A stretch of 64,000 nt of DNA from Clostridia bacterium (GTDB taxonomy: Bacteria > Bacillota > Clostridia > Oscillospirales > CAG-272), in assembly GCA_017503105.1 (NCBI GenBank), contig JAFVTS010000008.1:69453-133452 (forward strand), read 5' to 3'. Position 1 is the stretch's first letter. The number at the start of each line of letters is the position of its first letter. Made by a program: the position numbers and the translations under genes. The notes beneath the pieces are model-generated. The model was not told the origin of the DNA and searched no databases. It saw only the letters and a program-made list of their open reading frames with translations. Of the stretch, positions 1 to 64,000 are shown one piece after another.

Positions 1-73
1 TTAACAGAATAGTCGGTCTTAAGGACAGTTTTCCCAAAAACGCGAAATAAATAAAGGCAGAAGGGAAGTTTTC

Positions 74-856
74 TTGCAAAAAAGAAAGCTTCCCTTAATA
101 GATATAATGGACAAAAATCTCTTTCGTAAGATCCTTTTTTACATATCCGTGCCCAAGTGCGTTGCCTGCGGTGAGCGAATAGATCTCGACGACGACGCGC
201 TTTGCAAATCGTGTGCCGTCGATTATAACGAGGTAAAGCAGAGAAACTGCTCAAGATGCTCTTTGCCTCTTTACGAGTGCTCGTGCTCAAACGAATTTCT
301 CGAAAATCACTACGTAAAACGCTTGATAAAAGTATACCGCTACGTCCAGCATCACGATTTTACTCCGTCCAATAACGTCATATACAGTTTAAAAAGAGAT
401 AATCGCGAGGACGTTTTAAGCTTTTTATCGTCTGAGCTTGAATGCGCCGTAAGAAAAAGCGTCATAGATCCCGAGAAATATATAATCACCAACGTGCCGA
501 GAAGGAGAGCGGCTATTAAGAAATACGGAATAGACCACTCCCGACTGCTTGCCAAGGCTTTGGCGAAAAGGCTTGGGTGTGAGTACGCTTCGTATCTTAA
601 ATCAAAATCAAAGCTTCCGCAGAAGAAAACGTTTGCCGAGATGAGAATAAGCAACGCGGAATTTGACATCGTGAACGTCGATCTTAGAGGAAAGAGAATA
701 ATAATCGTAGACGATATAACGACGACGGGCGCATCTCTCGGTTCCTGCGCGGCTCTCTTACGCGCGTCGGGTGCAAAAGAAATAATCGGCGCTGTCATCG
801 CCGTTGCTTACAAGGACAAATACGAGCCATTCGCGTACGTTCCGCCTATAAAATAA
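74..856 (+). CDS. comFC: ComF-family phosphoribosyltransferase (ComFC-like)
   Basis: N-terminal Cys pairs (CVACG..CKSC, CSRCS) plus PRTase motif IIIVDDITTTGAS. TTG start preceded by GAAGGGAAG. Confidence 0.7.
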   Translation: MQKRKLPLIDIMDKNLFRKILFYISVPKCVACGERIDLDDDALCKSCAVDYNEVKQRNCSRCSLPLYECSCSNEFLENHYVKRLIKVYRYVQHHDFTPSNNVIYSLKRDNREDVLSFLSSELECAVRKSVIDPEKYIITNVPRRRAAIKKYGIDHSRLLAKALAKRLGCEYASYLKSKSKLPQKKTFAEMRISNAEFDIVNVDLRGKRIIIVDDITTTGASLGSCAALLRASGAKEIIGAVIAVAYKDKYEPFAYVPPIK

Positions 857-932
857 TTACAATTTGAACCGTATGAGCATTTTTTTCAATAAAAGTGCTG
901 CACTTGACAGTATAATTTACCGTATGTAAAAT

Positions 933-964
933 AAAAAAACCGTCTTAAAAAAGACGGTTTTTTT
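933..964. terminator. Bidirectional intrinsic terminator between comF and rplA
   Basis: 7-bp stem CCGTCTT/AAGACGG with AAAA loop, flanked by an A7 run and a T7 run. Confidence 0.7.
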
Positions 965-983
965 ACTTGCAAATTTTCTTAAA

Positions 984-1679
984 TTAAGAAAGCTTGGAAT
1001 AGTTGATCTTTATACCGGGGCCCATAGTAGTAGCAACTACGCAGCTCTTGATGTACTGACCCTTAGCAGCAGCGGGCTTAGCCTTGATAACAGCGCCTAC
1101 GAGAGTGTTGAAGTTCTCGGTGAGCTTTTCGGTTCCGAAGGATGCCTTACCGATGGGGCAGTGGATAATGTTGGTCTTGTCAAGACGGTATTCGATCTTA
1201 CCTGCTTTTGCTTCCTGAACAGCGCGAGCAACGTCGGGAGTAACGGTACCTGCCTTGGGGTTAGGCATAAGTCCCTTAGGACCGAGAACCTTACCAAGAC
1301 GTCCGATAACGCCCATCATATCGGGAGAAGCGATTACAACGTCGAACTCGAACCAGTTTTCCTGAGTGATCTTCTGAACGTATTCCTCAGCACCTGCGTA
1401 ATCAGCGCCTGCAGCGAGAGCCGCATCAACCTTATCGCCCTTGCAGAAAACAAGAGTTCTAACGGTCTTACCGGTACCGTTGGGGAGGACGATCGCGCCT
1501 CTGACCTGCTGGTCTGCGTGACGGGAGTCAACGCCCAAACGGATGTGAACCTCTACGGTTTCATCAAACTTAGCCTTTGCGGTCTGGCAGAGAAGCGCGA
1601 GAGCCTCGTCTGCGTCGTAAAGCTTGGTCTTGTCGATAAGCTCGACACTTGCCTTATATTTCTTACCCATTTTTGCCAT
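984..1679 (-). CDS. rplA: 50S ribosomal protein L1
   Basis: 231 aa starting [22 protein letters not shown]..., typical of L1. Lies directly downstream of rplK. Confidence 0.95.
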
Positions 1680-1696
1680 TATTCCTTACCTCCTAA

Positions 1697-2122
1697 TCAC
1701 TCTTCAACAGTAACGCCCATAGAGCGTGCGGTGCCTGCAACCATACTCATAGCTGCTTCAACGGAAGCTGCGTTGAGGTCGGGCATCTTTGTTTCTGCAA
1801 TCTTGCGAAGCTGTTCCTTGGTGAGCTTTGCAACCTTGGTCTTGTTGGGAGTTGCGGAAGCAGTCTCGATACCGCAAGCCTTCTTAATAAGAACTGCTGC
1901 GGGGGGAGTCTTCGTGATAAAGGTGAAGGAACGGTCTGCGTAAACGGTGATGATAACGGGGATGATAAGACCGATATCGTTCTTGGTTCTTTCGTTGAAT
2001 TCCTTAGTAAAGTTAGGAATGGAAACACCGTACTGACCGAGTGCGGGACCTACAGGGGGCTGGGGAGTAGCCTTGCCGGCAGGAAGCTGCAATTTAATGT
2101 AACCGGAAATTTTCTTTGCCAT
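1697..2122 (-). CDS. rplK: 50S ribosomal protein L11
   Basis: 141 aa starting [30 protein letters not shown], the canonical L11 N-terminus. Confidence 0.95.
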
Positions 2123-2223
2123 TGTTATAAACCTCCATATGTGGTGTTCAAACGGGAGAATTTAAAAGAATTTTTCTCCCTCCCACTGATTTCGACCTCC
2201 GATGTACGGAGATACTGCGGATC

Positions 2224-2766
2224 TTACTCCGCCGCGCGAACGTCTTTGATATCAACGAGAATCGGAATATCGCGCTTTTCCTTGGAAGCAAGTATCATAA
2301 CCTGCTTGGTTTCCTCGTTAATGCTTTGAAGCTTTCCTTTGAATCCTTGGAATACGCCGGAAATAACTTCTATCATATCGCCAATAGCGAACTTCGGACC
2401 CTCCGTGCGGACTTCTACGTTGAACATATCAACCTCGTCCTCGGTAAGCGGGGTAGGCTCTGACCCCGGACCAACGAAGCCTGTAACGCCCGTAATATTT
2501 CTGACTACGTGCCAGCTTTCATCAGTCATCGTCATTTTAACAAGAACATAGCCGGGCATAAGCTTGTTTTCAACAATCTTTTCCTCGCCCTTGTCGTTGA
2601 CCGTGACAACGGTCTCCGTGGGAATGTGAACATCGTAAATAAGATGTCCGAGTCCGCGGTTTTCAACGATCTTTTCTATGCTTGCCTTTACTTTGTTTTC
2701 ATAGCCCGTATAAGTATGAGCAACGTACCATCTGGGACCAAGATTTTTCTCGTTAAGATTACTCAT
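2224..2766 (-). CDS. nusG: Transcription termination/antitermination factor NusG
   Basis: 180 aa with an NGN region (WYVAHTYTGYENKV) and a KOW-like C-terminus. Conserved secE-nusG-rplK synteny. Confidence 0.9.
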   Translation of the reverse strand: MSNLNEKNLGPRWYVAHTYTGYENKVKASIEKIVENRGLGHLIYDVHIPTETVVTVNDKGEEKIVENKLMPGYVLVKMTMTDESWHVVRNITGVTGFVGPGSEPTPLTEDEVDMFNVEVRTEGPKFAIGDMIEVISGVFQGFKGKLQSINEETKQVMILASKEKRDIPILVDIKDVRAAE

Positions 2767-2778
2767 TTTATACGCCTC

Positions 2779-3018
2779 TTAATATCCGATAAGACCTGCT
2801 ATGGAAATGAGTATCTTCGAGGAGCACAAGTCGAAGACGGCGATCACAGCTCCGATGATAACAACGGTAGCCAGAACGAGTCTTGTATTCTTGGCAAGCT
2901 CCGATTTCGGAGTCCAAGAAACCTTCTTCATCTCTCCGACGACGTCCTTGAAGAACTTAGCGCATCTTTTGCAAATGCGAACTATAAAATTCGGTTTCTT
3001 CTCGTTTTTATCTGCCAT
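2779..3018 (-). CDS. secE: Preprotein translocase subunit SecE
   Basis: 79 aa with a single C-terminal TM helix and the motif EMKKVSWP-like (EMKKVSWTPKSEL). Position upstream of nusG. Confidence 0.8.
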   Translation of the reverse strand: MADKNEKKPNFIVRICKRCAKFFKDVVGEMKKVSWTPKSELAKNTRLVLATVVIIGAVIAVFDLCSSKILISIAGLIGY

Positions 3019-3039
3019 TTCAAAAAATCCTCTCTTTAA

Positions 3040-3189
3040 TTACTTGGTTTCTTTGTGCAAAGTATGCTTGCGGCAGAAACGGCAGTACTTTTTCATTTCA
3101 AGTCTGTCCGGATCATTCTTCTTATTTTTCTTTGTGTCATAATTCCTTTGCTTGCAATCGGTACAAGCGAGTGTAATTTTGACTCTCAT
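3040..3189 (-). CDS. rpmG: 50S ribosomal protein L33
   Basis: Below the ORF-track size cut-off; hand translation gives [49 protein letters not shown] (49 aa, two CxxC pairs). RBS AGGAGG upstream. Confidence 0.85.
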
Positions 3190-3309
3190 TTATCGGCACC
3201 TCCTAATAGAAATTCAGGGTATGACCCCGTTAATACCTCCCTCCGAAAAGGGGCGCGTGCCTGTCCCAGAAAAAAGCACACAAAAAAAGCCCTCAGCAGA
3301 GGTACAACA

Positions 3310-3338
3310 ATTATATCACACTTTTTTTCGTTTGTCAA
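3310..3338 (-). promoter_or_regulatory. Sigma-A-type promoter for the rpmG-secE-nusG operon
   Basis: Minus strand reads TTGACA, 17 nt, TATAAT. It is followed by a ~115-nt leader before rpmG. Confidence 0.5.
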
Positions 3339-3391
3339 TATGTTTTTAAAAATATTTTTATATTTATTATAATAAATGTAAGGAATAGTTG

Positions 3392-3420
3392 TTGACTTCG
3401 AAAATCCGCTATGCTATAAT
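3392..3420 (+). promoter_or_regulatory. Sigma-A-type promoter for the hydroxyacid dehydrogenase gene
   Basis: TTGACT, 17 nt, TATAAT, located ~35 nt upstream of the ATG at 3454. Confidence 0.55.
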
Positions 3421-3453
3421 TGATATAAAAACGGAACTGCACGGAGATATTCG

Positions 3454-4404
3454 ATGAAGATCACTATCCTTGACAAAGCTTCGCTCGGCGACGACACGCC
3501 GCTCGACATACTGACGGAGTTTGCGCAGGTCACAGCGTACGACACAACCGCGCCCGAGCTTCTCACGGAGCGCTGCAAAGGCACAGACGTCATTATTATC
3601 AACAAAATAAAAATAACCCGCGACGTTCTGAAAGAGGCGCACGGGCTTAAGCTCATTTGCGTGTTTGCCACAGGATTCGATAACGTTGACGTAGCTGCAG
3701 CTAAGGAGTTCGGAGTAGCCGTTACGAACGTTCCCGGGTATTCGACGGACAGCGTCGCGCTCTTTACCGTCGCGACGGCGCTCTCTTTATTCACGCATCT
3801 GACGGAATACAGAAAATACGTCGCTGACGGGGAATACACAAGATCGGGCGTGCCCAACAAGCTGACCCCCGTCTACCGCGAGCTTAGCGGTAAGGTCTGG
3901 GGCATCGTGGGACTCGGCAACATCGGCTCAGCCGTTGCAAGGGCGGCAAGCGCGCTCGGTGCAAAGGTCATAGCCTGCAAGCGCACCCCCGTCAAGGAAT
4001 ACGAGTGCGTCGGGATCGACGAGCTTTGCAAAAGAAGCGACGTTATAAGCTTGCACTGTCCCTTGAACGAAGAAACGAGAGAAATAATAAATAAGGAACG
4101 CATCTCTATGATGAAAGACGGGGTAATGATAGTAAACGAGGCAAGAGGCGCCGTCGTTAACGAATCCGACGTAAGAGATGCCGTCCTCTCGGGGAAAATA
4201 GGCGGATTCGGTTGCGACGTTTACTCGGTCGAGCCCTTCGGAAGCGAGCATCCGTATAACGATATAAAAGAGCTCGACAACGTTATTCTCACGCCGCACG
4301 CGGCTTGGGGCTCTTACGAATCACGAAAAAGATGTATAGAGATCATAGCGTCAAACATTCTCGCGTTCTTCTCGGGTAAAGTGCAAAACAGGGTAGACCT
4401 TTAA
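3454..4404 (+). CDS. D-isomer-specific 2-hydroxyacid dehydrogenase (glycerate/hydroxypyruvate reductase-like)
   Basis: 316 aa with NAD fold GIVGLGNIGSAVA, a catalytic-region pattern ..EARG.. and a late TPHAAW motif. Confidence 0.85.
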   Translation: MKITILDKASLGDDTPLDILTEFAQVTAYDTTAPELLTERCKGTDVIIINKIKITRDVLKEAHGLKLICVFATGFDNVDVAAAKEFGVAVTNVPGYSTDSVALFTVATALSLFTHLTEYRKYVADGEYTRSGVPNKLTPVYRELSGKVWGIVGLGNIGSAVARAASALGAKVIACKRTPVKEYECVGIDELCKRSDVISLHCPLNEETREIINKERISMMKDGVMIVNEARGAVVNESDVRDAVLSGKIGGFGCDVYSVEPFGSEHPYNDIKELDNVILTPHAAWGSYESRKRCIEIIASNILAFFSGKVQNRVDL

Positions 4405-4407
4405 AGA

Positions 4408-5577
4408 TCATTCTCTGTCGACCGTTATTACGCAATAAAGATTCGGGTCTTTCTTCTTTACCTCCGAAGATATCGCGTCAACGATTTTATTCGGCTGTTC
4501 TTTTTCATCAAAGGGAACTACTATATCAAATATCATATTGGTGTGCGTTTGACCCGTTACAACGCGAAAATCGTGTATGCTGACGTTTGGATAGATGCAG
4601 GATATTGCCTCTTCCGCTATACCTTTGAGCTTTGCTACGGTTTCGTCGTTCGTGTCGATGGGGTCCATATGAATGCTGCATAATATCGAGAGCTCGTCGA
4701 AGATGCGCTTTTCAACAAGGTCAACGGTATCGTGAAGTTTAAAAATATCGTCGCTTCCGTCGACCTCCGCGTGGAATGACGCGATATAGTGACCGGGGCC
4801 GTAATTGTGCACTATCATATCGTGGATACCTATGATTTCGGGGTATTCTGCCGCGATTTTTCTTATGTTTTCCACGATTTCTCCCGAAGGGCTTTCTCCG
4901 AGTATAGAATTTTTCGTTTCTATGAGTATCTTTATTCCCGCGATTATAATTATTATGCTTACGGCAATTCCCATTATCGAATCAAGAAACGCAAAGCCCG
5001 TCAGAAGCATAATCACCGCAGATACTAAAACCGCAGAGGTGGACACGGCGTCGGCAAGCGCGTCGGTTCCCGCGGCTTTTATGGTAGCTGAGCCTATACG
5101 CCCCGATATCTTTTTGCAAAATACCGCGAACCAGAGCTTAGCGAGAACGGAAATCATCAGAACGGAAAAACCGACCGTTCCAAGCTCTCCGCCTCCCGTA
5201 TCACCCGAAAACAGCGATGAGACGGAATCCATCAGCAATTCCGTTCCCACGAGCAGGATCAAAAACGATACTATCATAGACGCGACGTATTCTATTCTCG
5301 CGTGACCGAACGGGTGATCCTTATCGGCGGGCTTAACGGAAAGCTTGAAGCTTATCAGGCTGATAATTGACGCGCCTGCGTCGGCAAGGTTGTTAACTCC
5401 GTCCGCCGTTACCGATATAGTTGAGCTCAACAGTCCGATAACAAGCTTTAGCGCCGATATCAGGATGTTCAGGATTATTCCCACGATGCTCGCAAAGCTG
5501 CCGTATCTTGCTCTGACGCGGGGATCGGAAAGATTTTTACGGTCTTTTACAAAAAGCTTGATCAAAAGCTCTGTCAT
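4408..5577 (-). CDS. Cation diffusion facilitator family transporter
   Basis: 389 aa with six predicted TM segments, DxxxD/H-type motifs (ADGVNNLADA, HPFGHARIEY) and a C-terminal cytoplasmic domain. Confidence 0.85.
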   Translation of the reverse strand: MTELLIKLFVKDRKNLSDPRVRARYGSFASIVGIILNILISALKLVIGLLSSTISVTADGVNNLADAGASIISLISFKLSVKPADKDHPFGHARIEYVASMIVSFLILLVGTELLMDSVSSLFSGDTGGGELGTVGFSVLMISVLAKLWFAVFCKKISGRIGSATIKAAGTDALADAVSTSAVLVSAVIMLLTGFAFLDSIMGIAVSIIIIIAGIKILIETKNSILGESPSGEIVENIRKIAAEYPEIIGIHDMIVHNYGPGHYIASFHAEVDGSDDIFKLHDTVDLVEKRIFDELSILCSIHMDPIDTNDETVAKLKGIAEEAISCIYPNVSIHDFRVVTGQTHTNMIFDIVVPFDEKEQPNKIVDAISSEVKKKDPNLYCVITVDRE

Positions 5578-5656
5578 TTTTTACTCCTTTTAATGCAGTT
5601 GTATTTACTTTTCGGAAAAATAGTGTTATAATAATATAAATTAGATTTATCATACG

Positions 5657-5998
5657 GTGAATTATATGAGATTGTGTAGCGAAATAATTGAATACGAAAA
5701 ACTGAAGGACATAAACACCGAGGTCCTTTTCAAGGTCGCGAGCGCGCGTGCGGCGGGTATAAGCGTCGTACGCTTCGATATAAAGAGCGAAGACCGTCAA
5801 AGGGCGGGGCGGATCTGCGGTTTTCTCTCAAGGGTCTTACGCAGTATGAAAAAAAGAGGCGCCATACAGTTCTTCGTCACGAAGGACGGTCTTGCACGCT
5901 CCACGACGGAGGCACAGTACATTTTAAACGTCTTTCCCGAGGTTGCCGCATCCATCCCTACTGATGACGGATGCGAATTCATTTTCGTACGCATTTAA
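5657..5998 (+). CDS. Hypothetical protein
   Basis: 113-aa ORF in a gap between annotated genes. No motif recognised and the start is uncertain (GTG 5657 or ATG 5666). Confidence 0.4.
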   Translation: MNYMRLCSEIIEYEKLKDINTEVLFKVASARAAGISVVRFDIKSEDRQRAGRICGFLSRVLRSMKKRGAIQFFVTKDGLARSTTEAQYILNVFPEVAASIPTDDGCEFIFVRI

Positions 5999-6062
5999 GA
6001 TTTTACGTTCAATAAATATAAAGGGTTACTGTAAAAAGCAACCCTTTAATTATTTTATAAAA

Positions 6063-6290
6063 TTAACCGACCTTCTTTTCAAGATAAGCAACGATATCGC
6101 CAACGGTAGTGAAGCCGCCAAGATCATCGTCACTGATCTCAATGTTAAACTTCTCCTCGCAGGAATAAACAAAATCCGCAAGATCGAGAGAATTGATTCC
6201 AAGGTCTGCGATAAGCTCAGCATCCGGAGTTACGGAATCCGCATTTACGTGAAGCTCTTCGACGAGAACCTTCTTAACATTCTCGAACAT
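6063..6290 (-). CDS. acpP: Acyl carrier protein
   Basis: 75 aa, acidic, with the phosphopantetheine-attachment motif DLGINSLD. Confidence 0.85.
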   Translation of the reverse strand: MFENVKKVLVEELHVNADSVTPDAELIADLGINSLDLADFVYSCEEKFNIEISDDDLGGFTTVGDIVAYLEKKVG

Positions 6291-6555
6291 AAAAAAATCC
6301 TCCTTAAAAATAACGCTTGACTGAAATCAAGTACTATTAAATAATACAATAATGTTTATCGTTTGTCAATAGTTTTTTCGAAAATAACCCCGATTTGGTA
6401 AAATTTTGCTTGAATTTTGTGTTTTTTTGGAGAAATAACTATCAAATTACCTATAGTTTTTTCAAACGTATCACTATATTATTATTGACTTTTTTGCGTA
6501 ATTATGCTATACTGAATCTGTAAGAGAATAAATTATTAAAAAGGAGGACAATACT

Positions 6556-6981
6556 GTGTACAGTTGGATCTGGATAGCGATAATAGTCCTTGCTATCGTC
6601 GTGGAGGTTCTCACCGATCAGCTCGTCGCTGTTTGGTTTATCCCCGGTGCCGTCGTAGGCGTAATACTCGATTTTCTCGGGAAAGACGTCTTGTGGCAGA
6701 TTATCATCTTTCTTATCGCAACGGGCATAGGCCTTGTAATATGGAGAACGTTCATTTACGGAAAGCTGAAAAGCGCACCGACGAAAACGAACATTGACGC
6801 TATTATCGGCGAGCGCTGCGTAGTGACCGAAAGAATCGATAACTTCGCAGGTTGCGGTCAGGCAAAGGTCAAAGGACAAATATGGTCCGCGCGCGGAGTA
6901 GGTGAGGATGACGTTTTCGAGGTCGGAGAGGCGTTGCACGTCGTTGCCATCGAGGGCGTAAAGCTTATTTGTAAAAAATAA
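6556..6981 (+). CDS. NfeD-family membrane protein
   Basis: 141 aa with N-terminal TM helices and a C-terminal OB-like domain. GTG start after AAAGGAGG. Paired with the downstream SPFH gene. Confidence 0.75.
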   Translation: MYSWIWIAIIVLAIVVEVLTDQLVAVWFIPGAVVGVILDFLGKDVLWQIIIFLIATGIGLVIWRTFIYGKLKSAPTKTNIDAIIGERCVVTERIDNFAGCGQAKVKGQIWSARGVGEDDVFEVGEALHVVAIEGVKLICKK

Positions 6982-7006
6982 TTCAAAAAAGGAGAACTGA
7001 TTTATT

Positions 7007-7933
7007 ATGTACGTACCGCTTTTAATCGTCGCAGCTATATTACTTATTATAATTATAGTAATTATCGCGAATATCAGAATAGTTTCCCAGGCAACGGCAC
7101 AGGTCGTTGAGCGCCTCGGCAGCTATAGGACGACCTGGAACACGGGTCTTCACTTCAAGATTCCGTTTGTTGAAAGCATCGCAAAGAAGATCAATCTTAT
7201 GGAGCAGGTGGTCGATTTCCCGCCGCAGCCCGTTATAACGAAGGATAACGTCAGAATGCAGATAGACACCGTCGTTTTCTTCCAGATAACCGATTGCAAG
7301 CTTTACACCTACGGTGTGGCAAATCCGCTTATGGCGATCGAAAATCTCACCGCTACGACGCTTCGTAATATCATAGGCGAGCTCGACCTCGACCAAACGC
7401 TTACCTCGCGCGATATAATCAACACGAAAATGCGCGCAATTCTCGACGAGGCAACGGATCCTTGGGGCATTAAGGTGAACAGAGTTGAACTCAAAAACAT
7501 CATTCCTCCACGCGAAATACAAGACGCGATGGAAAAGCAGATGAAGGCAGAACGCGAGCGCCGCGAGCTCATTCTTAAGGCAGAGGGCGAAAAGAATTCC
7601 ACCATTCTCGTCGCGGAAGGTCAGAAGCAGAAAATGATACTCGCCGCAGAAGCGGAAAAGGAAGCGGCAATTCTCAAGGCAGAGGCTATCAAGGAAGCAA
7701 AGATACGCGAGGCGGAGGGTGAATCCGAAGCCATTCTCAAAATTCAAGAAGCTACCGCTCAGGGTATAAAAATGATAAACGAAGCTGCTCCCTCGGACGC
7801 GGTCATTAAGATCAAAAGCCTTGAAGCGTTTGAAAAAGCGGCTGACGGTCAAGCGACTAAGATCATTATTCCGTCCGACATTCAAAAATTCGCAGGTCTT
7901 ACGAGCGCACTCACCGAAACCGTAAAAAACTAA
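7007..7933 (+). CDS. SPFH/band-7 (stomatin/prohibitin-like) protein
   Basis: 308 aa with an N-terminal TM, an SPFH core (VVERLGSY...LHFKIPF) and an Ala/Glu-rich coiled coil. Confidence 0.85.
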   Translation: MYVPLLIVAAILLIIIIVIIANIRIVSQATAQVVERLGSYRTTWNTGLHFKIPFVESIAKKINLMEQVVDFPPQPVITKDNVRMQIDTVVFFQITDCKLYTYGVANPLMAIENLTATTLRNIIGELDLDQTLTSRDIINTKMRAILDEATDPWGIKVNRVELKNIIPPREIQDAMEKQMKAERERRELILKAEGEKNSTILVAEGQKQKMILAAEAEKEAAILKAEAIKEAKIREAEGESEAILKIQEATAQGIKMINEAAPSDAVIKIKSLEAFEKAADGQATKIIIPSDIQKFAGLTSALTETVKN

Positions 7934-7941
7934 CCGATCAA

Positions 7942-7975
7942 AATACGGAAGCGTAAAAGCTTCCGTATTTTTTTA
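7942..7975 (+). terminator. Intrinsic terminator after the SPFH gene
   Basis: Stem AATACGGAAGC/GCTTCCGTATT followed by a T run. Confidence 0.75.
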
Positions 7976-8003
7976 GCCGCTTGACGAAAAGAAGCTTTTT
8001 AGA

Positions 8004-8028
8004 AAAACTTTTTTAAAAAAGTTGAAAA
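8004..8028. repeat. Left copy of the 25-bp flanking direct repeat (att/target duplication)
   Basis: AAAACTTTTTTAAAAAAGTTGAAAA, identical to 53111-53135. Contains the 18-bp perfect palindrome AACTTTTTTAAAAAAGTT. Confidence 0.8.
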
Positions 8029-8051
8029 GTCAAGGGGTTTGTGCAAAAAAG
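8029..8051. repeat. Left sub-terminal inverted repeat of the prophage
   Basis: GTCAAGGGGTTTGTGCAAAAAAG aligns with the reverse complement of 53086-53108 at positions 1-3, 10, 12-19 and 21 (GTC ... T.TGTGCAAA). Confidence 0.5.
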
Positions 8052-8110
8052 TGTGAAAAAATGCAAAAAAATTTTTCAAAAGGCGCAAAAAGCCCGTTTT
8101 CAGACCATTT

Positions 8111-9154
8111 TTAGGCTGTTTGCAGGCTGTTTAGGTGGGCTTCAAACAGATCGGCGGAAGAGTACCAGTCGAAAATTCCTCGTGGATAATGGTTAATCCA
8201 GTTCTGTAATTTCCGAATATCAGCAGGGGTTACCTTGTCAAAATTGCATCCTTTCGGGTAGTGGCGGCGGACTAATTTATTCTGATTCTCATTCGATCCG
8301 CGTTCCCACGAAGAATAAGGATGGCAGTAATAGGTCTTTGTGCGCACCCTTTTTCCTGATTTGCTGGTTTCAATGCCGAGGACATCCGCAAACTCCGAGC
8401 CGTTGTCAACGGTAATGGTCTTAAAGAGTATGCGGAAAAGAGCCGAGCCGTATTCCTTCTCGATGCTGTTCATAGCCTTAACCACGCTGTCGGCGGTCTT
8501 GTCTTTCATTTTTCGTATTATTTCAAAACGCGTAAGGCGCTCTGTCAGAACAAGCAGAGTGCCTTTTGTGCCTTTTGCTCCCTCCACGCAGTCCATCTCC
8601 CAATGACCGAATGAAACGCGCGCATTGATTTCCTCTGGGCGCTTTTCGATGCTCGTGCCGCGCTGGGGCTTGGCGGCTCTGACTTTTCTGTGCTTATGTT
8701 CTTTTTTGTTTCTCTTTACAGGTAAATCTTGATTTGTAAGAGTAAGAAATACACCTTGCTCTATGTATCTATATAGAGTTTGCTTGCATACCGTGGTCTT
8801 AAATTCTATACCCTTTGTCTTGATCTCTCCGAGGACAGCCGCAGGAGAATACTTCTCGACGCGGATCATGTACTCGATATATTCTGCGTAGGCTCTATCG
8901 TTGCCGATCTTCAAACCTGCGCCTTTCGCCCGTAGGTGATCCTGCTTTTTCTTTTCGGATATATCAGGGCTGTATCTGATCTCCGTGGTGTAATCGCTGT
9001 TCAGATGCTCATACTGACCGCGTTTGAGTTCGCGGTATATGGTCGTGAAGTGTACGCCCAGTTCCTCTGCCATTCTCTGCGGAGAGATACCCACCTTCTG
9101 CCACGCGGCGATTTTCAGTCTATCATCCCAAGTTAATGTTTTGTAATGCCTCAT
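8111..9154 (-). CDS. IS30-family DDE transposase (candidate phage integrase)
   Basis: 347 aa from the ATG after AAAAAGGAGG. N-terminal HTH (LGVHFTTIYRELKRG) and DDE triad context HWEMD / VDNGSEF / SWERGSNENQNKLVRR. Confidence 0.85.
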   Translation of the reverse strand: MRHYKTLTWDDRLKIAAWQKVGISPQRMAEELGVHFTTIYRELKRGQYEHLNSDYTTEIRYSPDISEKKKQDHLRAKGAGLKIGNDRAYAEYIEYMIRVEKYSPAAVLGEIKTKGIEFKTTVCKQTLYRYIEQGVFLTLTNQDLPVKRNKKEHKHRKVRAAKPQRGTSIEKRPEEINARVSFGHWEMDCVEGAKGTKGTLLVLTERLTRFEIIRKMKDKTADSVVKAMNSIEKEYGSALFRILFKTITVDNGSEFADVLGIETSKSGKRVRTKTYYCHPYSSWERGSNENQNKLVRRHYPKGCNFDKVTPADIRKLQNWINHYPRGIFDWYSSADLFEAHLNSLQTA

Positions 9155-9185
9155 ATCAATATCCTCCTTTTTCCGAGCGAAACAC

Positions 9186-9220
9186 AAAGAGGGCTACCCA
9201 CACCGAGTATAGCCCTCTTT
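9186..9220 (-). terminator. Hairpin/terminator between the RHH gene and the transposase gene
   Basis: Stem AAAGAGGGCTA/TAGCCCTCTTT with a 13-nt loop, immediately after the RHH stop codon on the minus strand. Confidence 0.5.
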
Positions 9221-9223
9221 CAA

Positions 9224-9415
9224 TTATTCAGCCAAAAAGTTCTCAATCGCCCTTTTTATGACCTGCGCCTGCGGCTTGCCCGTGTCGGCGCATTTTCTCT
9301 TGAAAGCCTCCGCCATTTCCTTCGGTATGGAAGCGCGGACGACCTCGTATGTCTTTTGGTTATACCGCGCCTTAACTGCCGTCGATGTCTTTGTTTTTCT
9401 CTTCTGGTTTTCCAT
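9224..9415 (-). CDS. Ribbon-helix-helix (CopG/Arc-like) DNA-binding protein
   Basis: 63 aa with a basic N-terminus, then a beta strand (YEVVRASIP) followed by two helices (EMAEAFKRKCA, PQAQVIKRAIENFL). Has its own consensus promoter. Confidence 0.6.
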   Translation of the reverse strand: MENQKRKTKTSTAVKARYNQKTYEVVRASIPKEMAEAFKRKCADTGKPQAQVIKRAIENFLAE

Positions 9416-9442
9416 AACCTTTGCCCCTTTCGGTTTTTCTTA

Positions 9443-9471
9443 ATTATAACATACTACGCCCAGTATGTCAA
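9443..9471 (-). promoter_or_regulatory. Consensus sigma-A promoter driving the RHH gene (and possibly the transposase)
   Basis: Minus strand reads TTGACA, 17 nt, TATAAT, ~25 nt upstream of the RHH RBS. Confidence 0.6.
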
Positions 9472-9514
9472 GAGGCTTTGAAGGAAAATTTTGCTGTTTT
9501 TTGCGGTTTAGTTA

Positions 9515-9543
9515 TTGAAAAACGCGGCATATTATGATATAAT
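9515..9543 (+). promoter_or_regulatory. Strong plus-strand promoter, divergent from the RHH promoter
   Basis: TTGAAA, 17 nt, TATAAT with an extended -10 (TGATATAAT). Confidence 0.6.
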
Positions 9544-9549
9544 ATACGC

Positions 9550-9740
9550 ACCACACAAAATTTTATATTTTTTGCGCTGTTAGAAGTGCCGCATTTTTAT
9601 TTATTTTTGGTAAAAATGCAGGCTCTCTTTTTCGCATTTCTAATAGTGCAGAAAATTTTGTGTGGTAACAAAAACAGGGCTTGCGTTTTTCGGTGCGTAC
9701 AGCCTTGCGCTTGTACGCACTTTTTATTTTGCGAAAAGGA
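9550..9740 (+). ncRNA. Structured leader or small RNA (nested 115-nt hairpin plus intrinsic terminator)
   Basis: P1 9551-9564/9652-9665 (14 bp perfect), P2 ~9573-9589/9634-9650 (17 bp including G.U pairs), P3 9591-9599/9611-9619 (9 bp). A terminator follows at 9703-9740. Begins ~7 nt after the -10 box. Confidence 0.4.
9703..9740 (+). terminator. Intrinsic terminator immediately upstream of the RBS of ORF 9749
   Basis: Stem GTGCGTACA/TGTACGCAC followed by TTTTTATTTT. Confidence 0.6.
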
Positions 9741-9748
9741 GAGCGAGT

Positions 9749-10084
9749 ATGAAAAAATATATTATACCAGCAGTTATTTGTATAGCGCTTTGTCTGGCTT
9801 CGGTAGTATCTCTTATTGTTTGCTCTATATCCTCTGATTATGCGGCAGATCATTACAGCGTAACTCGTAGATATACCATAAACGGAACGCTGGAGGGATG
9901 TGGCGAAATGGACTGCAAATATTGTCGAGGCAGGGATGATGGATCGGATGCGCACAGTTTTGTCTATTATCGAACGATAAACGACCTGTTCATGGGATCT
10001 GTGTGTATTGCCGTAGTAACCGCCGCAGGAGCGGCAGGAATCGGGATCGCCTACCTTGTCAAAAAGAAAAAGAGGTCTATCTGA
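9749..10084 (+). CDS. Small Cys-rich membrane/surface protein (lysogenic-conversion or exclusion candidate)
   Basis: 111 aa from the ATG after AAAAGGAGAG. N-terminal signal/TM, Cys-rich middle (CGEMDCKYC), C-terminal TM plus KKKKRS. Confidence 0.55.
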   Translation: MKKYIIPAVICIALCLASVVSLIVCSISSDYAADHYSVTRRYTINGTLEGCGEMDCKYCRGRDDGSDAHSFVYYRTINDLFMGSVCIAVVTAAGAAGIGIAYLVKKKKRSI

Positions 10085-10140
10085 TTTTTCGCTCTCTGAC
10101 CGACCAACCGAGCGCGCACGCGCGGTCAGACTAACAGACA

Positions 10141-10190
10141 AATTGTTTTAATTTGTTTTTGTATTTTGTTTTGTTTTAGTTTTGTTTTTA
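10141..10190. repeat. Phased T-tract (TTGTTTT-type) block, probably intrinsically bent DNA
   Basis: T4-5 tracts start at about 10146, 10156, 10164, 10174 and 10185, spaced roughly 10-11 bp apart. Confidence 0.4.
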
Positions 10191-10272
10191 TTTGCATAAC
10201 TTTGCATTGCATTTGCAAAGCAAACTCTCTGCATTTGCATTGCTTTTGGATTGCATTTGCATACAGTTTGCA
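10191..10272 (+). promoter_or_regulatory. Helically phased TTTGCA operator-like array
   Basis: TTTGCA at 10191, 10201, 10212, 10234, 10256 and 10267 (spacings 10, 11, 22, 22, 11). Exact decamer TGCATTTGCA at 10208, 10230 and 10252 (22-bp period). Confidence 0.45.
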
Positions 10273-10293
10273 AGGACAAAAAGGAGGTATTTT

Positions 10294-10479
10294 ATGGCTG
10301 TAATATCGTCGCTTTTGTCTGCCGCCGTAGCCTTCTATATAGGTTATGTTATGGCGAAAGAGCATTACAATCCGCATATAGATTATGAGAAAGTGATACG
10401 CGACAAGGACGCCACTATTAAGGAATTGCGCGGCAAAATATACGATCTGGAGGCGGAGCGCCAGAAAACAAAGCGGTAA
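10294..10479 (+). CDS. Small single-pass membrane protein with a coiled-coil tail
   Basis: 61 aa from the ATG after AAAGGAGG. TM segment VISSLLSAAVAFYIGYV followed by a charged helix. Confidence 0.5.
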   Translation: MAVISSLLSAAVAFYIGYVMAKEHYNPHIDYEKVIRDKDATIKELRGKIYDLEAERQKTKR

Positions 10480-10506
10480 GGACACAAGATCCCTACCGCT
10501 TATTTT

Positions 10507-11469
10507 TTATTCTTCCGCAGGCGCTTCGGCGTCTGCTTCGGATTCTGTTGCGACGGACACCATGATCGGATGTCCTTCCACATACTGTACCGCCTGCGTC
10601 ATGAGGTCTGTCTGATCGCTCATGTAATTTACGGTATCAAATACGATATTCTCATACCCGAATTTGTACCCGTTAAAGCCGTTTATAACCACCGCCATTA
10701 ACTTCAAGCAGCAGGTGGCTATAAGTACCCATGTCGGCTCTACAACCGCCTCCAGCACGATTATACTCATTGCCAGAGATATAATAAAGGTAGATACAAA
10801 CTTTGTTCCGAAGTTGATACCTTTCTTTGTTTCGGGCGTAGTTCCGAGCGGAGCGCGGCGGCTACTGCCCCTGCCGCGCTTCATAATCATTTCGGGGGTG
10901 AGTTTTACAGGCTCAATGCTGTTCGCCTTTATAATGGCTTTTTTCTGGGCTTTGGAGAGCGTTTTATCTCTCTGGATCGTTTCGGTGTCCTTGCCGACAT
11001 ACTTTTCCATGTATTCCTCATAGGAAAAGCCCACAATGGCAAGCACAGTCGTTCGGGAGTTTCGCAATTCCTCTGTGATATAGTGACAGCAAAATTCTCC
11101 GAGCCGCGCCTGCATCTTGGTATCTATGATGTGTTTTTTCAGCGTTTCAAACGCCTTCAGACCGCCCGTATAGGTTTCGCTCTGCAAACCTGCTCTCATA
11201 CCACTATCAGAGCAGTTTACATACATAGAATAGGACACAAACAACAGCAGAAAGAAGTCAAGACCGAGCGCCGCGATTTCCTCAAACGAGGTCAGCCGTA
11301 TATCCGTCGTAACGACGACGATCACGGCGAACATAAGCAGGACACCCACAAAAATTCCTGCATTATTGAGGAAGCCTTTGGCGAGTTTCTTCTTTTTCGC
11401 GTGTTCCGAAAGCATTGTCTGCTCAAACTCCGTCGCGGAGGATCTGTTTTGTCCGATTTGCTCAATCAT
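10507..11469 (-). CDS. Phage multi-pass membrane protein, unknown function
   Basis: 320 aa with at least 4 hydrophobic helices and an acidic C-terminus. ATGA start/stop overlap with the upstream gene. Confidence 0.65.
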   Translation of the reverse strand: MIEQIGQNRSSATEFEQTMLSEHAKKKKLAKGFLNNAGIFVGVLLMFAVIVVVTTDIRLTSFEEIAALGLDFFLLLFVSYSMYVNCSDSGMRAGLQSETYTGGLKAFETLKKHIIDTKMQARLGEFCCHYITEELRNSRTTVLAIVGFSYEEYMEKYVGKDTETIQRDKTLSKAQKKAIIKANSIEPVKLTPEMIMKRGRGSSRRAPLGTTPETKKGINFGTKFVSTFIISLAMSIIVLEAVVEPTWVLIATCCLKLMAVVINGFNGYKFGYENIVFDTVNYMSDQTDLMTQAVQYVEGHPIMVSVATESEADAEAPAEE

Positions 11470-11843
11470 GGCGTACCTCCTGCGTCGGGCTTATCTCCCA
11501 CGATCTTTCCGATCTTGTAAATGCCAGCGCCGACAATGTTTGCCAGCATACCTACAAAACACACCACGATCATTTCATTGATGATATTCCGCAGGCAGAC
11601 AAACAGGACGAAAAGCACCACCCAGACCACCCAGACCGAGGGAGATTTGAAATAAGCCTTTATCTGCTTTATGAAAGGAAGAGCCGAGAGAAAGGCGAAA
11701 ACCAGAAACAGCCCCGACATGGTTGCTTCTGAACTCTGCTCCACCCAGATCGGAAATTGCGTAAAGGTCGCCGCGAGAGGCGCGGCAACATCCAGACAGA
11801 CGGCACAGCCTTTGATTATGTTACCTTTGGTGGCGTTTCTCAT
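11466..11843 (-). CDS. Phage small membrane protein (holin-like by size and topology only)
   Basis: 125 aa with 3-4 TM helices. RBS GGAGGG. Confidence 0.6.
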   Translation of the reverse strand: MRNATKGNIIKGCAVCLDVAAPLAATFTQFPIWVEQSSEATMSGLFLVFAFLSALPFIKQIKAYFKSPSVWVVWVVLFVLFVCLRNIINEMIVVCFVGMLANIVGAGIYKIGKIVGDKPDAGGTP

Positions 11844-11846
11844 AGG

Positions 11847-12575
11847 TTATCCCTCCGTCGTTCCTGTTTCTTCCTTTTCCGCTTCCATATTCGTTCCGAC
11901 CTTTTCTCTGACGGATTCAACGATAGCGCAGAGCAGTTTGTCGTCGCCGAGCGCCTTCTGGCAGTTGGCGTATTTCAGATTGATTAAATCCTTGACGCCC
12001 TGCGGCAGATTCTTTGAGTTGACATATACCGTAGTCAGAATTTCGAGCAGAGCCGTATTTTGCACCATGACCGCGCCGACCAGCCTGTTTCTGTCGGTTT
12101 CCGTATTCTCGTATTTCTCGTAAGATTCGCGCATCCCGTTGTAACCGATAATCATATCATTTACAGCGCTCACAACGGAAGTCTGCGAGGAAGCAGTACC
12201 AGAGGCGTCGCCCTTGACGATCTGCAAGTCTGATTCTATATGCTTTGTCCTCTTGTCGTTACGAAGTTTTACGAAAATAGCCAGAATAAATATAACAGCG
12301 TCGCCAGCCAAGCCCAGCACTTCTGTCTTGTTGGCTACGCAATATTCCCAGACGCGCGTAAATATCGTATGCGGCGCGGTACTGGTACTGGGTGCAGGCG
12401 TTTCCGCAGGAGCGTCCACGGGCGCGTCCTCGATCTCTGCCGATCCCTCGGTTACGATCTCGTCCGTCGGTGCTTCTGCGTCCGTTGCCTCTGCCGCAAA
12501 GCAGGTCAGAGGGCTTGCGCAAAGCATAATCACAGAGATCATGCAGGCAAGAATAAGTAAGATCCTTTTCTTCAT
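11847..12575 (-). CDS. Phage secreted/membrane-anchored protein, unknown function
   Basis: 242 aa with signal peptide MKKRILLILACMISVIMLCASPLTCFA, an acidic/Ala-Pro linker and an internal TM. Confidence 0.65.
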   Translation of the reverse strand: MKKRILLILACMISVIMLCASPLTCFAAEATDAEAPTDEIVTEGSAEIEDAPVDAPAETPAPSTSTAPHTIFTRVWEYCVANKTEVLGLAGDAVIFILAIFVKLRNDKRTKHIESDLQIVKGDASGTASSQTSVVSAVNDMIIGYNGMRESYEKYENTETDRNRLVGAVMVQNTALLEILTTVYVNSKNLPQGVKDLINLKYANCQKALGDDKLLCAIVESVREKVGTNMEAEKEETGTTEG

Positions 12576-12590
12576 ATCCTTTTACTCCTT

Positions 12591-13049
12591 TTATGTAAAA
12601 TCGTATCCTTCCATGATCTTTTCCAGCATGTCCTTCAGTTCCTCGTAGCGCTCTTCCAATCGCTTGTACGACGCTCTGATCTCCTGATTTTCCAGCCGTA
12701 ATTCGACCACAGTTTGCGGCAAATTCATATCGTTTGGAGCAACCAGAGCGCCGCCGTTTCTCTGTATGCTTACCTTAAATTCCTCGCAGAGCCATCTGCG
12801 CGGAGGCGTTTCGCCGTTCAGGAGAGCCACCGTTACCTTGACCTCGCCAATGATCTTTTTTACGGGCAGACTACAAAGCCCGTCCGAGAGCAGGCGGTAA
12901 TAGGAATTGCCGCCCTTCGTTTCAAAGATCGCCGTCGCGTCGGCAGGTGCATCGGCAAAGTCGATAAACAGTTCATCCTCCACGATTTCGGGCTGTCTGG
13001 TGAGAATAACGCCTACTCCGTTATCGAGAAGTTTGTACTCCATCTTCAT
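12591..13049 (-). CDS. Phage hypothetical protein
   Basis: 152 aa with an RBS and a C-terminal coiled coil. Lies in the late operon downstream of the DGR RT. Confidence 0.6.
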   Translation of the reverse strand: MKMEYKLLDNGVGVILTRQPEIVEDELFIDFADAPADATAIFETKGGNSYYRLLSDGLCSLPVKKIIGEVKVTVALLNGETPPRRWLCEEFKVSIQRNGGALVAPNDMNLPQTVVELRLENQEIRASYKRLEERYEELKDMLEKIMEGYDFT

Positions 13050-13058
13050 AGCCTACCC

Positions 13059-13253
13059 TCACACAAACCACGCTTCATTGAGGGGCTGATTGCCGTTTGC
13101 CTCGATCTCGGACTGGGTTTTGCCGTCCAGATCGTTTACCCAGATTTCGCAGGCGTCGTCGATCTCACGCTGGGAGAGATGTCCGCGCGCCATCTGCGCC
13201 GTTGCCGCCTCCAGCCACTTTTCTTTACTGAATCTCTTTTCAGTCGTTGCCAT
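13059..13253 (-). CDS. Phage hypothetical protein
   Basis: 64 aa with RBS AGGAGGA. Confidence 0.55.
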   Translation of the reverse strand: MATTEKRFSKEKWLEAATAQMARGHLSQREIDDACEIWVNDLDGKTQSEIEANGNQPLNEAWFV

Positions 13254-13274
13254 GATAATATCCTCCTGTATTTG

Positions 13275-14327
13275 TTAGGTAGTCAGAGGTATGCCGTTTG
13301 TGTGAGCATACCAAGACATAAATCGTTTTGCGCGACCTTTGGATATAATCGGTTTTATGTGTTCCAGATAATACTTCTTGAAATTGATCCGTTTCGTCCA
13401 GCCCGTATAAGAGAGGAAACGCGTTACCTGCCGCACACGCATACCGAATTGTTTTATTTTCCGAACAGCGCGCGTCAGCGAGTAAAACAGTTTCTTTCGC
13501 AAGATCGTATATCCTTTATAAAATCGGTATCCGACAAAATCTATCGGGCGCGAGTACGCCTTCCATATCTGCCAGTCGCCTTTGAAATGCAGGTGTTCTT
13601 TGCGCAAAGTGCCTTCCAACAAAAGCCGCGCCTTGTGCAGTTTCCTCTTGTTGGAATCAAGAAAAACCACATCGTCAACATACCGCACATAATGCTTGAT
13701 CTTCACCTTTTGCTTTACTTCGTGATCGAATTGCTGGAGGTAAAAATTTGAGAAGCCTTGCGAGGTATAATATCCAATAGGCAAGCCGCTTCCGCCGCTA
13801 TCCAGAATACCGTCTATGAGGTACAGCACCTTTGCGTCCTTTATGACGCGGCGGAATTTTTGTTTTAGCAGTTCCGTGTCAACCGATTCAAAGAAGTGGT
13901 GTATGTCCGCCTTCAGCACATACTTGATCTTGGGATCTTTCTTTTGAAATTTCTCAATGGCTTTCTTTGCGGCTATGCCGCCTCTACCTTTGACCGATCC
14001 ACAGCAATATCTATCCATACCGCGATTGATGATAGGATCTATCACCTGCATTAAAGCCCAATGCACAATCTGGTCGGGAAAGAATTGTGGTACTTTGATA
14101 TGGCGAATCTTCTTGCGCTCCCGTCGGGTTTTCTCAATAGGCGGCGCAAACTGAAAATTGCCGCTTTCCAGCATTTTCTGGATTCGCTTTACAAATTTTT
14201 CGGGGTGTTCGTGACACTCCAAGACGATACCGCGCCGATTTTTCTTGTTTTTCGTCGCGTTCTTGATCGCCCGTAATAGATTTTCTTCCGATATGACTTT
14301 CTCGAAAAGGAATCCTACTCGTTTCAT
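13275..14327 (-). CDS. Diversity-generating retroelement reverse transcriptase
   Basis: 350 aa with YxDD box RYVDDVVF and the DGR-type motif LPIGYYTSQGFSN. A TR/VR pair lies immediately upstream. Confidence 0.9.
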   Translation of the reverse strand: MKRVGFLFEKVISEENLLRAIKNATKNKKNRRGIVLECHEHPEKFVKRIQKMLESGNFQFAPPIEKTRRERKKIRHIKVPQFFPDQIVHWALMQVIDPIINRGMDRYCCGSVKGRGGIAAKKAIEKFQKKDPKIKYVLKADIHHFFESVDTELLKQKFRRVIKDAKVLYLIDGILDSGGSGLPIGYYTSQGFSNFYLQQFDHEVKQKVKIKHYVRYVDDVVFLDSNKRKLHKARLLLEGTLRKEHLHFKGDWQIWKAYSRPIDFVGYRFYKGYTILRKKLFYSLTRAVRKIKQFGMRVRQVTRFLSYTGWTKRINFKKYYLEHIKPIISKGRAKRFMSWYAHTNGIPLTT

Positions 14328-14460
14328 AGCGTCCTTTCTGTAAAGAGTTTCTTTGTTGCTACCTCATGGTGTTTCAATGCCGAAGCCCTACTAAACCATA
14401 CTCTTTGCGGTTATTTTCTGCCAAGTGGCAAAGGAAATGCGATCCCTAACAAAATCTTGC

Positions 14461-14574
14461 AACAAATTCGCCCACCGATGTTCGAGTTCGCGTTGGAAGC
14501 CCCATTGTTCCCGTTCCAGTTCCAAAGACCAGCGTTCGCGTCGTTATTCCAGTTCCCACCGACGATCAACACGG
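14461..14574 (-). repeat. DGR template repeat (TR)
   Basis: 114 bp, matches the VR at 103/114 positions. All 11 differences are at TR adenines on the coding strand. Rich in AAC codons. Confidence 0.9.
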
Positions 14575-14609
14575 CAATCATCGGATCGCATTCCCTTATA
14601 TAAAATTTC

Positions 14610-15014
14610 TTATTTCTGCATTGTGCCGAGGACGCCGCGCTCTGCACGATCCTCGACGCGCTTGTTCATCCACAAAAGCGCTTCCTCAATGTGAGTAATA
14701 GCAAGGGAGTTTTCCCTTGTTGCATACTCGCCCTGATTAAACGCTTTGAGGCGATCTCTGACGATTTCCAAGAGATCCGTGTCAAGAACGCCGTGGATGG
14801 CGTCAGGAGTGTTCCGAGCGCCGTGCTGGAATCGAATATCAAGCAAGGCGTCGGCAGGGGTACAGTCGGGTGCATCCTCGCAAATATCCATGCAAGGAGT
14901 ACCAGCAGGCACTACAACATAACGATGCTTACCGTTGCCTGCGCCCACTTCGTCGCTCACATACACATCGTTGAGGTTGTTTCTTTTCTGAATGGTGTTG
15001 AGTTTCTTAAACAT
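14610..15014 (-). CDS. DGR-associated accessory ORF in the Avd position, family not recognised
   Basis: 134 aa from the ATG after GGAGGA. Sits between the target gene and the TR. C-terminal motif AITHIEEALLWMNKRVEDRAERGV. Confidence 0.6.
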   Translation of the reverse strand: MFKKLNTIQKRNNLNDVYVSDEVGAGNGKHRYVVVPAGTPCMDICEDAPDCTPADALLDIRFQHGARNTPDAIHGVLDTDLLEIVRDRLKAFNQGEYATRENSLAITHIEEALLWMNKRVEDRAERGVLGTMQK

Positions 15015-15055
15015 TGTTTTATCCTCCAAAATAATTGATTTAGGGTTTTGTTATA

Positions 15056-15075
15056 ACGGGGGAAAAATCCCCCGT
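15056..15075 (-). other. GC hairpin just 3' of the VR (IMH-associated hairpin/cruciform candidate)
   Basis: 8-bp stem ACGGGGGA/TCCCCCGT with a 4-nt loop, inside a GC-rich stretch that is absent downstream of the TR. Confidence 0.6.
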
Positions 15076-15083
15076 GCGCCCCC

Positions 15084-16163
15084 TTAAAGAGGCTTATAAC
15101 AAAGACGCCCACCGATGTTCGAGGCCGCGTTGGAAGCCCCAATGTTCCCGCTCCAGTACCAAAGACCAGCGTTCGCGTCGCTATTCCAGCGCCCACCGAC
15201 GAACAACACGGTTCCCGTGTCGGCTACATAGTAGTAATCGCTGTAATAGGTGGTACTGCCGCCACCTGCAACCGTGGTATAGCCGAGCAGAGGCATCTTC
15301 TCAAAAGGCGTAATGACAGAAGCATATCCACCAGACATACATCTGTCGCCCATATAGAAGTACGGTGCATCCACCTTGGCGGATTCATACGCAGTCGGAT
15401 CGGTGCAGATAAAGACTTTTTCCGTAGAGAAGGAAATGCCGTCGCACCATGTCCAAGTGTTGCCCCACGGGTTTTCGATGCCGCGATACTTGCAGGCGTG
15501 GTAGCCGTCGGTATTGCAGGTTTCGCAACCGTCCGCGTGATCGCTGTTTGCAGAGCCAGAGGGCGTTTTCACAGCGTCGGTATGACCTGTAATGAGGGCG
15601 GCGGTGTTATCGCCTGCCGTCCAGCCCTTCATGATGCTCTGGGAGTTCGTGGTGGCAAACTCGATCATAAACAACTGTTTGAGGATCGCGTCAATAAGAA
15701 AATCGTACTGCTGGTATCCCTCTCCGTTGGCTTTACAGCCGTTACGGAAATTGCCGATATTGATGTTTACGAGTACGGTCTGTCCGCCCTTGGAATATAC
15801 ACGAGAGGACGATCCAGAGCCTTCGTATTTACCGACAAGCACATAGTCGATCTCGTTGCCCTTGCCGTCGATAAACAGCGTGGAAAAGCCGTCGTAACGA
15901 CAGCCCGAAATCTGGTACTTGTATGTGCCGTTTCCGTTTTTGGTGACCTTGGTGTAGAATTTCGGAATCCTGATAAAGACATTCCCAAATTCGTCCGTGA
16001 CTTCGTGCATCTCGCTCCACGGGTAGCAGTTGTTGAAATCGCTTGAAATCTCACTTGCCCCGATGGAGTAAGAAAGCCCCACGGCGGCGTCTGTTCTGGT
16101 GAGCGTCGGATTTGACTGCCCGACGCCATCCACGCCGTAAATTTTTGTTTTTTCAAGTAACAT
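15084..16163 (-). CDS. DGR target protein, putative receptor-binding tail protein with a C-type-lectin-like variable C-terminus
   Basis: 359 aa. C-terminus GGRWNSDANAGLWYWSGNIGASNAASNIGGR is typical of Mtd/FGE-like DGR targets. Follows the tail-fibre gene. Confidence 0.8.
   Translation of the reverse strand: MLLEKTKIYGVDGVGQSNPTLTRTDAAVGLSYSIGASEISSDFNNCYPWSEMHEVTDEFGNVFIRIPKFYTKVTKNGNGTYKYQISGCRYDGFSTLFIDGKGNEIDYVLVGKYEGSGSSSRVYSKGGQTVLVNINIGNFRNGCKANGEGYQQYDFLIDAILKQLFMIEFATTNSQSIMKGWTAGDNTAALITGHTDAVKTPSGSANSDHADGCETCNTDGYHACKYRGIENPWGNTWTWCDGISFSTEKVFICTDPTAYESAKVDAPYFYMGDRCMSGGYASVITPFEKMPLLGYTTVAGGGSTTYYSDYYYVADTGTVLFVGGRWNSDANAGLWYWSGNIGASNAASNIGGRLCYKPL
15098..15211 (-). repeat. DGR variable repeat (VR) at the 3' end of the target gene
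   Basis: Same comparison as for the TR. Substitutions are N to A, I, S, Y, S and R, I to F, I to L, and one silent change. Confidence 0.9.
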
Positions 16164-16180
16164 AAGAATATGTCCTCCTG

Positions 16181-17734
16181 TTATGTTGTTTCAGGTTCGA
16201 GGCTGGAAAGCCTCTTTTTGATTGCGCGCAGTTCGCGGTCAATCTCTCCACCCTTGGTATATCCGCCAGCCTTCTCCGATTCCACAGACTGATAGGCAAA
16301 TCCCACCGCCTGCTTGCCGTCGATCTCGGTCTGCAAGGCGGTTTTTGCCCTGTCGATTGCCGCAGAGGTTTCCGTTCTGGAAAAGGTTTCGCTCTTCGGG
16401 TACGCGCCGACATCTTCCGCCGTCAGAACGATGTTACCAGAGAGCGCTTTTCCGTTGATCGTGCGCGAATCAGGCACAAGCCCAGAAATCAGATCGGAAA
16501 TGTTGACCGCAAGGGTGTTGCCGCTCTGGAATTTGAGCGTCAGCACCTTGTTTTTGTACGAGGCGCTGGTGATAAGGCTTTCGATAGGCAAATCCACCAT
16601 GCCCTCGCTCAAAACCTCGCCAGAGCGATTTTTGAGGGCGATAGATAGTTTGTAGTTACTATCCATCGTCACCGAGAGCGAAGCGCCGCCAGTTTTCTCG
16701 ATAATGCGAAAATGACGATCAATTTTGCCGCCCTTGGTGTAACTCCGCGCCGTTTCGGATTCTTCCGCGTGATACGCCGCGTGAGCATAGATTTTCGACA
16801 GTTCGATCTCCTGCACCAGCGCGTCGTGTTCGTTGTTGGCGTCGTCGATGCGCTTGTTCAGAGCGGATACTGCCGCCTCGTGCGTTACGGTGTTTACAAG
16901 CCCGTCTATCATATCCGAAATGTCGATTTTGATGTCGTTTCCTTCAATGAGTTTCAGGGTTAGTGTGCCGTCCGCATATTCTCCGCCTACGATAACGCTT
17001 TCCAGAGGGAGATCCACCTGCGCCGTACTCAATACCGAGCCAGCCGTGTTTTTGAGGCGAAGCGTCATAAGGTAGGAGGATTTGTCAATGGAGATTTCAA
17101 CCGTAGAGCCGAGGAAGCGATCTCGCTGATCGACATAGCCCTTGTTGGCGGCGTGTGCGTCAGCCGTCGGAACGGCAACATTGATCTGACCGTCACCCAC
17201 AAAAACAGGAATCGCCCCAGAGAGCGGCGCGTCGGAAATGTAAATAACCTTCTGCTTTCCGTCGGTGTCGATGATATATGCGCGGCGATAACTCGCGGCG
17301 CTTGTCACCTTATCCAGTTTGTCGCTTTTCAGATCCTCGATAGCCTCTGCGTTTTCGCTGATCGCCTGCGCGGCGTCATTGATATACTTTTGAAGCGGAA
17401 CAGTTGCGAAAGAGTTTGCCGAGGGAAAGACCTGCAATATTTTGTTTGCAAAATCTCCGCTCAACATGGCTTCCACGAGATCGCCAAGGCTTTCCACATC
17501 GTAATCGTCCAGCGCGAGGCGGATATAATCTGCCGCGTCTTCGGCTGAAATGGTGTCGTAAACCTCGTTGATCTTTTCTGCCAGAAAGGTTGCCAGTTTA
17601 TCAAACCACAGTTTGAGTTGTTGCGGTGACAAGCCGCCTACACCGTACTGCGCAGAGGCGTTCGGTCTGTCCGCAAGCGACTGGACGCCTTTTTCGGTAA
17701 TCTGGCTTTTTGTAATTTTTACAAGTTGTTTCAT
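16181..17734 (-). CDS. Tail fibre-like protein with an internal duplication
   Basis: 517 aa. Two ~70-aa paralogous modules (aa 211-280 and 352-420) and two TKGG.IDR motifs. Position upstream of the receptor-binding gene. Confidence 0.5.
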   Translation of the reverse strand: MKQLVKITKSQITEKGVQSLADRPNASAQYGVGGLSPQQLKLWFDKLATFLAEKINEVYDTISAEDAADYIRLALDDYDVESLGDLVEAMLSGDFANKILQVFPSANSFATVPLQKYINDAAQAISENAEAIEDLKSDKLDKVTSAASYRRAYIIDTDGKQKVIYISDAPLSGAIPVFVGDGQINVAVPTADAHAANKGYVDQRDRFLGSTVEISIDKSSYLMTLRLKNTAGSVLSTAQVDLPLESVIVGGEYADGTLTLKLIEGNDIKIDISDMIDGLVNTVTHEAAVSALNKRIDDANNEHDALVQEIELSKIYAHAAYHAEESETARSYTKGGKIDRHFRIIEKTGGASLSVTMDSNYKLSIALKNRSGEVLSEGMVDLPIESLITSASYKNKVLTLKFQSGNTLAVNISDLISGLVPDSRTINGKALSGNIVLTAEDVGAYPKSETFSRTETSAAIDRAKTALQTEIDGKQAVGFAYQSVESEKAGGYTKGGEIDRELRAIKKRLSSLEPETT

Positions 17735-17740
17735 AGCCTT

Positions 17741-20386
17741 TTACTCCTTATATCGTCCAGAAATGTTGTATCGGAAAGAGAGATAGAACAGCGCAAACGG
17801 CTTCATGTACTCGTCCGAATAGATGTAATATTGCTTTTCCACCCACTTTTTTTCCTTCTCCTTGATCGCAAACAGGCTTTGCTCTGTCGTGATAAATGAG
17901 AAGTCCGAGAAATCCGTACCGCCGAAAGAGAACAGCGTACTGTTTATGCGCGCGATCTGCTCATAGGGCTTTCTGTTCGTCCGCACTCTGATTTTTGCCG
18001 CAGAGGATGGGAAAGACTTGGTTTTGATAACCGTTGATTTTTTGACGGTGTTTTTGTTCAGGTGAGGAACGCCGCAACAGTCCATTTTCGTCGCACAGCC
18101 GCAGAGGATCGTTCGCTCGTCGAAAGCGTAATACTGGGGCGCAATCTCGCCCTGCTCGTCGCGCATATCGAAGTTGAAGGAGCAGACGACACCGTTCTTC
18201 GTGCCGAAAAACAAATTGTTTTCCATGCTCTTGACGGTGGTTGCCCTCTGGAATGTTCCGCCTGTGCTGTTGCCCTTGCCCTCGCACAGAAACGCCTCAT
18301 AGCCCAGAAATTCGCCCATACTGCCGTACAGTTCGTGTATGGTGTAGTACAAGCCTATTTCATAGGTTGCGCCGTCCACGGCTATCGTAAGCCGCTCGTC
18401 GAACACGCTGGCAGTTTCCTTGCCGTCGCTGTCGGGGGGATTTACGATCTTGCCCGTGAGGTTGCGCGTTTCGTCGCTCTCGTGGTAATATACCGCGTTC
18501 GCCAGTTTGATCGGGATCTCGATTATGTGATCCTCGTTGCCGCAGGTGCAGTATTTCGCGCCCTTCTTGCACTCGGTACAGTAATGTACCATCTTGCCGT
18601 CCAGTTCGGAATATATCTGCGTCGAATAGCGATACTCTGGATACTGGTTTTTGTAAACGCCAATATCTTCGAGGTAATACCATTCATACTGCGGTACGCC
18701 GATCTCGTGCGCGTACTTCTGGCGGCTGTCCGCCATAAAGATTTTGCCGTCAACCAGCACAAGCAGGTATCCGTTCCACTCTTCCACCACGGCGTCGCTC
18801 AAATCCATATTGACAAGCCTTGCGTCGATCAGGCTGGAACGGTGTTCCACAGCCCTCTCGTAGCGCACAGAGAGTTGTCCGATAGCCTCCACTCCCAGAC
18901 GGGAAATGAAAATAGGATCGTCGAGGAAGTTGATGCAAGCGCCCAGACAGCCTATGCCGCACAAGCCCTGCGTAGAGGGATAGATCTTCGGTTGAAGATC
19001 CTCGCCCGTCGCCGTTGCCGTGTGGAAATAGGTTGAGCCGTCCTGCCGCGTATCGCCCTTTAATACCATAAGCGTATCCGCCACGGGGATCATGCCAGTA
19101 ATGGGCGTGATTCCGACGCCATCCTGCATATAGTTCAATACGCCAAAATACGAGGGATCAACATATCCCGTGATATTCCGTCCGCAGTAAAACACATGGT
19201 TTGGATAGTTCGGGTTGCCAGATACGAAAACACGGTTGTCAAAGGTTGCGACAATGGTGCAGTCGGTAATCAGTTCGTAGATATTTTCCTTTTCCTCGGT
19301 TACCCCTGAAACGCTGGTAAAGGTCTTTTGCGCCGTAATTTCGATTCCTGCGTAAAACTCTGGATACGCGCCGCCCTCAACCTCTTCGGGCTTCTTGGGC
19401 GCAACAGCAAAGGTAATTTTGCCGTTCGGGAGATCCACAGTATAGTCGTCCTCCGCCGTCAGCGTTTCGCCGTAAACCTTGACCTCTGTTACCGCCTCCA
19501 GCGCGTTCTCGTTCATATAAAACTCGGTTGTCACGCCGTCTGCGATAAAGGTGTGTTTGAATTTCGGCTGAAGGACATTCCTCTGCTCGTATTCCGTGCC
19601 AATATCGGCGTTTTCGCCGCTTGGAATGATGTTGATATAGGTGGTGGGAATATAAGCGGCAGAGAGAACAGAGGATACTGTGTCGCCGTCATAAACCAGA
19701 TAATTTTTGCCGTCGATCAGGTACAAACGGTTATTAAAAATAAAGGACGCGCTTCTGCGGCTGTTCATGCCAGCAAAAAGGGCATCCTCCGTGCTGATAA
19801 CGCCCTCCGTAAACGACAGATACAATGCGTCGCCAGCATAGAGATCGCTACGAGAGATGCAGAGCGTATGCGTTCCTGCGTCGTAGTAATCCATATTCAT
19901 CGTAATATCTTCGCCGTCAGGCTTGGAAATTGCGACGACGCTTGCGACATTGTTGCCGAGAGTGATTCTGAAGGTGCGTGTGCCGTTCGTTTCTCCGCTC
20001 TCTTCGGGGAGCGTAATCACTTCTTTTGTTACAACATTGATGGTGTTGGGATAATTATGCCAAAGATACAGCCTGTTCCCAGCGTGGAGAAGAATTTTTG
20101 TTACGATCTTTCCGCCAGAATCCTTGTGCTGGAAATGGTGGATACCGTAAATCTCCGCCTCTTCGGGAAGAACAACGCGACGGCGAAAGCCTGCAATGGT
20201 TTCGAGCGCCTTTCCTTGCCCCGACTGATAATCCTTATACATATTGACGAGATAGGCGAGGCGCTGTTCATGTACCTGCGTGTGATCGCTGGAAAAATCA
20301 ACGCCTCGGAAATCTCCGTAGTGCCTGCTGTAAGTATCCCGACTTTGCAACAGGTTTTTCTTTGTGTTGTACGATGCCATAATCAT
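17741..20386 (-). CDS. Large phage structural protein (tail/nozzle or baseplate candidate)
   Basis: 881 aa, called by position between the head genes and the fibre gene. No motif recognised. Confidence 0.45.
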   Translation of the reverse strand: MIMASYNTKKNLLQSRDTYSRHYGDFRGVDFSSDHTQVHEQRLAYLVNMYKDYQSGQGKALETIAGFRRRVVLPEEAEIYGIHHFQHKDSGGKIVTKILLHAGNRLYLWHNYPNTINVVTKEVITLPEESGETNGTRTFRITLGNNVASVVAISKPDGEDITMNMDYYDAGTHTLCISRSDLYAGDALYLSFTEGVISTEDALFAGMNSRRSASFIFNNRLYLIDGKNYLVYDGDTVSSVLSAAYIPTTYINIIPSGENADIGTEYEQRNVLQPKFKHTFIADGVTTEFYMNENALEAVTEVKVYGETLTAEDDYTVDLPNGKITFAVAPKKPEEVEGGAYPEFYAGIEITAQKTFTSVSGVTEEKENIYELITDCTIVATFDNRVFVSGNPNYPNHVFYCGRNITGYVDPSYFGVLNYMQDGVGITPITGMIPVADTLMVLKGDTRQDGSTYFHTATATGEDLQPKIYPSTQGLCGIGCLGACINFLDDPIFISRLGVEAIGQLSVRYERAVEHRSSLIDARLVNMDLSDAVVEEWNGYLLVLVDGKIFMADSRQKYAHEIGVPQYEWYYLEDIGVYKNQYPEYRYSTQIYSELDGKMVHYCTECKKGAKYCTCGNEDHIIEIPIKLANAVYYHESDETRNLTGKIVNPPDSDGKETASVFDERLTIAVDGATYEIGLYYTIHELYGSMGEFLGYEAFLCEGKGNSTGGTFQRATTVKSMENNLFFGTKNGVVCSFNFDMRDEQGEIAPQYYAFDERTILCGCATKMDCCGVPHLNKNTVKKSTVIKTKSFPSSAAKIRVRTNRKPYEQIARINSTLFSFGGTDFSDFSFITTEQSLFAIKEKEKKWVEKQYYIYSDEYMKPFALFYLSFRYNISGRYKE

Positions 20387-21301
20387 TTACCACCCGTTAG
20401 AATTTTTGATAGGAACAGGTGTAGCGGACACGATTCTTCGCTCTATGTCTATCGCTCTTTCCTGATAAATGGCGAGATAATACTGTGCCTTTTCAGGCTC
20501 GTCGTCCACCCAGACGAAAGAGGCAACCAGAATCGGCAGCAGAGCGCAGAGATCTTCGTCGAGGTCAAGTACCGTCATATCGTCGGCGGCTTCTCCGTGA
20601 TTGATAACAGCCTGCGGCTTGCGCTTGTAAATGACCTTGTAAAGCCCCTTTGCGTCGTGCGGCAGAAGTATGATCCTGCCGCCTTCCACATCGTAGCCCT
20701 GATTGAGATACTGGTATTCTGCCTCTTCCTTGATAGGGGGAGAGTTAAGGGAGAGGAAGTCAGGAACAAGGGCGCTGATGTCGTATCTGGTATAGGCTTC
20801 ATAAGACGGAATATCCGCCTCCGATCTGCTGTAAAGATACTCATACATAGCAACATTTCGGACAGAGTACAGATAATCTCCCGTGAAATGAAGTCTGACA
20901 CGATCTCCAACGAAAATACCGTCCTCTTTGATAAAGCCCCTGTACGGCATGAAAACCTTGTCCGCAGAGAGATTTACCATTCCGATTTTTACCCATGCCT
21001 CCAGTTCCTCGTCGTACTTCTCGACATACATAGTGCCGTTTCCGTCCGCCTCGAAATAATATGACTTGACATCCGACGCCTCAAAGTAAAGATCCTCGAA
21101 TTTCTCAATGGGAGTAAACGATGATTCCTGCACCTTGTTTTCCATAGGCTTGTGGTTTATGACATAAGCACTTGTTACAGGTCGAATGGCATTGACCTGT
21201 AACAAGGCTCTGTTTACCGCAAAAATAAATCTATCGTCGTCCTCCAGCGAATCCTCAAATCCTAACTGTGCCACAGATTTGTAGAGTTCAGATACGGTCA
21301 T
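20387..21301 (-). CDS. Phage structural protein (head-tail adaptor/tail candidate)
   Basis: 304 aa, immediately after the capsid gene and abutting the 881-aa gene. Confidence 0.4.
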   Translation of the reverse strand: MTVSELYKSVAQLGFEDSLEDDDRFIFAVNRALLQVNAIRPVTSAYVINHKPMENKVQESSFTPIEKFEDLYFEASDVKSYYFEADGNGTMYVEKYDEELEAWVKIGMVNLSADKVFMPYRGFIKEDGIFVGDRVRLHFTGDYLYSVRNVAMYEYLYSRSEADIPSYEAYTRYDISALVPDFLSLNSPPIKEEAEYQYLNQGYDVEGGRIILLPHDAKGLYKVIYKRKPQAVINHGEAADDMTVLDLDEDLCALLPILVASFVWVDDEPEKAQYYLAIYQERAIDIERRIVSATPVPIKNSNGW

Positions 21302-21330
21302 ATTACCCTCCTGTAAGACGCGTCAGGCGA

Positions 21331-22377
21331 TTAAGCCGTGACCTTGGTTGCACCCGTAACAGCCGACGCAGAGTTGACGAAAAGGGCAATGTGCTTCCAA
21401 GTGGTGAAGCCCACGCCGAAGCGGCAGTAACCGTTCCAGTACATGTTTCTGGTGTGGTCGTCGATACCATTGCGAATATCGAGAGGCACACGGTTGAAGA
21501 ACATGTTTGCAAGCAGATTCTCGTTTGCCTCGGAGGACATAACCATAAATCTGTCGTCGTTGGTTTCCCAGCCGTCGAGGACAACGAGCGTCCAGTTGCC
21601 GTACTGGGTGTTGATGTCGTTATTGTTAGATCCCGTAGTTCTCTCCGAGCCGATGATCTTCTTTGCCATCATTTCCAGTCTGGGGCGGTTGCAGGGGATA
21701 ATGAGGATGTCGGCGGTGTAGCCCATGGTTTCGCCGTTCTCGTCCTTGAAATTGCGCATCAAGTTCGCGGCAATGGAAAGGTGTTCCTCAAATACTTCGG
21801 GGCTGGAAGTGATGTCGCCGTAGAAGTAGTTGGACTGGGTTTTGCCCTTCATTTTGGTGGTGGAATAGGTGTGGGCGTTGTTGAAGAGGGAAAGACCGTC
21901 GCCCACGGTGAGATCGACCTTTGCCTTGTTGAAGGTCATGGTCTTGCTCGTACCGTTGATAAGAGCCTGCGCCGCGAGTTTTACGCGCGTCTTGTAGTAT
22001 GCGCGCACAAACATCTTGGGCTTGTTCTTGATGTTTGCACCCATACCCATCTTTGCGTCGTCAGCCATCTTGCGAGTGATGGTAAACTCCTTCGCAAACT
22101 CGATATGCTCAATGGTCTTGTCGTAGGTCTTTTCTACGGAATCATTCTCCGCGCCCTGACCTTCGCCCTTGCTCTGGAAGGTGTCAAAGTCGGATTCGCC
22201 CATGATGGTTTCCGCATAGCGGTTGGACTTCTCGACATTGAAGAGAAGATCAAGGATGGTCTTGTTCTTCTCGCACTGGTTGGATTCGTTCTCAATGAGC
22301 ATTTTGATCGGATGCTCAAACTTGCCAAACATCGGATCATTCTTGCCCGAAGAGGCGCTGTAAGTAAAGTTAGACAT
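21331..22377 (-). CDS. Major capsid protein candidate
   Basis: 348 aa. Order is scaffold, small beta-rich protein, then this ORF. Size is typical of HK97-fold capsid proteins. Confidence 0.55.
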   Translation of the reverse strand: MSNFTYSASSGKNDPMFGKFEHPIKMLIENESNQCEKNKTILDLLFNVEKSNRYAETIMGESDFDTFQSKGEGQGAENDSVEKTYDKTIEHIEFAKEFTITRKMADDAKMGMGANIKNKPKMFVRAYYKTRVKLAAQALINGTSKTMTFNKAKVDLTVGDGLSLFNNAHTYSTTKMKGKTQSNYFYGDITSSPEVFEEHLSIAANLMRNFKDENGETMGYTADILIIPCNRPRLEMMAKKIIGSERTTGSNNNDINTQYGNWTLVVLDGWETNDDRFMVMSSEANENLLANMFFNRVPLDIRNGIDDHTRNMYWNGYCRFGVGFTTWKHIALFVNSASAVTGATKVTA

Positions 22378-22393
22378 TGCTTATTCCTCCTGT

Positions 22394-22792
22394 TTAGATT
22401 CTGACGATGATCTCGTCACCTGCGACGGAAGCGCCGTTAAGATCAACAACGGTCACAACGCCGTTTGTGGTGGTTGCGGTTACCTGCAAGCCGTCGGTAT
22501 GGAGAGTAACCTTATCTCCGATCTTAACGGATGTAGGAGCGGCAGTTACGGGTACTGCGTACACCTGATTCTTTTCGACACGGCAAACGGGGATCGTTCT
22601 CTTCGTGTCTGCGGCAGTCTTTACGCCCATAGCGATATACGCAGGGGCGGCAGTTGCGCCGCACTTGGTAAGTTTGCCAGAAGCAAGCACCAGAGCCTCG
22701 CCCTCCGCCACAGCCTCGCTGTCGGTCACTTCGAGGTATTCAGGCTCAGGTACATTCATTCTGGCGTTTTCGATTTTCAAAAGTCTGAACAT
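22394..22792 (-). CDS. Small head protein (decoration/cement candidate)
   Basis: 132 aa, Ala/Val/Thr-rich, lying between the scaffold and capsid genes. Confidence 0.35.
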   Translation of the reverse strand: MFRLLKIENARMNVPEPEYLEVTDSEAVAEGEALVLASGKLTKCGATAAPAYIAMGVKTAADTKRTIPVCRVEKNQVYAVPVTAAPTSVKIGDKVTLHTDGLQVTATTTNGVVTVVDLNGASVAGDEIIVRI

Positions 22793-22806
22793 AGAATTTT
22801 ATCTCC

Positions 22807-23700
22807 TTATTTCTTTTTGGTTTGGCGATACAAGGACATGATCTCCTTATCGCTCATGTTCGGGAAGAGTTCTCTGTATTCCGCCATTTCCTTTTTGGTG
22901 ATCGTAATGGAGTTATCCTTCGACTGCTTGGAAACAACAGGTTTGAGATGGCTCTTCGTTTCGTTGAGTGACTGTCTTTTGGTCGCAGTCGCTACACTTG
23001 CCCTGACGGTATCAGGGTTGGCGGCAATATACGCCTCCTTGGGGGAAAGCCCCTTGTCGCGGAATTGACCGAATTTCGCAAAGTTGGGGAATTTCGTTAC
23101 GGAATCGTAGGCTCTGGTTTCGGGATACGCGGCGTGTACCTCGGCAAGATCAGCCTTCATTTTCTTTTCAAACTCGATAGCCTGCAAAGTGCGTACTGCC
23201 TCTGCATTTCTATCCTGTTCGGCTTTTCTGCGCAGGTACTCTTCGGGCGTGATCTCGTCCGCTTCTGCCGCAAGTTTTACCAAACCTGCCATAATATCGC
23301 CGTTGTCAACACCCAGTTTTGCAAGGGTGTCCTTGGTCTGGGATTCGAGGGCGGAGAGGCGGCGTCGCAATGCCGCGTTTTCTCTGTCCTTGTCGTCCTG
23401 CTGGGCGCTTGCAGGCTCTACTACTTCCTGCTCGGCAGGTGCTTCCTCGGCATCTTCCTCGCTGGTTTCGTCCTGCTCTTCGTCGGCGTCTGCATCGTCC
23501 TCGTCGGTATCGTCCTCGGACGCGTCCTCTGCGTCTGCGTCGTCGTCCTCGTCGGGAATAATGATGTCGCCGTTCTCGTCGTACTCAAAATCTAACTCGG
23601 AATCCTCTTCGGCGTCGGTGTTGGTATCCAGATCCTCGGATACATCTTCGGCGTCGATTTCAAGATCCTTTTCGACTTCGGTATTGATGGTATCATTCAT
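22807..23700 (-). CDS. Scaffolding protein candidate
   Basis: 297 aa with a very acidic N-terminal third (poly D/E) followed by helical Ala/Lys/Glu-rich sequence. Lies upstream of the capsid gene. Confidence 0.5.
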   Translation of the reverse strand: MNDTINTEVEKDLEIDAEDVSEDLDTNTDAEEDSELDFEYDENGDIIIPDEDDDADAEDASEDDTDEDDADADEEQDETSEEDAEEAPAEQEVVEPASAQQDDKDRENAALRRRLSALESQTKDTLAKLGVDNGDIMAGLVKLAAEADEITPEEYLRRKAEQDRNAEAVRTLQAIEFEKKMKADLAEVHAAYPETRAYDSVTKFPNFAKFGQFRDKGLSPKEAYIAANPDTVRASVATATKRQSLNETKSHLKPVVSKQSKDNSITITKKEMAEYRELFPNMSDKEIMSLYRQTKKK

Positions 23701-23740
23701 AATCGTTTCTCCTTCTGCCGCTTATTGCGACTTTTATTTT

Positions 23741-23878
23741 TTACTTGTTTTTCTTCCCGTTGCGAAGATCGCTACCCTTAACGACGGTGGACTTGGGATC
23801 GCCCTTCGTCACAGGCTTGGGGGCTTTAATGACGCCGCCCTTGTTGGTGGCAAAGCTGTTGCCTGCATCTTTCTTCAT
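23741..23878 (-). CDS. Small basic protein
   Basis: Hand translation gives MKKDAGNSFATNKGGVIKAPKPVTKGDPKSTVVKGSDLRNGKKNK (45 aa). RBS GGAGGA. Confidence 0.35.
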   Translation of the reverse strand: MKKDAGNSFATNKGGVIKAPKPVTKGDPKSTVVKGSDLRNGKKNK

Positions 23879-23909
23879 GACGCTATCCTCCTTTTTTCAG
23901 ATTTTAGAG

Positions 23910-23951
23910 AAAAAGAGCCACAGATACCGAATGTTCGGTAAATGTGGCTCT
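23910..23951 (-). terminator. Intrinsic terminator within the late region
   Basis: Minus-strand stem AGAGCCACA/TGTGGCTCT, with an inner hairpin TACCGAACATTCGGTA, followed by TTTT. Confidence 0.5.
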
Positions 23952-23978
23952 CATCTCAATGGATCTCTGGCGCGTTGA

Positions 23979-24158
23979 TTATTTGGTTTTTACGGTCTTG
24001 TAAGCGCCGCACTTTTTACATCGGAAAACCAAGCCTTCGACTTTGGAATCCTTTTCAAGCCCGACGCCCTTGACCTTTTCGCCGCAGTCAGGACAAACGA
24101 TTTTCGTGATCTCGTTTTTCTCCGTCTTTTTCTCAATCGGAGTAATCAAAATAGACAT
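23979..24158 (-). CDS. Zinc-ribbon protein
   Basis: 59 aa from the ATG after AGGAGGG. Contains CPDCG...CKKCG. Confidence 0.55.
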   Translation of the reverse strand: MSILITPIEKKTEKNEITKIVCPDCGEKVKGVGLEKDSKVEGLVFRCKKCGAYKTVKTK

Positions 24159-24179
24159 AGTGCATCCCTCCTGCAAAAG

Positions 24180-24220
24180 ATTATAGCACAAAAGTTACTC
24201 CGATTTGTCACCATTTATTC
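24180..24220 (-). promoter_or_regulatory. Late promoter copy 1: conserved 26-bp box plus extended -10
   Basis: Minus strand reads GAATAAATGGTGACAAATCGGAGTAA, 9 nt, then TATAAT preceded by TGC. Same box and spacing as at 41860-41900. Confidence 0.5.
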
Positions 24221-24226
24221 CGCTTT

Positions 24227-27200
24227 TCAGAGGTTTTTGGTGATGATCCTGCCGTTTACAACCTCAAATCCGCACAGTTCGGCTATCTCCGCCTTTTCAG
24301 CCTTTGTCTTGCCTTTGAGGGAGAGAATGTACCGCAGGAGATACTTTTTCGCCTTTTCAGCCGACAGACCGCGAATATCGTTGTCTTGCAGACTGTATCC
24401 CTTTGCGCAGATCAGCAACAGTTTTTTCTCCGTGCTGACACCGAGGGAATTTATCGCGGCTACAACCTTTTTGCGCTTGCTTCCGCTTATGACATTTCCG
24501 CGACGGTCTATATCACTTGTCAGCCCCTTTGTGGTTACATAGAGCAGAGCCAGATTATCCACGCCCACGACATCGGCAATAATGAGGCTATTATTGCCTC
24601 GGTCAATGCCGAGTGCGCCTTCCAGCGCCTTGTCGTAATAGGTATCGTAAATAAAATCAATAGCCGCCGCCTTTTGCTCGTCCGAAAGCGTGTTGTACTT
24701 CGACTTTGCAAACAGGGCTTTGAGGGATTTTTCCGAGGTTGCGTAAATATCTTTGATCGCCGCTTGCTCCGCCGCCGAGAGCGGATATTCTACCTCGTCA
24801 ATCGTGATCGAGGACGGAACGCTTCTGGGAATAACCTTTTGACCGTTTTTCGAGAGGATCAGAAGTTCATTGAACACAACCTCGTCCACATTCTCGTTCA
24901 TTCTTTCGCCCAGCAAAAGGCTCATAATAAACGAGGTCATTTCCGCGTCGTCTTGCTCGATTGCCTTGTAGAGTTCGTTCTGGTAGTTCTTCTCGTAGAG
25001 CGCGCTGTCAATCATGTACGCCGCTTCAGGATTGAAGCGCTTTGTCAAGCCAAAGAATACATTATAGACATTGCGCACGGGGATACCGAACATCTGCCCG
25101 ACGGAGTACGCCAGATTGCGCACAGCACGGTTTCTGTCCTGTACGCTTCCTTCGTTCGTGAGGATATTTCCTGCCACTTCAAAGAGATTCAGAGCGCTAT
25201 CCAGAAGATCATTTACCGCAGAATACGCGTAGTTGTCAACATCGTATCCCTCGAAAATCTTTGCATAGGCATCCTTGAAGAGCGGCAAGCCGCCGAACAG
25301 GTTGCCAACAGCATCGACCAGCATTGTTTCTGCCACGCTCTCGTCCTCGTCCTGCTCCTTGTCGTAGAGCCATCGGAAGAGTTGTGCGATAGACGCCATA
25401 AACACGGCAGTCAGACAGAGTGCGCCCACAGCCTTTCTCGCCTTGCGGTTTGCGGCTTTGAGTTGCTGTTTCAGCGCGGAACGGGTATCCGCGTCGGTGG
25501 TTGCTTTCAGTTTCGATTTCAGGGTGGCGACCTCTCCAATAGCGTCGATAACGCGTCCGACAACCTTCATACTGTCCGAGGTAAACATGGTGAGAGTGCG
25601 CATAATTTCGTTGCCCGACCTCATTGCCGCCGAGCGTTCGGTTGCGACTGCGTTCTGCTGGGTTTCGAGGATCACGCGGCGGAGCAGTTTTCCTGCCTCT
25701 ACCTTGTTAGCCTCCGTACCGATCTTTGCGCCGCCGTTCTTTTGTACCTGCACCTGACAAGCACCGAACAGACGCCCGACCACGAATCTATCCATTTTGC
25801 CAATAGGCGACATGAGAAGATCGCTAAATTTACTTACCGCACCGACAGCGCGCTTCGCTTTGCTGTCAAGAACACCCTGCGCCATAGCCGCCGTATTATC
25901 GTTGTTACGGAGTTTTGCAAGGGAGCAGTATTCATCCATACCCTTTGACGAAACAGCCATACCACGGGTAATGCTGTCCGCATCAAGCAGGCTGGAGGAC
26001 GCGAAGATCGAGGATAACTGTGTAAACCAGACCTTCGGATTTGCGCCGAGTTGGAATTTTGCGTAACTGCCGCGAATGAAGCCAAGCGCTTTCATGCCCT
26101 CGCTGGAGGTGGCAGGGATACCCTGAATATCGGAAATCAGTTTGACGAAATATTTGTTGCCCTTATCCCATGTGTTCGCGCTCTCGGTTGCCACGCTGAT
26201 CGGCTTGTTTTTGTTACCCGAAATATCCAGATTGTAAAGGCGGTTGTACGCCTCGACAGCAGGAGAGAGGTACGCATACTGGCATACAGCGTGGATATGG
26301 CGATTAAATACGGCGTCGGCAGATTCTATAAAGAGTTCCTGCTTTGCGCCGCGCACCGTGTCCTTGTTGAAAGAGGAATTGCTTACGCGGTCAAGTTCTC
26401 CTGCAATATCGGCAGTATCGACATTCTTTGCTATGTTGCCTCTGCGGATCGGATAATAATAGTCGTTCGTCGCATTGGTGAAGCCGAGCCTCTGCATATC
26501 ACGGTCAGCCTTCAATTTGCGCGCATCCACATTGAAAGCCTGCTCCAAAATAGTGATATATTCCTTGTCGGTATCGGTCAGGAGCGCTTCAATAGCGGAC
26601 AGTTGCTCTTTGGTGTACTGTTCGAGTTCCGCATTGGTGATCTTTGCCTCTGGGTTTACAACACCGTTTACACGGACGCGCTTGCCCTTTGTGTCGGTGA
26701 AGGCAAATCCATTCGCCGCCAAACCAGCCCACGCGTGTTTACGCTTCATCGTCATATACAAGCCGATCAAGTGCATTTTGGGGATCTCTGTGCCGCGATA
26801 GGATACGGTATCGACAGAAGCCTTTTCCACATACTTCTTGTGCTTTTTGGTAAACTCGTCGTATGCGGCGCGTATCTCCATCTCCGCCACCTGTGCGTCC
26901 ACCGCCGCGTCGCGGAGTTCCTGCATCATTTCGGTATAGAATCCGCTCTCGTACATATCCATACGGCGCGCAACGGTCATGGGATCTCCGAATGTCTGCA
27001 TATAGGTCGTGCCAGCAAGTTTACTGAACAGACCGACTTTCAGGCTTTCGTTAGCGTGAAGTGTATTGATATAGCGTTCTGCCTCTGGCTTCGCCTCAAT
27101 CCACTTGCCCTGACGGAATACCTTGCCCCAGTTTTCCACAAAGTTTGTGAAATAGGACATCACATCGTACAACATTTTCAGGTCGTCTTTGGTAAAGCCT

Positions 27201-30200
27201 TTTTTGCCTTCGGAGAGGATTTCCAGCATATCCGCGACGCCCTGAACATACAAGCCCGTGCTGTTGGCGTCAACATATTCGAGGATGCCAGTTTTTACAG
27301 CGTCGGAAGTGTACCATTGCCGCAGGTCAGCGAGGATCTTGCGCGTTCCAGATACATTCAAGTTTCCTCTGAATTGGATTCGCGCCAGTTGCTCAATGGA
27401 GTTCTTGAAAATCTCGCTGTCGTGCTGGGTGGAGTTTGCGAAAGTTCCGAGTTTCAGATCCTTCATTTTCTGGGCTTTGCTCATAAGCAGACCGAGCAGG
27501 CGATCCCTGCCTTTGATCTTGTCGTATTCTGCTTTCCAGTATTCCGCCCTCTCGGAGTAATAGCCGATCTTATTTTCAACCATACGGGAGAATTTCGACT
27601 GTTCGCCCTCGGTTTCGTATGCGCGCATGATTTCGTCCTCGACGCTCTTTATCATGCTGGGGATCTCGGAATCGGGCATATCCCAGTACGCGGAGATCCA
27701 TTTGTCTTTCGATTCCGCCAGCGCCCTCTCGTAGAGAGAATCTATTTCGAGGAACGCGTCAACAGGGTGCATCTCTTCCAGATACTCCATAGCAGGCATT
27801 TCGCGCGCTATATCGACCACAAACACATCCATCGGCGTTCTCTTGCTGGAAACGACGCCGCTTGCGCCTGCGACCTTGTGAGCGCCCTTGTAGCCCCACC
27901 TGCCGAGGACTTGCTTCAAGCCCTTTTTGTCGCGCACATGGCGGATCTCGGACATATCTTCCTCGGAGAAGGAAAGTTTACCGATACCCGTGCGGAGATA
28001 GGACAGCCGCTCCTGCGCTTCCAGAGCGTCGGGATTTTCCGTCTTTGCGTCCACAATGATCTTGGCGACGATAAACTCTGCCATATCGTGCGCCACATCT
28101 CGCCTATACTCTACATCGGGGGATTCGTTGAGTATCTGCCAGACTGCATCCGCGATCTCTGTTCTGGTTTTCTGCGTCAGATCGGATATGCCTGCAAACC
28201 TTCCTACAACGGAAAGAGCGTCCTGCTTGCTATAAACCTTCTGCTTTGTGTTGTTGGCAATGATCTTGCGCAGTTCTCCGACGGTCAGGCTTGATTTTCC
28301 AGCCGTTCGCGGCATACCACGGGCAACAACAGCCTCGGCGTCAAAAGTCGCGTCCTGCGCAGAATTTGAGCCGTCTGCGTCGTCGTCGAAAAGTGCGTCC
28401 AGATCCTCGTCGGGAAGAGCGTGGCGAATATCCTTGTCCGCTGTCGGACTTGCGTTGTCAGCGTTCTTGAATTGATTGGAGCGGAAGGTAATATAATCGT
28501 TTGCCACAACACTTTTGCCAGTCTTGGAATAACTGCCTGTGTCGTCAACATTACGGATTATAATGCCGTCGTAATTCATTTCGCCGTCGTCCACGGCTTC
28601 CTCAATGGCGGCGGCAATATCGGCAGGCGTGGTGCGCCATGCTCCATCCTCTTCAAAGGCGGAAGATCCGCGCTCGTCGAGAAATTGCTTGGTTTCGTCG
28701 TCAATAGGGATACGCGACCATTTTTCGCCTCCAGCGTCGATAATGTACGGGTTAGTGATATTCAGATAACCTGCATATCTTTCACCGTTTGGAGAGTAAC
28801 TGTCTGCCATTTCTGCGCTGTCGGTGAAGTAGTTGACATTCCGCCTAAACTCCGTAAAATCTGCCTTTCGTGTGCCGTGATATACCAGCAGAAGATTTCC
28901 GTTTTCGTCAAGCACCTTGCTGTCCGCAAAATACTCTCTCTGCCCTGCGGAGAGGGCGTTGCCCTCGCTGTCGGTTTCAGGGAGAGCGTAACGCATATCA
29001 GAATCGCTTGTGGGTGCTGTGTTGCTGGTAAGTTTGATCTGGTTTGCGTCAAACGCCACAACCTCGTCGCCGTAAAGACTTTGAAGCACTCCGTCATATC
29101 CTCTGCGCTGGATCTCTGCCGAAAACTCGTTTCCGATGCGCGTCATAAAGTGTTCTGGGATGTGCTGTTCGAGGTAACTGTACTTCTTTTCGCTCAAATA
29201 CTGCAACGCGGCAGAAAGACGATGCGCTTCCGCTCTCTTTCTTGTTTCAAATCGTGAGTGAAGATATACCGTTTCAAAATTCCTTTCGCCGTACTTATCC
29301 ATGGCATCCAGAATATCCTCGTACTGCTCTCTGGTGATCTCGCCCTCTTTGCGCAGATATTCCGCCCAAGAAGCAGAATTTATATACTGTTCCTGAATAA
29401 CTTTTTTGAGGTCGGCAGGAATATCCATATTTTCCACATCGTTGTCAATGCGGTACTCGTAGTGATCTCCGCGCACATCGTCGCGTACCTCGACGACAGA
29501 AAGACGCTTGCTGTCGTAAATCTCCTTCAGTTCTGCGGCAAGGTCAACAAAATTTTTCTCTGTAACCTCGCTTGAATCTCCGTAGGAGTGTTCTGCAACC
29601 TCGACAGTCATTTTCTTTGCAATGTCGGGGAATTTTTCAGCCATATTAAGGACAAAACTTGCAAAATCGAACAGAATATCTCCACTCGTTACGCCGTCGT
29701 AAGCCTGCATCTCGTCGTCAAAGACAAACGGATTTTTGATATTCAAGTAACATTCGAGGACGCGTCTGCCGTAATATTCCGCCTCGCCCTTCCTGAAAGC
29801 AAAGTAAAAGCCTTTTCCGTACCATCCTGCATCATTGGAAGATCCAGAAAGGTTTTTGTCAAACTCGTAAAACTCGCCATTATTCGTGCCGTGATACACA
29901 GGCATTAAAGCACCATCGGGAGATATGCGAAGGCTTCCGTCGTCCTGCACCGCCTTGATCGCGCTATCGGCAAAGAATTTCTGTTGTTCTGGCGTGAGCG
30001 CTTTGCCCTTGGTGTCCGTATCAGGCAGGGAGTATCGCACATCGGGATTTTCGGTGGGGGATTGGTTGGTAACAAGTTTCGCCTGCTCTGAATAGAAAGC
30101 CACAATTTGATCGCCGCTATCGTCCATGCGCGTGTCCTTGATCCAGATACCGTCATAACCTTGCTCAATGAGTTTATTACGGTATTTTTCCGCCGCCTCG

Positions 30201-33200
30201 CGCCCGTTCATCCCCATCATGTGCTTGCGTCCAAAACCGCGCTCGTAGTTGTGAGATGGATAAATCCACTCCATAAACTCGTCCAAATCGTCGCTCATTT
30301 GCATAAACGAATCGCCATCCTCCAGACGGCTGATCTGTTCCAAGTTGTCAGAGCGTTTTGCAAGGTTTGTTTTGAGAGAATCGACCAAAGAAAGGGCGTG
30401 TTTTGCCTTTTCTTCGCTCAATTTCATAATCTCCATGTAATAGTCAAGACCGACGCGGAATCCCACACAGCGCTCGATAGATCTTCCGAGTTCTGTGTCA
30501 AAGTAAAGAAGCCAGTTTGTCGTTCCGACTGTTTTCTGCAAATCGGCAAACAATGTTTTGTTTTCCGCCAGTACATCCTCGATCTCCTTGCGGAGTTCCG
30601 CTATACGAGCAGAGTTATCCACAGGCTCGTATATCTTCGGGTTTTTGAGGTTGAGATAAACCGTCTTAACCGAGGCGATTCTGCCGAGGTATTCATTGGA
30701 ATTAAACTCTGCAAAGTGTTCCGCGACCTCTTTTTGCGGAGTAAACCAAAAACCGACATGTGAGGTCTGGTTGTTGCTCTTGCCAGTTTCTTTGAGGTCA
30801 AAAATATTGAAATCCGCCGCCGTTCCGTGATAAAGCACAAGCAGTTTTCCGTCCTTATCCCGTATCACGCTATCCTTAAAAAATTCCCTCTGTTCCGCCG
30901 TCAAATTCGCACCTTCGCTGTCCGTTTCGGGCAAAGCATGGCGCTCGTCAGAAGAAATTTCGGAATTTCTATTGACATTTTCGGCAGGATCGGTTATACT
31001 ATCCGTAGGAACAGTATCCATACTCGATCTCGCTTCGGGCGTTCTAATCAGGGCTTCGGCATTGGTTGGTTGAGAAATGTGCTGTTCTTTTTTTATGATC
31101 CATGCAGTTTTGAGAGTGAGCGCTTTCCGCTTCTCGGAGAAAATTGTAATAGCGGTGGTTTTTCCTGCGATCTCTTTTTTGAAGATCAGGGAGAGAACGC
31201 CGCTTTTTTCGTCCTTTTCGGAAGTTACTTCGTCGGGATCTGCAATGGTTTCAATGACATACTCGAAATTATCCGCCGTGATCGCTTCCTGATTGCGCAT
31301 AGCCTCGGAATCGGCGTCGCCGTGTTCCTTCATCATGTGGCGCAGGTCGTGACTGTTGAGGGCGATACTCTTATTAAAAGCGTTCAAACCAGTTGCCTTG
31401 TGGATCTTCGCCGCAGTTTTGCTGGAAATCTTGCCGACAAACATGGTTTTGCCCTCGTTCGACTTGTCGGAAATAGAATACTCGAAAAATTCCAGTACAT
31501 CGTCATAGGAACGAGCGGTAATATTGTCTTTTCTGGCTTCGATGCTTTTCCGCTCTTCGTCGGAATATGCACCGATGCTGTCAGGGAGCGCTCTGCGCTG
31601 GGGTTTAACCTCGGCGGAGGGCGCTTTTCCTCTCTCGTCCTGCCGCGACAGTTCCAGAGCGTTGTTGCCCTGATTTTGCGCCGACAGATCGGCAAAGAGT
31701 TTTTTGTATGTACGGAGCAGTTTGCGCGCCTCTGCGGACAGTTTTTCGTCGGCAGAGTAATCTCTTGCCGCTTTGCGGAAGAAACTCAACACCTTTTCCG
31801 AAAGAGAGGGATCTTCGCCCAGAATGTACTCCCACGCGTTCGCGTCGCCCAGCACATCCTCGATATACGCCGTCGTGATCTCTTCGTTTACGATAGGCAT
31901 ATACTGCTCCATAGACATACCTTGCTTCTTGTAGAAGTTGATATATCTTTGTGCGATCTCCTGCGATCTTTCGGGCGCAATGCGCCTGAAAGCCTCGGCA
32001 ATGAGGTTTTTACCGTCTTTACTGCGGAGCAGGGCGTGTCCTGCCTCGTGGAGCAGAAGTCGGCTCTGGAGGCGTTCTTTCGGCGCGTTGGGATTGATAT
32101 AAATGGTGTTGCCCTGAATGTTCGCATCACCGACGGCGGATTTTGCGCCGTCAAATACGATATTCATACCAGATCGAGCGGCAACACGGGCAAAGGTCAG
32201 CGTTTCCGCCTCTGCAATACCGTTCGCCTGCGCCTGTCTGATCGTCATACGGACTGCCTGCTTGTTCGGCTCTGACAGCGTATGATATTCAGGGATGCGC
32301 TCTGTCGCCATGGCGTCAATGTCAAGCGCCTGCCGCCCCAGATTTGTTTCCTCGGTAAACTGTTCCACCGTGGGCGTCTGGACGGTATTGCTGTTCCAGA
32401 ATGTGCGGAGTACCTTGTTGACCTCTTGAACGGAGAGGGAGCGGCTGATATTGCCGCTTTCATAGTCAAAAAGGTGGTAGGTTTCGCCCTCTTTGAAAAC
32501 AGCCATATTGACAGCGCTGTTCTCGCTGGTGAAGCGATATACGCCGTCAGACATATTTCTGCGGAGGATATGAGGAATAGGCTTCGCGCTCTCCTGCGCC
32601 GTCTGCATAGCCGCGCGGATGCGCTTGGACTGCTGTGCATACTCGGAGATCTTCTCGCTGGTTGCAAATTCAGCCACTCTTGCGCGGAAATCGTCAATCG
32701 TCAAAGCAGACCAGTCGGAAATACCGAGATCCGCCGAGAGGGCGGCGATCTGTTCCTTGCTTGCGTGTTCTACAAAGTAATTGAGGTCTGCGCTGTTGGC
32801 GAGATTTGCGCCGTTCAGAGCCGCTTCTGCGAAACGCTGGGTATCCATAGTAATACGACCAGTCGCGTCCGCCACAGCCAGCGTAGCAAGGGTAGAATTG
32901 CTGGTAAGAGCCGCGCGAATAGACTTAACAAGGGCTTTCTGCTGCTCCCGTGTGCGCTCCTGCGGTGCGATCTGCAAGAGTGTTGCGTCCACGCCAGAGC
33001 GGATGTCGTCTGCGGTAAGGTTGAGCGGCTTGCCGTTGGCGTCCTTCATTCCAAATTCGCTGTATCTCTGCGCCACAGATTCCGCGTTTGCAAGGATATT
33101 GACAGCGCTTCGCTCAATAAAGGGCATAAAGATCGACGCCGTATTTGCCCTCTTGATCTGACCGAGAAGCATTTTCTGTTTGACGGTCTGCACCGTGCCG

Positions 33201-34285
33201 CCCGTGGTTTTCAGGCTCTCGGACAGTTGCTCGTATGCGTTTTTGACCGTCTGGAACGACGCGTAGCCCGTATCGTTTGCGTTTTCGGTTTCGGTGAGTT
33301 GGCGCGCGGTTTCCATGACGGATTCCACCGTGCCGTTTTCGATTGCTTTGCTACCAGAGAAAAGGTTTTGCGTGGTGTTTACGCCTGCGCTGATCGCCGT
33401 ACTGCCGCCGCTCATAACAAGACCAGACAGACCTCCGACGAGCGCCGCGTATGCCACTTCCTGCGGCGTTGCGTTCTCCGCGTCGGGATTGAATGTCATG
33501 CGTTGGTACACGGGATCGAGTACCTCTGCCAGACCTTCCTCGAAGGCTTCTGTCGCAAAGTCGGTTACAAGGTTTTTGATAACGGTTTTCGCGCCAGTCT
33601 TTGCGACTGTTTCTGCCGTTTCCTTTGCCGTCGCCTTTGCGATAGAGGATACGATACGACCAGAGCCTTTCGCCATGCCTGCCGTCAGGATCTCCACGCC
33701 TGCCTCGGTTGCGCCAGAGAGGAAGCCGTATCCAAACTCTTTCGCGCCGAGTTCTCCCGATTGCTTGTATGCTTCCTTGGTTGCGTTACCTGCCGCACCA
33801 AAGCCAGCGATACTACCAGAGATAATGCCTGCCGCAAGGGGTGACAGCGATCCTCCAGAGAAGTACGCTATCGCCGCACCTGCCGCGACGCCTGCAATGG
33901 CAGGGAGGCTCGTGCCTATGCCCCCTGCCACATCACCTGCGACCTGCCAGCCCTCGGACGGATTAAACCATTCATCCGCGTGGGAATAGTTTACCCAGTC
34001 ATTTGAGAATTGCTGTTCCGCCCAGTCGTCAGCGCCGAACAGTTTGGCAATACCACCAGCACCATAATCCCAAATACCTTCAATACCAGAGAGGAAGCCC
34101 AGACCAACCTTTTCAAAGAGGTATCCCACTCCGCCGAGAAATCCGCCGTTGTTCTGGGATTCCGCGACCTGCTGGGAAGCCTGCACAGAATAGTTCAGAG
34201 CCGCCGCAGGGGCAGAGGAAGCAAGTGTACGCTTGCTTCCGCCTGCGGCATTATTCATTTGTGATAGTGAGAAAGTCGTTGCCAT
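24227..34285 (-). CDS. Giant (3352 aa) polyvalent virion protein
   Basis: Gly/Ala-rich hydrophobic N-terminus. HEAGH at aa 746-750. A ...SHDLRHMMKEHGD... module at aa ~950-1070. Three paralogous YHGT modules at aa 1115-1416, 1417-1764 and 1765-1953. Long helical C-terminal half with a TM segment. Located between the portal and scaffold genes. Confidence 0.7.
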   Translation of the reverse strand: MATTFSLSQMNNAAGGSKRTLASSAPAAALNYSVQASQQVAESQNNGGFLGGVGYLFEKVGLGFLSGIEGIWDYGAGGIAKLFGADDWAEQQFSNDWVNYSHADEWFNPSEGWQVAGDVAGGIGTSLPAIAGVAAGAAIAYFSGGSLSPLAAGIISGSIAGFGAAGNATKEAYKQSGELGAKEFGYGFLSGATEAGVEILTAGMAKGSGRIVSSIAKATAKETAETVAKTGAKTVIKNLVTDFATEAFEEGLAEVLDPVYQRMTFNPDAENATPQEVAYAALVGGLSGLVMSGGSTAISAGVNTTQNLFSGSKAIENGTVESVMETARQLTETENANDTGYASFQTVKNAYEQLSESLKTTGGTVQTVKQKMLLGQIKRANTASIFMPFIERSAVNILANAESVAQRYSEFGMKDANGKPLNLTADDIRSGVDATLLQIAPQERTREQQKALVKSIRAALTSNSTLATLAVADATGRITMDTQRFAEAALNGANLANSADLNYFVEHASKEQIAALSADLGISDWSALTIDDFRARVAEFATSEKISEYAQQSKRIRAAMQTAQESAKPIPHILRRNMSDGVYRFTSENSAVNMAVFKEGETYHLFDYESGNISRSLSVQEVNKVLRTFWNSNTVQTPTVEQFTEETNLGRQALDIDAMATERIPEYHTLSEPNKQAVRMTIRQAQANGIAEAETLTFARVAARSGMNIVFDGAKSAVGDANIQGNTIYINPNAPKERLQSRLLLHEAGHALLRSKDGKNLIAEAFRRIAPERSQEIAQRYINFYKKQGMSMEQYMPIVNEEITTAYIEDVLGDANAWEYILGEDPSLSEKVLSFFRKAARDYSADEKLSAEARKLLRTYKKLFADLSAQNQGNNALELSRQDERGKAPSAEVKPQRRALPDSIGAYSDEERKSIEARKDNITARSYDDVLEFFEYSISDKSNEGKTMFVGKISSKTAAKIHKATGLNAFNKSIALNSHDLRHMMKEHGDADSEAMRNQEAITADNFEYVIETIADPDEVTSEKDEKSGVLSLIFKKEIAGKTTAITIFSEKRKALTLKTAWIIKKEQHISQPTNAEALIRTPEARSSMDTVPTDSITDPAENVNRNSEISSDERHALPETDSEGANLTAEQREFFKDSVIRDKDGKLLVLYHGTAADFNIFDLKETGKSNNQTSHVGFWFTPQKEVAEHFAEFNSNEYLGRIASVKTVYLNLKNPKIYEPVDNSARIAELRKEIEDVLAENKTLFADLQKTVGTTNWLLYFDTELGRSIERCVGFRVGLDYYMEIMKLSEEKAKHALSLVDSLKTNLAKRSDNLEQISRLEDGDSFMQMSDDLDEFMEWIYPSHNYERGFGRKHMMGMNGREAAEKYRNKLIEQGYDGIWIKDTRMDDSGDQIVAFYSEQAKLVTNQSPTENPDVRYSLPDTDTKGKALTPEQQKFFADSAIKAVQDDGSLRISPDGALMPVYHGTNNGEFYEFDKNLSGSSNDAGWYGKGFYFAFRKGEAEYYGRRVLECYLNIKNPFVFDDEMQAYDGVTSGDILFDFASFVLNMAEKFPDIAKKMTVEVAEHSYGDSSEVTEKNFVDLAAELKEIYDSKRLSVVEVRDDVRGDHYEYRIDNDVENMDIPADLKKVIQEQYINSASWAEYLRKEGEITREQYEDILDAMDKYGERNFETVYLHSRFETRKRAEAHRLSAALQYLSEKKYSYLEQHIPEHFMTRIGNEFSAEIQRRGYDGVLQSLYGDEVVAFDANQIKLTSNTAPTSDSDMRYALPETDSEGNALSAGQREYFADSKVLDENGNLLLVYHGTRKADFTEFRRNVNYFTDSAEMADSYSPNGERYAGYLNITNPYIIDAGGEKWSRIPIDDETKQFLDERGSSAFEEDGAWRTTPADIAAAIEEAVDDGEMNYDGIIIRNVDDTGSYSKTGKSVVANDYITFRSNQFKNADNASPTADKDIRHALPDEDLDALFDDDADGSNSAQDATFDAEAVVARGMPRTAGKSSLTVGELRKIIANNTKQKVYSKQDALSVVGRFAGISDLTQKTRTEIADAVWQILNESPDVEYRRDVAHDMAEFIVAKIIVDAKTENPDALEAQERLSYLRTGIGKLSFSEEDMSEIRHVRDKKGLKQVLGRWGYKGAHKVAGASGVVSSKRTPMDVFVVDIAREMPAMEYLEEMHPVDAFLEIDSLYERALAESKDKWISAYWDMPDSEIPSMIKSVEDEIMRAYETEGEQSKFSRMVENKIGYYSERAEYWKAEYDKIKGRDRLLGLLMSKAQKMKDLKLGTFANSTQHDSEIFKNSIEQLARIQFRGNLNVSGTRKILADLRQWYTSDAVKTGILEYVDANSTGLYVQGVADMLEILSEGKKGFTKDDLKMLYDVMSYFTNFVENWGKVFRQGKWIEAKPEAERYINTLHANESLKVGLFSKLAGTTYMQTFGDPMTVARRMDMYESGFYTEMMQELRDAAVDAQVAEMEIRAAYDEFTKKHKKYVEKASVDTVSYRGTEIPKMHLIGLYMTMKRKHAWAGLAANGFAFTDTKGKRVRVNGVVNPEAKITNAELEQYTKEQLSAIEALLTDTDKEYITILEQAFNVDARKLKADRDMQRLGFTNATNDYYYPIRRGNIAKNVDTADIAGELDRVSNSSFNKDTVRGAKQELFIESADAVFNRHIHAVCQYAYLSPAVEAYNRLYNLDISGNKNKPISVATESANTWDKGNKYFVKLISDIQGIPATSSEGMKALGFIRGSYAKFQLGANPKVWFTQLSSIFASSSLLDADSITRGMAVSSKGMDEYCSLAKLRNNDNTAAMAQGVLDSKAKRAVGAVSKFSDLLMSPIGKMDRFVVGRLFGACQVQVQKNGGAKIGTEANKVEAGKLLRRVILETQQNAVATERSAAMRSGNEIMRTLTMFTSDSMKVVGRVIDAIGEVATLKSKLKATTDADTRSALKQQLKAANRKARKAVGALCLTAVFMASIAQLFRWLYDKEQDEDESVAETMLVDAVGNLFGGLPLFKDAYAKIFEGYDVDNYAYSAVNDLLDSALNLFEVAGNILTNEGSVQDRNRAVRNLAYSVGQMFGIPVRNVYNVFFGLTKRFNPEAAYMIDSALYEKNYQNELYKAIEQDDAEMTSFIMSLLLGERMNENVDEVVFNELLILSKNGQKVIPRSVPSSITIDEVEYPLSAAEQAAIKDIYATSEKSLKALFAKSKYNTLSDEQKAAAIDFIYDTYYDKALEGALGIDRGNNSLIIADVVGVDNLALLYVTTKGLTSDIDRRGNVISGSKRKKVVAAINSLGVSTEKKLLLICAKGYSLQDNDIRGLSAEKAKKYLLRYILSLKGKTKAEKAEIAELCGFEVVNGRIITKNL

Positions 34286-34300
34286 AAAAGCCTCCTGATT

Positions 34301-37300
34301 TTATCCCACATACTTTGCATACATTTTGTCAAGATACTCCTGATAGGTGTTGCAACCAGTAGAGGATTTTCTGCGCGCCCATTCCGTGCGCGTCATGATA
34401 TTGGAATAACCTGCATCCGCCGCGTCCTGATAAGAAGTCCATTTAGGATTTGCTTTCGCCGCCGTTCCTGCGCTGTTTGCCGACGCCGTGGAAGTTGTAT
34501 CTCCGCCTCCAAAGAAGAGGTTGTAGAGGTTGTTGTAATGGTCGGTATAACTTCCAGAGCGCTTCTGGATTTTGAATACTCGGTTATCTTTCTTGATGTA
34601 GATAGTTCCTTGATAGCCGAACACAGTTCCGTCGGACAGATCGGACGCGACTTCCTTAATGTTTGTGTCGTTAATCTCGCCACCAGATTCGATGCGGTAC
34701 TTTGTGCCGTTGCAAATAACGGAGAAATTGTTTCCTGCTTCTGCGAGGTCGTCCGAGCCAAAGAAGAGGAACGAGCCATCGTTGTTAAATTTAACACTTT
34801 TGGTAATAGGCGTATAAAGGCTTCTATATACCGCGCGCAGAGCGCTCTTTGTCGCCTCGCTACACCATTTGCTGTTGCAGATCTTGTCAAGTTCGACCTT
34901 TGCCGCGCTCTTGTTGAGAAGCGCCGTGCCGTCGTTGTTGTAGAAGGTGCTTGCGCTGGTGTCGATTGCGTTATTCCACTTGGCTTTCAGATCGTCATAC
35001 TGTGCCTGCGAAATCTTGCCGTCGGCGTAAGCCTTATCAATGGCATCGGTGTCGGCGTAGCCGTAAGAAATATCCTCGGCAAAACTGTTGTAATTGCTTT
35101 CTTGGATATTCTCGATCTGTGCCTTGCCTTGCTCTTCGGTGATCGCGCCACTCTGGACGGCATCCTCGATATAGCCGATATTGTCACCAGTACCAGCAGA
35201 GAGTTCCGCATTTGCCGCCGCCTGACGCTTCTGCTCGTAATCGTTCGCCGCATTGACGAGAGAATTTGTCTGCTCTTCGGAAAGACCGTACTCCTGCGCG
35301 AGTTGTCGCAACTGATCGGCGGTATAAGAGCCAGAGTTTGCACCAGCCAAAAACTCGGTGTACGCGGCTCTTGCGTAGGAGGTTTCTTCCTCCGCCTTTG
35401 CCGCCGCCTCGTCGGCTTTCTGTTGACGGTATGCGCCGATGGCGTTGTCGTTGTTGAGCATATTTTCTCTGTACGACATATCGGCATTGAATTTGCCAGC
35501 GTCCGCCGCCTGATTTGCCGCCAGAGTATCCGCACGAGCCGCCGCCTCTGCATCCGCAACATTCTTGGAGTAAGAGGAATCCGCCGCATACTTGTTCTCG
35601 TTGTATGCCTGATCCGCTTCGTACTTGGCGTTGCGTTCGTTGGTGTGGGCTTCATAGTCCATGGCGCTCTTCTGGGCGTCTGCGTTCGCTTTGTTGGTGG
35701 CGTATGTGGTATCAATCTCATATACCCGATCCGCGTACTGGCTCTCGGCGTTGTAGGTGTTTTCACGGTGCGCCGCGTCCGCCTCTGCCTTCGACTGCTT
35801 TTCCGCACTCTCGGCGGCGTACTTGCTATCCTCCAGAGATTGATCTGCCGCAAGTTTATTGCTCTGGTATGTGGTGTCAACCTCATACATATTTTGCTTG
35901 TATTGAGATTCAGCGTTATACTGATTTTGGAGATGGTCGGCGTCAGCCTGTGCCTTTGCGCTTCTCTCGGCGCTTTCGGCGGCATGTTTACCTTCAGCAA
36001 GCGCCTGATCGGCGGCAGTCTTGTTGCCCTGATAGGTCGTATCAATCTCGTACATATTCTGGCTGTACTGGGATTGTGCATTATAGACATTCTCCTGATG
36101 CGCCGCCTCGGCATTGGTCGCCGTCTGGCGTCTGGCGCTATCGGCAGAGTGCTTGCTATCTTCGAGTGCCTGATCCGCAGAGAGTTTGTTCTTCTGGTAG
36201 GAAAGGTCGAGATCGTACATTCTATCCGCGTACTGCGATTCCGCCGTGTGCTTGTTCTGGAGGTAGTCGGTGTCGGCTTGGAGTTTCGCCTGACCTTCCA
36301 CATAGTCCGCATCACGCTTCACAGCCGCCGCCTGTGCGTTTGCCTGCTGGGTTTCCGCTCTCTGCTGGGCGTATGCCTGCTGATTGATATAATCGCCGTA
36401 TCCGCTTCCAGTCAAGCCCATACCAGCCATAGCCTCGGCGTTTGCACCGTAGGAGGCTTTGTTCTGCTCGTAAGAGGAACGCGCGTCCACGACGCTACGC
36501 TCCCTCTCGACATCGGCGCTGGTGTACGCCTGCTGTCTTTGGAGTTCCGCCGCCTCGTAAACCTTTTCCTGCATCTCCTTTGACATAGAAAGCAGAAGGT
36601 CGCGCTGTTCTGCCGCCATAGCCTCGCCAGTCGCCTTTTGCTGATTGATCGCGTCAATCACAGACTGGTATTGCTTTGTGGCGTGGAGAATATCGGCGTT
36701 GTACTGTTCCTCTGCCGCCGCGAGAACGGCATTGCGCTGACTTTCAGACATAGACAAGAGAAGATCCCTCTGTTCGGTTGCAAGTGCTTCACCTGCCGCC
36801 CTCTGCGCATTGATAGAATCAATAAGCGTCTGGTACTGCTGTTCAGCGTAGGCAATATCCGCCGCACGCTGTTCCTCTGCCGCCGCATAGATCGTGCTTC
36901 TCTGGGATTCCGACATAGAGAGAAGGAGATCCCTCTGCTCCTGCGCCAACGCTTCACCAGACAATTTCTGCGCGTTGATTGCCTCAATGAGAGCGCCGTA
37001 CTGCTTCTCGGCTTGTGCAATGTCAGCCGCGCGCTTTTCCTCGGCGTATGCGTACACGGCGTTGCGCTGTTCCTCGGACATGGAAAGAAGAGCCTGCTTC
37101 TGTTCCTCTGCCAGAGCCATTCCAGAGTTTTTCTGTGCGTTGATGGATTCGATCAGCGTGTCATACTGCTGTTGAGAGTAATTCAGATCAGCCATGAGTT
37201 GCTGTTCTGCGTTGCTGTAAGCAGAGTTCTTGGCGGTTTCTGCCGCACCGTAGAGAAGATCCTTCTGGTTTTGAGCCTCGGCAAGTGCCGCCTGACGCTG

Positions 37301-37909
37301 TGCCTCGATGGCTTCCAGCGTTTTCTGGTTTTGCTCGTTGTAATATTGCGTCTGCTCGTCGTAAATATCCTTATACGCGCCCTCCTGCTTGCGCAGGTAT
37401 TCCTCGTAACTGTCGATAGCCGCCACGCCATCCCACGCAGAGGTAACAGGAGCGGCAGGAGCGGTTTCTGCCGCAGGGGGTGTAGAAGATCCACCGCCAG
37501 AGGCAGGAGCAGACAGAGGCGTTTTCTGGGCGCTTCCGCTGTTGGGATTATACGGCAAGGTTTCCACCTTCGGCTCGTCGCGTCCTACCTGATATTCAAG
37601 CGTTGTGGGCTTTGCCGCGCTACCATCGTTCGGATTATGAACAAGCGTCTGGGGCGCAGACTGACTGCCAGCGATATAATCCCCGTAGGTCATGCCGTTA
37701 TAAGCACCATTTACAGCGCCAGCAACGGCGTTCGCGGCGTTTGCCACACCAGCACCAACAGTCGCGCCGACGACGGGAGCAGAGGGCGTATTTGCACCAT
37801 ACGATGTATCTACCGTAGGCGTAGAATTGCCCTGTGCGTTTTTTACTGCGTTAGCGGCGGCGCTTACAACCGCACCAACGGAATTACGGATTTGATCCCA
37901 TATCGACAT
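34301..37909 (-). CDS. Repeat-rich 1202-aa virion-module protein (coiled-coil; internal/ejection or tape-measure-like candidate)
   Basis: RBS AGGAGGAAAG. Gly/Ala-rich N-terminus, two families of 55-aa tandem repeats and a globular C-terminus. Confidence 0.65.
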   Translation of the reverse strand: MSIWDQIRNSVGAVVSAAANAVKNAQGNSTPTVDTSYGANTPSAPVVGATVGAGVANAANAVAGAVNGAYNGMTYGDYIAGSQSAPQTLVHNPNDGSAAKPTTLEYQVGRDEPKVETLPYNPNSGSAQKTPLSAPASGGGSSTPPAAETAPAAPVTSAWDGVAAIDSYEEYLRKQEGAYKDIYDEQTQYYNEQNQKTLEAIEAQRQAALAEAQNQKDLLYGAAETAKNSAYSNAEQQLMADLNYSQQQYDTLIESINAQKNSGMALAEEQKQALLSMSEEQRNAVYAYAEEKRAADIAQAEKQYGALIEAINAQKLSGEALAQEQRDLLLSMSESQRSTIYAAAEEQRAADIAYAEQQYQTLIDSINAQRAAGEALATEQRDLLLSMSESQRNAVLAAAEEQYNADILHATKQYQSVIDAINQQKATGEAMAAEQRDLLLSMSKEMQEKVYEAAELQRQQAYTSADVERERSVVDARSSYEQNKASYGANAEAMAGMGLTGSGYGDYINQQAYAQQRAETQQANAQAAAVKRDADYVEGQAKLQADTDYLQNKHTAESQYADRMYDLDLSYQKNKLSADQALEDSKHSADSARRQTATNAEAAHQENVYNAQSQYSQNMYEIDTTYQGNKTAADQALAEGKHAAESAERSAKAQADADHLQNQYNAESQYKQNMYEVDTTYQSNKLAADQSLEDSKYAAESAEKQSKAEADAAHRENTYNAESQYADRVYEIDTTYATNKANADAQKSAMDYEAHTNERNAKYEADQAYNENKYAADSSYSKNVADAEAAARADTLAANQAADAGKFNADMSYRENMLNNDNAIGAYRQQKADEAAAKAEEETSYARAAYTEFLAGANSGSYTADQLRQLAQEYGLSEEQTNSLVNAANDYEQKRQAAANAELSAGTGDNIGYIEDAVQSGAITEEQGKAQIENIQESNYNSFAEDISYGYADTDAIDKAYADGKISQAQYDDLKAKWNNAIDTSASTFYNNDGTALLNKSAAKVELDKICNSKWCSEATKSALRAVYRSLYTPITKSVKFNNDGSFLFFGSDDLAEAGNNFSVICNGTKYRIESGGEINDTNIKEVASDLSDGTVFGYQGTIYIKKDNRVFKIQKRSGSYTDHYNNLYNLFFGGGDTTSTASANSAGTAAKANPKWTSYQDAADAGYSNIMTRTEWARRKSSTGCNTYQEYLDKMYAKYVG
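35510..36277 (-). repeat. Coding tandem repeat family B (5 x 55 aa)
   Basis: ESQY/QSQY/DSSY recur at aa 557, 612, 667, 722 and 777. Unit consensus ..H.EN.YNAESQY..NMYE.DTTYQ.NK.AADQ.L. Confidence 0.7.
36500..37192 (-). repeat. Coding tandem repeat family A (4 x 55 aa)
   Basis: INAQK/INAQR/INQQK recur at aa 256, 311, 366 and 421. Unit consensus ..GEALA.EQRDLLLSMSESQR..Y.AAEEQRAADIA.AE.QY..LI. Confidence 0.7.
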
Positions 37910-39866
37910 TGTTCTTTCCTCCTGCCGTTAAAGATTTGATTTTTTCAAGCAGATAGCCCTCGTAGCCAGCGCGATTCTGTACCTCGCCTTGAAGCGCCTT
38001 GATCTGCGCCTGATACTGCGCGATCTCCTGCTGACGCTGGATCTCTGCCTTGATACGCTCCACATTGTCGTTCGCCCATGGATAATGCGCCTTCTCCATG
38101 TTCTGCCAGAAAATGAGTTGCGTCTGGGGGAGAGCAGGATCGCCGTATGCGCCCTGCTGGAAGTTCTGCCTGTTCTCCTGCCACAGAAGTTCTCTGGATT
38201 TGTCAACATCCACGGTGGCGTCCGTTCGGAAGAGGTACTGATCGTTGTAATACCACTCGCCAGCCTCGTCGCGCTCGATAAAGTCATAGCGATTAAAGAT
38301 GCGGTTTTGAAGATTGCCCTGCGCGTCGCGGTATGTAGCAGGGCGCGGCTCGTCCGCATAGGCAAGGTAATACTGGAAAATGATCTGGTCGATCTCCGCA
38401 TACGCGGCGTTTTTCATTTGGCGCTTGGAATCCAAACGACCTGCCGCCTGCTGTACCTGAATCTGCTTTGCCTTGCCGCTCTGCGCGGAGGCGTCGTACT
38501 GTCCTTGGTAACTGTCCGTAATGCCGAGGATGCGCTTTGCTTGGTCGTAAAGGCGCTCTGACTGCTCAATATCTCTGGAAATATCCACCTGCAAATCCAC
38601 GCGCCCGAACAGTTGGAAAGTATCGTGCTTTGCGCGAAAAACTCTCTTGAAGATGCTATTATCCATTTCGCCCGTAAAACTGTCAGGCACAATAGGATAG
38701 ACGCCGCTTCCCATAAGTTTCTCGGCAATGCGGCTTTCCAGTTTGTTGATCGCCTGCTGTTGCGGACGGATAAATTCGCAGTCAGACTGTCCGAGCAGGT
38801 TGTCCTCTTCGGATGTATTCTTACGGATAACGATGGGGAATTTGCTGGGTGCATAGAAAGGAAGGCGTGTCGGTTCTGTCTTGGGTACAAGCACATCCGC
38901 AAAGAGCGGAGCAGTAACACCGCCGCCGATGTCCTCAAACGCCATACTGCCGTCCTGCTCAACCATCTGTTGCTTTTGGGTTTCCATGACGATCTGACCG
39001 TCCTTGATAACCTCGCTCATAGCAGGGATCACAGAGCCGTCGGACAGCAGAATATCTCTGTCAAGTTCCTCGTATTCCTCGTTTTGGAGTTCAAGTTTCG
39101 GCTTCTCGCATTTGCAGAGTTCTTCGCGCTTACCGCAGACCTTACAGATCTTGCGCTTTCTCGCAAAATAATCCTCAATGTCGAGCAGTTCTGTATCGCC
39201 CGACCAGATATACTGACAGATCTTGTCGTCCTCGTCCTTGTAATAGCACACATAGAGGGTGGCGGTCTTTTCGTCTGCGTTCTCGTCGGATTCCGCTTCG
39301 TCTGCGATTTCGGGGCTGACGCCGTATTTCCGCATAATATCCTCTTTGGTGGTTTCAAAGGTGATAAAGCAGTATTCCATATCGTCCAGACTGTAAATGT
39401 TCGGTTGACCGACGAAGCGCTGGGGAGAAAGACAGGAGATTTTGACATCTCCGACCGTGTTATGGGTAACAATGGAATTATCCCACTCTGTCAGCCACAC
39501 AGAGCCGCCGTAAATGGGATTGTAGCGCTCGTCAATGTCGTTCAATTTCTCAAACGGCAATTCGTCGCGCTTGTTGCGTAAGAGCGTTTCGGCACTCTTC
39601 GCGTTCCGCTCGTTCTTTTCGCTCCACATCTTCGGAGATACGGACGGATTCGGCAGGTAACTCGTAACCTGACTTTCCACCAGTTCGTATGTGATGTTTC
39701 GCACCTGCTTTGCCTCTTCCTCCGAGCCGTCGATCTTCGGGCTTCCTTTGTACTGCTGGATATGCTGTTCCAGTTTCTCGTACAGTTCCTCGGAGGCGGC
39801 TTTGGCTTCGGAGTACAGTTCTTGGAAAAAAGCGAGTTTTGTACTGTCCTGATATTCTATTCTCAT
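37884..39866 (-). CDS. Portal protein candidate
   Basis: 660 aa, overlaps the terL stop by 4 nt. Size and position are typical of a portal. No profile search was run. Confidence 0.6.
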   Translation of the reverse strand: MRIEYQDSTKLAFFQELYSEAKAASEELYEKLEQHIQQYKGSPKIDGSEEEAKQVRNITYELVESQVTSYLPNPSVSPKMWSEKNERNAKSAETLLRNKRDELPFEKLNDIDERYNPIYGGSVWLTEWDNSIVTHNTVGDVKISCLSPQRFVGQPNIYSLDDMEYCFITFETTKEDIMRKYGVSPEIADEAESDENADEKTATLYVCYYKDEDDKICQYIWSGDTELLDIEDYFARKRKICKVCGKREELCKCEKPKLELQNEEYEELDRDILLSDGSVIPAMSEVIKDGQIVMETQKQQMVEQDGSMAFEDIGGGVTAPLFADVLVPKTEPTRLPFYAPSKFPIVIRKNTSEEDNLLGQSDCEFIRPQQQAINKLESRIAEKLMGSGVYPIVPDSFTGEMDNSIFKRVFRAKHDTFQLFGRVDLQVDISRDIEQSERLYDQAKRILGITDSYQGQYDASAQSGKAKQIQVQQAAGRLDSKRQMKNAAYAEIDQIIFQYYLAYADEPRPATYRDAQGNLQNRIFNRYDFIERDEAGEWYYNDQYLFRTDATVDVDKSRELLWQENRQNFQQGAYGDPALPQTQLIFWQNMEKAHYPWANDNVERIKAEIQRQQEIAQYQAQIKALQGEVQNRAGYEGYLLEKIKSLTAGGKNNVDMGSNP

Positions 39867-41233
39867 AATTCAGGCAATCCTCCATATTTCTTGATTAGCA
39901 ATTTTCTTATCTCTTCCGATCCTGCGTTCAGATAATCCTCTAAATGATCCTTGCGGTATTTTACGCGCTTCTCCTGCGTCGGCAAGGAAGGAGATACCCA
40001 GTAAATCGCAAAGTAACGGAGCGCATCGGGGCTGTGGGTGATCTCGTGCGGCTCGTTCATTGTGTCCGTAGGATGCTTGGGATCTCTTAACAGTTCGGGA
40101 AGATTCTTTATGAGTTGAGGGCAGTTCTTGAAAATGTGCAGTCTGCTGTTGCCCTCTGCGTCCTGCGCCAGCAGTTCCTTGATCGCAAGCCAGCCAGCCT
40201 CTCTGTCGTTGTTGGACTTTGTGAGATCCAGCCCAGCCTCGGAGAACAGAAGCGCCTTGCTCTTGCCCGTTTCCTGCGACCTGTTCCAGAGGTCAGGGGG
40301 AGCGAGGACGGCGTATATATTCTCGTTAGGCTCTGTATTTTCCAGAATAGCCTTCGCCGCCATACTGATCGGCAGATCGGGCTTGCAATACTCTTTATAG
40401 ACATAACAATTTGTTGAGTTGTCAACAGCGATCCAGTATGCCGCAAGCATATCCAAACCGTAGTCGATAGCAATGTATCGCCGCCACTCTTTCGGGAGAG
40501 GGAACGGCTCGCATACATGAATATCGCGGCGAAATTCGTTGAAATACTGTCCTTCGGCAACATCCCAAGAGCCGTAACGCCAGCGCTCTCTCATTCCCTC
40601 TGGAAGCGAATCCAACTGCTTGACATAATCGGGGTTTTTCCGCATCAGGATCTCGTTGTCGTCCACGAGGGATTGAATGAATAAAAAATCGTCGGGGTTT
40701 TCGCCCTCCAGATACTCGCGGCTGACAAACAGACGCTTTACCCATAGGAAGCCGACGCCATCAGGGTTGCAAGTCAGATACATTCTTTTCGGGAAGTCGT
40801 TTGCGCCACGCAGGCAGGCTTTTAACACATTAAAAACCATTTCCGTAAACTGCGTAGCCTCTTCCAGAAAGATCACATCATACTCTTGCCCTTGATACTG
40901 CAAGGCGTCGCTGTCGTTGGCGAAATAGGAGCATTTGATACGCGATCCATTGCGGAAGCAAAATGCCTTGTCAGCCTCTTTATACGGTGCAAGGCTGTCG
41001 GGCAGGTCTGCTTTCAGGGGCAGAATGTGGTTGTCGCGCAGGTCTGTGTAGGTCTTACGGATAATCAGGATCTTTATACCAGCCCATTTCAAAGCCAGCC
41101 GCTTTGCCTTTTCTCTGACCGACCACGATTTGCCGCCGCCTCGCGCTCCGCCGAACGCCACATATTTTGCCTTCGCCAGCATAAACTCCCTTTGCTTCGG
41201 CTGGGGCTTGCCGAGAACGACGCTAACCTGCAT
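39863..41233 (-). CDS. terL: Terminase large subunit
   Basis: 456 aa with Walker A GGARGGGKS, Walker B YDVIFLEEA and a C-terminal nuclease region. Confidence 0.9.
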   Translation of the reverse strand: MQVSVVLGKPQPKQREFMLAKAKYVAFGGARGGGKSWSVREKAKRLALKWAGIKILIIRKTYTDLRDNHILPLKADLPDSLAPYKEADKAFCFRNGSRIKCSYFANDSDALQYQGQEYDVIFLEEATQFTEMVFNVLKACLRGANDFPKRMYLTCNPDGVGFLWVKRLFVSREYLEGENPDDFLFIQSLVDDNEILMRKNPDYVKQLDSLPEGMRERWRYGSWDVAEGQYFNEFRRDIHVCEPFPLPKEWRRYIAIDYGLDMLAAYWIAVDNSTNCYVYKEYCKPDLPISMAAKAILENTEPNENIYAVLAPPDLWNRSQETGKSKALLFSEAGLDLTKSNNDREAGWLAIKELLAQDAEGNSRLHIFKNCPQLIKNLPELLRDPKHPTDTMNEPHEITHSPDALRYFAIYWVSPSLPTQEKRVKYRKDHLEDYLNAGSEEIRKLLIKKYGGLPEL

Positions 41234-41754
41234 CAGTTCGATTCCTCGTCGATCTCGTCCGAGAGTTCTATGTTAAAGGTCACGGTATTGTCGGTTGCAG
41301 TCTTGTCGCTCATACCGTGGTTGTTGATAGCCTCAAACTTCGCAAAGAGCGGATTATATATGCCGCCCAGCGTGTTTGTAATGAGTTTCGCCTTTTGCAG
41401 TTCCTTTGCGCGTGCGTATGCGTACTTAAATCGGGCGCTCTGATCGCACCAATTCCTCAATGTTTCCGTAGTTACACCGAGTTTAGCCGCAAAGGCTTCA
41501 AAGGTGGGGTATTCGTTCGGTATAATGATCGGAACGCGCTTTACGACCTCGCCCTTGCCGTTCAGAGTTTCGGAGTATTCCGTGCGTGTGTTCGGCTGGT
41601 TGAAAAACTCTATCAACTGATCTGCATACTCTTCGTGGTATTTGCAGGCGGCGGCGTTTTCTTTTGCGAAACGGGTTGCCTCTCCGATCTTATGGTCTTT
41701 TGTAAATCGACCTCTTTCATCCCGTCCTGTCTGGGGTTTCTTTGTTTGGCTCAT
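41233..41754 (-). CDS. terS: Terminase small subunit
   Basis: 173 aa with a basic N-terminus (GRDERGRFTK) and an HTH-like region. Its stop overlaps the terL start. Confidence 0.65.
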   Translation of the reverse strand: MSQTKKPQTGRDERGRFTKDHKIGEATRFAKENAAACKYHEEYADQLIEFFNQPNTRTEYSETLNGKGEVVKRVPIIIPNEYPTFEAFAAKLGVTTETLRNWCDQSARFKYAYARAKELQKAKLITNTLGGIYNPLFAKFEAINNHGMSDKTATDNTVTFNIELSDEIDEESN

Positions 41755-41859
41755 TTTGTATCTCTCCTTGTCAAATCAAAACAAAAAGAGCCATGACGCT
41801 CCGATGGGGAACATTATGGCTCTGACCTCTATGGGTATATGGCACATTATCTGTTATAC

Positions 41860-41900
41860 ATTCTATCACACTTTTTACTTCGATTTGTCACCATTTATTC
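41860..41900 (-). promoter_or_regulatory. Late promoter copy 2: conserved 26-bp box plus extended -10
   Basis: Minus strand reads GAATAAATGGTGACAAATCGAAGTAA, 9 nt, then TAGAAT preceded by TGA. Lies ~105 nt upstream of terS. Confidence 0.5.
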
Positions 41901-41944
41901 TGCGTGAAGAACATTTTTGATCGACTTTATTGTGCTATTATTTT

Positions 41945-41982
41945 GTGGGGTGGTGTGGGGTGCTTTCGGATGCTTCGGGGTG
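41945..41982. repeat. G-rich short direct repeats upstream of terS
   Basis: GTGGGGTG at 41945 and 41955, GGGGTG at 41977, and TGCTT(T)CGG at 41961 and 41971. Confidence 0.5.
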
Positions 41983-42051
41983 ATGCCGATATACTCTTAA
42001 AGTATATATATAATTAAATATACAATTTAGTTTAGTTATATTTTAGGGTAA

Positions 42052-42387
42052 TTAAAGGAGCGAGAGTTCTTTGGCAATATCGTGTATCAGTTTTCTGCGG
42101 CGGCGGTAGTATGTATTCTTTGATACCACGCATTGCGTGGGCGATCTGGTATAGCCTCTTCCTTCGGCTATATCGCGCAACAGATCGGCTCTTATTCCGA
42201 CCTCTACCTCTTGTAGCGCGCCGTCGATAACCGAGTTCAGTTCAATATACCTTTCCAGCACCGCGCCCGTTATATTCGAGTATTTTATGGCTCTCTCGCG
42301 CCTTTCATAATCTGCGCATATCGCATTTACCATGCAGACAACGCTTGTCGGGATCTCCCAACTGAAATACATTTTTTCTCTTGCCAT
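42052..42387 (-). CDS. Putative late-gene transcriptional activator (RinA/ArpU-like by size and position)
   Basis: 111 aa. Last gene before the packaging operon and directly upstream of late promoter box 2. C-terminal helix region YYRRRRKLIHDIAKEL. Confidence 0.35.
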   Translation of the reverse strand: MAREKMYFSWEIPTSVVCMVNAICADYERRERAIKYSNITGAVLERYIELNSVIDGALQEVEVGIRADLLRDIAEGRGYTRSPTQCVVSKNTYYRRRRKLIHDIAKELSLL

Positions 42388-42409
42388 CTTTCGCTCCTTT
42401 TGGCGTCGG

Positions 42410-42694
42410 CTATCCTTCGCCGCCGTCGTCTGTGACTAACTTGTTATATTCCAACAACCAGCGCACGGGAACGGGATTCCCAGTCTGGATTCGCAGGGCT
42501 ATCGAGGACGCAAGCGCCACCATGCGCTTATTGTCTTTATTCGTGCCGAGTGCGCCTGCGTACTGCGTCGGCTTGCTTTTCTTGCCGCTTGGCTTCTGGA
42601 TAAAACTGCATCCGTCGCAGATCGGTGTTCCAGCGTTCAGGCAGTTTATACAGGGGTTTTCGGTGGGCGGCAGGTCAAATCCTTTACTTGCCAT
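42410..42694 (-). CDS. Phage hypothetical Cys-rich protein
   Basis: 94 aa containing CINCLNAGTPICDGC. Confidence 0.5.
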   Translation of the reverse strand: MASKGFDLPPTENPCINCLNAGTPICDGCSFIQKPSGKKSKPTQYAGALGTNKDNKRMVALASSIALRIQTGNPVPVRWLLEYNKLVTDDGGEG

Positions 42695-42792
42695 AGCAAT
42701 CCCTCCCTTGCCCTGAAAAATCGCAGATGCCGTCGTTCACGGCTTGCCTTGCCATATCTCCGCCCTTGCCCGTCAAGAGCAGGAGCAGACCG

Positions 42793-43224
42793 TCAAGAAT
42801 GACCTTCAGTATCTTTTTTATCCGCTTCATCCGTATGTACCTCGCCTTTCTTTTCGCGCCTCTGACGCGCCGCCAGTAGCCGCTCTCTTACTTTCGGTAT
42901 ATCTACCATATTTGCCGCCGCTTCCATCGTTTCCAGCGTCTTGTCCGCGATCTCGTCCTCACTCTTTCCGAGTTGTTTTCCGAGAGGGTATGTAGCCCTG
43001 TTCCAGACGAAAGCGAACAAAAGCGCTTCCAGTTCCGCACAGCGATTCAGCGCCTCTTCCAGCGCCGTCTGCTGCTTGCCCTTGGCTCGTCCGCCTACAC
43101 GGACGGTAAAGACATGCCTGCGCCGCTCTCGCGGCTCTGTGGGCGTATTCTTCGCCTCGCAGGCGCGGCATACAATACCTTCGCCTTCAGCGAGGTATGC
43201 GCCGCAGGTTGCGCAGTTACTCAT
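42793..43224 (-). CDS. Phage hypothetical zinc-ribbon protein
   Basis: 143 aa with an N-terminal CATCG...CRAC. Confidence 0.5.
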   Translation of the reverse strand: MSNCATCGAYLAEGEGIVCRACEAKNTPTEPRERRRHVFTVRVGGRAKGKQQTALEEALNRCAELEALLFAFVWNRATYPLGKQLGKSEDEIADKTLETMEAAANMVDIPKVRERLLAARQRREKKGEVHTDEADKKDTEGHS

Positions 43225-43603
43225 GTTGTTTTCCTCCTGTTGTGGTTTTCGGTAACTTGTTGTATTTGTCTATAAGTCTGATCGCGTCGTCGGCGTTCCA
43301 GCACACGACGCAGGCGTATCCCTCCGCAGAGAGGATTTCCAGCCATTCCTCTTGATCTTTCGTGGTCTTGCCCTTATCGTATTTCATTTCGACGGCAAAC
43401 CCGTGATAACCCCCTCTCGCCCTCGTTACAAGCAGATCGGGGAAGCCCTTGCGTAATCCCATGCTTTTGAGCAGATTGGCTGTTGCAGGGCTTCTTTTGC
43501 CCTCGTTCGGTATATGTACGACGGGTATGTGCATAAGGTCGCACCACTCGACGACGGCGATCTGTTCCGCACATTCAGAAGAGCGGAGTTTAGGGCTTGG
43601 CAT
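43217..43603 (-). CDS. VRR-NUC domain nuclease
   Basis: 128 aa with motifs GFPDLLV ... FAVEMK (PD-(D/E)xK type). Confidence 0.8.
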   Translation of the reverse strand: MPSPKLRSSECAEQIAVVEWCDLMHIPVVHIPNEGKRSPATANLLKSMGLRKGFPDLLVTRARGGYHGFAVEMKYDKGKTTKDQEEWLEILSAEGYACVVCWNADDAIRLIDKYNKLPKTTTGGKQHE

Positions 43604-43692
43604 TACGAGCCTCCACCGCCGCCGCTCTCAACCGAGCGTACAAGGGCTTTATCGAGAAGATCCAGCGCGGCTGATTTGTTTATGTATTCCAT
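43603..43692 (-). CDS. Very small ORF (29 aa), translationally coupled
   Basis: Hand translation MEYINKSAALDLLDKALVRSVESGGGGGS. Strong RBS AAGGAGGAATCACC. TAATG overlap with the VRR-NUC start. Confidence 0.3.
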   Translation of the reverse strand: MEYINKSAALDLLDKALVRSVESGGGGGS

Positions 43693-43708
43693 GGTGATTC
43701 CTCCTTGT

Positions 43709-44248
43709 TTAACAATCGTAGTCGCTCCAATCGAGCGCCTGTCCGCAGTTGCGGCAATGTTTTTCGGTGTTGAAGATAATGGCTATTTTAGGTTCTTTGG
43801 CTTGAAGTGATTTCATTCCATTGCCGAAGAAATAACCACAGCAGGGGCAGTATATATGCCTAACCAGATCGTCGCCTTGATTTTTCGGCGGCTGGGAGAT
43901 CTGTTTTGTAATGGCGAGGACGATCTTCTGCTTATCCAGCAAAATCACATCGGACACGCCTGCCGCTTTTGCAATATCGACAATCTCATTCATTGCCTCT
44001 GTGTCGATCTTTTCCTCATAGGACTTGATTATGTACCCGATCTGGCTTTCTATGTAGGTCTTTCTCTCTGTCTGCTCCATGCGCATTTCAAAACGCGGCT
44101 GGTCTATACGAATATGCTTCACAGGGCTTTCTTCAAGCCTGCGCTGGCGCGCGGCTTCTGTTTTTGCGTAATTCAGCACATCCGCTAACCCCTGACGCGT
44201 TATCTCTGGATCTGGCAGACGCGCCTCCGCAAATATCTTTTCTTCCAT
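43709..44248 (-). CDS. Phage hypothetical protein with a C-terminal zinc ribbon
   Basis: 179 aa from the ATG after GGAGG. Contains CPCCG...CRNCG. Confidence 0.55.
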   Translation of the reverse strand: MEEKIFAEARLPDPEITRQGLADVLNYAKTEAARQRRLEESPVKHIRIDQPRFEMRMEQTERKTYIESQIGYIIKSYEEKIDTEAMNEIVDIAKAAGVSDVILLDKQKIVLAITKQISQPPKNQGDDLVRHIYCPCCGYFFGNGMKSLQAKEPKIAIIFNTEKHCRNCGQALDWSDYDC

Positions 44249-44258
44249 GCGCAACCTC

Positions 44259-44420
44259 CTATCCGAAAGCGTGGAGCATAGCCAGCGCCACGCCGATCAT
44301 CGTCATAAAGACGCCGAGCCTCTGCGCAGGATCGTGATTCTTATGTGTCGCAACGATGCAGACGACCAGCCCCGATATAGATACCAGAGAGGCGGCGATA
44401 GTCAATATAATAGATTCCAT
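44259..44420 (-). CDS. Small membrane protein
   Basis: Hand translation MESIILTIAASLVSISGLVVCIVATHKNHDPAQRLGVFMTMIGVALAMLHAFG (53 aa, 2 TM helices). Confidence 0.4.
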   Translation of the reverse strand: MESIILTIAASLVSISGLVVCIVATHKNHDPAQRLGVFMTMIGVALAMLHAFG

Positions 44421-44430
44421 GCCGTCCTCC

Positions 44431-44637
44431 TTACCACTTCTTGAAAAATGACTGAATGATGGCGACTGTCAGCAGGATAACCAGAAAGACAATCGGTGCG
44501 ACTGCGCCGATCAGGAGAGGGAGCATAACCAGCCACCAGTTCCAAGTGATCGCGCCGCAAAGTTTCAGGATTATAAATGTGATCTGGAATGATCCCACAA
44601 ATCCAGCGTAGAAAAAGGGTGTTTTACGGTCTTTCAT
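44431..44637 (-). CDS. Small membrane protein
   Basis: 68 aa from the internal ATG (MKDRKTPFF...), 2 TM helices. Confidence 0.45.
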   Translation of the reverse strand: MKDRKTPFFYAGFVGSFQITFIILKLCGAITWNWWLVMLPLLIGAVAPIVFLVILLTVAIIQSFFKKW

Positions 44638-44962
44638 CGTTCGCCTCCAGTTTTTCTGCGGCGGCTTCAAGAAGATCCGCAATGCTTCTCCACGCACCAA
44701 CCGTTATTCTGATTATTCCGAAATCAGCAGGCGTCGCTCTCATGTTTCGCGAAAAATGATGCAACATTTCTGGTGATACCTTAATTTCCTTTTTTTCAAG
44801 CATATCCATATCGGCAACGCCCTCGATCCTCGAAACACGCAAAGTAAGTTCCTTTCCGCCCTCAATGGTTGCTATAAAGGTTTCGTTATCAACATTTTGC
44901 AAGTGAACAACGCCGTCTATCATTTTTTCTTCTCCAGCGGCGTTCAGGTAATGAATTTTCAT
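44624..44962 (-). CDS. Phage hypothetical protein
   Basis: 112 aa from the ATG after GAGGAGGA. ATGA coupling to the upstream gene. Confidence 0.5.
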   Translation of the reverse strand: MKIHYLNAAGEEKMIDGVVHLQNVDNETFIATIEGGKELTLRVSRIEGVADMDMLEKKEIKVSPEMLHHFSRNMRATPADFGIIRITVGAWRSIADLLEAAAEKLEANDERP

Positions 44963-45216
44963 GTGTCCTCCTCGTATTTTCCGCAAGCCGTGTCCTTCAG
45001 GCGTATATCCGTCGCTTGGCTTGCGCTTCTTATCCATAAGCCGCATTTATACCACCTGCGGCTCTGGGTGTATGAACATAGGTGTTTGCAGGTCTTACAG
45101 GTTTTACCCTCGGTAATGCCGTATAGTTCCTGCATCCGCTTGTAACGCCTGCCGCCAGACGGCGGCGGATTCGTTACTTCGGTTTCGTTGCCGAAAATGT
45201 CAATCTGTTTGCTCAT
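44959..45216 (-). CDS. Phage hypothetical Cys-containing protein
   Basis: 85 aa from MSKQIDIF. Contains CKTCKHLC...C. ATGA coupling at both ends. Confidence 0.5.
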   Translation of the reverse strand: MSKQIDIFGNETEVTNPPPSGGRRYKRMQELYGITEGKTCKTCKHLCSYTQSRRWYKCGLWIRSASQATDIRLKDTACGKYEEDT

Positions 45217-45782
45217 TCCAGAGCCTCCACATAGCACCAAGACTGGGGAGCGGTTACTTTTCTGCCGCAACCAACTATTTTTGAATCCGACGAAAAATCG
45301 CGTGGCGTGTGCCAAATAGCGTCCTTGCATTTATGGCAGTTTCCATCACAAGGACGGCGAAATTCGCTTAACTCCTTCGGCTTATCGTATATCACAAGGT
45401 CGGTGATGAGCCAACCGTAAGCCTTTTTGTCATAGCCAAGATGCGTTTTTCTTGGTATTCCAAGATAATCAAAAAATTTATCTCTTGACAGGCAAGCATA
45501 GGCTTGTACCCAACCCGAATTACATTGATAAAGTTCCTCTATCTTTTTGCATACAAACTCGCCTATAACTTTGCCTGTTCCATGCAAAAAATCGTACCTT
45601 GTTCCGTCCGTTCTATATCCAACAACGCCGATATGCTCAAATTGTTTATCTTTTGTTTCGTAGATATAGCACTTGAACGGGGAATTAAGTTTCGGTCTGG
45701 TTTTTCTGACCTCAACAGTCTTTTTCCCAGATGCAATCAATTCGCACCATTTAGGCTGTATGCTTATCAATGCGGCTTCCAC
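45213..45782 (-). CDS. ASCH (PUA-like) domain protein
   Basis: 189 aa. N-terminus ALISIQPKWCELIASGKKTVEVRK matches the ASCH pattern. Cys-rich C-terminus. Confidence 0.65.
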   Translation of the reverse strand: MEAALISIQPKWCELIASGKKTVEVRKTRPKLNSPFKCYIYETKDKQFEHIGVVGYRTDGTRYDFLHGTGKVIGEFVCKKIEELYQCNSGWVQAYACLSRDKFFDYLGIPRKTHLGYDKKAYGWLITDLVIYDKPKELSEFRRPCDGNCHKCKDAIWHTPRDFSSDSKIVGCGRKVTAPQSWCYVEALE

Positions 45783-45934
45783 TTCGCCACCTTCTTTCCG
45801 TAAGCCCTCTCCTTGGAATAGTAGTGCTTACAACGGTCTATTTCGTCACCCACACCCTTGAAATAACCCTGATACAGGCAAACGCACTTGTGGATGCAGT
45901 TCCGACATCTCTGCTTGTTGGTAAGTTTTTTCAT
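45767..45934 (-). CDS. Small Cys-rich protein
   Basis: Hand translation MKKLTNKQRCRNCIHKCVCLYQGYFKGVGDEIDRCKHYYSKERAYGKKVAKWKPH (55 aa). ATGA overlap with the radical SAM stop. Confidence 0.35.
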   Translation of the reverse strand: MKKLTNKQRCRNCIHKCVCLYQGYFKGVGDEIDRCKHYYSKERAYGKKVAKWKPH

Positions 45935-46866
45935 AGATCCTCCTTGAAGTAAAATTTATGATCTTCTTTCCACTCCGCCCAGTCGATTTTTCGCCATTGC
46001 CCAGAATAGATATATTTCTGTGCCATAATGTTCTGCCAGCGTTTCGGCATAATGCCTTTGCGCTGATCCTTATAGGGCATACCGTACAGCGTAGCGGATT
46101 TGAGTTTGCGCATAGCGTATATGCGGCGCAGGTCGTCCTCTAAATCCTCTGTCAACAGACAGTAGATAAACAGTTTTGAGTTCGGGATGCCGCGTTCTGC
46201 AAGCAAATCGGCGGCGCGATACATTCCTTCGATCTGCGCCTTTTGATCTACCGAGAAGCGAATGAATTTCTGCCATTTGCACCGTGACAGAATATCTGCT
46301 GTTTCGGGAGTTACCAGAAATACGCTCATTGCTTGGTTGATGTCGAGGCGATAATCTGTTTCCGCCAACTGCCGCAACTGCTCTATGCCGTGAGGATGCG
46401 CGAGAATATTGTTATCCATGAGCGTCAGTTTGTTTGTGTCCGCCCTGACGATCTCCTGCCATGTACGGTAGGGGTATATATCGCCCTCTTTTTGCGGCAC
46501 ATAGCACCACGAGCATTTGTTCGGACAGCCGCGCGTCAGGAAGCCTATGGCGTAATCGCAATCGGGATAGATGGAATAATCGGGGTACATGCGGTCTATC
46601 TCGTCTGGGAGATCCTGAAACAGCCCGTATCCCGTTCCGCCCTTGATTGTGTTCTCTGGGAGGTATGGGTTTTCTGGCACAAAGTCGAAAATCTTGCTGG
46701 AATACACCAGATCGTAAAACTGCGCCTCTATCGGCGAAAACCACACCACTTCGTCGCCTTGCTGTTTGTGCCACGCTGATATTTTCATAAGCGCGTAGTT
46801 TGGAAACTTATTCAGCCGCCCGAAATGTTCCGCATCGGCGTCGTGTAACGCGATCAGTCGGCTCAT
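45931..46866 (-). CDS. Radical SAM enzyme
   Basis: 311 aa with a CxxxCxxC cluster in FLTRGCPNKCSWCYV and a Rossmann-like N-terminal region. Confidence 0.8.
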   Translation of the reverse strand: MSRLIALHDADAEHFGRLNKFPNYALMKISAWHKQQGDEVVWFSPIEAQFYDLVYSSKIFDFVPENPYLPENTIKGGTGYGLFQDLPDEIDRMYPDYSIYPDCDYAIGFLTRGCPNKCSWCYVPQKEGDIYPYRTWQEIVRADTNKLTLMDNNILAHPHGIEQLRQLAETDYRLDINQAMSVFLVTPETADILSRCKWQKFIRFSVDQKAQIEGMYRAADLLAERGIPNSKLFIYCLLTEDLEDDLRRIYAMRKLKSATLYGMPYKDQRKGIMPKRWQNIMAQKYIYSGQWRKIDWAEWKEDHKFYFKEDL

Positions 46867-47039
46867 TTTGTTTTCCTCGCAGATATGTATTCTTTGACGG
46901 TCATACCGCAGAGGCGCGAGGCAAATTTGATAGCCTTTTTCTTATCGCCGTAACTCCCCTTAATGGGCTGTTCGGGGTGTCCTGCTGGGTGTGCGTAATA
47001 CTGACCACCCTTTTCCTTGGATACTTCGTATTCGATCAT
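46863..47039 (-). CDS. Small protein coupled between the methylase and the radical SAM gene
   Basis: Hand translation MIEYEVSKEKGGQYYAHPAGHPEQPIKGSYGDKKKAIKFASRLCGMTVKEYISARKTK (58 aa). ATGA overlaps at both ends. Confidence 0.4.
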   Translation of the reverse strand: MIEYEVSKEKGGQYYAHPAGHPEQPIKGSYGDKKKAIKFASRLCGMTVKEYISARKTK

Positions 47040-47578
47040 ACTTCATTCCCCCAACAATCCCATCCGTCCGCGTACTGACGGGCAAAGAGTTCTATACGGG
47101 GGAGATCGCCAGAAAACTCCACGATCTTCTCCCTGACAATATCGGGCTTCTTGCTGTGTTCCTCTCTGACGGCTTCTACTATGGAGGACACCCCGTTGGA
47201 TACCTTCGGCGCTCTGCCTTTGACGCCAATGAGGCACACTTCTGCATTTGACTTTGTGTACCAGCCAACGCCAAAACAGTACCCCCCCCCCCGTTTATTG
47301 GTTTTCACCCATGTAAATCCGACTGTCTTGTACTCGAATCCCCACGCCTTCATGCAGTTCAGGGCTTCCTGAATCTTCGGGAATGTAGCCCAGAGAAAGA
47401 GGATGCAGTTCTTGTCAGCGAGATCGGCAACAGGAAGGCTCTCTATATCCGCCTGCTCCATTGTAGAGTAATGCGCTTCCGCCGTCGCCTCTATGTTTCC
47501 CATGTTGCGATACTTCCACGGCGGATCTGCGTATATGATCTGGTATTTCTTGTCGGTATTGAAAATGTCAACTTTCAT
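47036..47578 (-). CDS. MT-A70-family N6-adenine methyltransferase
   Basis: 180 aa from the ATG after GGAGGTGG. Catalytic motif IIYADPPWKY. Confidence 0.8.
   Translation of the reverse strand: MKVDIFNTDKKYQIIYADPPWKYRNMGNIEATAEAHYSTMEQADIESLPVADLADKNCILFLWATFPKIQEALNCMKAWGFEYKTVGFTWVKTNKRGGGYCFGVGWYTKSNAEVCLIGVKGRAPKVSNGVSSIVEAVREEHSKKPDIVREKIVEFSGDLPRIELFARQYADGWDCWGNEV
47282..47292. repeat. C11/G11 homopolymer inside the methyltransferase ORF
   Basis: Eleven consecutive C on the plus strand, read as CGG GGG GGG GGG (RGGG) in the gene. The tract is in frame as given. Confidence 0.8.
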
Positions 47579-47774
47579 CGTCGCCACCTCCCAAGAAAGC
47601 CATAAACTCGGTAAAATGCTCTTCGCATAGATTGATCGTTCTATCGTTGCGCCAGCCCTTCGGGGAAGTAACAAGATTTTCGTGCTTGTACTTCTGGATC
47701 ACAAGGCGCGGATGCGCTTTATCGTCAGCAATCTTTCTGCCGCACTTATCGCATAAAATCTGCTTGATAACCAT
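47568..47774 (-). CDS. Phage hypothetical protein
   Basis: 68 aa containing CDKCG...C..H. Confidence 0.5.
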   Translation of the reverse strand: MVIKQILCDKCGRKIADDKAHPRLVIQKYKHENLVTSPKGWRNDRTINLCEEHFTEFMAFLGGGDDES

Positions 47775-47783
47775 ATAGCCTCC

Positions 47784-48155
47784 TTAAAACGGTAATGTAT
47801 CGTCCTGCGGCACTTCCTCGAAATGCGGCATATCCGCCGCTCCTGCCGCAGTCTGTCTGTTTCCGAGTACCTGTACCTCGTCGGCAATAATCTCGACGGA
47901 GTGCGCCTTCCTGCCGTTCTGCTCATACTCTCGATCAGTAATAACGCCAGACACCGCCAGCGTATCGCCCTTGTGCGCGTACTTGGCAACATACTCGGCT
48001 GTATGCGTCCATGCAATGATTTTGAGAAAATCCGTGGTATCTTTTACGCGCGGTCTTTTTACTGCAAGGGAAAAGGAAATAACCGATTTTCCCGAAGTGG
48101 TTTGTTTCAGTTCAGGATCGGCTGTAATTCTGCCGACCAAATTTACACTATTCAT
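47784..48155 (-). CDS. ssb: Single-stranded DNA-binding protein
   Basis: MNSVNLVGRITADPELK OB-fold N-terminus and acidic tail DDTLPF. Start could alternatively be at 48167. Confidence 0.85.
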   Translation of the reverse strand: MNSVNLVGRITADPELKQTTSGKSVISFSLAVKRPRVKDTTDFLKIIAWTHTAEYVAKYAHKGDTLAVSGVITDREYEQNGRKAHSVEIIADEVQVLGNRQTAAGAADMPHFEEVPQDDTLPF

Positions 48156-48171
48156 AACCTCAACCATCTTT

Positions 48172-48381
48172 CTATGTATTTTCGTCAGACGCAACCTCGC
48201 ACATGTGAGGGCTTGCGTCCGTAATGCTATGTTTGCTCTTATCCAACAGGCGAACAGACGGGATCTCTCTGCCGTCCTCGGTGTACTTGTAGCCCACAAA
48301 TTCTATGCGCGCATACCGAACACCAGCCGACACGACAGCAACGCCTTTCTGCGCCGCTTCTCTTGCTTCTGAAAGCGTCAA
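48172..48381 (-). CDS. Phage hypothetical protein
   Basis: 69 aa, with a 4-nt overlap with the upstream gene. Confidence 0.5.
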   Translation of the reverse strand: MTLSEAREAAQKGVAVVSAGVRYARIEFVGYKYTEDGREIPSVRLLDKSKHSITDASPHMCEVASDENT

Positions 48382-49205
48382 TCCGCACTACCTCCGTTCA
48401 CCCTCGCCGCCTGATAGAGTGCGGCTATGAGGTAATTCTGCTTATTCTTGATTCTGCCTTGATCTGCTTTTTCGTTGACTTCTCGAATGACATCCGCGAG
48501 TTCTTCCAGATGTTGCCGCGACCAAACAAAGTGCCGCATCACGCCCAGAAATTCCGTTGTCTTGACCGATTTCTTTGCGATCTTCAAAGTGGGATACTGG
48601 GATACCTCGTCCACAATGTTCATGAAAACACCATTGACGCCCCAGACGGGGTGCGCGTCGAAGTCGTCCTCTTTTAGAGCCTCTTCTGTAAATTTCTCGA
48701 AGCGCTCTGCAAACCACTCTCTATACCACTTGACCGTTTCGGCGTGGGAGCGCTTTTCATCCGCTCCCAGAAAGCCACCAGCGCCGCAGGGCGCGATTTC
48801 TTCTGACGGCTGGGGAAACGGAGCGCCACCCTCGGAAGCCTCGCCAGAGGCATTTCTGGGCGCTTCTGACGAGTTCCATCTGGCTTCCGCCGCAGACTTG
48901 CGCGCCTCGGATATTTCTGCGCGCTTTTTGAGGTTTCTTTGCACACGATCAGAGGTTACTTTGCCGCCCTTGATCTTGAACAGATCATAGTTCTTTACGA
49001 CGGCTTGGCACATATCGGAATCGGCGCGCAGTTCAAACGCGATACTATCCAGATCAGCCTCTTTTACCGTTCCGCCGTTCTCGTGCAGGATCTCTACAAA
49101 GCACCAGTAAAAGCCGATGCCTTGCAGACCATAATCCTTCAAAATCCCTCGCAAATCCGATCTCGCATGGTAGTCATGTGAGAAATAGTCTTTTACTTTC
49201 GCCAT
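48378..49205 (-). CDS. Replication-associated protein (Lin1244/DUF4373-like N-terminus, DnaD-like)
   Basis: 275 aa. N-terminus YFSHDYHARSDLRGILKDYGLQGIGFYWCFVEILHENGG. Confidence 0.55.
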   Translation of the reverse strand: MAKVKDYFSHDYHARSDLRGILKDYGLQGIGFYWCFVEILHENGGTVKEADLDSIAFELRADSDMCQAVVKNYDLFKIKGGKVTSDRVQRNLKKRAEISEARKSAAEARWNSSEAPRNASGEASEGGAPFPQPSEEIAPCGAGGFLGADEKRSHAETVKWYREWFAERFEKFTEEALKEDDFDAHPVWGVNGVFMNIVDEVSQYPTLKIAKKSVKTTEFLGVMRHFVWSRQHLEELADVIREVNEKADQGRIKNKQNYLIAALYQAARVNGGSAD

Positions 49206-49234
49206 GCGAAGCCTCCTGTTTTAATCAGATTTCG

Positions 49235-50173
49235 TCATTGCGCGCCGCCAGCAGAAAAGAAGTCGAATTGTTCCTCTTCCGCTCCTTCGGGAATGACCGT
49301 AGTTGTATCGGTAACGGTGGTATCGGACGCCTGCCCATCGTACATGCTGGGCGCGTCGTCATACTCCACAAAACTTGCCTCGCCGCTATCGTTGAAAATA
49401 GCCTCGTCCTTGGCAAGCGCTTCCTGCATCTCGATTGAGAGAATACCCCATTGAGAAAGCAGGTGGCGGATCAGCGTCTTAAACGCCATTTCGTCGAAGT
49501 TCTTATACCAGAACGACGAGTATTTCCAGAGTTCACCCTTCGGGATTCTGCCGTTTATGAAGTCCTCGTACTTGCTGGCGTCAAACGCCTGTGCGTATGT
49601 ATCCGCGTGTTTGAGCATCTTGCCCTTCGTCCAGTAAATGACCTTGCGGAAGCCGTTGAGCAGTTCAAAGTACGCCATATAGCCGATAGTGGGCTTGGTT
49701 TCGCGTTCCTCGTCGTTCTCGATAAACTCAAAGAGTTGTTTGCCGCTCTTGCGATCTCTGCCTTTGTACTCGCCCTCTTTGATTTCCAGCACATCTATAT
49801 CCAGATACTCACCAGAACGCATAGCGAGTTGTTTGTAGCCCTTTGCGCCGAGAACAAACTGCGCATTGACCTCGACGACATTGCCTTGCTTGTCCTTTTT
49901 CTTGAAAGGCACGAGGTAATACTGTCCGAGTTGGGGCGACGGGTGAAGCCCCAGAGCCTCACCGAGAAGCGCGCCAGAAAGGATCGATCCTTGGGTACAC
50001 TCTTTCAGGGCAGGGGTTGTGCTGACTGCGGAAATGATCGCGGCTGTAAAGCGCTGGGCGTTCTTGCCGACGGACTGCTGAACAAGGTTTTTGATGTTTT
50101 CTTGGCTCATAAAGACCGAGAATTTCGGTTGACTGGGGGCAAGCCCTCTCTGGTTGGATATGTTGTTCTGCAT
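49235..50173 (-). CDS. recT: RecT-family single-strand annealing protein
   Basis: 312 aa containing ...CTQGSILSGALLGEALGL...YLVPFKKK...GAKGYKQLAMRSG. Confidence 0.85.
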   Translation of the reverse strand: MQNNISNQRGLAPSQPKFSVFMSQENIKNLVQQSVGKNAQRFTAAIISAVSTTPALKECTQGSILSGALLGEALGLHPSPQLGQYYLVPFKKKDKQGNVVEVNAQFVLGAKGYKQLAMRSGEYLDIDVLEIKEGEYKGRDRKSGKQLFEFIENDEERETKPTIGYMAYFELLNGFRKVIYWTKGKMLKHADTYAQAFDASKYEDFINGRIPKGELWKYSSFWYKNFDEMAFKTLIRHLLSQWGILSIEMQEALAKDEAIFNDSGEASFVEYDDAPSMYDGQASDTTVTDTTTVIPEGAEEEQFDFFSAGGAQ

Positions 50174-50185
50174 AATACTCTCTCC

Positions 50186-51058
50186 TTAAATCTTGGAATA
50201 TTTGATGTTGTTCTCGACGAGGAAGCGCTGGAGGGCTTTTGCCTGTTCCAGAGTTACCTCTACATGGAAATCAAGCGGAATCAGTTTCGGCGCTTCGGGC
50301 GCGGCGGCAGGTGTAATCTCTTCGGCAGGCGCTACCATCGGAGAGGTTTTTGCCGCCTCCAGCGCCGCCGCTTCCGCCTCGGCTCTCGCCTTGGCTTCGG
50401 CTTCCTTCTTGGCTTTCAGTTCGGCTACACGGGCGCGCTCCTGCTTCAAGCGCTCGTTTTCGGTCAGCGCCGCACCGAGATCCAGATTGCGGAAGTAATA
50501 CGCTTTCAGCGTTTCCTCGTCCTCGGAGTGCAGGGCTTCAATGGCGACGACGGCGTTTCTCGCGCCCTCGATCACCTTGTCAATGTCCGCCTGAACGGCA
50601 GGCATCCTGACGGATACATTCAACCACTTGGGATTGTGGATGCGCTCATAAGGAATAAGCCCAGCAAACTCTCCGATAACGCTTTCAAAGTATGCGAGAA
50701 TGTCCGCCTGCTTTTTCTCCTTGATAGCCTGATCGTGCGCCGTAACCTGCGCGTCGATCTCTCCCACGGTTTCCTTGACCTTGGCAATAACCTCGTCCAC
50801 TTCCGCCTTGAAGCGATCATACGGGGCGGCGTACACTTTGCCGATGCGGATTCTCTCGTCGTTGAGAGCCTTAATAAACGCGTTCAGAGCCGCCTTGTCC
50901 TTCTTGGCTTCGCCCATCTGCTCGTCGGTGTATGTAAGCCCCTGATACTGTTTCAGGGTTGCCTCAACCTGCGCCATCAGTTCGGTGTTATTCCACGCCA
51001 GCATGGCAGGGATCAGTTGCTCCACAGGGGTTTTCATAACGAGTGCTAATTCTGACAT
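50186..51058 (-). CDS. DUF1351-like phage protein (RecT-associated)
   Basis: 290 aa from MSELALVMKTP. Coiled-coil with an Ala/Glu/Lys-rich C-terminal part. Positioned between the exonuclease and RecT. Confidence 0.5.
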   Translation of the reverse strand: MSELALVMKTPVEQLIPAMLAWNNTELMAQVEATLKQYQGLTYTDEQMGEAKKDKAALNAFIKALNDERIRIGKVYAAPYDRFKAEVDEVIAKVKETVGEIDAQVTAHDQAIKEKKQADILAYFESVIGEFAGLIPYERIHNPKWLNVSVRMPAVQADIDKVIEGARNAVVAIEALHSEDEETLKAYYFRNLDLGAALTENERLKQERARVAELKAKKEAEAKARAEAEAAALEAAKTSPMVAPAEEITPAAAPEAPKLIPLDFHVEVTLEQAKALQRFLVENNIKYSKI

Positions 51059-51084
51059 AATCTGTCCTCCAAAATATAAAATTT

Positions 51085-51744
51085 TTATTCTCTGCCGAAA
51101 CGCGGCAGGATCAGCGGCGGTCTTTCCTTGCGCTGAACATATCCCCAAAAATCATGCTCTTTGCAGTAAAGGTATTTGAGGTCGTCCAGCAGGGCGTTCC
51201 GCTCGTATCGGTAATGCTTGGTAATGATCTCCAAATCCTCGGTGTAGAGCAGTTTTAACTGTGCTTTCAGCACATTAAACGACCTGCCCGTTACGACGAG
51301 TTGGTGTAAGAGTTGCACATAGTAATAATCGGGTACGCGCTTATTCCACTTTTCAAGAGCGCTCTTTCGGTGGATCTCTCCCGTTTTGCCCTCATAGACA
51401 CCCAGCGCACCAGAGGACAGTTCCTCCAGTTCGCCGTCCAGAGAGGCAAACATAAAGCCGCGCCTATACACAATGGTTTTATCACTCCACCCTCTGTACT
51501 GGGGATGATCTAAACAGAACAGGCGGAATAAAGGATCTTCTGCCTCTGTTCCGTACTTGACAACGGGATTCTCCGATATGTCGTCAGGCTCTCGGATGCC
51601 GACCTTTTCCTCCCAGACCTGCACATTTGTCTTGAAAGGGGAAAGCCCCAGAATGGCGGCGGCGTCCGATCCGCCGATACCAGTTTTTCTATGTTCGAGC
51701 CATTCAGGGGTGTTATGTTGAATTTTCAGGATTTCGAGGCTCAT
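51085..51744 (-). CDS. YqaJ-like (lambda Exo-type) exonuclease
   Basis: 219 aa with motif GIGGSDAAAILGLSPFKT. Confidence 0.8.
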   Translation of the reverse strand: MSLEILKIQHNTPEWLEHRKTGIGGSDAAAILGLSPFKTNVQVWEEKVGIREPDDISENPVVKYGTEAEDPLFRLFCLDHPQYRGWSDKTIVYRRGFMFASLDGELEELSSGALGVYEGKTGEIHRKSALEKWNKRVPDYYYVQLLHQLVVTGRSFNVLKAQLKLLYTEDLEIITKHYRYERNALLDDLKYLYCKEHDFWGYVQRKERPPLILPRFGRE

Positions 51745-51899
51745 TTTGCCGCGCACCTTGCGTGATAGACTTCCCAGAGCGCCGCCACAATTTCCTCGCG
51801 CTCTTCCTCGGTATGGTTATCGTCGAGGTACATACAAGCCTCGTCCACGGTGAGATCCAGCAGTTCCTCTGCGATCTGCTTTGCGGTCTTATCTCTCAT
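51741..51899 (-). CDS. Small acidic protein
   Basis: 52 aa from the ATG after GGAGGG. Confidence 0.4.
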   Translation of the reverse strand: MRDKTAKQIAEELLDLTVDEACMYLDDNHTEEEREEIVAALWEVYHARCAAK

Positions 51900-52200
51900 G
51901 GTTGCCCTCCGTTTCTGCATCTGCTTCGTCAAGAACGGCGTATATCTCTTTGATCTTCTCGGCGAGTGCCTGACGCGTAGGCGAGGCATCGCAGTCGTCC
52001 AGAAATTCCTCCAGCGACTTTACAATATCCCTTGCGTCGCTGATGGGGTTATACTTCTTGAAACAAACACCGCCCTGAACGGTAAACAGTTCCAGAGGAT
52101 CGCCCTCGTTAATGCGAAGTGTCCGTCTGATTTCCTTGGGGATAACCACGCGCCCCAGATCGTCAATTCTTCTGATGATACCTGTGCTTTTCATTTTCAT
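51889..52200 (-). CDS. AbrB/SpoVT-family DNA-binding protein
   Basis: 103 aa with the swapped-hairpin motif GRVVIPKEIRRTLRINEGDPLE. Confidence 0.8.
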   Translation of the reverse strand: MKMKSTGIIRRIDDLGRVVIPKEIRRTLRINEGDPLELFTVQGGVCFKKYNPISDARDIVKSLEEFLDDCDASPTRQALAEKIKEIYAVLDEADAETEGNHER

Positions 52201-52730
52201 TCTCCTTGCTTATTCAAATATTCCACCGCCGCCACAAGCGTCGAAGTGTGCCAGAAAACTCTGTGATCGTTGCCGTCCATTCCCTTGACGAAATGAACGA
52301 TAGTAAAAGAAGTATCGCCGTCCTTCTTGGAGATATTGCCGTTTGGGTGTCGCCACTCGGTAGTATAGCCGAGCGCTGTGCTGTATCTTCTCTCCGTGAG
52401 GGGAACATCGTTGATCGTTACCTGCCGCTCCTGAATGTTCCTCTTCTTGTTGCGCGCATAGGCTTCGTATGCCTCTGCGTTCATTTTGCGTCTGGACGCG
52501 GTTGCAAGGTCGCGCAGTTCGGGAAATTCCTCCTGCACCTTGCGGCGCGCACGGGTGATAGATTCAAAGTTAGGTCTGTGCGGATTCATAACCAACTGAT
52601 CGAAGGGAACGCTGGTATCAACGCCGAGCCGATGCAATACGCCGATAATCAGCGCGTTATCGTTCTTGCGCGCGGCTTCGTTGGAACGCAGTTCTGCGTG
52701 TACGCAGGCTGTAACTTGCTTCATGTTCAT
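52197..52730 (-). CDS. Phage hypothetical protein
   Basis: 177 aa, second gene of the early operon. Confidence 0.55.
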   Translation of the reverse strand: MNMKQVTACVHAELRSNEAARKNDNALIIGVLHRLGVDTSVPFDQLVMNPHRPNFESITRARRKVQEEFPELRDLATASRRKMNAEAYEAYARNKKRNIQERQVTINDVPLTERRYSTALGYTTEWRHPNGNISKKDGDTSFTIVHFVKGMDGNDHRVFWHTSTLVAAVEYLNKQGE

Positions 52731-52748
52731 GGTCTGTCCTCCTGATTT

Positions 52749-53006
52749 TTAATTATTTTCTTTGGGCTTGTCCTTTGCCTTGCCACGGCGCTTCATACTT
52801 TCAAGAAAAGCCTTCTGCGCCGCCTCGGCAGAATACTTCTCTCTGCCGTTTTTATCCAGATCGCCGCAACTCCCTCGCGCCAGTTCTCTGTAAATCGTTA
52901 CGAGATGTACGCCGAGTGTGTCCGCGATTGCCGCGAGAGAAGCGCCCGAAACATACAAGGCTTCAATCTTCTTTCGATCATCGAAAGTCAAATATCGGCA
53001 TTTCAT
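52749..53006 (-). CDS. Stand-alone HTH protein paralogous to the N-terminus of the IS30-family transposase
   Basis: 85 aa from the ATG 7 nt after AAAGGAG. LTFDDRKKIEAL...LGVHLVTIYRELARG aligns with LTWDDRLKIAAW...LGVHFTTIYRELKRG of ORF 8111-9154. Confidence 0.65.
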   Translation of the reverse strand: MKCRYLTFDDRKKIEALYVSGASLAAIADTLGVHLVTIYRELARGSCGDLDKNGREKYSAEAAQKAFLESMKRRGKAKDKPKENN

Positions 53007-53031
53007 TTCCATACTCCTTTCCAAAAAGAAT

Positions 53032-53057
53032 GTGCCAGAGGTTGCAACCTCTGGCAC
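53032..53057. promoter_or_regulatory. 26-bp perfect palindrome in the early leader
   Basis: GTGCCAGAGGTTG/CAACCTCTGGCAC, between the early -10 box and the HTH gene RBS. Confidence 0.55.
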
Positions 53058-53064
53058 TATGGTT

Positions 53065-53104
53065 TGTGCAAATTGAGGTCAAAACTCTCTTTGCACATAT
53101 TATA
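53065..53104 (-). promoter_or_regulatory. Early promoter -10 box with an overlapping inverted repeat (operator candidate)
   Basis: Minus-strand TATAAT (53099-53104), immediately followed by TGTGCAAA, 17 nt, TTTGCACA. Confidence 0.45.
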
Positions 53105-53108
53105 CGAC
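53086..53108. repeat. Right sub-terminal inverted repeat of the prophage
   Basis: The reverse complement reads GTCGTATAATATGTGCAAAGAGA. See 8029-8051. Confidence 0.5.
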
Positions 53109-53110
53109 TT

Positions 53111-53135
53111 AAAACTTTTTTAAAAAAGTTGAAAA
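53111..53135. repeat. Right copy of the 25-bp flanking direct repeat
   Basis: Identical to 8004-8028. Confidence 0.8.
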
Positions 53136-53140
53136 ATCTC

Positions 53141-53170
53141 TTGACAAATTGTTTTGCTTCTGCTATAATA
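53141..53170 (+). promoter_or_regulatory. Promoter of the tRNA-Arg/tRNA-His operon
   Basis: TTGACA, 18 nt, TATAAT, ~19 nt before the tRNA 5' end. The -35 box starts 5 bp after the repeat. Confidence 0.6.
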
Positions 53171-53188
53171 TAGACCGTTACAGGTTTG

Positions 53189-53265
53189 CGTCTTTAGCTC
53201 AGCTGGATAGAGCAACTGCCTTCTAAGCAGTAGGTCGGGGGTTCGAGTCCCTCAAGACGCGCCAT
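53189..53265 (+). tRNA. tRNA-Arg (anticodon UCU)
   Basis: Hand-folded cloverleaf: acceptor GCGTCTT/AAGACGC, anticodon loop CT-TCT-AA, T-loop TTCGAGT, encoded CCA. Confidence 0.9.
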
Positions 53266-53274
53266 TAACATACG

Positions 53275-53352
53275 GTGGAATTAGCTCAGTTGGTAGTAGC
53301 GCCAGGTTGTGGCCCTGGAGGTCGTGGGTTCGAGCCCCATATTTCACCCCAT
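53275..53352 (+). tRNA. tRNA-His (anticodon GUG)
   Basis: Extra 5' G(-1), anticodon stem CCAGG/CCTGG with loop TT-GTG-GC, T-loop TTCGAGC, encoded CCA. Confidence 0.85.
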
Positions 53353-53361
53353 ATTTTTTTG

Positions 53362-53397
53362 AAACCGCGGTAATAACTGCGGTTTCATTTTTTTATT
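53362..53397 (+). terminator. Intrinsic terminator after the tRNA pair
   Basis: Stem GAAACCGC/GCGGTTTC followed by ATTTTTTTATTTT. Confidence 0.75.
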
Positions 53398-53500
53398 TTA
53401 CATAGGCTGTTTTTAAGTTTTTTCGTTGACAAAGAAATATATTTATGCTACAATACTCATATAAGATATTTATGTAAAAACAAGAAGGGAAGTAAGGTCT

Positions 53501-55072
53501 TTGAAAAACATAATTATCCCCGCATTCGGAGAAGAGTGCATCGAAAACAAAGAAAACGATACCGCGCGCGTGTTCGTCATAAAATCGGAAGACGAGTCGT
53601 GTTTCGATTCTTACGTGAAGCTTTTCACGTCTTTCGGCCTTGAAAAAAAGGAGGAGTTTTCAAGGGCGGGGCACAAGTATGCGGCTTTTCGCGGGAACGG
53701 AGAATCGTGGTTTTTGAACTTCTATCATAACGCGAAAGAGCTTTATATAGTCAACGAGAAGTCTGATAATTACTTCGAGCACAAAAACGTAATATCGGCT
53801 TCAAAAAGCGTAACTCCGCAGATCACGCAGATAAATCTTGAAGACTTCGGGCTTTCATACGCAGTAAGGCTTTCCGATGGAAGATTTATCGTTTTCGACG
53901 GCGGTTGGGATTTCGAGCCCGATCGCGACAAACTCTTCGAGTGCTTAAAGAGAGGCTCGTTTGGTAAGCGCCCTCGCATCGCGGGGTGGATACTCACTCA
54001 TCCGCATATAGATCACTTTGAGTGCTTCGTCGGATTTATGGATAAATACGCGGACGAAGTAGATATCGACGCTTTTTACTACAATTTCCCCGAGTATAAC
54101 GATCTTGAGCATTATCCCGAGCTCGGTATGGACACGCCCCGAGTCGATTTTGACGCATCATCTTCTACGTATATCATAAAAATGCTGGATAAAATGAGGC
54201 AGAGTGGTGCTCCCGTATATAAAACGCATACCGGACAAACGTACGTTATCGGAGATGCCGTCTGTGAGATCCTCTCAAGTATGGATGACACGATGCATAC
54301 GGCGTTATCTTTAAATCCAACGTCGCTCGTAATTCGTATGGAGCTTGGAGAACAGGTTATTCTCTGGACCGCCGACGCCTCGTTCGCTGCGTCAAAGCTG
54401 GCAGAGAAGCACGGCGATTATTTGAAATCGGATATTCTTCAGATACCTCATCACGGCTTCGGCTGCGGAAAAGCGCAAGCGGAGATCGATGCGTATGATA
54501 TTATTAAACCTCGCACCTGCATTCTCCCCGTTTCTTCGTTTAACGCCTTTATTGCGTTCTCGACGTTCGCGGAAAGCACGCGTTATATTATGACCAAAGC
54601 AGGGGTCGAGGAAATAATAGTGGGGAATCCCGAGCGCACGATAAGCCTTCCGTACGTACCGCCGTCTTACGCAAAGACCGAACTTGAAAAGCGAGTTATG
54701 AGCGGAATAGACAAAAGCGGCTCTACCTCCTGGATATTCACAGATCTGTCAACCGATATACCGGAGGACTTCGTTTTTACTTTCCTCAATACTACCGATA
54801 ACGTTAAGGCAACCGTTACGGTCGAGCTCTTCTTTGACGAAAAGCCGAAAAGGATAAGAAACGTCAGGGCAGAAATAGCACCCGGCACCGTAAGGCGCTT
54901 ATCTATAATCGGGGACGAGGTCGATGCTGACTACGAATATTTCAACTCGTATTCTTTAAGAAAATTGGGAATACCGAAGAATACTTTTTGTGCCGTCCGC
55001 TTCATCAGCAACGCTCCCGTGGTAATATCTAATAAAAATCACGCACCCGCTTACTGTGCACCAAACAGATAA
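53501..55072 (+). CDS. MBL-fold metallo-hydrolase family protein
   Basis: 523 aa with HxHxDH motif ILTHPHIDHF and a later QIPHHG. TTG start. Confidence 0.65.
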   Translation: MKNIIIPAFGEECIENKENDTARVFVIKSEDESCFDSYVKLFTSFGLEKKEEFSRAGHKYAAFRGNGESWFLNFYHNAKELYIVNEKSDNYFEHKNVISASKSVTPQITQINLEDFGLSYAVRLSDGRFIVFDGGWDFEPDRDKLFECLKRGSFGKRPRIAGWILTHPHIDHFECFVGFMDKYADEVDIDAFYYNFPEYNDLEHYPELGMDTPRVDFDASSSTYIIKMLDKMRQSGAPVYKTHTGQTYVIGDAVCEILSSMDDTMHTALSLNPTSLVIRMELGEQVILWTADASFAASKLAEKHGDYLKSDILQIPHHGFGCGKAQAEIDAYDIIKPRTCILPVSSFNAFIAFSTFAESTRYIMTKAGVEEIIVGNPERTISLPYVPPSYAKTELEKRVMSGIDKSGSTSWIFTDLSTDIPEDFVFTFLNTTDNVKATVTVELFFDEKPKRIRNVRAEIAPGTVRRLSIIGDEVDADYEYFNSYSLRKLGIPKNTFCAVRFISNAPVVISNKNHAPAYCAPNR

Positions 55073-55127
55073 ACAAAATACTCTTCGGTGAAAAATATTC
55101 CGAAGAGTATTTTTATATATTCACGAC

Positions 55128-57509
55128 TTATATGTTTACAGTCTTTTTCACGCTCAGCGATATTCCGTTTTCGGAAGAATATTCGCACCTCACGGTGTCC
55201 TTTTCCGCAATTTCGCCGCCTGCAATTTTCTCGGCGAGCTTTCCTTCTATCTCGTGCTTTATATAGGAATATATATTTCTCACCCCTCCGTGCGCCGCGC
55301 CGTTTGAAGCGATAAATTCGACAGCCGCCTCCGACATCTGAAGTCCTATACCAAATTCACCAAGCGCCGACGTGAGATCCGAGAGTGCGCGTTTAGCGAT
55401 TTTCACAAGAGATTCACCACTCGGACGAGGGAAGAATATAACTCGGTCCATACGTCCGAGAAGTTCATCTCCAAGCAAGTCTTTTGCTATGTTTTCCCGT
55501 CTTATATCTGTGGTGGACGTAAAACCTATATTAGAGCATTTGACGGAAGACTCCGTGTTTGCCGTCAGAATAATATAGGTGTTTTTAAACGAGATTTCCC
55601 GCCCGTGAGAATCGGTTACGGTACCGCGGTCCGCTATTTGCAAGAACAGATTCTTCACCTCTCGGCAAGCCTTTTCAAATTCATCGAGCAAGACCACCGA
55701 ATACGGATTGCGCCTCACGCGCTCAAGGACGGATCTGCCGTCATCGTATCCGACGTATCCGGGGGCGGAGCCTACGAATTTGCTCACCGAAGAGCTCTCG
55801 GAAAACTCGGACATATCGTAGCGTATCAGATACTTGGCGTCCCCGAAAAGAGCCCGCGCAAGCTCCGAAGCAAGAGCCGTTTTTCCAACTCCGCTTGCCC
55901 CCACGAACAGAAATACTCCGAGTGGCTTTTCATCTCTTTTTATACCTATGCTGTTTCTTACGACCGATTCAGAGAGAGCTCTCACGGCGTCATCCTGTCC
56001 GATAATATTTTCCGAGAGTACGCATCTTAACGATCCAATATCGGAGAAGCTTTCACCTTCAAGCTTTACGCCTATTATTTCCTCGGTGACAGCCACGACG
56101 TCCGCTCTTTTCAGTCGGAGGGTTTTTATCACGCTTTCCTCAGCTTCAACGGCACCGCGCAATTCCGATTTGTATATCAGCTCAAGATCTCTGAATCCCG
56201 AAGCCGCGTCAAAATCGAGTCTTTGTACGGCTTCTTCCTTATCTTTCTTAATCTGCTTGATTTTTTTATCGATATTTTTGATTTTTTGACTATTCAAGTT
56301 GCATTCCATCGCGCATTTTGCGCAAGCCTCGTCCAAAAGATCTATCGCCTTATCGGGCATATGTCTGTCGTGAATATATCTGTCCGAAAGCTCGGATGCA
56401 GCTACGATAGCAGAGTCGTCTATAAGAATTCCGTGGTGCTCCTCGTACCGCGCTTTGATTCCTCGCAGTATCATTTCGGTTTCCTTCACCCCCGGCTCCT
56501 TTATCACGATGGGCTGAAAGCGCCTTTCAAGCGCGGAATCCTTTTCTATATACTTTTTATACTCCTCAAGCGTCGTCGCGCCGATAAGGCGTATCTCTCT
56601 TCTCGCGAGCTTGGGCTTTAAAATATTCGCCGCGTCTATCGCCCCCTCGGCGGCTCCCGCTCCGACTATCGTATGAATCTCGTCAATAAACAAAATTATA
56701 TTCTCGTTTTTTGCCGCTTCTTCGGCAATAGCGTTTATCCGCTCCTCAAAATCACCTCTGTATTTCGCGCCCGCGACCATAGACGTCAGGTCTACCGAAA
56801 AGATCTCTTTTCCAAAAAGAGGCAAGGGAACGTCGCCCGACGCTATTCTCGCAGCCAAGCCTTCAACTATCGCGGTTTTTCCGACGCCCGCCTCTCCTAT
56901 CAGGCACGGGTTGTTTTTGTTTTTTCTCGTCAGAACGCGGATAAGTCTGTCTATCTCCTTATCTCTTCCTATAAGAGGATCGAATTTTACCGATGACTCG
57001 GTTAAATTTTTACCGTATTTGGAAAGAAAGGGCGTCTTTTGCCGCTCGTCCTTTTCGCTCTTTTTCGACTTTGAATCCGACGCTCTTAAAAGTGTATGGA
57101 CCTCATCCTTGATACCGACGTTGTCCGCATCGATATAGTTTAACATTTTTACGGCAACCGAATCCTTTTCGTCGAGCAACGCGGCAAGTATATGCTCGGT
57201 TCCAACGCTCGTCGAGCCGTACTTTTTAGAAACGGAATACGCCCCCTCGAGTATCCTTTTCGCCATCGGGGTCATATCGGATGCACCAAGCTTTGTCCTC
57301 GTTCCGACACCGCAAAACTCGCGTATCAGCTCTTCTATTTTTGAAGGCTTAACGCCCGAACGGGTCAAGATCATAGCCGAAAGGGAATACTCGTCTGAAA
57401 GAAGCGCCAAAAGCAAATGCTCACTGCCCATATACGTGTGTCCGAGTTCTTCCGCCTTGATACGGGCGAAGCTAAGTGCCTTTTCGGCTTTTTCGGTAAA
57501 CTTGTTCAT
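55128..57509 (-). CDS. clpC: ATP-dependent Clp protease ATP-binding subunit (ClpC-like AAA+ chaperone)
   Basis: 793 aa with a double Clp_N repeat and two AAA+ modules (GEAGVGKTA; GASGVGKT). Confidence 0.8.
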   Translation of the reverse strand: MNKFTEKAEKALSFARIKAEELGHTYMGSEHLLLALLSDEYSLSAMILTRSGVKPSKIEELIREFCGVGTRTKLGASDMTPMAKRILEGAYSVSKKYGSTSVGTEHILAALLDEKDSVAVKMLNYIDADNVGIKDEVHTLLRASDSKSKKSEKDERQKTPFLSKYGKNLTESSVKFDPLIGRDKEIDRLIRVLTRKNKNNPCLIGEAGVGKTAIVEGLAARIASGDVPLPLFGKEIFSVDLTSMVAGAKYRGDFEERINAIAEEAAKNENIILFIDEIHTIVGAGAAEGAIDAANILKPKLARREIRLIGATTLEEYKKYIEKDSALERRFQPIVIKEPGVKETEMILRGIKARYEEHHGILIDDSAIVAASELSDRYIHDRHMPDKAIDLLDEACAKCAMECNLNSQKIKNIDKKIKQIKKDKEEAVQRLDFDAASGFRDLELIYKSELRGAVEAEESVIKTLRLKRADVVAVTEEIIGVKLEGESFSDIGSLRCVLSENIIGQDDAVRALSESVVRNSIGIKRDEKPLGVFLFVGASGVGKTALASELARALFGDAKYLIRYDMSEFSESSSVSKFVGSAPGYVGYDDGRSVLERVRRNPYSVVLLDEFEKACREVKNLFLQIADRGTVTDSHGREISFKNTYIILTANTESSVKCSNIGFTSTTDIRRENIAKDLLGDELLGRMDRVIFFPRPSGESLVKIAKRALSDLTSALGEFGIGLQMSEAAVEFIASNGAAHGGVRNIYSYIKHEIEGKLAEKIAGGEIAEKDTVRCEYSSENGISLSVKKTVNI

Positions 57510-57573
57510 TTCTCTTTACTCCAATTCTTTTTTTGGAATTATATCCTCAAAAGCCCGAAAATAACGCACGATT

Positions 57574-58065
57574 TTATTTTTCTCCCTTTATCAAAAGGTA
57601 TTCTTTCTTCAAGCGCTCGGAAAAAGCTCCGTCAGCCTCCCCGCAAGCCTCCATTCCGAAGCGTTCTTTTAAATATATAACGGCGTTTTCCGTGCTCTCG
57701 GAATAATATGCCGAATTTTTAACGCCCTTAAATTCCGAATATCCCGCACCAACTCTTCTAAGCATCATATTGAGCTCAAGGACCTCGTCGCCGCTGTCGC
57801 CACGCTTCAAGGAAGCTCTGTTTTCCGCTTCAAACGCCAGGTATTTCGCATACAAAAGCTCAAACGTCCGATAATCGACAACGGTGTCGATCAAAAGTCC
57901 GTTCGCCGTCTTAAATTTTCTGACAGCACTCTTGGTCACTTCATCGTAAATGCCGCTCTCCGAAAGTCCTGCCGCATCTTCAAAAGGCGTGACTTTTATT
58001 AAAAAGCGCTGGATCTCTTTTATAAACGCAATCTTATCGTCTATCAATCTCATACCAAACCTCAC
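57574..58065 (-). CDS. Putative peptidoglycan-binding domain protein
   Basis: 163 aa with two PG_binding-like repeats (..DEVTKSAVRKFKTANGL..; ..GDSGDEVLELNMML..). Confidence 0.45.
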   Translation of the reverse strand: MRFGMRLIDDKIAFIKEIQRFLIKVTPFEDAAGLSESGIYDEVTKSAVRKFKTANGLLIDTVVDYRTFELLYAKYLAFEAENRASLKRGDSGDEVLELNMMLRRVGAGYSEFKGVKNSAYYSESTENAVIYLKERFGMEACGEADGAFSERLKKEYLLIKGEK

Positions 58066-59477
58066 GAAACTCCGTAACCGGGGAACTGCCCCTCGTCAAC
58101 GATATTGCCAACGTAAAGATCGTCGTAGACCCTGATCAAAGCGTTCCACACCTGCGCGCTGACTCTTTGCGGGTCCCCGGGAAGCCCGAATTCGTTTTTG
58201 AAAGCCTCAACAGCTGCCGCGGTCGAAGGCCCGAACACGCCGTCGGCCTCCACCTTCGGGATAGAGGTATACGTGTCCGAAATATAATTCAGATATTCCT
58301 GCAAGGCGCGTACGTCCTCGCCCTCAAGCCCCTCTCTTAAAACTCTGCCCGGGAAGGGAAGTATCAAGCCCTCGCGGAAGCCGTACGGTGAGCGCGATAC
58401 CAAGCCGCGATAGGTATTTTCTATTCTGTTCCAGGTAACGAGATCTACCGTACCGCTCGGATCGAGCAAATAGGTTTTCTGAAAAGACACAACTGCGTCT
58501 TTCGTTCCGCGTCCGAACGAGCCGTCGACGGAAGGAGCTATCACCGTCGGAACGAAAAGCGCGATATAGCTCAGATAATATTGAACGGTTATAACTCCCG
58601 GAGATTCCGCGCCTTCCTTGAGATCGCCGGGGAAAGCATTCGGCAGCTCCGATACCCGAAGCCCCTCGGAATTGAGCTCGTAGAGCTTTTTGACCCCGTT
58701 ATAGATGTACTGTATCCTATACCACGTGGCGCGTCCGACGATTCCGTCGGGCGAAAGACCGAAGACCTCTTGGAATTTTTTAACCGCGTCCGTCGTGCTG
58801 ACGTCGAAGAACCCGTCGGTCGGATATATTTTCGGAATACCCGGGAAATTCGAGGAAATCCTGTTAAGCTGTATTTGAATACGCTGGACCTCGTTGCCCG
58901 TATCCCCCTCGGAAAGATCAACGGGCGGAACGCTTTCGGGAATGTTTGCAACAGGAACGTCACCTACGATTTCAATGTCTGCCCCGTAATAATTCCTCAA
59001 AATTTCAAAATAACCGAGTCCGCGCTCCGCAAGCTCCACCGAGCCCCACTGTGACATTCCCGAACAAGTGACCTCAACTCCGTCACAAAACTGAGCGTAA
59101 AGAGGCTCTATTACGCCTATTCTTTTTATGTAGCTGTCGAATATCTCGTCGACTATCCTTGAGACGTTTTCAAAAATATCTCGCTGGTATACGTAGCTCT
59201 GATCGTACGCTATGGACGACGTTATGTCAAAATCATAGCCCCGACTTCGGTAAAACTCGGTATACACCCGATTGAGAGCGACCGATATCTGCGCAAGTAT
59301 ATTGGCTCGCAGGGCTTCTTCGGGCCAGGTCGGATATATTTCGCTTGAAGCTACGTTTTTTATGTAGTCGGGAAACGTTTCCGTCACGTTCATTTCGTCG
59401 GAATCGGGCGGACCTAAGTGAATAACGATGTTTTCGGGTATCGTAGGATAATAGACCATAGTGCGCTCCTTTATCAA
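58062..59477 (-). CDS. SpoIID/LytB-like domain protein with three peptidoglycan-binding repeats
   Basis: 471 aa. N-terminal ...YIKNVASSEIYPTWPEEALRANILAQISVALNRV... and three copies of G..G..V..LQ..L.....DG.FG..T..AV..FQ. Confidence 0.6.
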   Translation of the reverse strand: MIKERTMVYYPTIPENIVIHLGPPDSDEMNVTETFPDYIKNVASSEIYPTWPEEALRANILAQISVALNRVYTEFYRSRGYDFDITSSIAYDQSYVYQRDIFENVSRIVDEIFDSYIKRIGVIEPLYAQFCDGVEVTCSGMSQWGSVELAERGLGYFEILRNYYGADIEIVGDVPVANIPESVPPVDLSEGDTGNEVQRIQIQLNRISSNFPGIPKIYPTDGFFDVSTTDAVKKFQEVFGLSPDGIVGRATWYRIQYIYNGVKKLYELNSEGLRVSELPNAFPGDLKEGAESPGVITVQYYLSYIALFVPTVIAPSVDGSFGRGTKDAVVSFQKTYLLDPSGTVDLVTWNRIENTYRGLVSRSPYGFREGLILPFPGRVLREGLEGEDVRALQEYLNYISDTYTSIPKVEADGVFGPSTAAAVEAFKNEFGLPGDPQRVSAQVWNALIRVYDDLYVGNIVDEGQFPGYGVS

Positions 59478-59881
59478 AGAAATTCGTTTTCTTCTATGAC
59501 GACGTTCAGGTTTCCGCTCGGGTAAATGCCGTCTTGCAAATAATTGGATATCGGTATCATCGCAACGGGCTGATATGAATCCGTGCCGTCAAAGACCGTT
59601 ACGTTAAAAAATCTTTTCCGATAGAATCCGCCTCCGAATACCTCAACGTCGTAAATCGCGTACGGCTGCTCGTCGGGGCTCGGAGAGGTCGAATATTTTT
59701 TTTCGGGGGCGGGAAGCGTTACCCTTTCCGTAAGCCCGTTTTTATCCGTCAGAAGCGAATATTCCACAAGTCGGTTTTCTTCATTCGCCCCCTTTATCCT
59801 AACGAGCACCCCCTCGGTCGGCAAAGCGTCGCCCGCGGTAAACGCTCTTATGTAAAGCGTTCCTTTTCCTAAAAATTCCAT
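59474..59881 (-). CDS. Hypothetical beta-rich protein
   Basis: 135 aa, first gene of the minus-strand operon with 58062-59477. Confidence 0.5.
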   Translation of the reverse strand: MEFLGKGTLYIRAFTAGDALPTEGVLVRIKGANEENRLVEYSLLTDKNGLTERVTLPAPEKKYSTSPSPDEQPYAIYDVEVFGGGFYRKRFFNVTVFDGTDSYQPVAMIPISNYLQDGIYPSGNLNVVIEENEFL

Positions 59882-60034
59882 AAAGCTCCTCCCGTATAAA
59901 TTATTCCGTGCAAGTCTTTGGCAGAGTGTTAAAAAACGCAGAAAATAACTCGACTTTTGCCGTAATATGTCTTGACTTTAACGTAAATTTAGTTTATAAT
60001 AATAGCGTAACTATAAAATTACGAGGTAACCGAC

Positions 60035-60775
60035 GTGGCAATCAACGTAACCGTATGGAATGAGTTCCATCACGAAAAGACTGACGAAGCCGTCAAAGCA
60101 ATATATCCCGACGGAATACACGCATATATCAAATCGTTTCTTGATAAAGAAGAGGATATGAACGTTACGATCTGCTCGCTTGACGAGCCCGAGCAGGGAC
60201 TCACCGACGAGCTTCTTAACAAGACCGACGTCCTTCTTTGGTGGGGTCATATGCGCCATAACGACGTTTCGGATGAGCTCGTTGCAAAGGTCCGCGCAAG
60301 AGTTCTTGGCGGTATGGGCTTTATGCCTCTTCATTCCGCTCATCATTCCAAGCCCTTCAAAGCCATCCTCGGCACGACGGGGGATCTTACCTGGGGCAGA
60401 AATCAAACGGCGATACTTTGGAATCTTTGCCCGACTCACCCCATCGCGAAGGGCATACCCGCGCATTTCACGCTCTACGAGGAGCTGTATGCCGAGCCTT
60501 TCTTTATTCCCAAGCCCGACGACCTCATTTTCGGAACCTGGTACGAGGACGGAAACATTTTCCGCGGCGGCGCGACCTTCACTCGAGGGCTCGGTAAAAT
60601 ATTCTACTTCCACCCGGGTCACGAATCCTGTGAATCCTTCAAAAACGAATACGTTCAAACGGTAATCAAAAACGCTGTTCGCTGGTGCGCGCCCGTAGAG
60701 CTTAAAGATGGATTTAAGCTTGACGGCTGTATTCATCAGCAAGACGGCGACGCACCTTACAAAGCATCAATATAA
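60035..60775 (+). CDS. ThuA-domain (trehalose utilisation-like) protein
   Basis: 246 aa, GTG start, N-terminus INVTVWNEFHHEK. Confidence 0.7.
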   Translation: MAINVTVWNEFHHEKTDEAVKAIYPDGIHAYIKSFLDKEEDMNVTICSLDEPEQGLTDELLNKTDVLLWWGHMRHNDVSDELVAKVRARVLGGMGFMPLHSAHHSKPFKAILGTTGDLTWGRNQTAILWNLCPTHPIAKGIPAHFTLYEELYAEPFFIPKPDDLIFGTWYEDGNIFRGGATFTRGLGKIFYFHPGHESCESFKNEYVQTVIKNAVRWCAPVELKDGFKLDGCIHQQDGDAPYKASI

Positions 60776-60804
60776 TTAAATAAAATATCAACGGAGAGTG
60801 TAAA

Positions 60805-61920
60805 ATGAAGGAAAGTTTGTTCGGAGATCTCAGTGTAATCGGAATGCGCGGCTGTGAGGATTTCACGGCGCAGGTTGACGCATACCTTAAGGAATGGCGC
60901 CACTACGACAGTGAAACGACTTACGTCGTAAACAGCGAATGCCCGAGATTCGGAAGCGGTGAAGCGAAGGGAAGCATACACCAATCGTTAAGAGGTAACG
61001 ACGTTTATATTATATGCGACGTCTTCAATCACGGTGTCAAGTACAAGATGTACGGTCAGACGGTGCCTATGAGCCCCGACGATCACTTCCAGGATCTTAA
61101 GCGTGTAATCGGTGCTATCGGCGGTAAGGCGCGCAGAATCAGCGTTATAATGCCTATGCTTTACGAGGGCAGACAGCATAAGAGAACCTCCAGAGAATCT
61201 CTTGACTGTGCGCTTGCTCTTCAAGAGCTCGTTAATATGGGCGTTACCAACCTTATCACCTTTGACGCGCACGACCCGAGAGTTCAGAACGCTATTCCTC
61301 TTCACGGCTTCGAGGACGTAAGAAGCGCATACCAGATGATCAAGGCTATGCTCAAGACCTATCCCGATATAGAGATCGATCCCGACAAGACGATGATAAT
61401 CTCTCCCGACGAGGGCGGAATGGGTAAATGTATGTACTATTCTTCCGTTATGGGAATAGACCTCGGTATGTTCTATAAGCGCAGAGATTATTCCGTTATC
61501 GTAAACGGAAAGAACCCCATCGTCGCACACGAGTATCTCGGACGTGACGTAAAGGACAAGGACGTTATCATCGTTGACGATATGATCTCCTCGGGTGACT
61601 CCGTTATCGACGTCGCAAAGCAGCTCAAGGAAAAGGGTGCTAAGAGGATCTTCGTCTTTGCGACGTTCGGTCTTTTCTGCAACGGTCTTGACAATCTCGA
61701 CAAGGCGTACGAGGACGGTGTCATCGACAAGATATTTACCACCAACCTCGTATACAGAATGCCTGAGCTTCTTGAGCGCGAGTGGTATAAGGAAGTTAAT
61801 ATGTGCAAATACGTCGCTTACATAATCGACACGCTCAACCACGATAGGACCATAAGCCATCTTCTCGATCAGTCGAAGAAGATCCACGCAATTCTTGACA
61901 AATTCAAAGCAAACAAATAA
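60805..61920 (+). CDS. prs: Ribose-phosphate pyrophosphokinase
   Basis: 371 aa with PRPP-binding loop VIIVDDMISSGDS and a conserved Prs core. Confidence 0.8.
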   Translation: MKESLFGDLSVIGMRGCEDFTAQVDAYLKEWRHYDSETTYVVNSECPRFGSGEAKGSIHQSLRGNDVYIICDVFNHGVKYKMYGQTVPMSPDDHFQDLKRVIGAIGGKARRISVIMPMLYEGRQHKRTSRESLDCALALQELVNMGVTNLITFDAHDPRVQNAIPLHGFEDVRSAYQMIKAMLKTYPDIEIDPDKTMIISPDEGGMGKCMYYSSVMGIDLGMFYKRRDYSVIVNGKNPIVAHEYLGRDVKDKDVIIVDDMISSGDSVIDVAKQLKEKGAKRIFVFATFGLFCNGLDNLDKAYEDGVIDKIFTTNLVYRMPELLEREWYKEVNMCKYVAYIIDTLNHDRTISHLLDQSKKIHAILDKFKANK

Positions 61921-61988
61921 GTTTTTCACCGAGGTCGCTTCTTCTTCACAAAAAGAGTGGGGCGACCCCGTGTTTTAAAGGAGCAAAA

Positions 61989-62405
61989 ATGCGAATAACC
62001 CTTGAATCAGATTACGCTCTCAGAATCATAACGTCTCTTGCGACTCACGATTCCGTAGTTGACGCGAAAACCTTAGCGGAAGAAACCTCCGTCACGCAAA
62101 GGTTTACGCTGAAAATTCTTCACAAGCTCGTTACCGCAGGTCTTGTCATTTCCTTTAAAGGCGTCAACGGCGGATATAAACTCGGAGAACCGTCGGACAA
62201 AATAACGTTGAAAGAGGTCATCGAGCTTATCGACGGTCCCATTATGATGGTCAGGTGTCTTGAGAGCTCGGAGAGCTGTGCCCTCAACAAAGATAAGACG
62301 GCTTGCATATATCATCACATATTCGATACAATAAGTCTTGACGTGGCTAAAAAGCTCTCGGTCATCACGATTAGCGACGTCATAAACAAAAACTATAAAA
62401 TCTAA
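61989..62405 (+). CDS. Rrf2-family transcriptional regulator
   Basis: 138 aa with MRITLESDYALRIITSLA and a wHTH. Three Cys residues in the C-terminal half. Confidence 0.85.
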   Translation: MRITLESDYALRIITSLATHDSVVDAKTLAEETSVTQRFTLKILHKLVTAGLVISFKGVNGGYKLGEPSDKITLKEVIELIDGPIMMVRCLESSESCALNKDKTACIYHHIFDTISLDVAKKLSVITISDVINKNYKI

Positions 62406-62429
62406 ACCGAATAAAAAAGGAGGAGAAAG

Positions 62430-63281
62430 ATGTTACGAATTTCATCCGTGTCTTTTCCGGGTCTTGGGATAGGCGAAGCGGAGCTTGACAGCGTTGCTTT
62501 TTCCATAGGCAGCTTTGACATTGCGTGGTACGCTTTGATTATAATCGTCGGAATGATCTCGGCTGTGGCGTACATTATGTTCAGAGCGTCCAAGATCGGT
62601 ATAACGCCCGAGGATATACTCGACGCGGTCTTGTTCGTTATTCCTATCGGAATTCTCGGAGCGCGGCTCTATTACGTTCTTATGAATATAGAGAACTATT
62701 CGTCGTTTGCCGACGCCCTTGATATAAGAAGCGGCGGTCTTGCGATATACGGCGGCATTATAGCAGGCACCTTGACCGTTCTCGTCGTTTGTAAAATCAA
62801 AAACATTCGTTTTATGGCGTTTGCCGATTGCGTAAGCCCCGGGCTCATTCTCGCTCAAGCAATAGGACGCTGGGGCAACTTTATGAACGGAGAAGCATTC
62901 GGCGGCGAGACTGATATTTTCTGCCGAATGGGGCTCAACAATTTTCTCACCGCTTACGACACGGTATACGTTCATCCGACGTTTCTCTACGAATCTCTTT
63001 GGAACGTACTTGGCTTCATTCTCATAAATCTCTTCTACAAGCACAAAAAATACGACGGACAAATATTCTTATTGGTTTTCGGATGGTACGGCTTTGGAAG
63101 AATGCTCATCGAGGGATTGAGACAGGACAGCCTTTACATCGGTATATTCCGCGTTTCGCAAGTTCTCGGCGGTTGCATATTCATCGTTTGCGCCGCGTTG
63201 CTCGTTTATTTCATTTTCAAAAAGCCTTACGAGGATTTATTCAAATACGACTCAAAATATAAGAAAAAAGGAAAAAAATAA
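62430..63281 (+). CDS. lgt: Prolipoprotein diacylglyceryl transferase
   Basis: 283 aa, polytopic, with signature GRWGNFMNGEAFG. Confidence 0.9.
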   Translation: MLRISSVSFPGLGIGEAELDSVAFSIGSFDIAWYALIIIVGMISAVAYIMFRASKIGITPEDILDAVLFVIPIGILGARLYYVLMNIENYSSFADALDIRSGGLAIYGGIIAGTLTVLVVCKIKNIRFMAFADCVSPGLILAQAIGRWGNFMNGEAFGGETDIFCRMGLNNFLTAYDTVYVHPTFLYESLWNVLGFILINLFYKHKKYDGQIFLLVFGWYGFGRMLIEGLRQDSLYIGIFRVSQVLGGCIFIVCAALLVYFIFKKPYEDLFKYDSKYKKKGKK

Positions 63282-64000
63282 TGGCAGAAATAATTGACGG
63301 AAAATTAGTGACACAAGTAACCAGAAAGAAAACGGCAGAAATGACCGCTCGCTTCAAGGAGCTTACGGGAGTTACTCCCGGACTTGCGGTAATACTCGTC
63401 GGAGACGATCCTGCCTCCGCGGTATACGTAAGAAACAAGCACAAGGGCTGCCTTGACATCGGAATGAACTCTTTCCAAATCGAATACCCGAAGGAAACGA
63501 CGGAGGAGGAGCTTCTTTCAAAGATCAAAGAACTCAACGAGGACGAAAACGTCCACGGAATTCTTGTCCAGCTTCCGCTGCCCAAGCATATAAACGAGGA
63601 TAACGTAATAAACGCTATCTCTCCGCTCAAGGACGTCGATGCATTCCATCCCGAAAACGTGGGAAAGATACTTATCGGTAAATACGATTTTCTCCCCTGT
63701 ACGCCCGCGGGTGTTATGGAGCTTCTTGCTTTTTATAATATTGATATTGAAGGCAAGGAGTGCGTGGTGCTCGGAAGAAGCAACATCGTTGGTAAGCCGA
63801 TGTCCTTGCTCCTTCTTCAGAAGAACGGCACCGTCACCGTCTGCCACTCAAGAACGAAGAATCTTGCCGATATTACAAGACGCGCCGACATACTCGTCGT
63901 AGCCATAGGCAAGGCTGATTTCGTGACCGCAGATATGGTCAAGGAGGGTGCTGTCGTAATAGACGTCGGTATCAACAGAAAGCCTGACGGAAAGCTTACG
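63281..64000 (+). CDS. folD: Bifunctional methylenetetrahydrofolate dehydrogenase/cyclohydrolase (3'-truncated by the window edge)
   Basis: Absent from the ORF track because no stop codon lies in the window. Hand translation MAEIIDGKLV...PGLAVILVGDDPASAVYVRNK...HGILVQLPLP. TAATG overlap with lgt. Confidence 0.85.
   Translation, partial: MAEIIDGKLVTQVTRKKTAEMTARFKELTGVTPGLAVILVGDDPASAVYVRNKHKGCLDIGMNSFQIEYPKETTEEELLSKIKELNEDENVHGILVQLPLPKHINEDNVINAISPLKDVDAFHPENVGKILIGKYDFLPCTPAGVMELLAFYNIDIEGKECVVLGRSNIVGKPMSLLLLQKNGTVTVCHSRTKNLADITRRADILVVAIGKADFVTADMVKEGAVVIDVGINRKPDGKLT

Follow-up and report, generated by a model that had tools for sequence, protein, structure and literature searches.

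A prophage of a gut Clostridia bacterium whose whole genome probably moves as a single IS30-family element

The prophage described here is very probably a temperate tailed phage of the Lagaffe or "IScream" type, whose whole 45-kb genome forms one giant IS30-family element. It is found in a gut Clostridia bacterium, in a 64,000 nt stretch of DNA which we call the window. A first-pass annotation had already suggested that the whole phage genome is an IS30-type transposable unit. This is supported by the junctions of circular forms, by the presence of the inverted-repeat core only at the phage ends and by the insertion of the same phage at several host sites.

The prophage is flanked by an exact 25-mer repeat, AAAACTTTTTTAAAAAAGTTGAAAA, at 8004–8028 and 53111–53135. 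It is found nowhere else, even with three mismatches allowed, and none is expected according to 100 shuffles. Each copy contains a perfect 18-bp palindrome, AACTTTTTTAAAAAAGTT, as previously noted. Between both copies we find genes for typical phage proteins (TerS, TerL, portal, major head protein and tail proteins), as well as a DGR reverse transcriptase, RecT, YqaJ, SSB, MT-A70 and a 3352-aa polyvalent protein. Host genes are found outside: to the left, those for an HflK/band-7 protein, NfeD and a cation efflux protein; to the right, those for tRNA-Arg, tRNA-His and ClpC. The proposed division between phage and host genes is thus confirmed by gene identification on both sides. A domain scan of about 45 ORFs gave no match to Phage_integrase, Resolvase or Recombinase, and no intergenic gap is long enough to hide an integrase, in agreement with the reported absence of tyrosine or serine recombinases.

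The only recombinase-like gene, as first proposed, is the transposase at the left end. It scores 238.7 bits against the NCBIfam model NF033563 (IS30 family transposase, cut-off 80) and matches phrog_4646 "transposase" with E = 4e-135. Its Pfam HTH_38 domain is above the cut-off, while rve (31.1) is just under it (32.6). It is 54.6% identical to a Lagaffe protein described as "integrase, IS30 transposase family". Its stop codon is 88 bp from the left phage end, at 8023. Judging from its sequence, this protein is presumed to be both the integrase and the excisase of the phage. The ribbon-helix-helix gene directly upstream is kept in all circular copies. At the opposite side, the first gene past End B codes for a small HTH_38 protein which is 40% identical to transposase residues 7–78 and has no DDE domain: It is the "truncated IS30" of IScream phages. 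The coordinates of all features are given in Table 1.

Table 1. Features of the prophage and of the adjoining host DNA, in window coordinates.
Feature	Position	Strand	Description and evidence
Terminator hairpin of the upstream host gene	7940..7971	.	Inverted repeat I4, with A and T runs alongside
Left target-site duplication copy	8008..8022	.	15 bp, CTTTTTTAAAAAAGT; 25-mer minus 6 nt TGAAAA and minus 4 host nt AAAA
Probable whole mobile unit	8023..53114	- (almost all genes)	45,092-bp temperate tailed-phage genome; ends from circular junctions of the same phage
End A, transposase-side terminal inverted repeat	8023..8052	+	TGAAAAGTCAAGGGGTTTGTGCAAA...; conserved sequence 3' of transposase homologues, flanks diverge beyond it
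IS30-family DDE transposase	8111..9154	-	347 aa, HTH_38 and rve-type core, outward-facing; NCBIfam NF033563, Pfam, PHROG
Ribbon-helix-helix (Arc/CopG-like) small protein, candidate regulator	9224..9415	-	Pfam RHH_1, 29.1 bits; Arc-like repressor PHROGs
HTH_38-only transposase paralogue	52749..53006	-	85 aa, inward-facing; Pfam HTH_38, E = 6.5e-14; phrog_11420 DNA-binding protein
End B, HTH-gene-side terminal inverted repeat	53085..53114	-	TTTTAAGTCGTATAATATGTGCAAA (read inward); circle junctions, end comparison, repeat-core search
Right target-site duplication copy	53115..53129	.	15 bp; 25-mer repeat and circle junctions
Host sigma-70 promoter of the tRNA-Arg/tRNA-His operon	53141..53169	+	TTGACA-17-TATAAT, 12/12; promoter match

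The phage ends were established from circular forms of the same phage. Unit-length circles, inferred at the assembly level, are found as at least 15 metagenome contigs of 44.6–46.8 kb with varied permutation. Their junction reads ...CTTGACTTTTCA-NN-TTTTAAGTCG..., which sets the phage ends as TGAAAAGTCAAG... and ...CGACTTAAAA. The circular junction, which the first-pass annotation had named as a check, is thus found in metagenome contigs, with both ends 2 bp apart. The NN spacer is variable (TT, AA, GC, AG, GA, TA or CT), and in every junction it is flanked by the constant phage sequences TTTTCA and TTTT. About six other lineages also have a variable 2-bp spacer (L051 being an unclear case), and Lagaffe has the same junction layout. 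Imperfect terminal inverted repeats joined by such a spacer are the signature of IS30. End A and End B match at 16 of 30 positions in the window, and at 19 of 30 in two relatives. After End A there are three A-rich repeats with a 10-bp phase (8042–8081).

Comparison with the circles divides the 25-mer in two parts: a 15-bp duplication and the phage termini (4 + 6 bp), which happen to match the adjoining host bases. TGAAAA, for example, is the phage-end sequence in every circle junction. A second lineage (L025/L175), whose transposase is 57% identical, likewise has a 15-bp duplication, CGCAATCCAGGCGAT. These are the two cases in which both ends of one insertion have been seen. The target-site duplication is therefore 15 bp, and not the whole 25-mer as previously suggested.

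Joined ends form a predicted sigma-70 promoter, TTGACT-17-TATAAT, which reads towards the HTH gene and the early operon. End A provides the -35 half (minus strand, 8028–8033) and End B the -10 half (minus strand, 53099–53104). Eight lineages, Lagaffe among them, have a junction promoter which scores 9–11 of 12 and is the best promoter of the respective post-transposase region.

The same phage is inserted in at least four different host sites with unrelated flanks, three of them outside the window (L156, L170 and L172). What most sites have in common is a sigma-70 promoter at a constant distance. In the window, the insertion lies between a terminator and the tRNA promoter, whose -35 box begins 26 bp from the phage end (the 15-bp duplication plus 11 bp). 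A TTGACA-like hexamer with an offset of 25–26 is found in 11 of 15 End B flanks (P = 2e-9). A full promoter with its -35 box 25–27 bp from the phage end is found in 14 of 20, against a background of 6.8% (P about 1e-12); the other six do not have a promoter at the expected distance. Some lineages (L012, L044, L045 and L047) have the promoter on the End A side, with offsets of 25–27 depending on the placement of End A, and in L003 it is found at 22. Neither orientation nor spacing is therefore universal.

Proximity to promoters might also arise by selection, if only insertions in harmless, AT-rich and promoter-rich intergenic DNA survive. The flanks are indeed AT-rich, the insertions that we observe are survivors, and six of 20 flanks do not have the promoter at the expected distance, as mentioned above. 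Nevertheless, we consider this explanation unlikely. A survival bias would not place the -35 box precisely 25–27 bp away: in the same flanks these three offsets have 5, 11 and 4 counts, while every other offset has 0–2. Three sites of the window's own phage are all at exactly 26 bp.

The first-pass annotation took the palindrome as the target and compared the insertion with that of IS1630, which duplicates inverted repeats. The unit would then be 8029–53110, with all 25 bp duplicated. An exact repeat containing a perfect palindrome suggests such a mechanism, and IS1630, which belongs to the IS30 family, duplicates 16–26 bp according to the account in PMC3317919, which cites Calcutt 1999. This reading is very improbable and is already contradicted by the constant sequences in every circle junction, which assign 10 of the 25 bp to the phage termini, and by the 15-bp duplication of L025/L175. 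In addition, targets at other sites are generally not palindromic. The L156, L172 and L175 (L025) targets have only 1 of 7 complementary pairs, and, apart from the window, a palindrome of at least 10 bp or a large self-complementarity is found in few of the 20 presumed targets (L198, L199 and L213). The palindrome in the window is therefore incidental, not a target determinant. The analogy with IS1630 holds for the long duplication, but not for the inverted-repeat target.

A similarly low probability may be given to an ordinary IS30-family IS which just happened to insert where the prophage ends, a case that the first-pass annotation had itself considered, or to a composite transposon between two IS copies. 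IS30-family elements do enter phages, such as IS983 in bIL311 or the IS in phiPV83, and Wirbel, Hickey et al. (Nature 2025, PMC12823448) describe these phages as "sandwiched" by IS30 elements, like composite transposons. On the other hand, no inverted repeats bracketing the transposase gene alone were found in the window, in agreement with the first-pass annotation, and this gene is single-copy there. The inverted-repeat core has only two exact copies, one per phage end, without inner repeats, and the right-end gene lacks the catalytic domain. The terminal position is also conserved: most of 60 IMG/VR contigs have the homologue at the genome terminus, phage Lagaffe has it beside the end junction, and in phage Saumur it lies where the record ends. 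Pairwise identity is 50–72% with these phage-end homologues (Lagaffe, Saumur, IMG/VR), but only 28–36% with those annotated as parts of insertion sequences.

Classical att x att recombination, in which an unrecognized recombinase would use the 25-mer (or the 15-mer) as a common core, is the least probable alternative: an exact direct repeat beside a tRNA operon is a typical prophage setting and many phage ORFs have no assigned function, but none of the scanned ORFs has a recombinase domain, the circular contigs contain no copy of either repeat and thus no attP core, and the same phage occupies at least four unrelated sites.

We return to a phage which very probably integrates as a single IS30-type unit. 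Its transposase would join both ends, by excision or copy-out, and then bind the junction. Upstream of a -35 box, at distances of 11 and 26 bp, staggered cuts separated by 15 bp would follow. The host promoter would keep its native 26 upstream bp, because 15 bp are duplicated, and would remain functional. Integration would split the junction promoter, which may help to silence the early operon in the lysogen, and rejoining of the ends would restore it. The host promoter might be recognized by the HTH domain of the transposase, by the small HTH_38 protein or by RNA polymerase. An empty site was not found for the host in the window, and the empty-site pattern is absent from JGI metagenomes: All contigs which share the host flank proteins and reach the site carry the prophage.

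The core idea, a phage which integrates by means of an IS30 transposase, is right but not new. In Lagaffe, a Faecalibacterium phage which produces virions, an IS30 transposase serves as integrase and the prophage is flanked by direct repeats, according to the account of Cornuault et al. (Microbiome 2018, PMC5883640). The class has been named IScream phages, and a Blautia hansenii member forms DNase-protected circles (PMC12823448). The window phage shares with both a Clostridia host, structural and packaging genes, the absence of a Tyr/Ser integrase, a DGR reverse transcriptase and circular forms (probable, at the assembly level, in our case). It also shares the arrangement of the terminal genes, with a full-length transposase facing outward on one side and an HTH-only gene facing inward on the other. 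The deposited Lagaffe genome has the same order: transposase, junction, HTH gene. On the other hand, the structural and replication modules of the window phage are different, and close relatives of its RecT gene are found in phage contigs without the transposase. It also has a single set of terminal repeats, unlike the composite-transposon-like framing in the 2025 text. In the searched text on Lagaffe and IScream phages we found no description of the 15-bp duplication, the 2-bp spacer, the end sequences, the junction promoter or the target rule. The window phage thus adds mechanistic detail to a known kind of phage.

Several features are shared with the IS30 family: a transposase with HTH and DDE domains which passes the family model, imperfect terminal inverted repeats, and abutted ends with a 2-bp spacer, the presumed active intermediate. 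A promoter assembled at the joined ends is established in the literature for IS911 and IS2, and it is also found in IS30. The main differences are size and content: 45 kb and a complete phage genome, against about 1.2 kb (about 1–1.3 kb in the family) and only a transposase. Reading on from the junction, the HTH-only paralogue comes first and then the whole phage genome, with the catalytic gene in the last place. The phage is inserted upstream of promoters, and not in the IS30 hot-spot consensus or in inverted repeats of the element itself. Typical members have 2–3 bp duplications, compared with 15 bp in the window and in L025/L175. To our knowledge, long duplications within this family are known only for IS1630-like members. 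IS1630 of Mycoplasma fermentans has 16–26 bp, as given in PMC3317919 from Calcutt 1999, while the window phage type has 15 bp in both measured cases and its targets are generally not palindromic. IS30 of E. coli and its family use copy-out/paste-in, with a minicircle or (IS30)2 junction (PMC9333248), and a lambda-IS30 chimera has been described (Kiss, Szabo and Olasz 2003, as cited in PMC12823448).

Target choice resembles that of TnGBS, streptococcal integrative conjugative elements which have a DDE transposase instead of an integrase and insert 15–17 bp upstream of sigma-A promoters (Brochet 2009; PMC3942029). Both are large elements inserted (in our case, at most sites) at a fixed short distance from promoters, but the analogy is only functional: The TnGBS transposase is Mutator-like (p-MULT), a different superfamily, TnGBS is a conjugative element and not a phage, and the window phage has distances of 11 and 26 bp on the two strands. 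Mu and Mushu are also tailed phages with integration by a DDE enzyme and target duplication. Mu transposes replicatively, duplicates 5 bp and packages host DNA at its ends. In contrast, the window phage forms circles without host DNA beyond the 2-bp spacer, and its enzyme belongs to the IS30 family, not to the MuA type.

The 25-mer that flanks the phage genes is present in two exact copies, as claimed in the first-pass annotation. There are no further matches in the window, even when three mismatches are allowed, and 100 shuffles gave zero. A perfect 18-bp palindrome, AACTTTTTTAAAAAAGTT, sits inside the 25-mer. The interval between the copies contains phage genes, located on the minus strand nearly throughout. 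These code for packaging and structural proteins (small and large terminase, portal, Mu gpT-like major head protein, tail and tail-fibre proteins), replication and recombination proteins (SSB, RecT, YqaJ and a replication-initiation-like protein), a reverse transcriptase, a VRR-NUC nuclease, a radical SAM enzyme and an MT-A70 methylase. Housekeeping genes are found outside: an HflK/band-7 protein, NfeD and a cation efflux protein on the left, tRNA-Arg(tct), tRNA-His, an MBL-fold protein and ClpC on the right. The claim that tyrosine and serine recombinases are absent also holds, since no phage ORF matches these families in a profile search and the intergenic gaps are too small to conceal one. 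The left end is occupied by an IS30-family DDE transposase gene, with a single copy in the window and no inverted repeats around this gene alone.

Table. Features of the prophage and its borders in the window
Feature	Coordinates	Strand	Remarks
25-mer	8004-8028; 53111-53135		AAAACTTTTTTAAAAAAGTTGAAAA
Target-site duplication	8008-8022; 53115-53129		CTTTTTTAAAAAAGT, 15 bp
Additional matching bases, 4 bp	8004-8007; 53111-53114		AAAA
Additional matching bases, 6 bp	8023-8028; 53130-53135		TGAAAA
Element	8023-53114		45,092 bp; TGAAAAGTCAAGG... to ...CGACTTAAAA
End A	8023-8052		Terminal inverted repeat, transposase side
A-rich repeats just inside End A	8042-8081		TGCAAAAAAG / TGTGAAAAAA / TGCAAAAAAA
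IS30-family transposase	8111-9154	-	NCBIfam NF033563, 238.7 bits (cut-off 80); phrog_4646, E = 4e-135
Small genes	9749-10084; 10294-10479	+	111 and 61-80 aa
Diversity-generating retroelement (DGR)	13275-16163		Complete
DGR reverse transcriptase	13275-14327	-	
DGR template repeat	14438-14574		
ORF between DGR repeats	14610-15029		139 aa
DGR variable repeat	15075-15211		3' end of tail protein gene
Tail protein gene	15084-16163		phrog_5302
Polyvalent protein and adjoining protein	24227-37909		3352 aa, ART-PolyVal (194 bits) and PBECR3 nuclease domains; 1202 aa, no assigned function
MazE/AbrB-like protein, radical SAM enzyme, MT-A70 methylase, ASCH-domain protein	51889-52200, 45931-47674, 45213-45782		Early region
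HTH_38 protein	52749-53006		85 aa, right end of prophage
Hairpin	53032-53057		GTGCCAGAGGTTGCAACCTCTGGCAC, 11-bp stem
End B	53085-53114		Terminal inverted repeat, HTH_38-gene side

The ends of the element were located by exact-protein look-ups with the transposase and the HTH_38 protein in metagenome contigs. The same phage is found in many contigs of 44.6–46.8 kb, where both genes are adjacent: the transposase stop codon is followed by about 198 bp and the HTH_38 start codon. The position of this pair along the contigs varies, which matches circular or concatemeric genomes. A junction of the two ends, which the first-pass annotation had suggested looking for in reads or induced cultures, is present in these assembled contigs. 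It is constant, ...GCACAAACCCCTTGACTTTTCA-NN-TTTTAAGTCGTATAATATGTGCAAAGAG..., and only the two central bases which separate the ends vary (TT, AA, GC, AG, GA, TA or CT). The element must therefore end at 8023 and 53114, with a 15-bp duplication. The proposal that the whole phage behaves as an IS30-type unit was right in substance, but the duplication is not the complete 25-mer. The remaining 10 bp are phage-terminal TGAAAA and AAAA, equal to the host bases beside the duplication, which extend the repeat from 15 to 25 bp. Such additional matches were not seen by eye at other sites of the same phage; they are due either to chance in AT-rich DNA or to a local preference. They prompted the idea that a target needs to be similar to the phage ends, which the flanks of the second lineage and of two other insertions of the window phage (L156 and L172), inspected by eye and unscored, do not bear out.

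End A and End B are imperfect inverted repeats, alike at 16 of 30 positions (T...AAGTC-N8-TGTGCAAA). Exact copies of the core, AAGTC-N8-TGTGCAAA, are confined to the two termini, where they are inverted with respect to each other; inner repeats and a composite-transposon structure are therefore absent. We should also note three A-rich repeats with a 10-bp phasing just inside End A, which could be additional protein-binding sites or bent DNA.

Transposases 36–72% identical to that of the window are encoded in 60 IMG/VR contigs. The distance from the end of the gene to that of the contig is 60–200 bp in most cases; a conserved terminus (...CTTGACTTTTCA or ...CTCTTGACATTTACC) is present and the flanks then diverge. 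Other relatives share this layout in circular form. A variable 2-bp spacer is present in about six additional lineages, one of which (L051) is ambiguous. The second lineage, whose transposase is 57% identical, provides both junctions of one insertion on two contigs from one sample (L025 and L175), with a non-palindromic 15-bp duplication, CGCAATCCAGGCGAT. A viral-contig search with the HTH_38 protein of the window found zero relatives; the six HTH_38 proteins that we aligned are too diverse to search from. In one IMG/VR contig with an End A flank (L011), the conserved end is directly followed by the inner part of an IS30-type HTH coding sequence (...GKSYREIARLLGRSPSTIS...), which may represent an insertion into, or beside, another IS30-family gene. 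Apparent insertions into transposase genes in L002, L005, L010, L016, L039 and L042 were discarded: they are really the transposase and a downstream HTH paralogue, and the long matches in these contigs are further circle junctions.

The window phage itself is found at three other host sites. It adjoins an ABC transporter gene in L156 and asnS in L172, a Clostridia MAG from roe-deer caecum, while the End A junction of L170 corresponds to a further site. L172 was found by searching GTDB genomes with a merged End A/End B pattern, which returned two short contigs; the other one (L171), which resembles the pattern only in part and lacks phage genes, was dropped. The site of the window is also occupied in five further, independent metagenome assemblies (L202–L205 and L207), with identical ClpC or cation efflux proteins and the same tRNA-Arg site, so the prophage appears to be fixed in this host lineage. 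The empty site with one 25-mer, which the first-pass annotation had proposed to look for, was not recovered: its pattern is absent from JGI metagenomes, all contigs with a matching ClpC or cation efflux protein that reach the site contain the prophage, and the left-flank protein (308 aa) has no entry in the protein index. RecT proteins with 43–80% identity are encoded in 80 IMG/VR contigs (L061–L140), which were examined as a possible route to End B; within 6 kb, none of them has the IS30 transposase or the HTH_38 gene. The integration module has therefore been swapped among phage backbones; the RecT contigs show mosaicism only.

The host DNA beside End B has a characteristic feature. In the window, L156 and L172, TTGACA is found exactly 26 bp outside End B, with TATAAT or TAAAAT 17 bp beyond it. 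The promoter in the window is that of the tRNA operon, with 12/12 consensus matches. We have also included 11 End B flanks of the second lineage, from JGI metagenomes, and five from IMG/VR, of a lineage nearer to that of the window. At least four of the six bases of TTGACA are present at offset 25–26 in 11 of the first 15 flanks, compared with 8.6% elsewhere (P = 2e-9). A full promoter (at least 8/12 matches) with its -35 box at 25–27 is found in 14 of 20 End B flanks, against a background of 6.8% (P = 1e-12). None of five second-lineage flanks on the End A side has a promoter at the expected offset, nor does L170, so orientation is biased in these two lineages. In some other lineages (L012, L044, L045 and L047) the promoter is found on the End A side instead, at offsets 25–27 depending on End A placement, and L003 has a promoter at offset 22. 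The End A flank of L013 and the End B flank of L198, from different samples, are a separate case: two lineages lie beside one host promoter, TTTACA-17-TATAAT, with the -35 box 25 bp from one insertion and 57 bp from the other.

The first-pass annotation had considered the palindrome as the target. Apart from that of the window, only a few of the 20 presumed targets (L198, L199 and L213) have 10-bp palindromes or large self-complementarity, so the palindrome looks like a feature of the DNA upstream of the tRNA promoter and not like a recognition signal. Given the 15-bp duplication, one cut is placed 11 bp and the other 26 bp upstream of the -35 box, so that the promoter retains 26 bp of native upstream DNA, which would preserve its function.

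A different promoter is formed when the phage ends are joined: TTGACT from End A, a 17-bp spacer, TTTCA-NN-TTTTAAGTCG, and TATAAT from End B. It faces the HTH_38 gene and the early operon, and is the top promoter match in the region after the transposase. Other lineages have TTGACT-17-TAGAAT, TTGACT-17-TACAAT, TTGACA-17-TAAAAT, TTGACA-17-TAACAT, TTGACT-17-TATCAT or TTGACT-17-CATAAT, and Lagaffe, a phage with an IS30 transposase as integrase, has TTGACT-16-TAATAT. In the integrated window, the host bases at the -35 position are just CTTTTT. Integration splits this promoter; the early operon would thereby be silent in the lysogen, and excision would re-arm it. IS911 and IS2 are established cases of promoters built at a circle junction, and IS30 also has a junction-assembled promoter. 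Between the -10 half of the junction promoter and the start codon of HTH_38 there is also a perfect hairpin, with a T-run after it on the minus strand; its role could be that of an attenuator or terminator, or of an operator of the early operon.

Other genes of the phage deserve mention. In the DGR, the first 11 mismatches between the repeats all correspond to A in the template. The ORF between these repeats has a sub-threshold Acb2/Tad1-hairpin match; because of its position, our guess is a DGR accessory protein. The polyvalent protein and its neighbour may be injected or virion-associated, since they are placed between portal and head genes. The radical SAM, MT-A70 and ASCH genes, which share a portion of the early region with the MazE/AbrB-like gene, may form a DNA-modification or anti-restriction module. 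The two small plus-strand genes, which are called in related assemblies, have no family matches. They are opposed to every other phage gene and lie beside the RHH and transposase genes, which makes them candidates for a lysogeny-control module.

We propose that the phage-borne IS30 transposases of the Lagaffe/IScream clade act as promoter-directed integrases, a reading whose chances of being both real and new we consider slightly better than even. The circularised phage would be inserted, in a preferred orientation, 11 bp upstream of a sigma-70 -35 box; the 15-bp duplication would leave the host promoter its native upstream region, and the two phage ends would carry the halves of a promoter which is whole only in the excised form. 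If true, this would give both IS30-family enzymes and tailed phages their first promoter-directed integration rule, along with a built-in switch that links early-gene transcription to the state of integration. Targeting by a generic promoter feature, not by a specific att site, would help account for hosts in different families: Lagaffe is found in Faecalibacterium and Blautia, and there are IScream clusters of broad range. If, as in IS circles, the donor flank supplies the spacer, the two variable bases would be a record of the last integration site. Pipelines based on integrases or att sites miss such prophages or misplace their borders; the exact ends, the 15-bp duplication and the junction motif allow base-accurate calling of prophages and free forms in metagenomes. 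A DDE enzyme that sets 45 kb at a fixed distance upstream of a promoter, without disrupting it, might also be a tool for the genetics of gut Clostridia.

The element resembles the IS30 family in its transposase, which passes the family model, its imperfect terminal repeats and its 2-bp spacer, but differs from typical members in its 15-bp duplication and 45-kb size. The IS30 pathway through joined ends has been reviewed (PMC9333248), and long duplications exist within the family: IS1630 generates 16–26 bp (PMC3317919). Insertion by a DDE enzyme 15–17 bp upstream of sigma-A promoters is found in TnGBS conjugative elements (PMC3942029), although their transposase is unrelated to that of the window. 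The use of an IS30-type transposase as a phage integrase, the core of the proposal in the first-pass annotation, is already published. Lagaffe, from Faecalibacterium/Blautia, was described by Cornuault et al. 2018 (PMC5883640): an 'IS30 TPase' serves as its integrase, direct repeats flank it, it has a DGR, and it produces virions. Its transposase is 54.6% identical to that of the window, and its deposited genome has the same order of transposase, junction and HTH gene. Prophage clusters with IS30-family transposases were listed by Jiang et al. 2017 (bioRxiv 10.1101/214213). Wirbel, Hickey et al. 2025 (PMC12823448), who coined the name IScream phages, reported 22 in their own data and 1,780 candidates in one gut-virus catalogue, and showed that the circles of a Blautia hansenii IScream phage are DNase-protected. 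The text of this paper that was searched mentions no target site duplication, inverted repeat, promoter or insertion/integration site, and no later papers on IScream mechanisms were found in the literature searched. The exact ends, the 2-bp spacer and the 15-bp duplication appear to go beyond published descriptions, as do the single, non-composite set of terminal repeats, the junction promoter and the fixed promoter distance.

Follow-up and report, generated by a model that had tools for sequence, protein, structure and literature searches.

The giant gene and its prophage context

A single open reading frame occupies positions 24227-34285 on the reverse strand of the window, by which we mean the whole 64,000-nucleotide stretch of Clostridia bacterium DNA analysed here. 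It encodes 3352 amino acids followed by a stop codon and has zero internal stops. An AGGAGG Shine-Dalgarno sequence lies 5 nt 5' of the ATG (34283-34285), and the stop codon of the upstream gene is found at 34301-34303. The initial annotation had described one 10-kb frame and had raised the possibility that the frame is in truth interrupted and its length an assembly artefact. All 3352 codons proved to be uninterrupted, and intact ORFs of 2200-3470 aa with the identical layout are present in dozens of independent genomes; the ORF is therefore not an assembly artefact. The motif positions given earlier were all exact when the translation was re-read. The features of the locus are the following:

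34301-37909 (−): p1202, a Q/A/E-rich tandem-repeat helical partner protein of 1202 aa (ORF and family loci)
34291-34296 (−): Shine-Dalgarno sequence AGGAGG, 5 nt upstream of the ATG
24227-34285 (−): the whole giant ORF, probably a phage-type polyvalent protein (ORF reading and Pfam)
33356-34285 (−): N-terminal Gly/Ala-rich region, aa 1-310, part of the chassis, with aa ~44-430 conserved in relatives (composition and relatives)
31598-32368 (−): zincin-like metallopeptidase domain, aa 640-896, with H746-E747-x-x-H750 at 32036-32050 and Glu802 at 31880-31882 (conservation in 43 members and alignment)
31580-31597 (−): junction motif 1, RRALPD, aa 897-902, between the zincin and PBECR3 regions (motif count)
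31082-31432 (−): PBECR3 BECR-fold RNase-like domain, aa 952-1068, with His983/His988 and Thr1060 at family-conserved positions (PF18812 and alignment)
30038-30943 (−): ART-PolyVal module 1, aa 1115-1416, putative triad H1153/W1180 (Trp for Tyr)/D1378, 114-aa insert at aa 1249-1362, starting with RHALPE (PF18760, 82.4 bits)
28994-30037 (−): ART-PolyVal module 2, aa 1417-1764, putative triad H1465/Y1494/D1731, 188-aa insert at aa 1534-1721, starting with RYSLPD (PF18760, 73.4 bits)
28427-28993 (−): ART-PolyVal module 3, aa 1765-1953, compact, putative triad H1803/Y1819/D1906, starting with RYALPE (PF18760, 70.4 bits, full-length match)
28286-28426 (−): junction motif 5, RHALPD, aa 1954-1959, and an acidic linker into the C-terminal chassis (translation and motif count)
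24230-28285 (−): C-terminal chassis, aa ~2001-3352, predicted all-alpha and conserved (prediction and family searches)
25364-25435 (−): strongly hydrophobic helix, aa 2951-2974 (KAVGALCLTAVFMASIAQLFRWLY), kept in the family consensus (hydrophobicity and family consensus)

The giant gene is one of the head-morphogenesis genes of a ~43-kb prophage in a gut Firmicute, whose operon reads TerS-TerL-portal-p1202-GIANT-(small ORFs)-p297-p132-MCP-p304-p881-tail fibre. Within the extent of each stretch, ~18 independent genome loci keep this order, and both clades of the family have a p1202 relative as the immediate upstream neighbour of the giant gene. The more distant clade has the giant gene behind the tail genes, where the prophage ends, and not beside the portal. 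The gene had been placed between the portal and scaffold genes, where MuF/SPP1 gp7-like proteins are usually encoded. It does lie within that interval but is adjacent to neither gene, being separated from the portal by the 1202-aa ORF and from the presumed scaffold by two small ORFs. The likeness to MuF/SPP1 gp7 extends to gene position only, as the protein has no Phage_Mu_F match in Pfam; MuF_C was found in 2 of 43 relatives. The small ORFs 3' of the giant gene encode a 59-aa zinc-ribbon protein and a 45-aa basic protein.

Could the protein be a tape-measure-like tail protein that carries lytic or enzymatic domains? Its great length, its helical character and its Gly-rich hydrophobic segments would fit, as would the place of its gene behind tail genes in the distant clade. 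We nevertheless consider this highly improbable. The gene lies between portal and capsid genes of a prophage in which no tape measure, tail tube, sheath or chaperone gene was recognised and whose portal is SU10-like, and the giant protein matched no tape-measure model of Pfam or PHROG. At the usual ~1.5 Å of tail per residue, a 3352-aa ruler would mean a tail of ~500 nm. Similar prophages of C. clostridioforme, which end in an 8-kb ORF, are predicted podoviruses, and most of the particles released looked like podoviruses (PMC11318856).

Domains of the effector region

The nuclease-like module noticed at aa ~950-1070 is PBECR3. PF18812 matches aa 952-1068 with 55.5 bits against a gathering score of 30, and the stretch NSHDLRHMMKEHGD (aa 977-990) falls within this NSHDLRH/PBECR3 module. 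In a 13-sequence family alignment His988 is present in 13/13 sequences and His983 in 10/13, while the position of Thr1060 holds T or S in 9 of the 11 sequences reaching that column.

Downstream of it, the three paralogous modules that had been recognised by their YHGT motifs (at aa 1152, 1464 and 1802) have exactly the boundaries proposed for them. They are mutually 30-41% identical with 39 invariant columns, and when scanned singly each exceeds the PF18760 gathering score of 31.2 bits more than twofold. Profiles assign ART-PolyVal three times; a non-ART fold, which had been named as the outcome that would refute an ADP-ribosyltransferase-like reading, was not assigned. Modules 2 and 3 carry H/Y/D and module 1 carries H/W/D in the H-Y-D pattern of Iyer 2017, whose residues belong to strands 1, 2 and 5, with the strands placed from an AF2 model of module 3 alone (pLDDT 87.7). 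A Foldseek search of this model against the PDB gave no match at E<=0.001; the weak top match was the diphtheria toxin CRM197 (E 0.07, probability 0.75, TM 0.34), with PARP5A at rank 4. The ART profile found no relative among PDB sequences, and one family member matches the Pfam PARP model (E 2.3e-5). The 188-aa insert of module 2 is kept in one relative (L004) at 59% identity. Together, the sequence evidence supports the identity of the three modules as ART-PolyVal, ADP-ribosyltransferase-like domains, and their transfer activity may be proposed by analogy.

The substrate of such modules may be something other than protein. They could act as NAD+ glycohydrolases or in nucleic-acid ADP-ribosylation, and module 1, with Trp for Tyr, or more of them may be non-catalytic binding domains. 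H-Y-[DE] ART clades do include modifiers of DNA, RNA and small molecules (Iyer 2017, PMC5512222), and the Tyr position is variable (Y/F/W/H) among family members. The literature searched yielded no experimental work on ART-PolyVal or Tox-ART-HYD2 and no substrate for any ART-PolyVal domain. We regard this option as unlikely, however, given that each of the three modules retains His and Asp and has an aromatic residue at the Tyr position. It would be a variant of the polyvalent-effector explanation, not a different kind of object.

The three ART copies had also been taken for an unusually large arsenal, which does not hold. A single polyvalent protein has been reported to hold as many as 12 ART copies and 15 domains (Iyer et al. 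2017, PMC5512222). Lengths of 2000-3900 aa are normal in the family, relatives of 3300-3900 aa are common, and three ART copies occur in 3 other genome loci (two of which, L008 and L009, apparently encode the same protein) as well as in 3 cluster representatives.

The HEAGH sequence of the zincin region was confirmed at aa 746-750 (nt 32036-32050), and the HExxH motif and downstream Glu are conserved through the family: H746, E747, H750 and E802 are each at least 90% conserved over 43 members. No curated Pfam peptidase model scored above its cut-off on the giant protein, Peptidase_M78 reaching 19.4 bits against 22. The same region in relatives matches DUF6782, M78 and M91, with DUF6782 found in 3 members (best E 3.9e-6), and the MPTase-PolyVal model matched no family member. 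For the giant protein as a whole, the NCBIfam search returned zero matches and the PDB sequence search nothing significant.

Constant chassis, changing cassettes

Each end of the protein served as a query of its own against a set of 5.8 billion proteins. The C-terminal chassis occurs in at least 1447 clusters at 50% identity, at the C-terminus of proteins that are typically 2000-3900 aa long. The family comprises 93 genome loci (species genomes), mostly from gut Clostridia, and 45 IMG/VR contigs, the longest of ~53 kb. An annotated phage collection gave no nucleotide match and only weak protein matches (6 for the effector region and 2 for the C-terminal chassis), and therefore no cultured relative from there. 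Members share a fixed chassis, consisting of the Gly-rich N-terminus, the zincin and a ~1350-aa helical C-terminus with a hydrophobic helix, and differ in the cassettes of the middle. Among 43 members the middle holds ART-PolyVal in 25; the other domains found there are LPD3, PBECR5, PBECR3, LPD23, MuF_C, GNAT, ADPrib_exo_Tox, PARP and Tox-SHH. Among the 122 listed cluster representatives with a length of 2000 aa or more, 75 lack ART domains altogether.

Both ends of the chassis agree with their first description. The N-terminus, noted as Gly/Ala-rich and hydrophobic, contains 34% Gly + Ala over aa 1-200 and glycine-zipper-like hydrophobic stretches at aa 119-165 and 277-298. The C-terminal half, noted as helical with a transmembrane segment, is predicted to be almost wholly helical and includes the strong hydrophobic helix at aa 2951-2974. 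This ~1350-aa module is common to other giant phage proteins. Neither it nor the Gly-rich N-terminal region has a single match in Pfam, LPD families included. The profile of the C-terminal chassis found nothing significant among PDB sequences, and in Foldseek its model matched only generic helical repeats of the PDB (TM <= 0.11), the T7 gp16 structures being unmatched. Conservation at the DNA level is maximal at aa 51-200 and 2600-2950.

Homology of the C-terminal chassis to T7 gp16 or IVP-D was considered and, on comparison with Zobellviridae IVP-D and F116 p59/p60, rejected; it is kept as a functional analogy. Neither hhalign nor hmmsearch found any similarity. In hhalign, a 64-sequence profile of the chassis gave a probability <= 0.2% against an IVP-D profile of nine Zobellviridae phages.

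The chassis bears on a further reading, in which the main role of the protein is a structural one in DNA ejection (as a pilot or ejectosome protein), making it a functional counterpart of T7 gp16/IVP-D, of the N4 gp50 C-terminus or of phi24B gp47. The chassis would form a conduit across the Gram-positive wall and membrane, p1202 would be an IVP-C-like partner and the cassettes would be optional passengers. That the chassis and not the cassettes is the conserved part, that the cassettes so often lack ART, and that hydrophobic helices are combined with a constant helical partner gene upstream are all consistent with this, as is the lack of a recognised tape measure. IVP-D modules are also known fused to intracellular enzymes (Hardies et al., PMC4819975). 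A Foldseek search of BFVD with the chassis model matched the internal virion protein gp40 of CW02 (E 4.8e-4), but with a TM-score of only 0.12. BFVD also gave a match to a 'structural protein' of a Flavobacterium phage, for which a search for virion data yielded nothing of use. The profile comparison with IVP-D and the unmatched T7 gp16 structures argue against it, and F116 p59/p60 showed no similarity to the giant protein beyond the ART domain in profile comparison. We consider an ejection role as the primary function to be somewhat unlikely. Such a role would complement the polyvalent-effector explanation without excluding it.

The borders between cassettes are marked by a recurrent sequence. 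R-x-[AS]-L-P-[DE] occurs five times in the giant protein against 0.04 occurrences expected, always at a domain boundary; motifs 2, 3 and 4 (RHALPE, RYSLPD and RYALPE) open ART modules 1, 2 and 3. The related locus L094 is 96% identical over 8.4 kb (C-terminal chassis and downstream genes), and its cassettes are unrelated. These cassettes are joined on through two segments that span junctions, one of 160 nt with 99.4% identity and the other of 138 nt with 89%. Within the giant gene itself the DNA of the five junctions is not unusually similar (39-59% nucleotide identity, in line with the protein identity). Conservation of junctions is thus seen between phages, not between the copies in one gene.

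These observations lead us to a tentative proposal, which we hold to be rather doubtful in its full form. The protein may be a self-processing, hot-swappable effector polyprotein whose zincin cuts in cis at R-x-[AS]-L-P-[DE], the same coding segments serving as recombination joints for cassette exchange between related gut phages. The helical module and p1202 would make up an ejection apparatus not described so far, used by short-tailed phages that infect Gram-positive anaerobes and differing in sequence origin from the ejection proteins of T7, P22 and N4. In the AF2 model the junction motif before ART module 3 is confidently structured (pLDDT 85-96), which speaks against an exposed and floppy linker for cleavage there.

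Cassette exchange at conserved junctions also resembles polymorphic toxin systems. The ART and RNase cassettes might accordingly be a weapon of the lysogen, carried by released particles, that kills or arrests non-immune competitors, as in MuF-toxin systems, instead of serving counter-defence. The repertoire overlaps toxin families (Tox-SHH and ADPrib_exo_Tox; ART-PolyVal is grouped with Tox-ART-HYD2), and MuF_C is present in some family members. Yet no recognisable immunity gene follows the giant gene, and the 59-aa and 45-aa ORFs are found in L094 too, despite its different cassettes. The cassettes are internal and do not form C-terminal tips, and the gene lies inside a complete, apparently functional phage morphogenesis operon. 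We therefore judge a competitor-directed weapon to be very unlikely.

Relation to known proteins and proposed deployment

The reading that we favour, and hold to be probable, is that 24227-34285 (−) encodes a phage-type polyvalent protein sensu Iyer et al. 2017. Such proteins combine at least two effector domains of disparate biochemistry, taken from the polyvalent-protein domain network, on one polypeptide and are encoded among virion or late genes. The giant gene has this location, and it belongs to the class because three ART-PolyVal domains, PBECR3 and a zincin signature share one 3352-aa ORF. The initial annotation had arrived at the same class, and the Pfam profiles (ART-PolyVal three times and PBECR3) gave the outcome it had predicted. 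Like the proteins of Iyer 2017 (PMC5512222), it unites many domains in one huge chain, has its gene among those for the virion, and shows a zincin hub, ART-PolyVal and PBECR domains, repeated domains and fast shuffling of architectures. It differs from them in that the chassis ends match no Pfam or LPD model and the zincin has no MPTase-PolyVal match.

Several proteins of short-tailed phages offer further comparisons. Proteomics detected the 2811-aa gp47 of the Stx podophage phi24B in virions, and gp47 is proposed to be a capsid-packaged ejection protein (bioRxiv 10.64898/2026.04.10.717836). Compared by description, it is likewise giant and polyvalent, and its phage is temperate and short-tailed, but its domains are LPD5, LPD1, LPD38 and MuF-C and its host is Gram-negative. 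Hardies et al. 2016 (PMC4819975) list F116 p60 (H66 gp60) as internal virion protein D of a podovirus. Its residues 522-674 are ART-PolyVal-like (hhalign probability 96.9%; motifs VVYHGT, GFYFT, YLNIQNP and YDGIVF), and p60 thus combines an ejection-protein chassis with an ART-like domain as intracellular enzyme. Its detectable similarity to the giant protein is confined to that domain, and p60 has one ART copy and 1649 aa. The N4 virion RNA polymerase gp50 carries a zincin domain (Iyer 2017, PMC5512222) and an IVP-D-like C-terminus (Hardies 2016, PMC4819975). With ~3500 aa, packaged in the capsid and injected, it is of similar build, and its relatives carry ART and PBECR. The protein described here has no RNA polymerase module, and no sequence similarity to gp50 was detected; packaging and injection, shown experimentally for N4, are proposed for the present protein.

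T4 Alt may serve as a functional model, being a head-packaged, injected ART with host proteins as its targets when infection begins, although it belongs to the R-S-E and not the H-Y-D clade and is a single-domain protein of ordinary size. Among gut Clostridia, prophages phi1 and phi4 of C. clostridioforme LM41, predicted podoviruses, devote ~20% of their genome to a single 8-kb terminal ORF with a likeness to large polyvalent proteins (Humphrey et al. 2024, PMC11318856). Compared by description, their layout is that of the distant clade of our family; unlike the gene studied here, their giant gene is at the 3' end and not beside the portal.

As a polyvalent effector, the protein would be deployed as follows. 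The giant gene would be transcribed late, together with the head genes, and a few copies of the ~370-kDa product would be packed in the capsid. Gene position and analogy make it probable that the protein is packaged in the virion, and likewise probable that it is injected and disarms the next host. It would be expelled with the DNA through the portal and the short tail, the hydrophobic, helical chassis would aid the crossing of the envelope, and the effectors would act in the cytoplasm of the new host within the first minutes. Its self-processing, enzyme activities and targets we infer by analogy. The ART domains would modify host targets at the expense of NAD+; each of the three copies, whose insertions differ, likely has a target of its own, and PBECR3 would cleave RNA. 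The zincin may cleave the chain at the R-x-[AS]-L-P-[DE] junctions and so free the modules. Related phages may exchange cassettes by recombination in the conserved junction-coding DNA.

The giant protein is a clean, large example of an already described kind of protein and not a new system. A phage presumably deploys its polyvalent proteins before any others in a new host, yet experimental studies exist for almost none of them. The giant gene provides an intact, well-delimited example from a large uncharacterised family that is abundant in gut Clostridia. Its clear module boundaries and three diverged ART copies side by side make it suited to module-wise expression, target hunting and counter-defence screens. 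The split into chassis and cassettes, the junction motif and the mosaic seen with L094 form a concrete, testable model of how such an arsenal may be processed and renewed.

The giant gene and its prophage

The window is bacterial chromosomal DNA whose edges carry genes for ribosomal protein L1, a ClpC-like ATPase, a SpoIID-domain protein and Lgt, and it encloses a prophage of ∼43 kb (about 9.5-53 kb), ∼23% of which is taken up by the giant gene. This gene is one ORF of 3352 codons with zero internal stops, uninterrupted as the initial annotation had it, and every motif position quoted there is recovered in the translation. An AGGAGG Shine-Dalgarno sequence lies 5 nt ahead of its ATG. The preceding gene ends with a stop codon 15 nt before this ATG, a spacing that couples the pair tightly.

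Prophage genes in order, all on the minus strand
Genes 1-4: small terminase, large terminase, SU10-like portal, Q/A/E-rich repeat protein p1202 (the 1202-aa partner gene, 34301-37909)
After p1202: giant gene (24227-34285), two small ORFs (23979-24158 and 23741-23878), 297-aa protein, 132-aa protein
After the 132-aa protein: Mu gpT-like major capsid protein, 304-aa protein, 881-aa protein, tail fibre

Positions in the giant protein
aa 746-750 (nt 32036-32050, minus strand): HEAGH
aa 977-990: NSHDLRHMMKEHGD
aa 1152, 1464 and 1802: YHGT
aa 1115-1416, 1417-1764 and 1765-1953: limits of modules 1, 2 and 3

No tape measure, tube or sheath gene was recognised in the annotation of the prophage genes. 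Of the small ORFs that separate the giant gene from the one for the 297-aa protein, one encodes a 59-aa zinc ribbon (CPDCG...CKKCG) and has a TTGTGCTATAAT-like promoter element ahead of it; the other encodes a 45-aa Lys-rich protein and comes after a hairpin and T-run. The mosaic relative L094 has genes of equal size in the matching place. An IS30-like DDE recombinase (HTH_38 and rve; 8111-9187, minus strand) sits at the left prophage edge. In related loci, an rve-family gene is found at the prophage edge adjoining the giant gene in L002 (17777-18820) and L003, and is absent from L001. These edge genes and the Mu gpT-like capsid protein raise the question of whether the phage lineage might use a DDE transposase-type integrase. 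A possible attachment site is the adjacent pair of tRNA-Arg(TCT) and tRNA-His(GTG) genes (53188-53351), close to where the prophage region ends on the right. The early region encodes a radical SAM protein (45931-46866, minus strand; phrog_9298, E 3e-70) and a RecT-like annealing protein (49235-50173, minus strand; phrog_148, E 5e-62).

The prophage also carries a diversity-generating retroelement (13275-16163, minus strand) with a reverse transcriptase (13275-14327, minus strand; phrog_1423, E 1.6e-89). Its template (14438-14574) and variable (15075-15211) repeats of 137 nt are 85% identical, the latter lying at the 3′ end of a tail protein gene (15084-16163). Template adenines account for 13 of the 20 mismatches, and the other 7 all fall in the last ∼25 nt.

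Effector and zincin domains

The giant protein is a phage-type polyvalent protein, a kind already known. The initial annotation was right in this identification: the frame is intact, and profile searches assigned its YHGT modules to no non-ART fold. ART-PolyVal (PF18760) matches the whole protein with E 1.9e-57, and modules 1, 2 and 3 scanned one by one score 82.4, 73.4 and 70.4 bits against a Pfam cut-off of 31.2. The modules are mutually 30-41% identical, with 39 invariant columns in their alignment. The match runs end to end in the compact module 3 and comes in two pieces in modules 1 and 2, because insertions of 114 and 188 residues, respectively, between the YLN-NP and YDG strands split the domain. 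The defining residues of the ART-PolyVal family are a His on the first strand, a Tyr on the second and an Asp on the fifth (Iyer et al. 2017, PMC5512222). An AlphaFold model of module 3 (pLDDT 87.7) places H1803, Y1819 and D1906 on the corresponding strands; the equivalent residues are H1465/Y1494/D1731 in module 2 and H1153/W1180/D1378 in module 1, where Trp replaces Tyr. A search of the module 3 model against PDB returned nothing at E 0.001. The best match was the diphtheria toxin CRM197 (E 0.07, probability 0.75), with a tankyrase PARP domain fourth, and this model-based comparison is only suggestive of an ART fold. A literature search found no experimental work on ART-PolyVal activity.

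The nuclease-like module proposed earlier is PBECR3 (aa 952-1068), scoring 55.5 bits against a Pfam cut-off of 30. Its His988, His983 and Thr1060 occupy positions conserved in the family and, as read from the sequence, would fit the His/Ser-Thr configuration described for PBECR domains. The proposed zincin motif is a conserved one: across 43 family members, conservation is 90% or higher at H746, E747, H750 and, downstream, E802. The Peptidase_M78 match of the HEAGH region, however, stays below the Pfam threshold, at 19.4 bits against 22. The equivalent region in some relatives matches the metallopeptidase models DUF6782, M78 and M91. Elsewhere in the protein, the N-terminus is 34% Gly+Ala with hydrophobic stretches at aa 119-165 and 277-298, and aa 2951-2974 form the most strongly hydrophobic helix.

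We infer packaging, ejection, processing and enzyme activities: the giant protein is probably packed in the capsid and then injected, carrying one RNase-like and three ART-like effectors, and the zincin may process it.

Conserved chassis and variable cassettes

In nucleotide comparisons with related loci, conservation is highest at aa 51-200 and 2600-2950 and all but lost at aa 900-1950. The family has a fixed chassis (the N-terminal Gly-rich region, the zincin and the helical C-terminal scaffold) with variable effector cassettes in between. The middle regions of the 43 members hold ART-PolyVal (25), LPD3 (6), DUF3990 (6), PBECR5 (5), PBECR3 (5), LPD23 (3) and MuF_C (2) domains, with GNAT, ADPrib_exo_Tox, PARP and Tox-SHH as single cases. 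L094, the closest relative among those compared by sequence, is 96.1% identical to the window across 8457 nt of the scaffold and downstream genes, and nucleotide comparison finds nothing in common between the PBECR and ART cassettes of the two. The unrelated blocks are bordered by joints of 160 nt at 99.4% identity (aa 1067-1120) and 138 nt at 89% (aa 1763-1808), both spanning domain junctions. At the level of sequence, this pattern is the signature of a putative cassette exchange through recombination. Module 2 has an orthologue in locus L004 (59% identical, insertion included) and there is no close match for module 1 or module 3, consistent with such exchange. The G+C content is 0.556 in the Gly/Ala-rich 5′ part (32001-34000), 0.485-0.495 in the cassettes (28001-32000) and ∼0.505 in the scaffold; these differences are compatible with a foreign origin of the cassettes and are also explained by amino-acid composition.

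The L094 giant frame has an in-frame stop ∼35 codons before an RYALPETD junction (L094 3400-3620), and gene callers therefore report two products, of 1169 and 1825 aa. The N-terminal part is a separate short ORF on several other contigs, e.g. in the relatives' proteins P0046 (352 aa) and P0029; P0046 and P0002 lie on one 42.5-kb contig. Split frames could reflect a true division into two genes, like p59/p60 of Pseudomonas phage F116, or else errors or pseudogenes.

The motif [RK]-x-[AS]-[LMI]-P-[DE], itself undescribed until now, occurs five times in the giant protein (aa 897, 1115, 1417, 1765 and 1954) against a mean of 0.04 over 1000 shuffles. The sites coincide with all five boundaries: zincin/PBECR3 region, PBECR3/ART1, ART1/ART2, ART2/ART3 and ART3/scaffold. 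Closer-clade relatives share the motif, even before modules without an ART match (L006, L011, L077 and L083). It could be a processing site of the zincin, as a peptidase has been proposed to cut polyvalent proteins into their units (Iyer et al. 2017, PMC5512222), or merely a conserved module edge favouring recombination. The motif ahead of ART3 is modelled by AlphaFold with high confidence, which speaks against a floppy linker there.

Family size and the ejection-protein analogy

Searches with the last 1350 residues turn up giant proteins from metagenomes in large numbers, and these are unlike one another in the N-terminal half. A scan of one genome per species yielded 93 loci, almost all in gut Clostridia MAGs (Christensenellaceae, Oscillospiraceae, Eubacteriales), and IMG/VR added 45 on contigs of up to ∼53 kb. 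HMMER, run exhaustively on 1.84 billion cluster representatives, found 1447 relatives of the module at E ≤ 0.001, of which 492 have E ≤ 1e-30; the module forms the C-terminus of a 2000-3900-aa protein in almost every one of the best 150 of the 1447. The 122 representatives of at least 2000 aa among the matches listed have a median length of 2781 aa and a maximum of 3889 aa, and 12 of them equal or exceed the giant protein, whose size is therefore normal for the family. ART copies number 0 in 75 of these 122, 1 in 39, 2 in 5 and 3 in 3, and three copies are also found at genome loci L004 and L008/L009. Three copies are the top of the family range, yet not unique, and twelve are reported in one Pseudomonas prophage protein (Iyer et al. 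2017, PMC5512222). The impression of an unusually large arsenal in the initial annotation is not borne out.

Comparable proteins are known from other phages. [quoted passage not shown] 2016, PMC4819975); it is therefore a cultured-phage example of an ART domain on an ejection protein. Proteomics found gp47 of podophage phi24B, a polyvalent protein of 2811 aa, in virions, and a role as an ejection protein packaged with them was proposed (bioRxiv 10.64898/2026.04.10.717836). Prophages phi1 and phi4 of C. clostridioforme LM41, predicted to be podoviruses, carry an 8-kb ORF (∼20% of the genome) resembling large polyvalent proteins, and most particles released by this strain are podovirus-like (Humphrey et al. 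2024, PMC11318856).

An AlphaFold model of the scaffold (aa 2200-3352; pLDDT 68.7) is almost all helical. It matched nothing meaningful among PDB structures and gave 51 matches at E ≤ 0.001 among predicted viral structures, most of them fragments of other giant metagenomic phage proteins, with annotations such as nuclease, PolyVal ADP-ribosyltransferase, MuF C-terminal domain and large polyvalent protein-associated domain. A weak match was gp40, an internal virion protein of Salinivibrio phage CW02 (E 4.8e-4, TM 0.12). As IVP-D (T7 gp16-like) modules are joined to intracellular enzymes in N4 gp50 and H66 gp60 (Hardies et al. 2016, PMC4819975), we tested homology of the scaffold to IVP-D directly, and a 64-sequence scaffold profile aligned to a nine-phage IVP-D profile with a probability of ≤0.2%. 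Outside the ART domain, comparison with F116 p59 and p60 returned no match to the giant protein. The putative ejection role is a functional analogy, not a family assignment.

The partner p1202 consists of tandem ∼56-aa and ∼45-aa helical repeats and matches no family models apart from weak coiled-coil-type ones. In both clades, a relative of p1202 is the next gene upstream of the giant one; in the distant clade, the pair follows the tail genes at the prophage end. This shared adjacency suggests that p1202 and the giant protein form a functional pair, with p1202 possibly a partner resembling IVP-C. Existing family models cover neither the Gly-rich N-terminus nor the helical module of 1350 aa nor the partner gene, and the chassis defines a large, unstudied family of gut phages.
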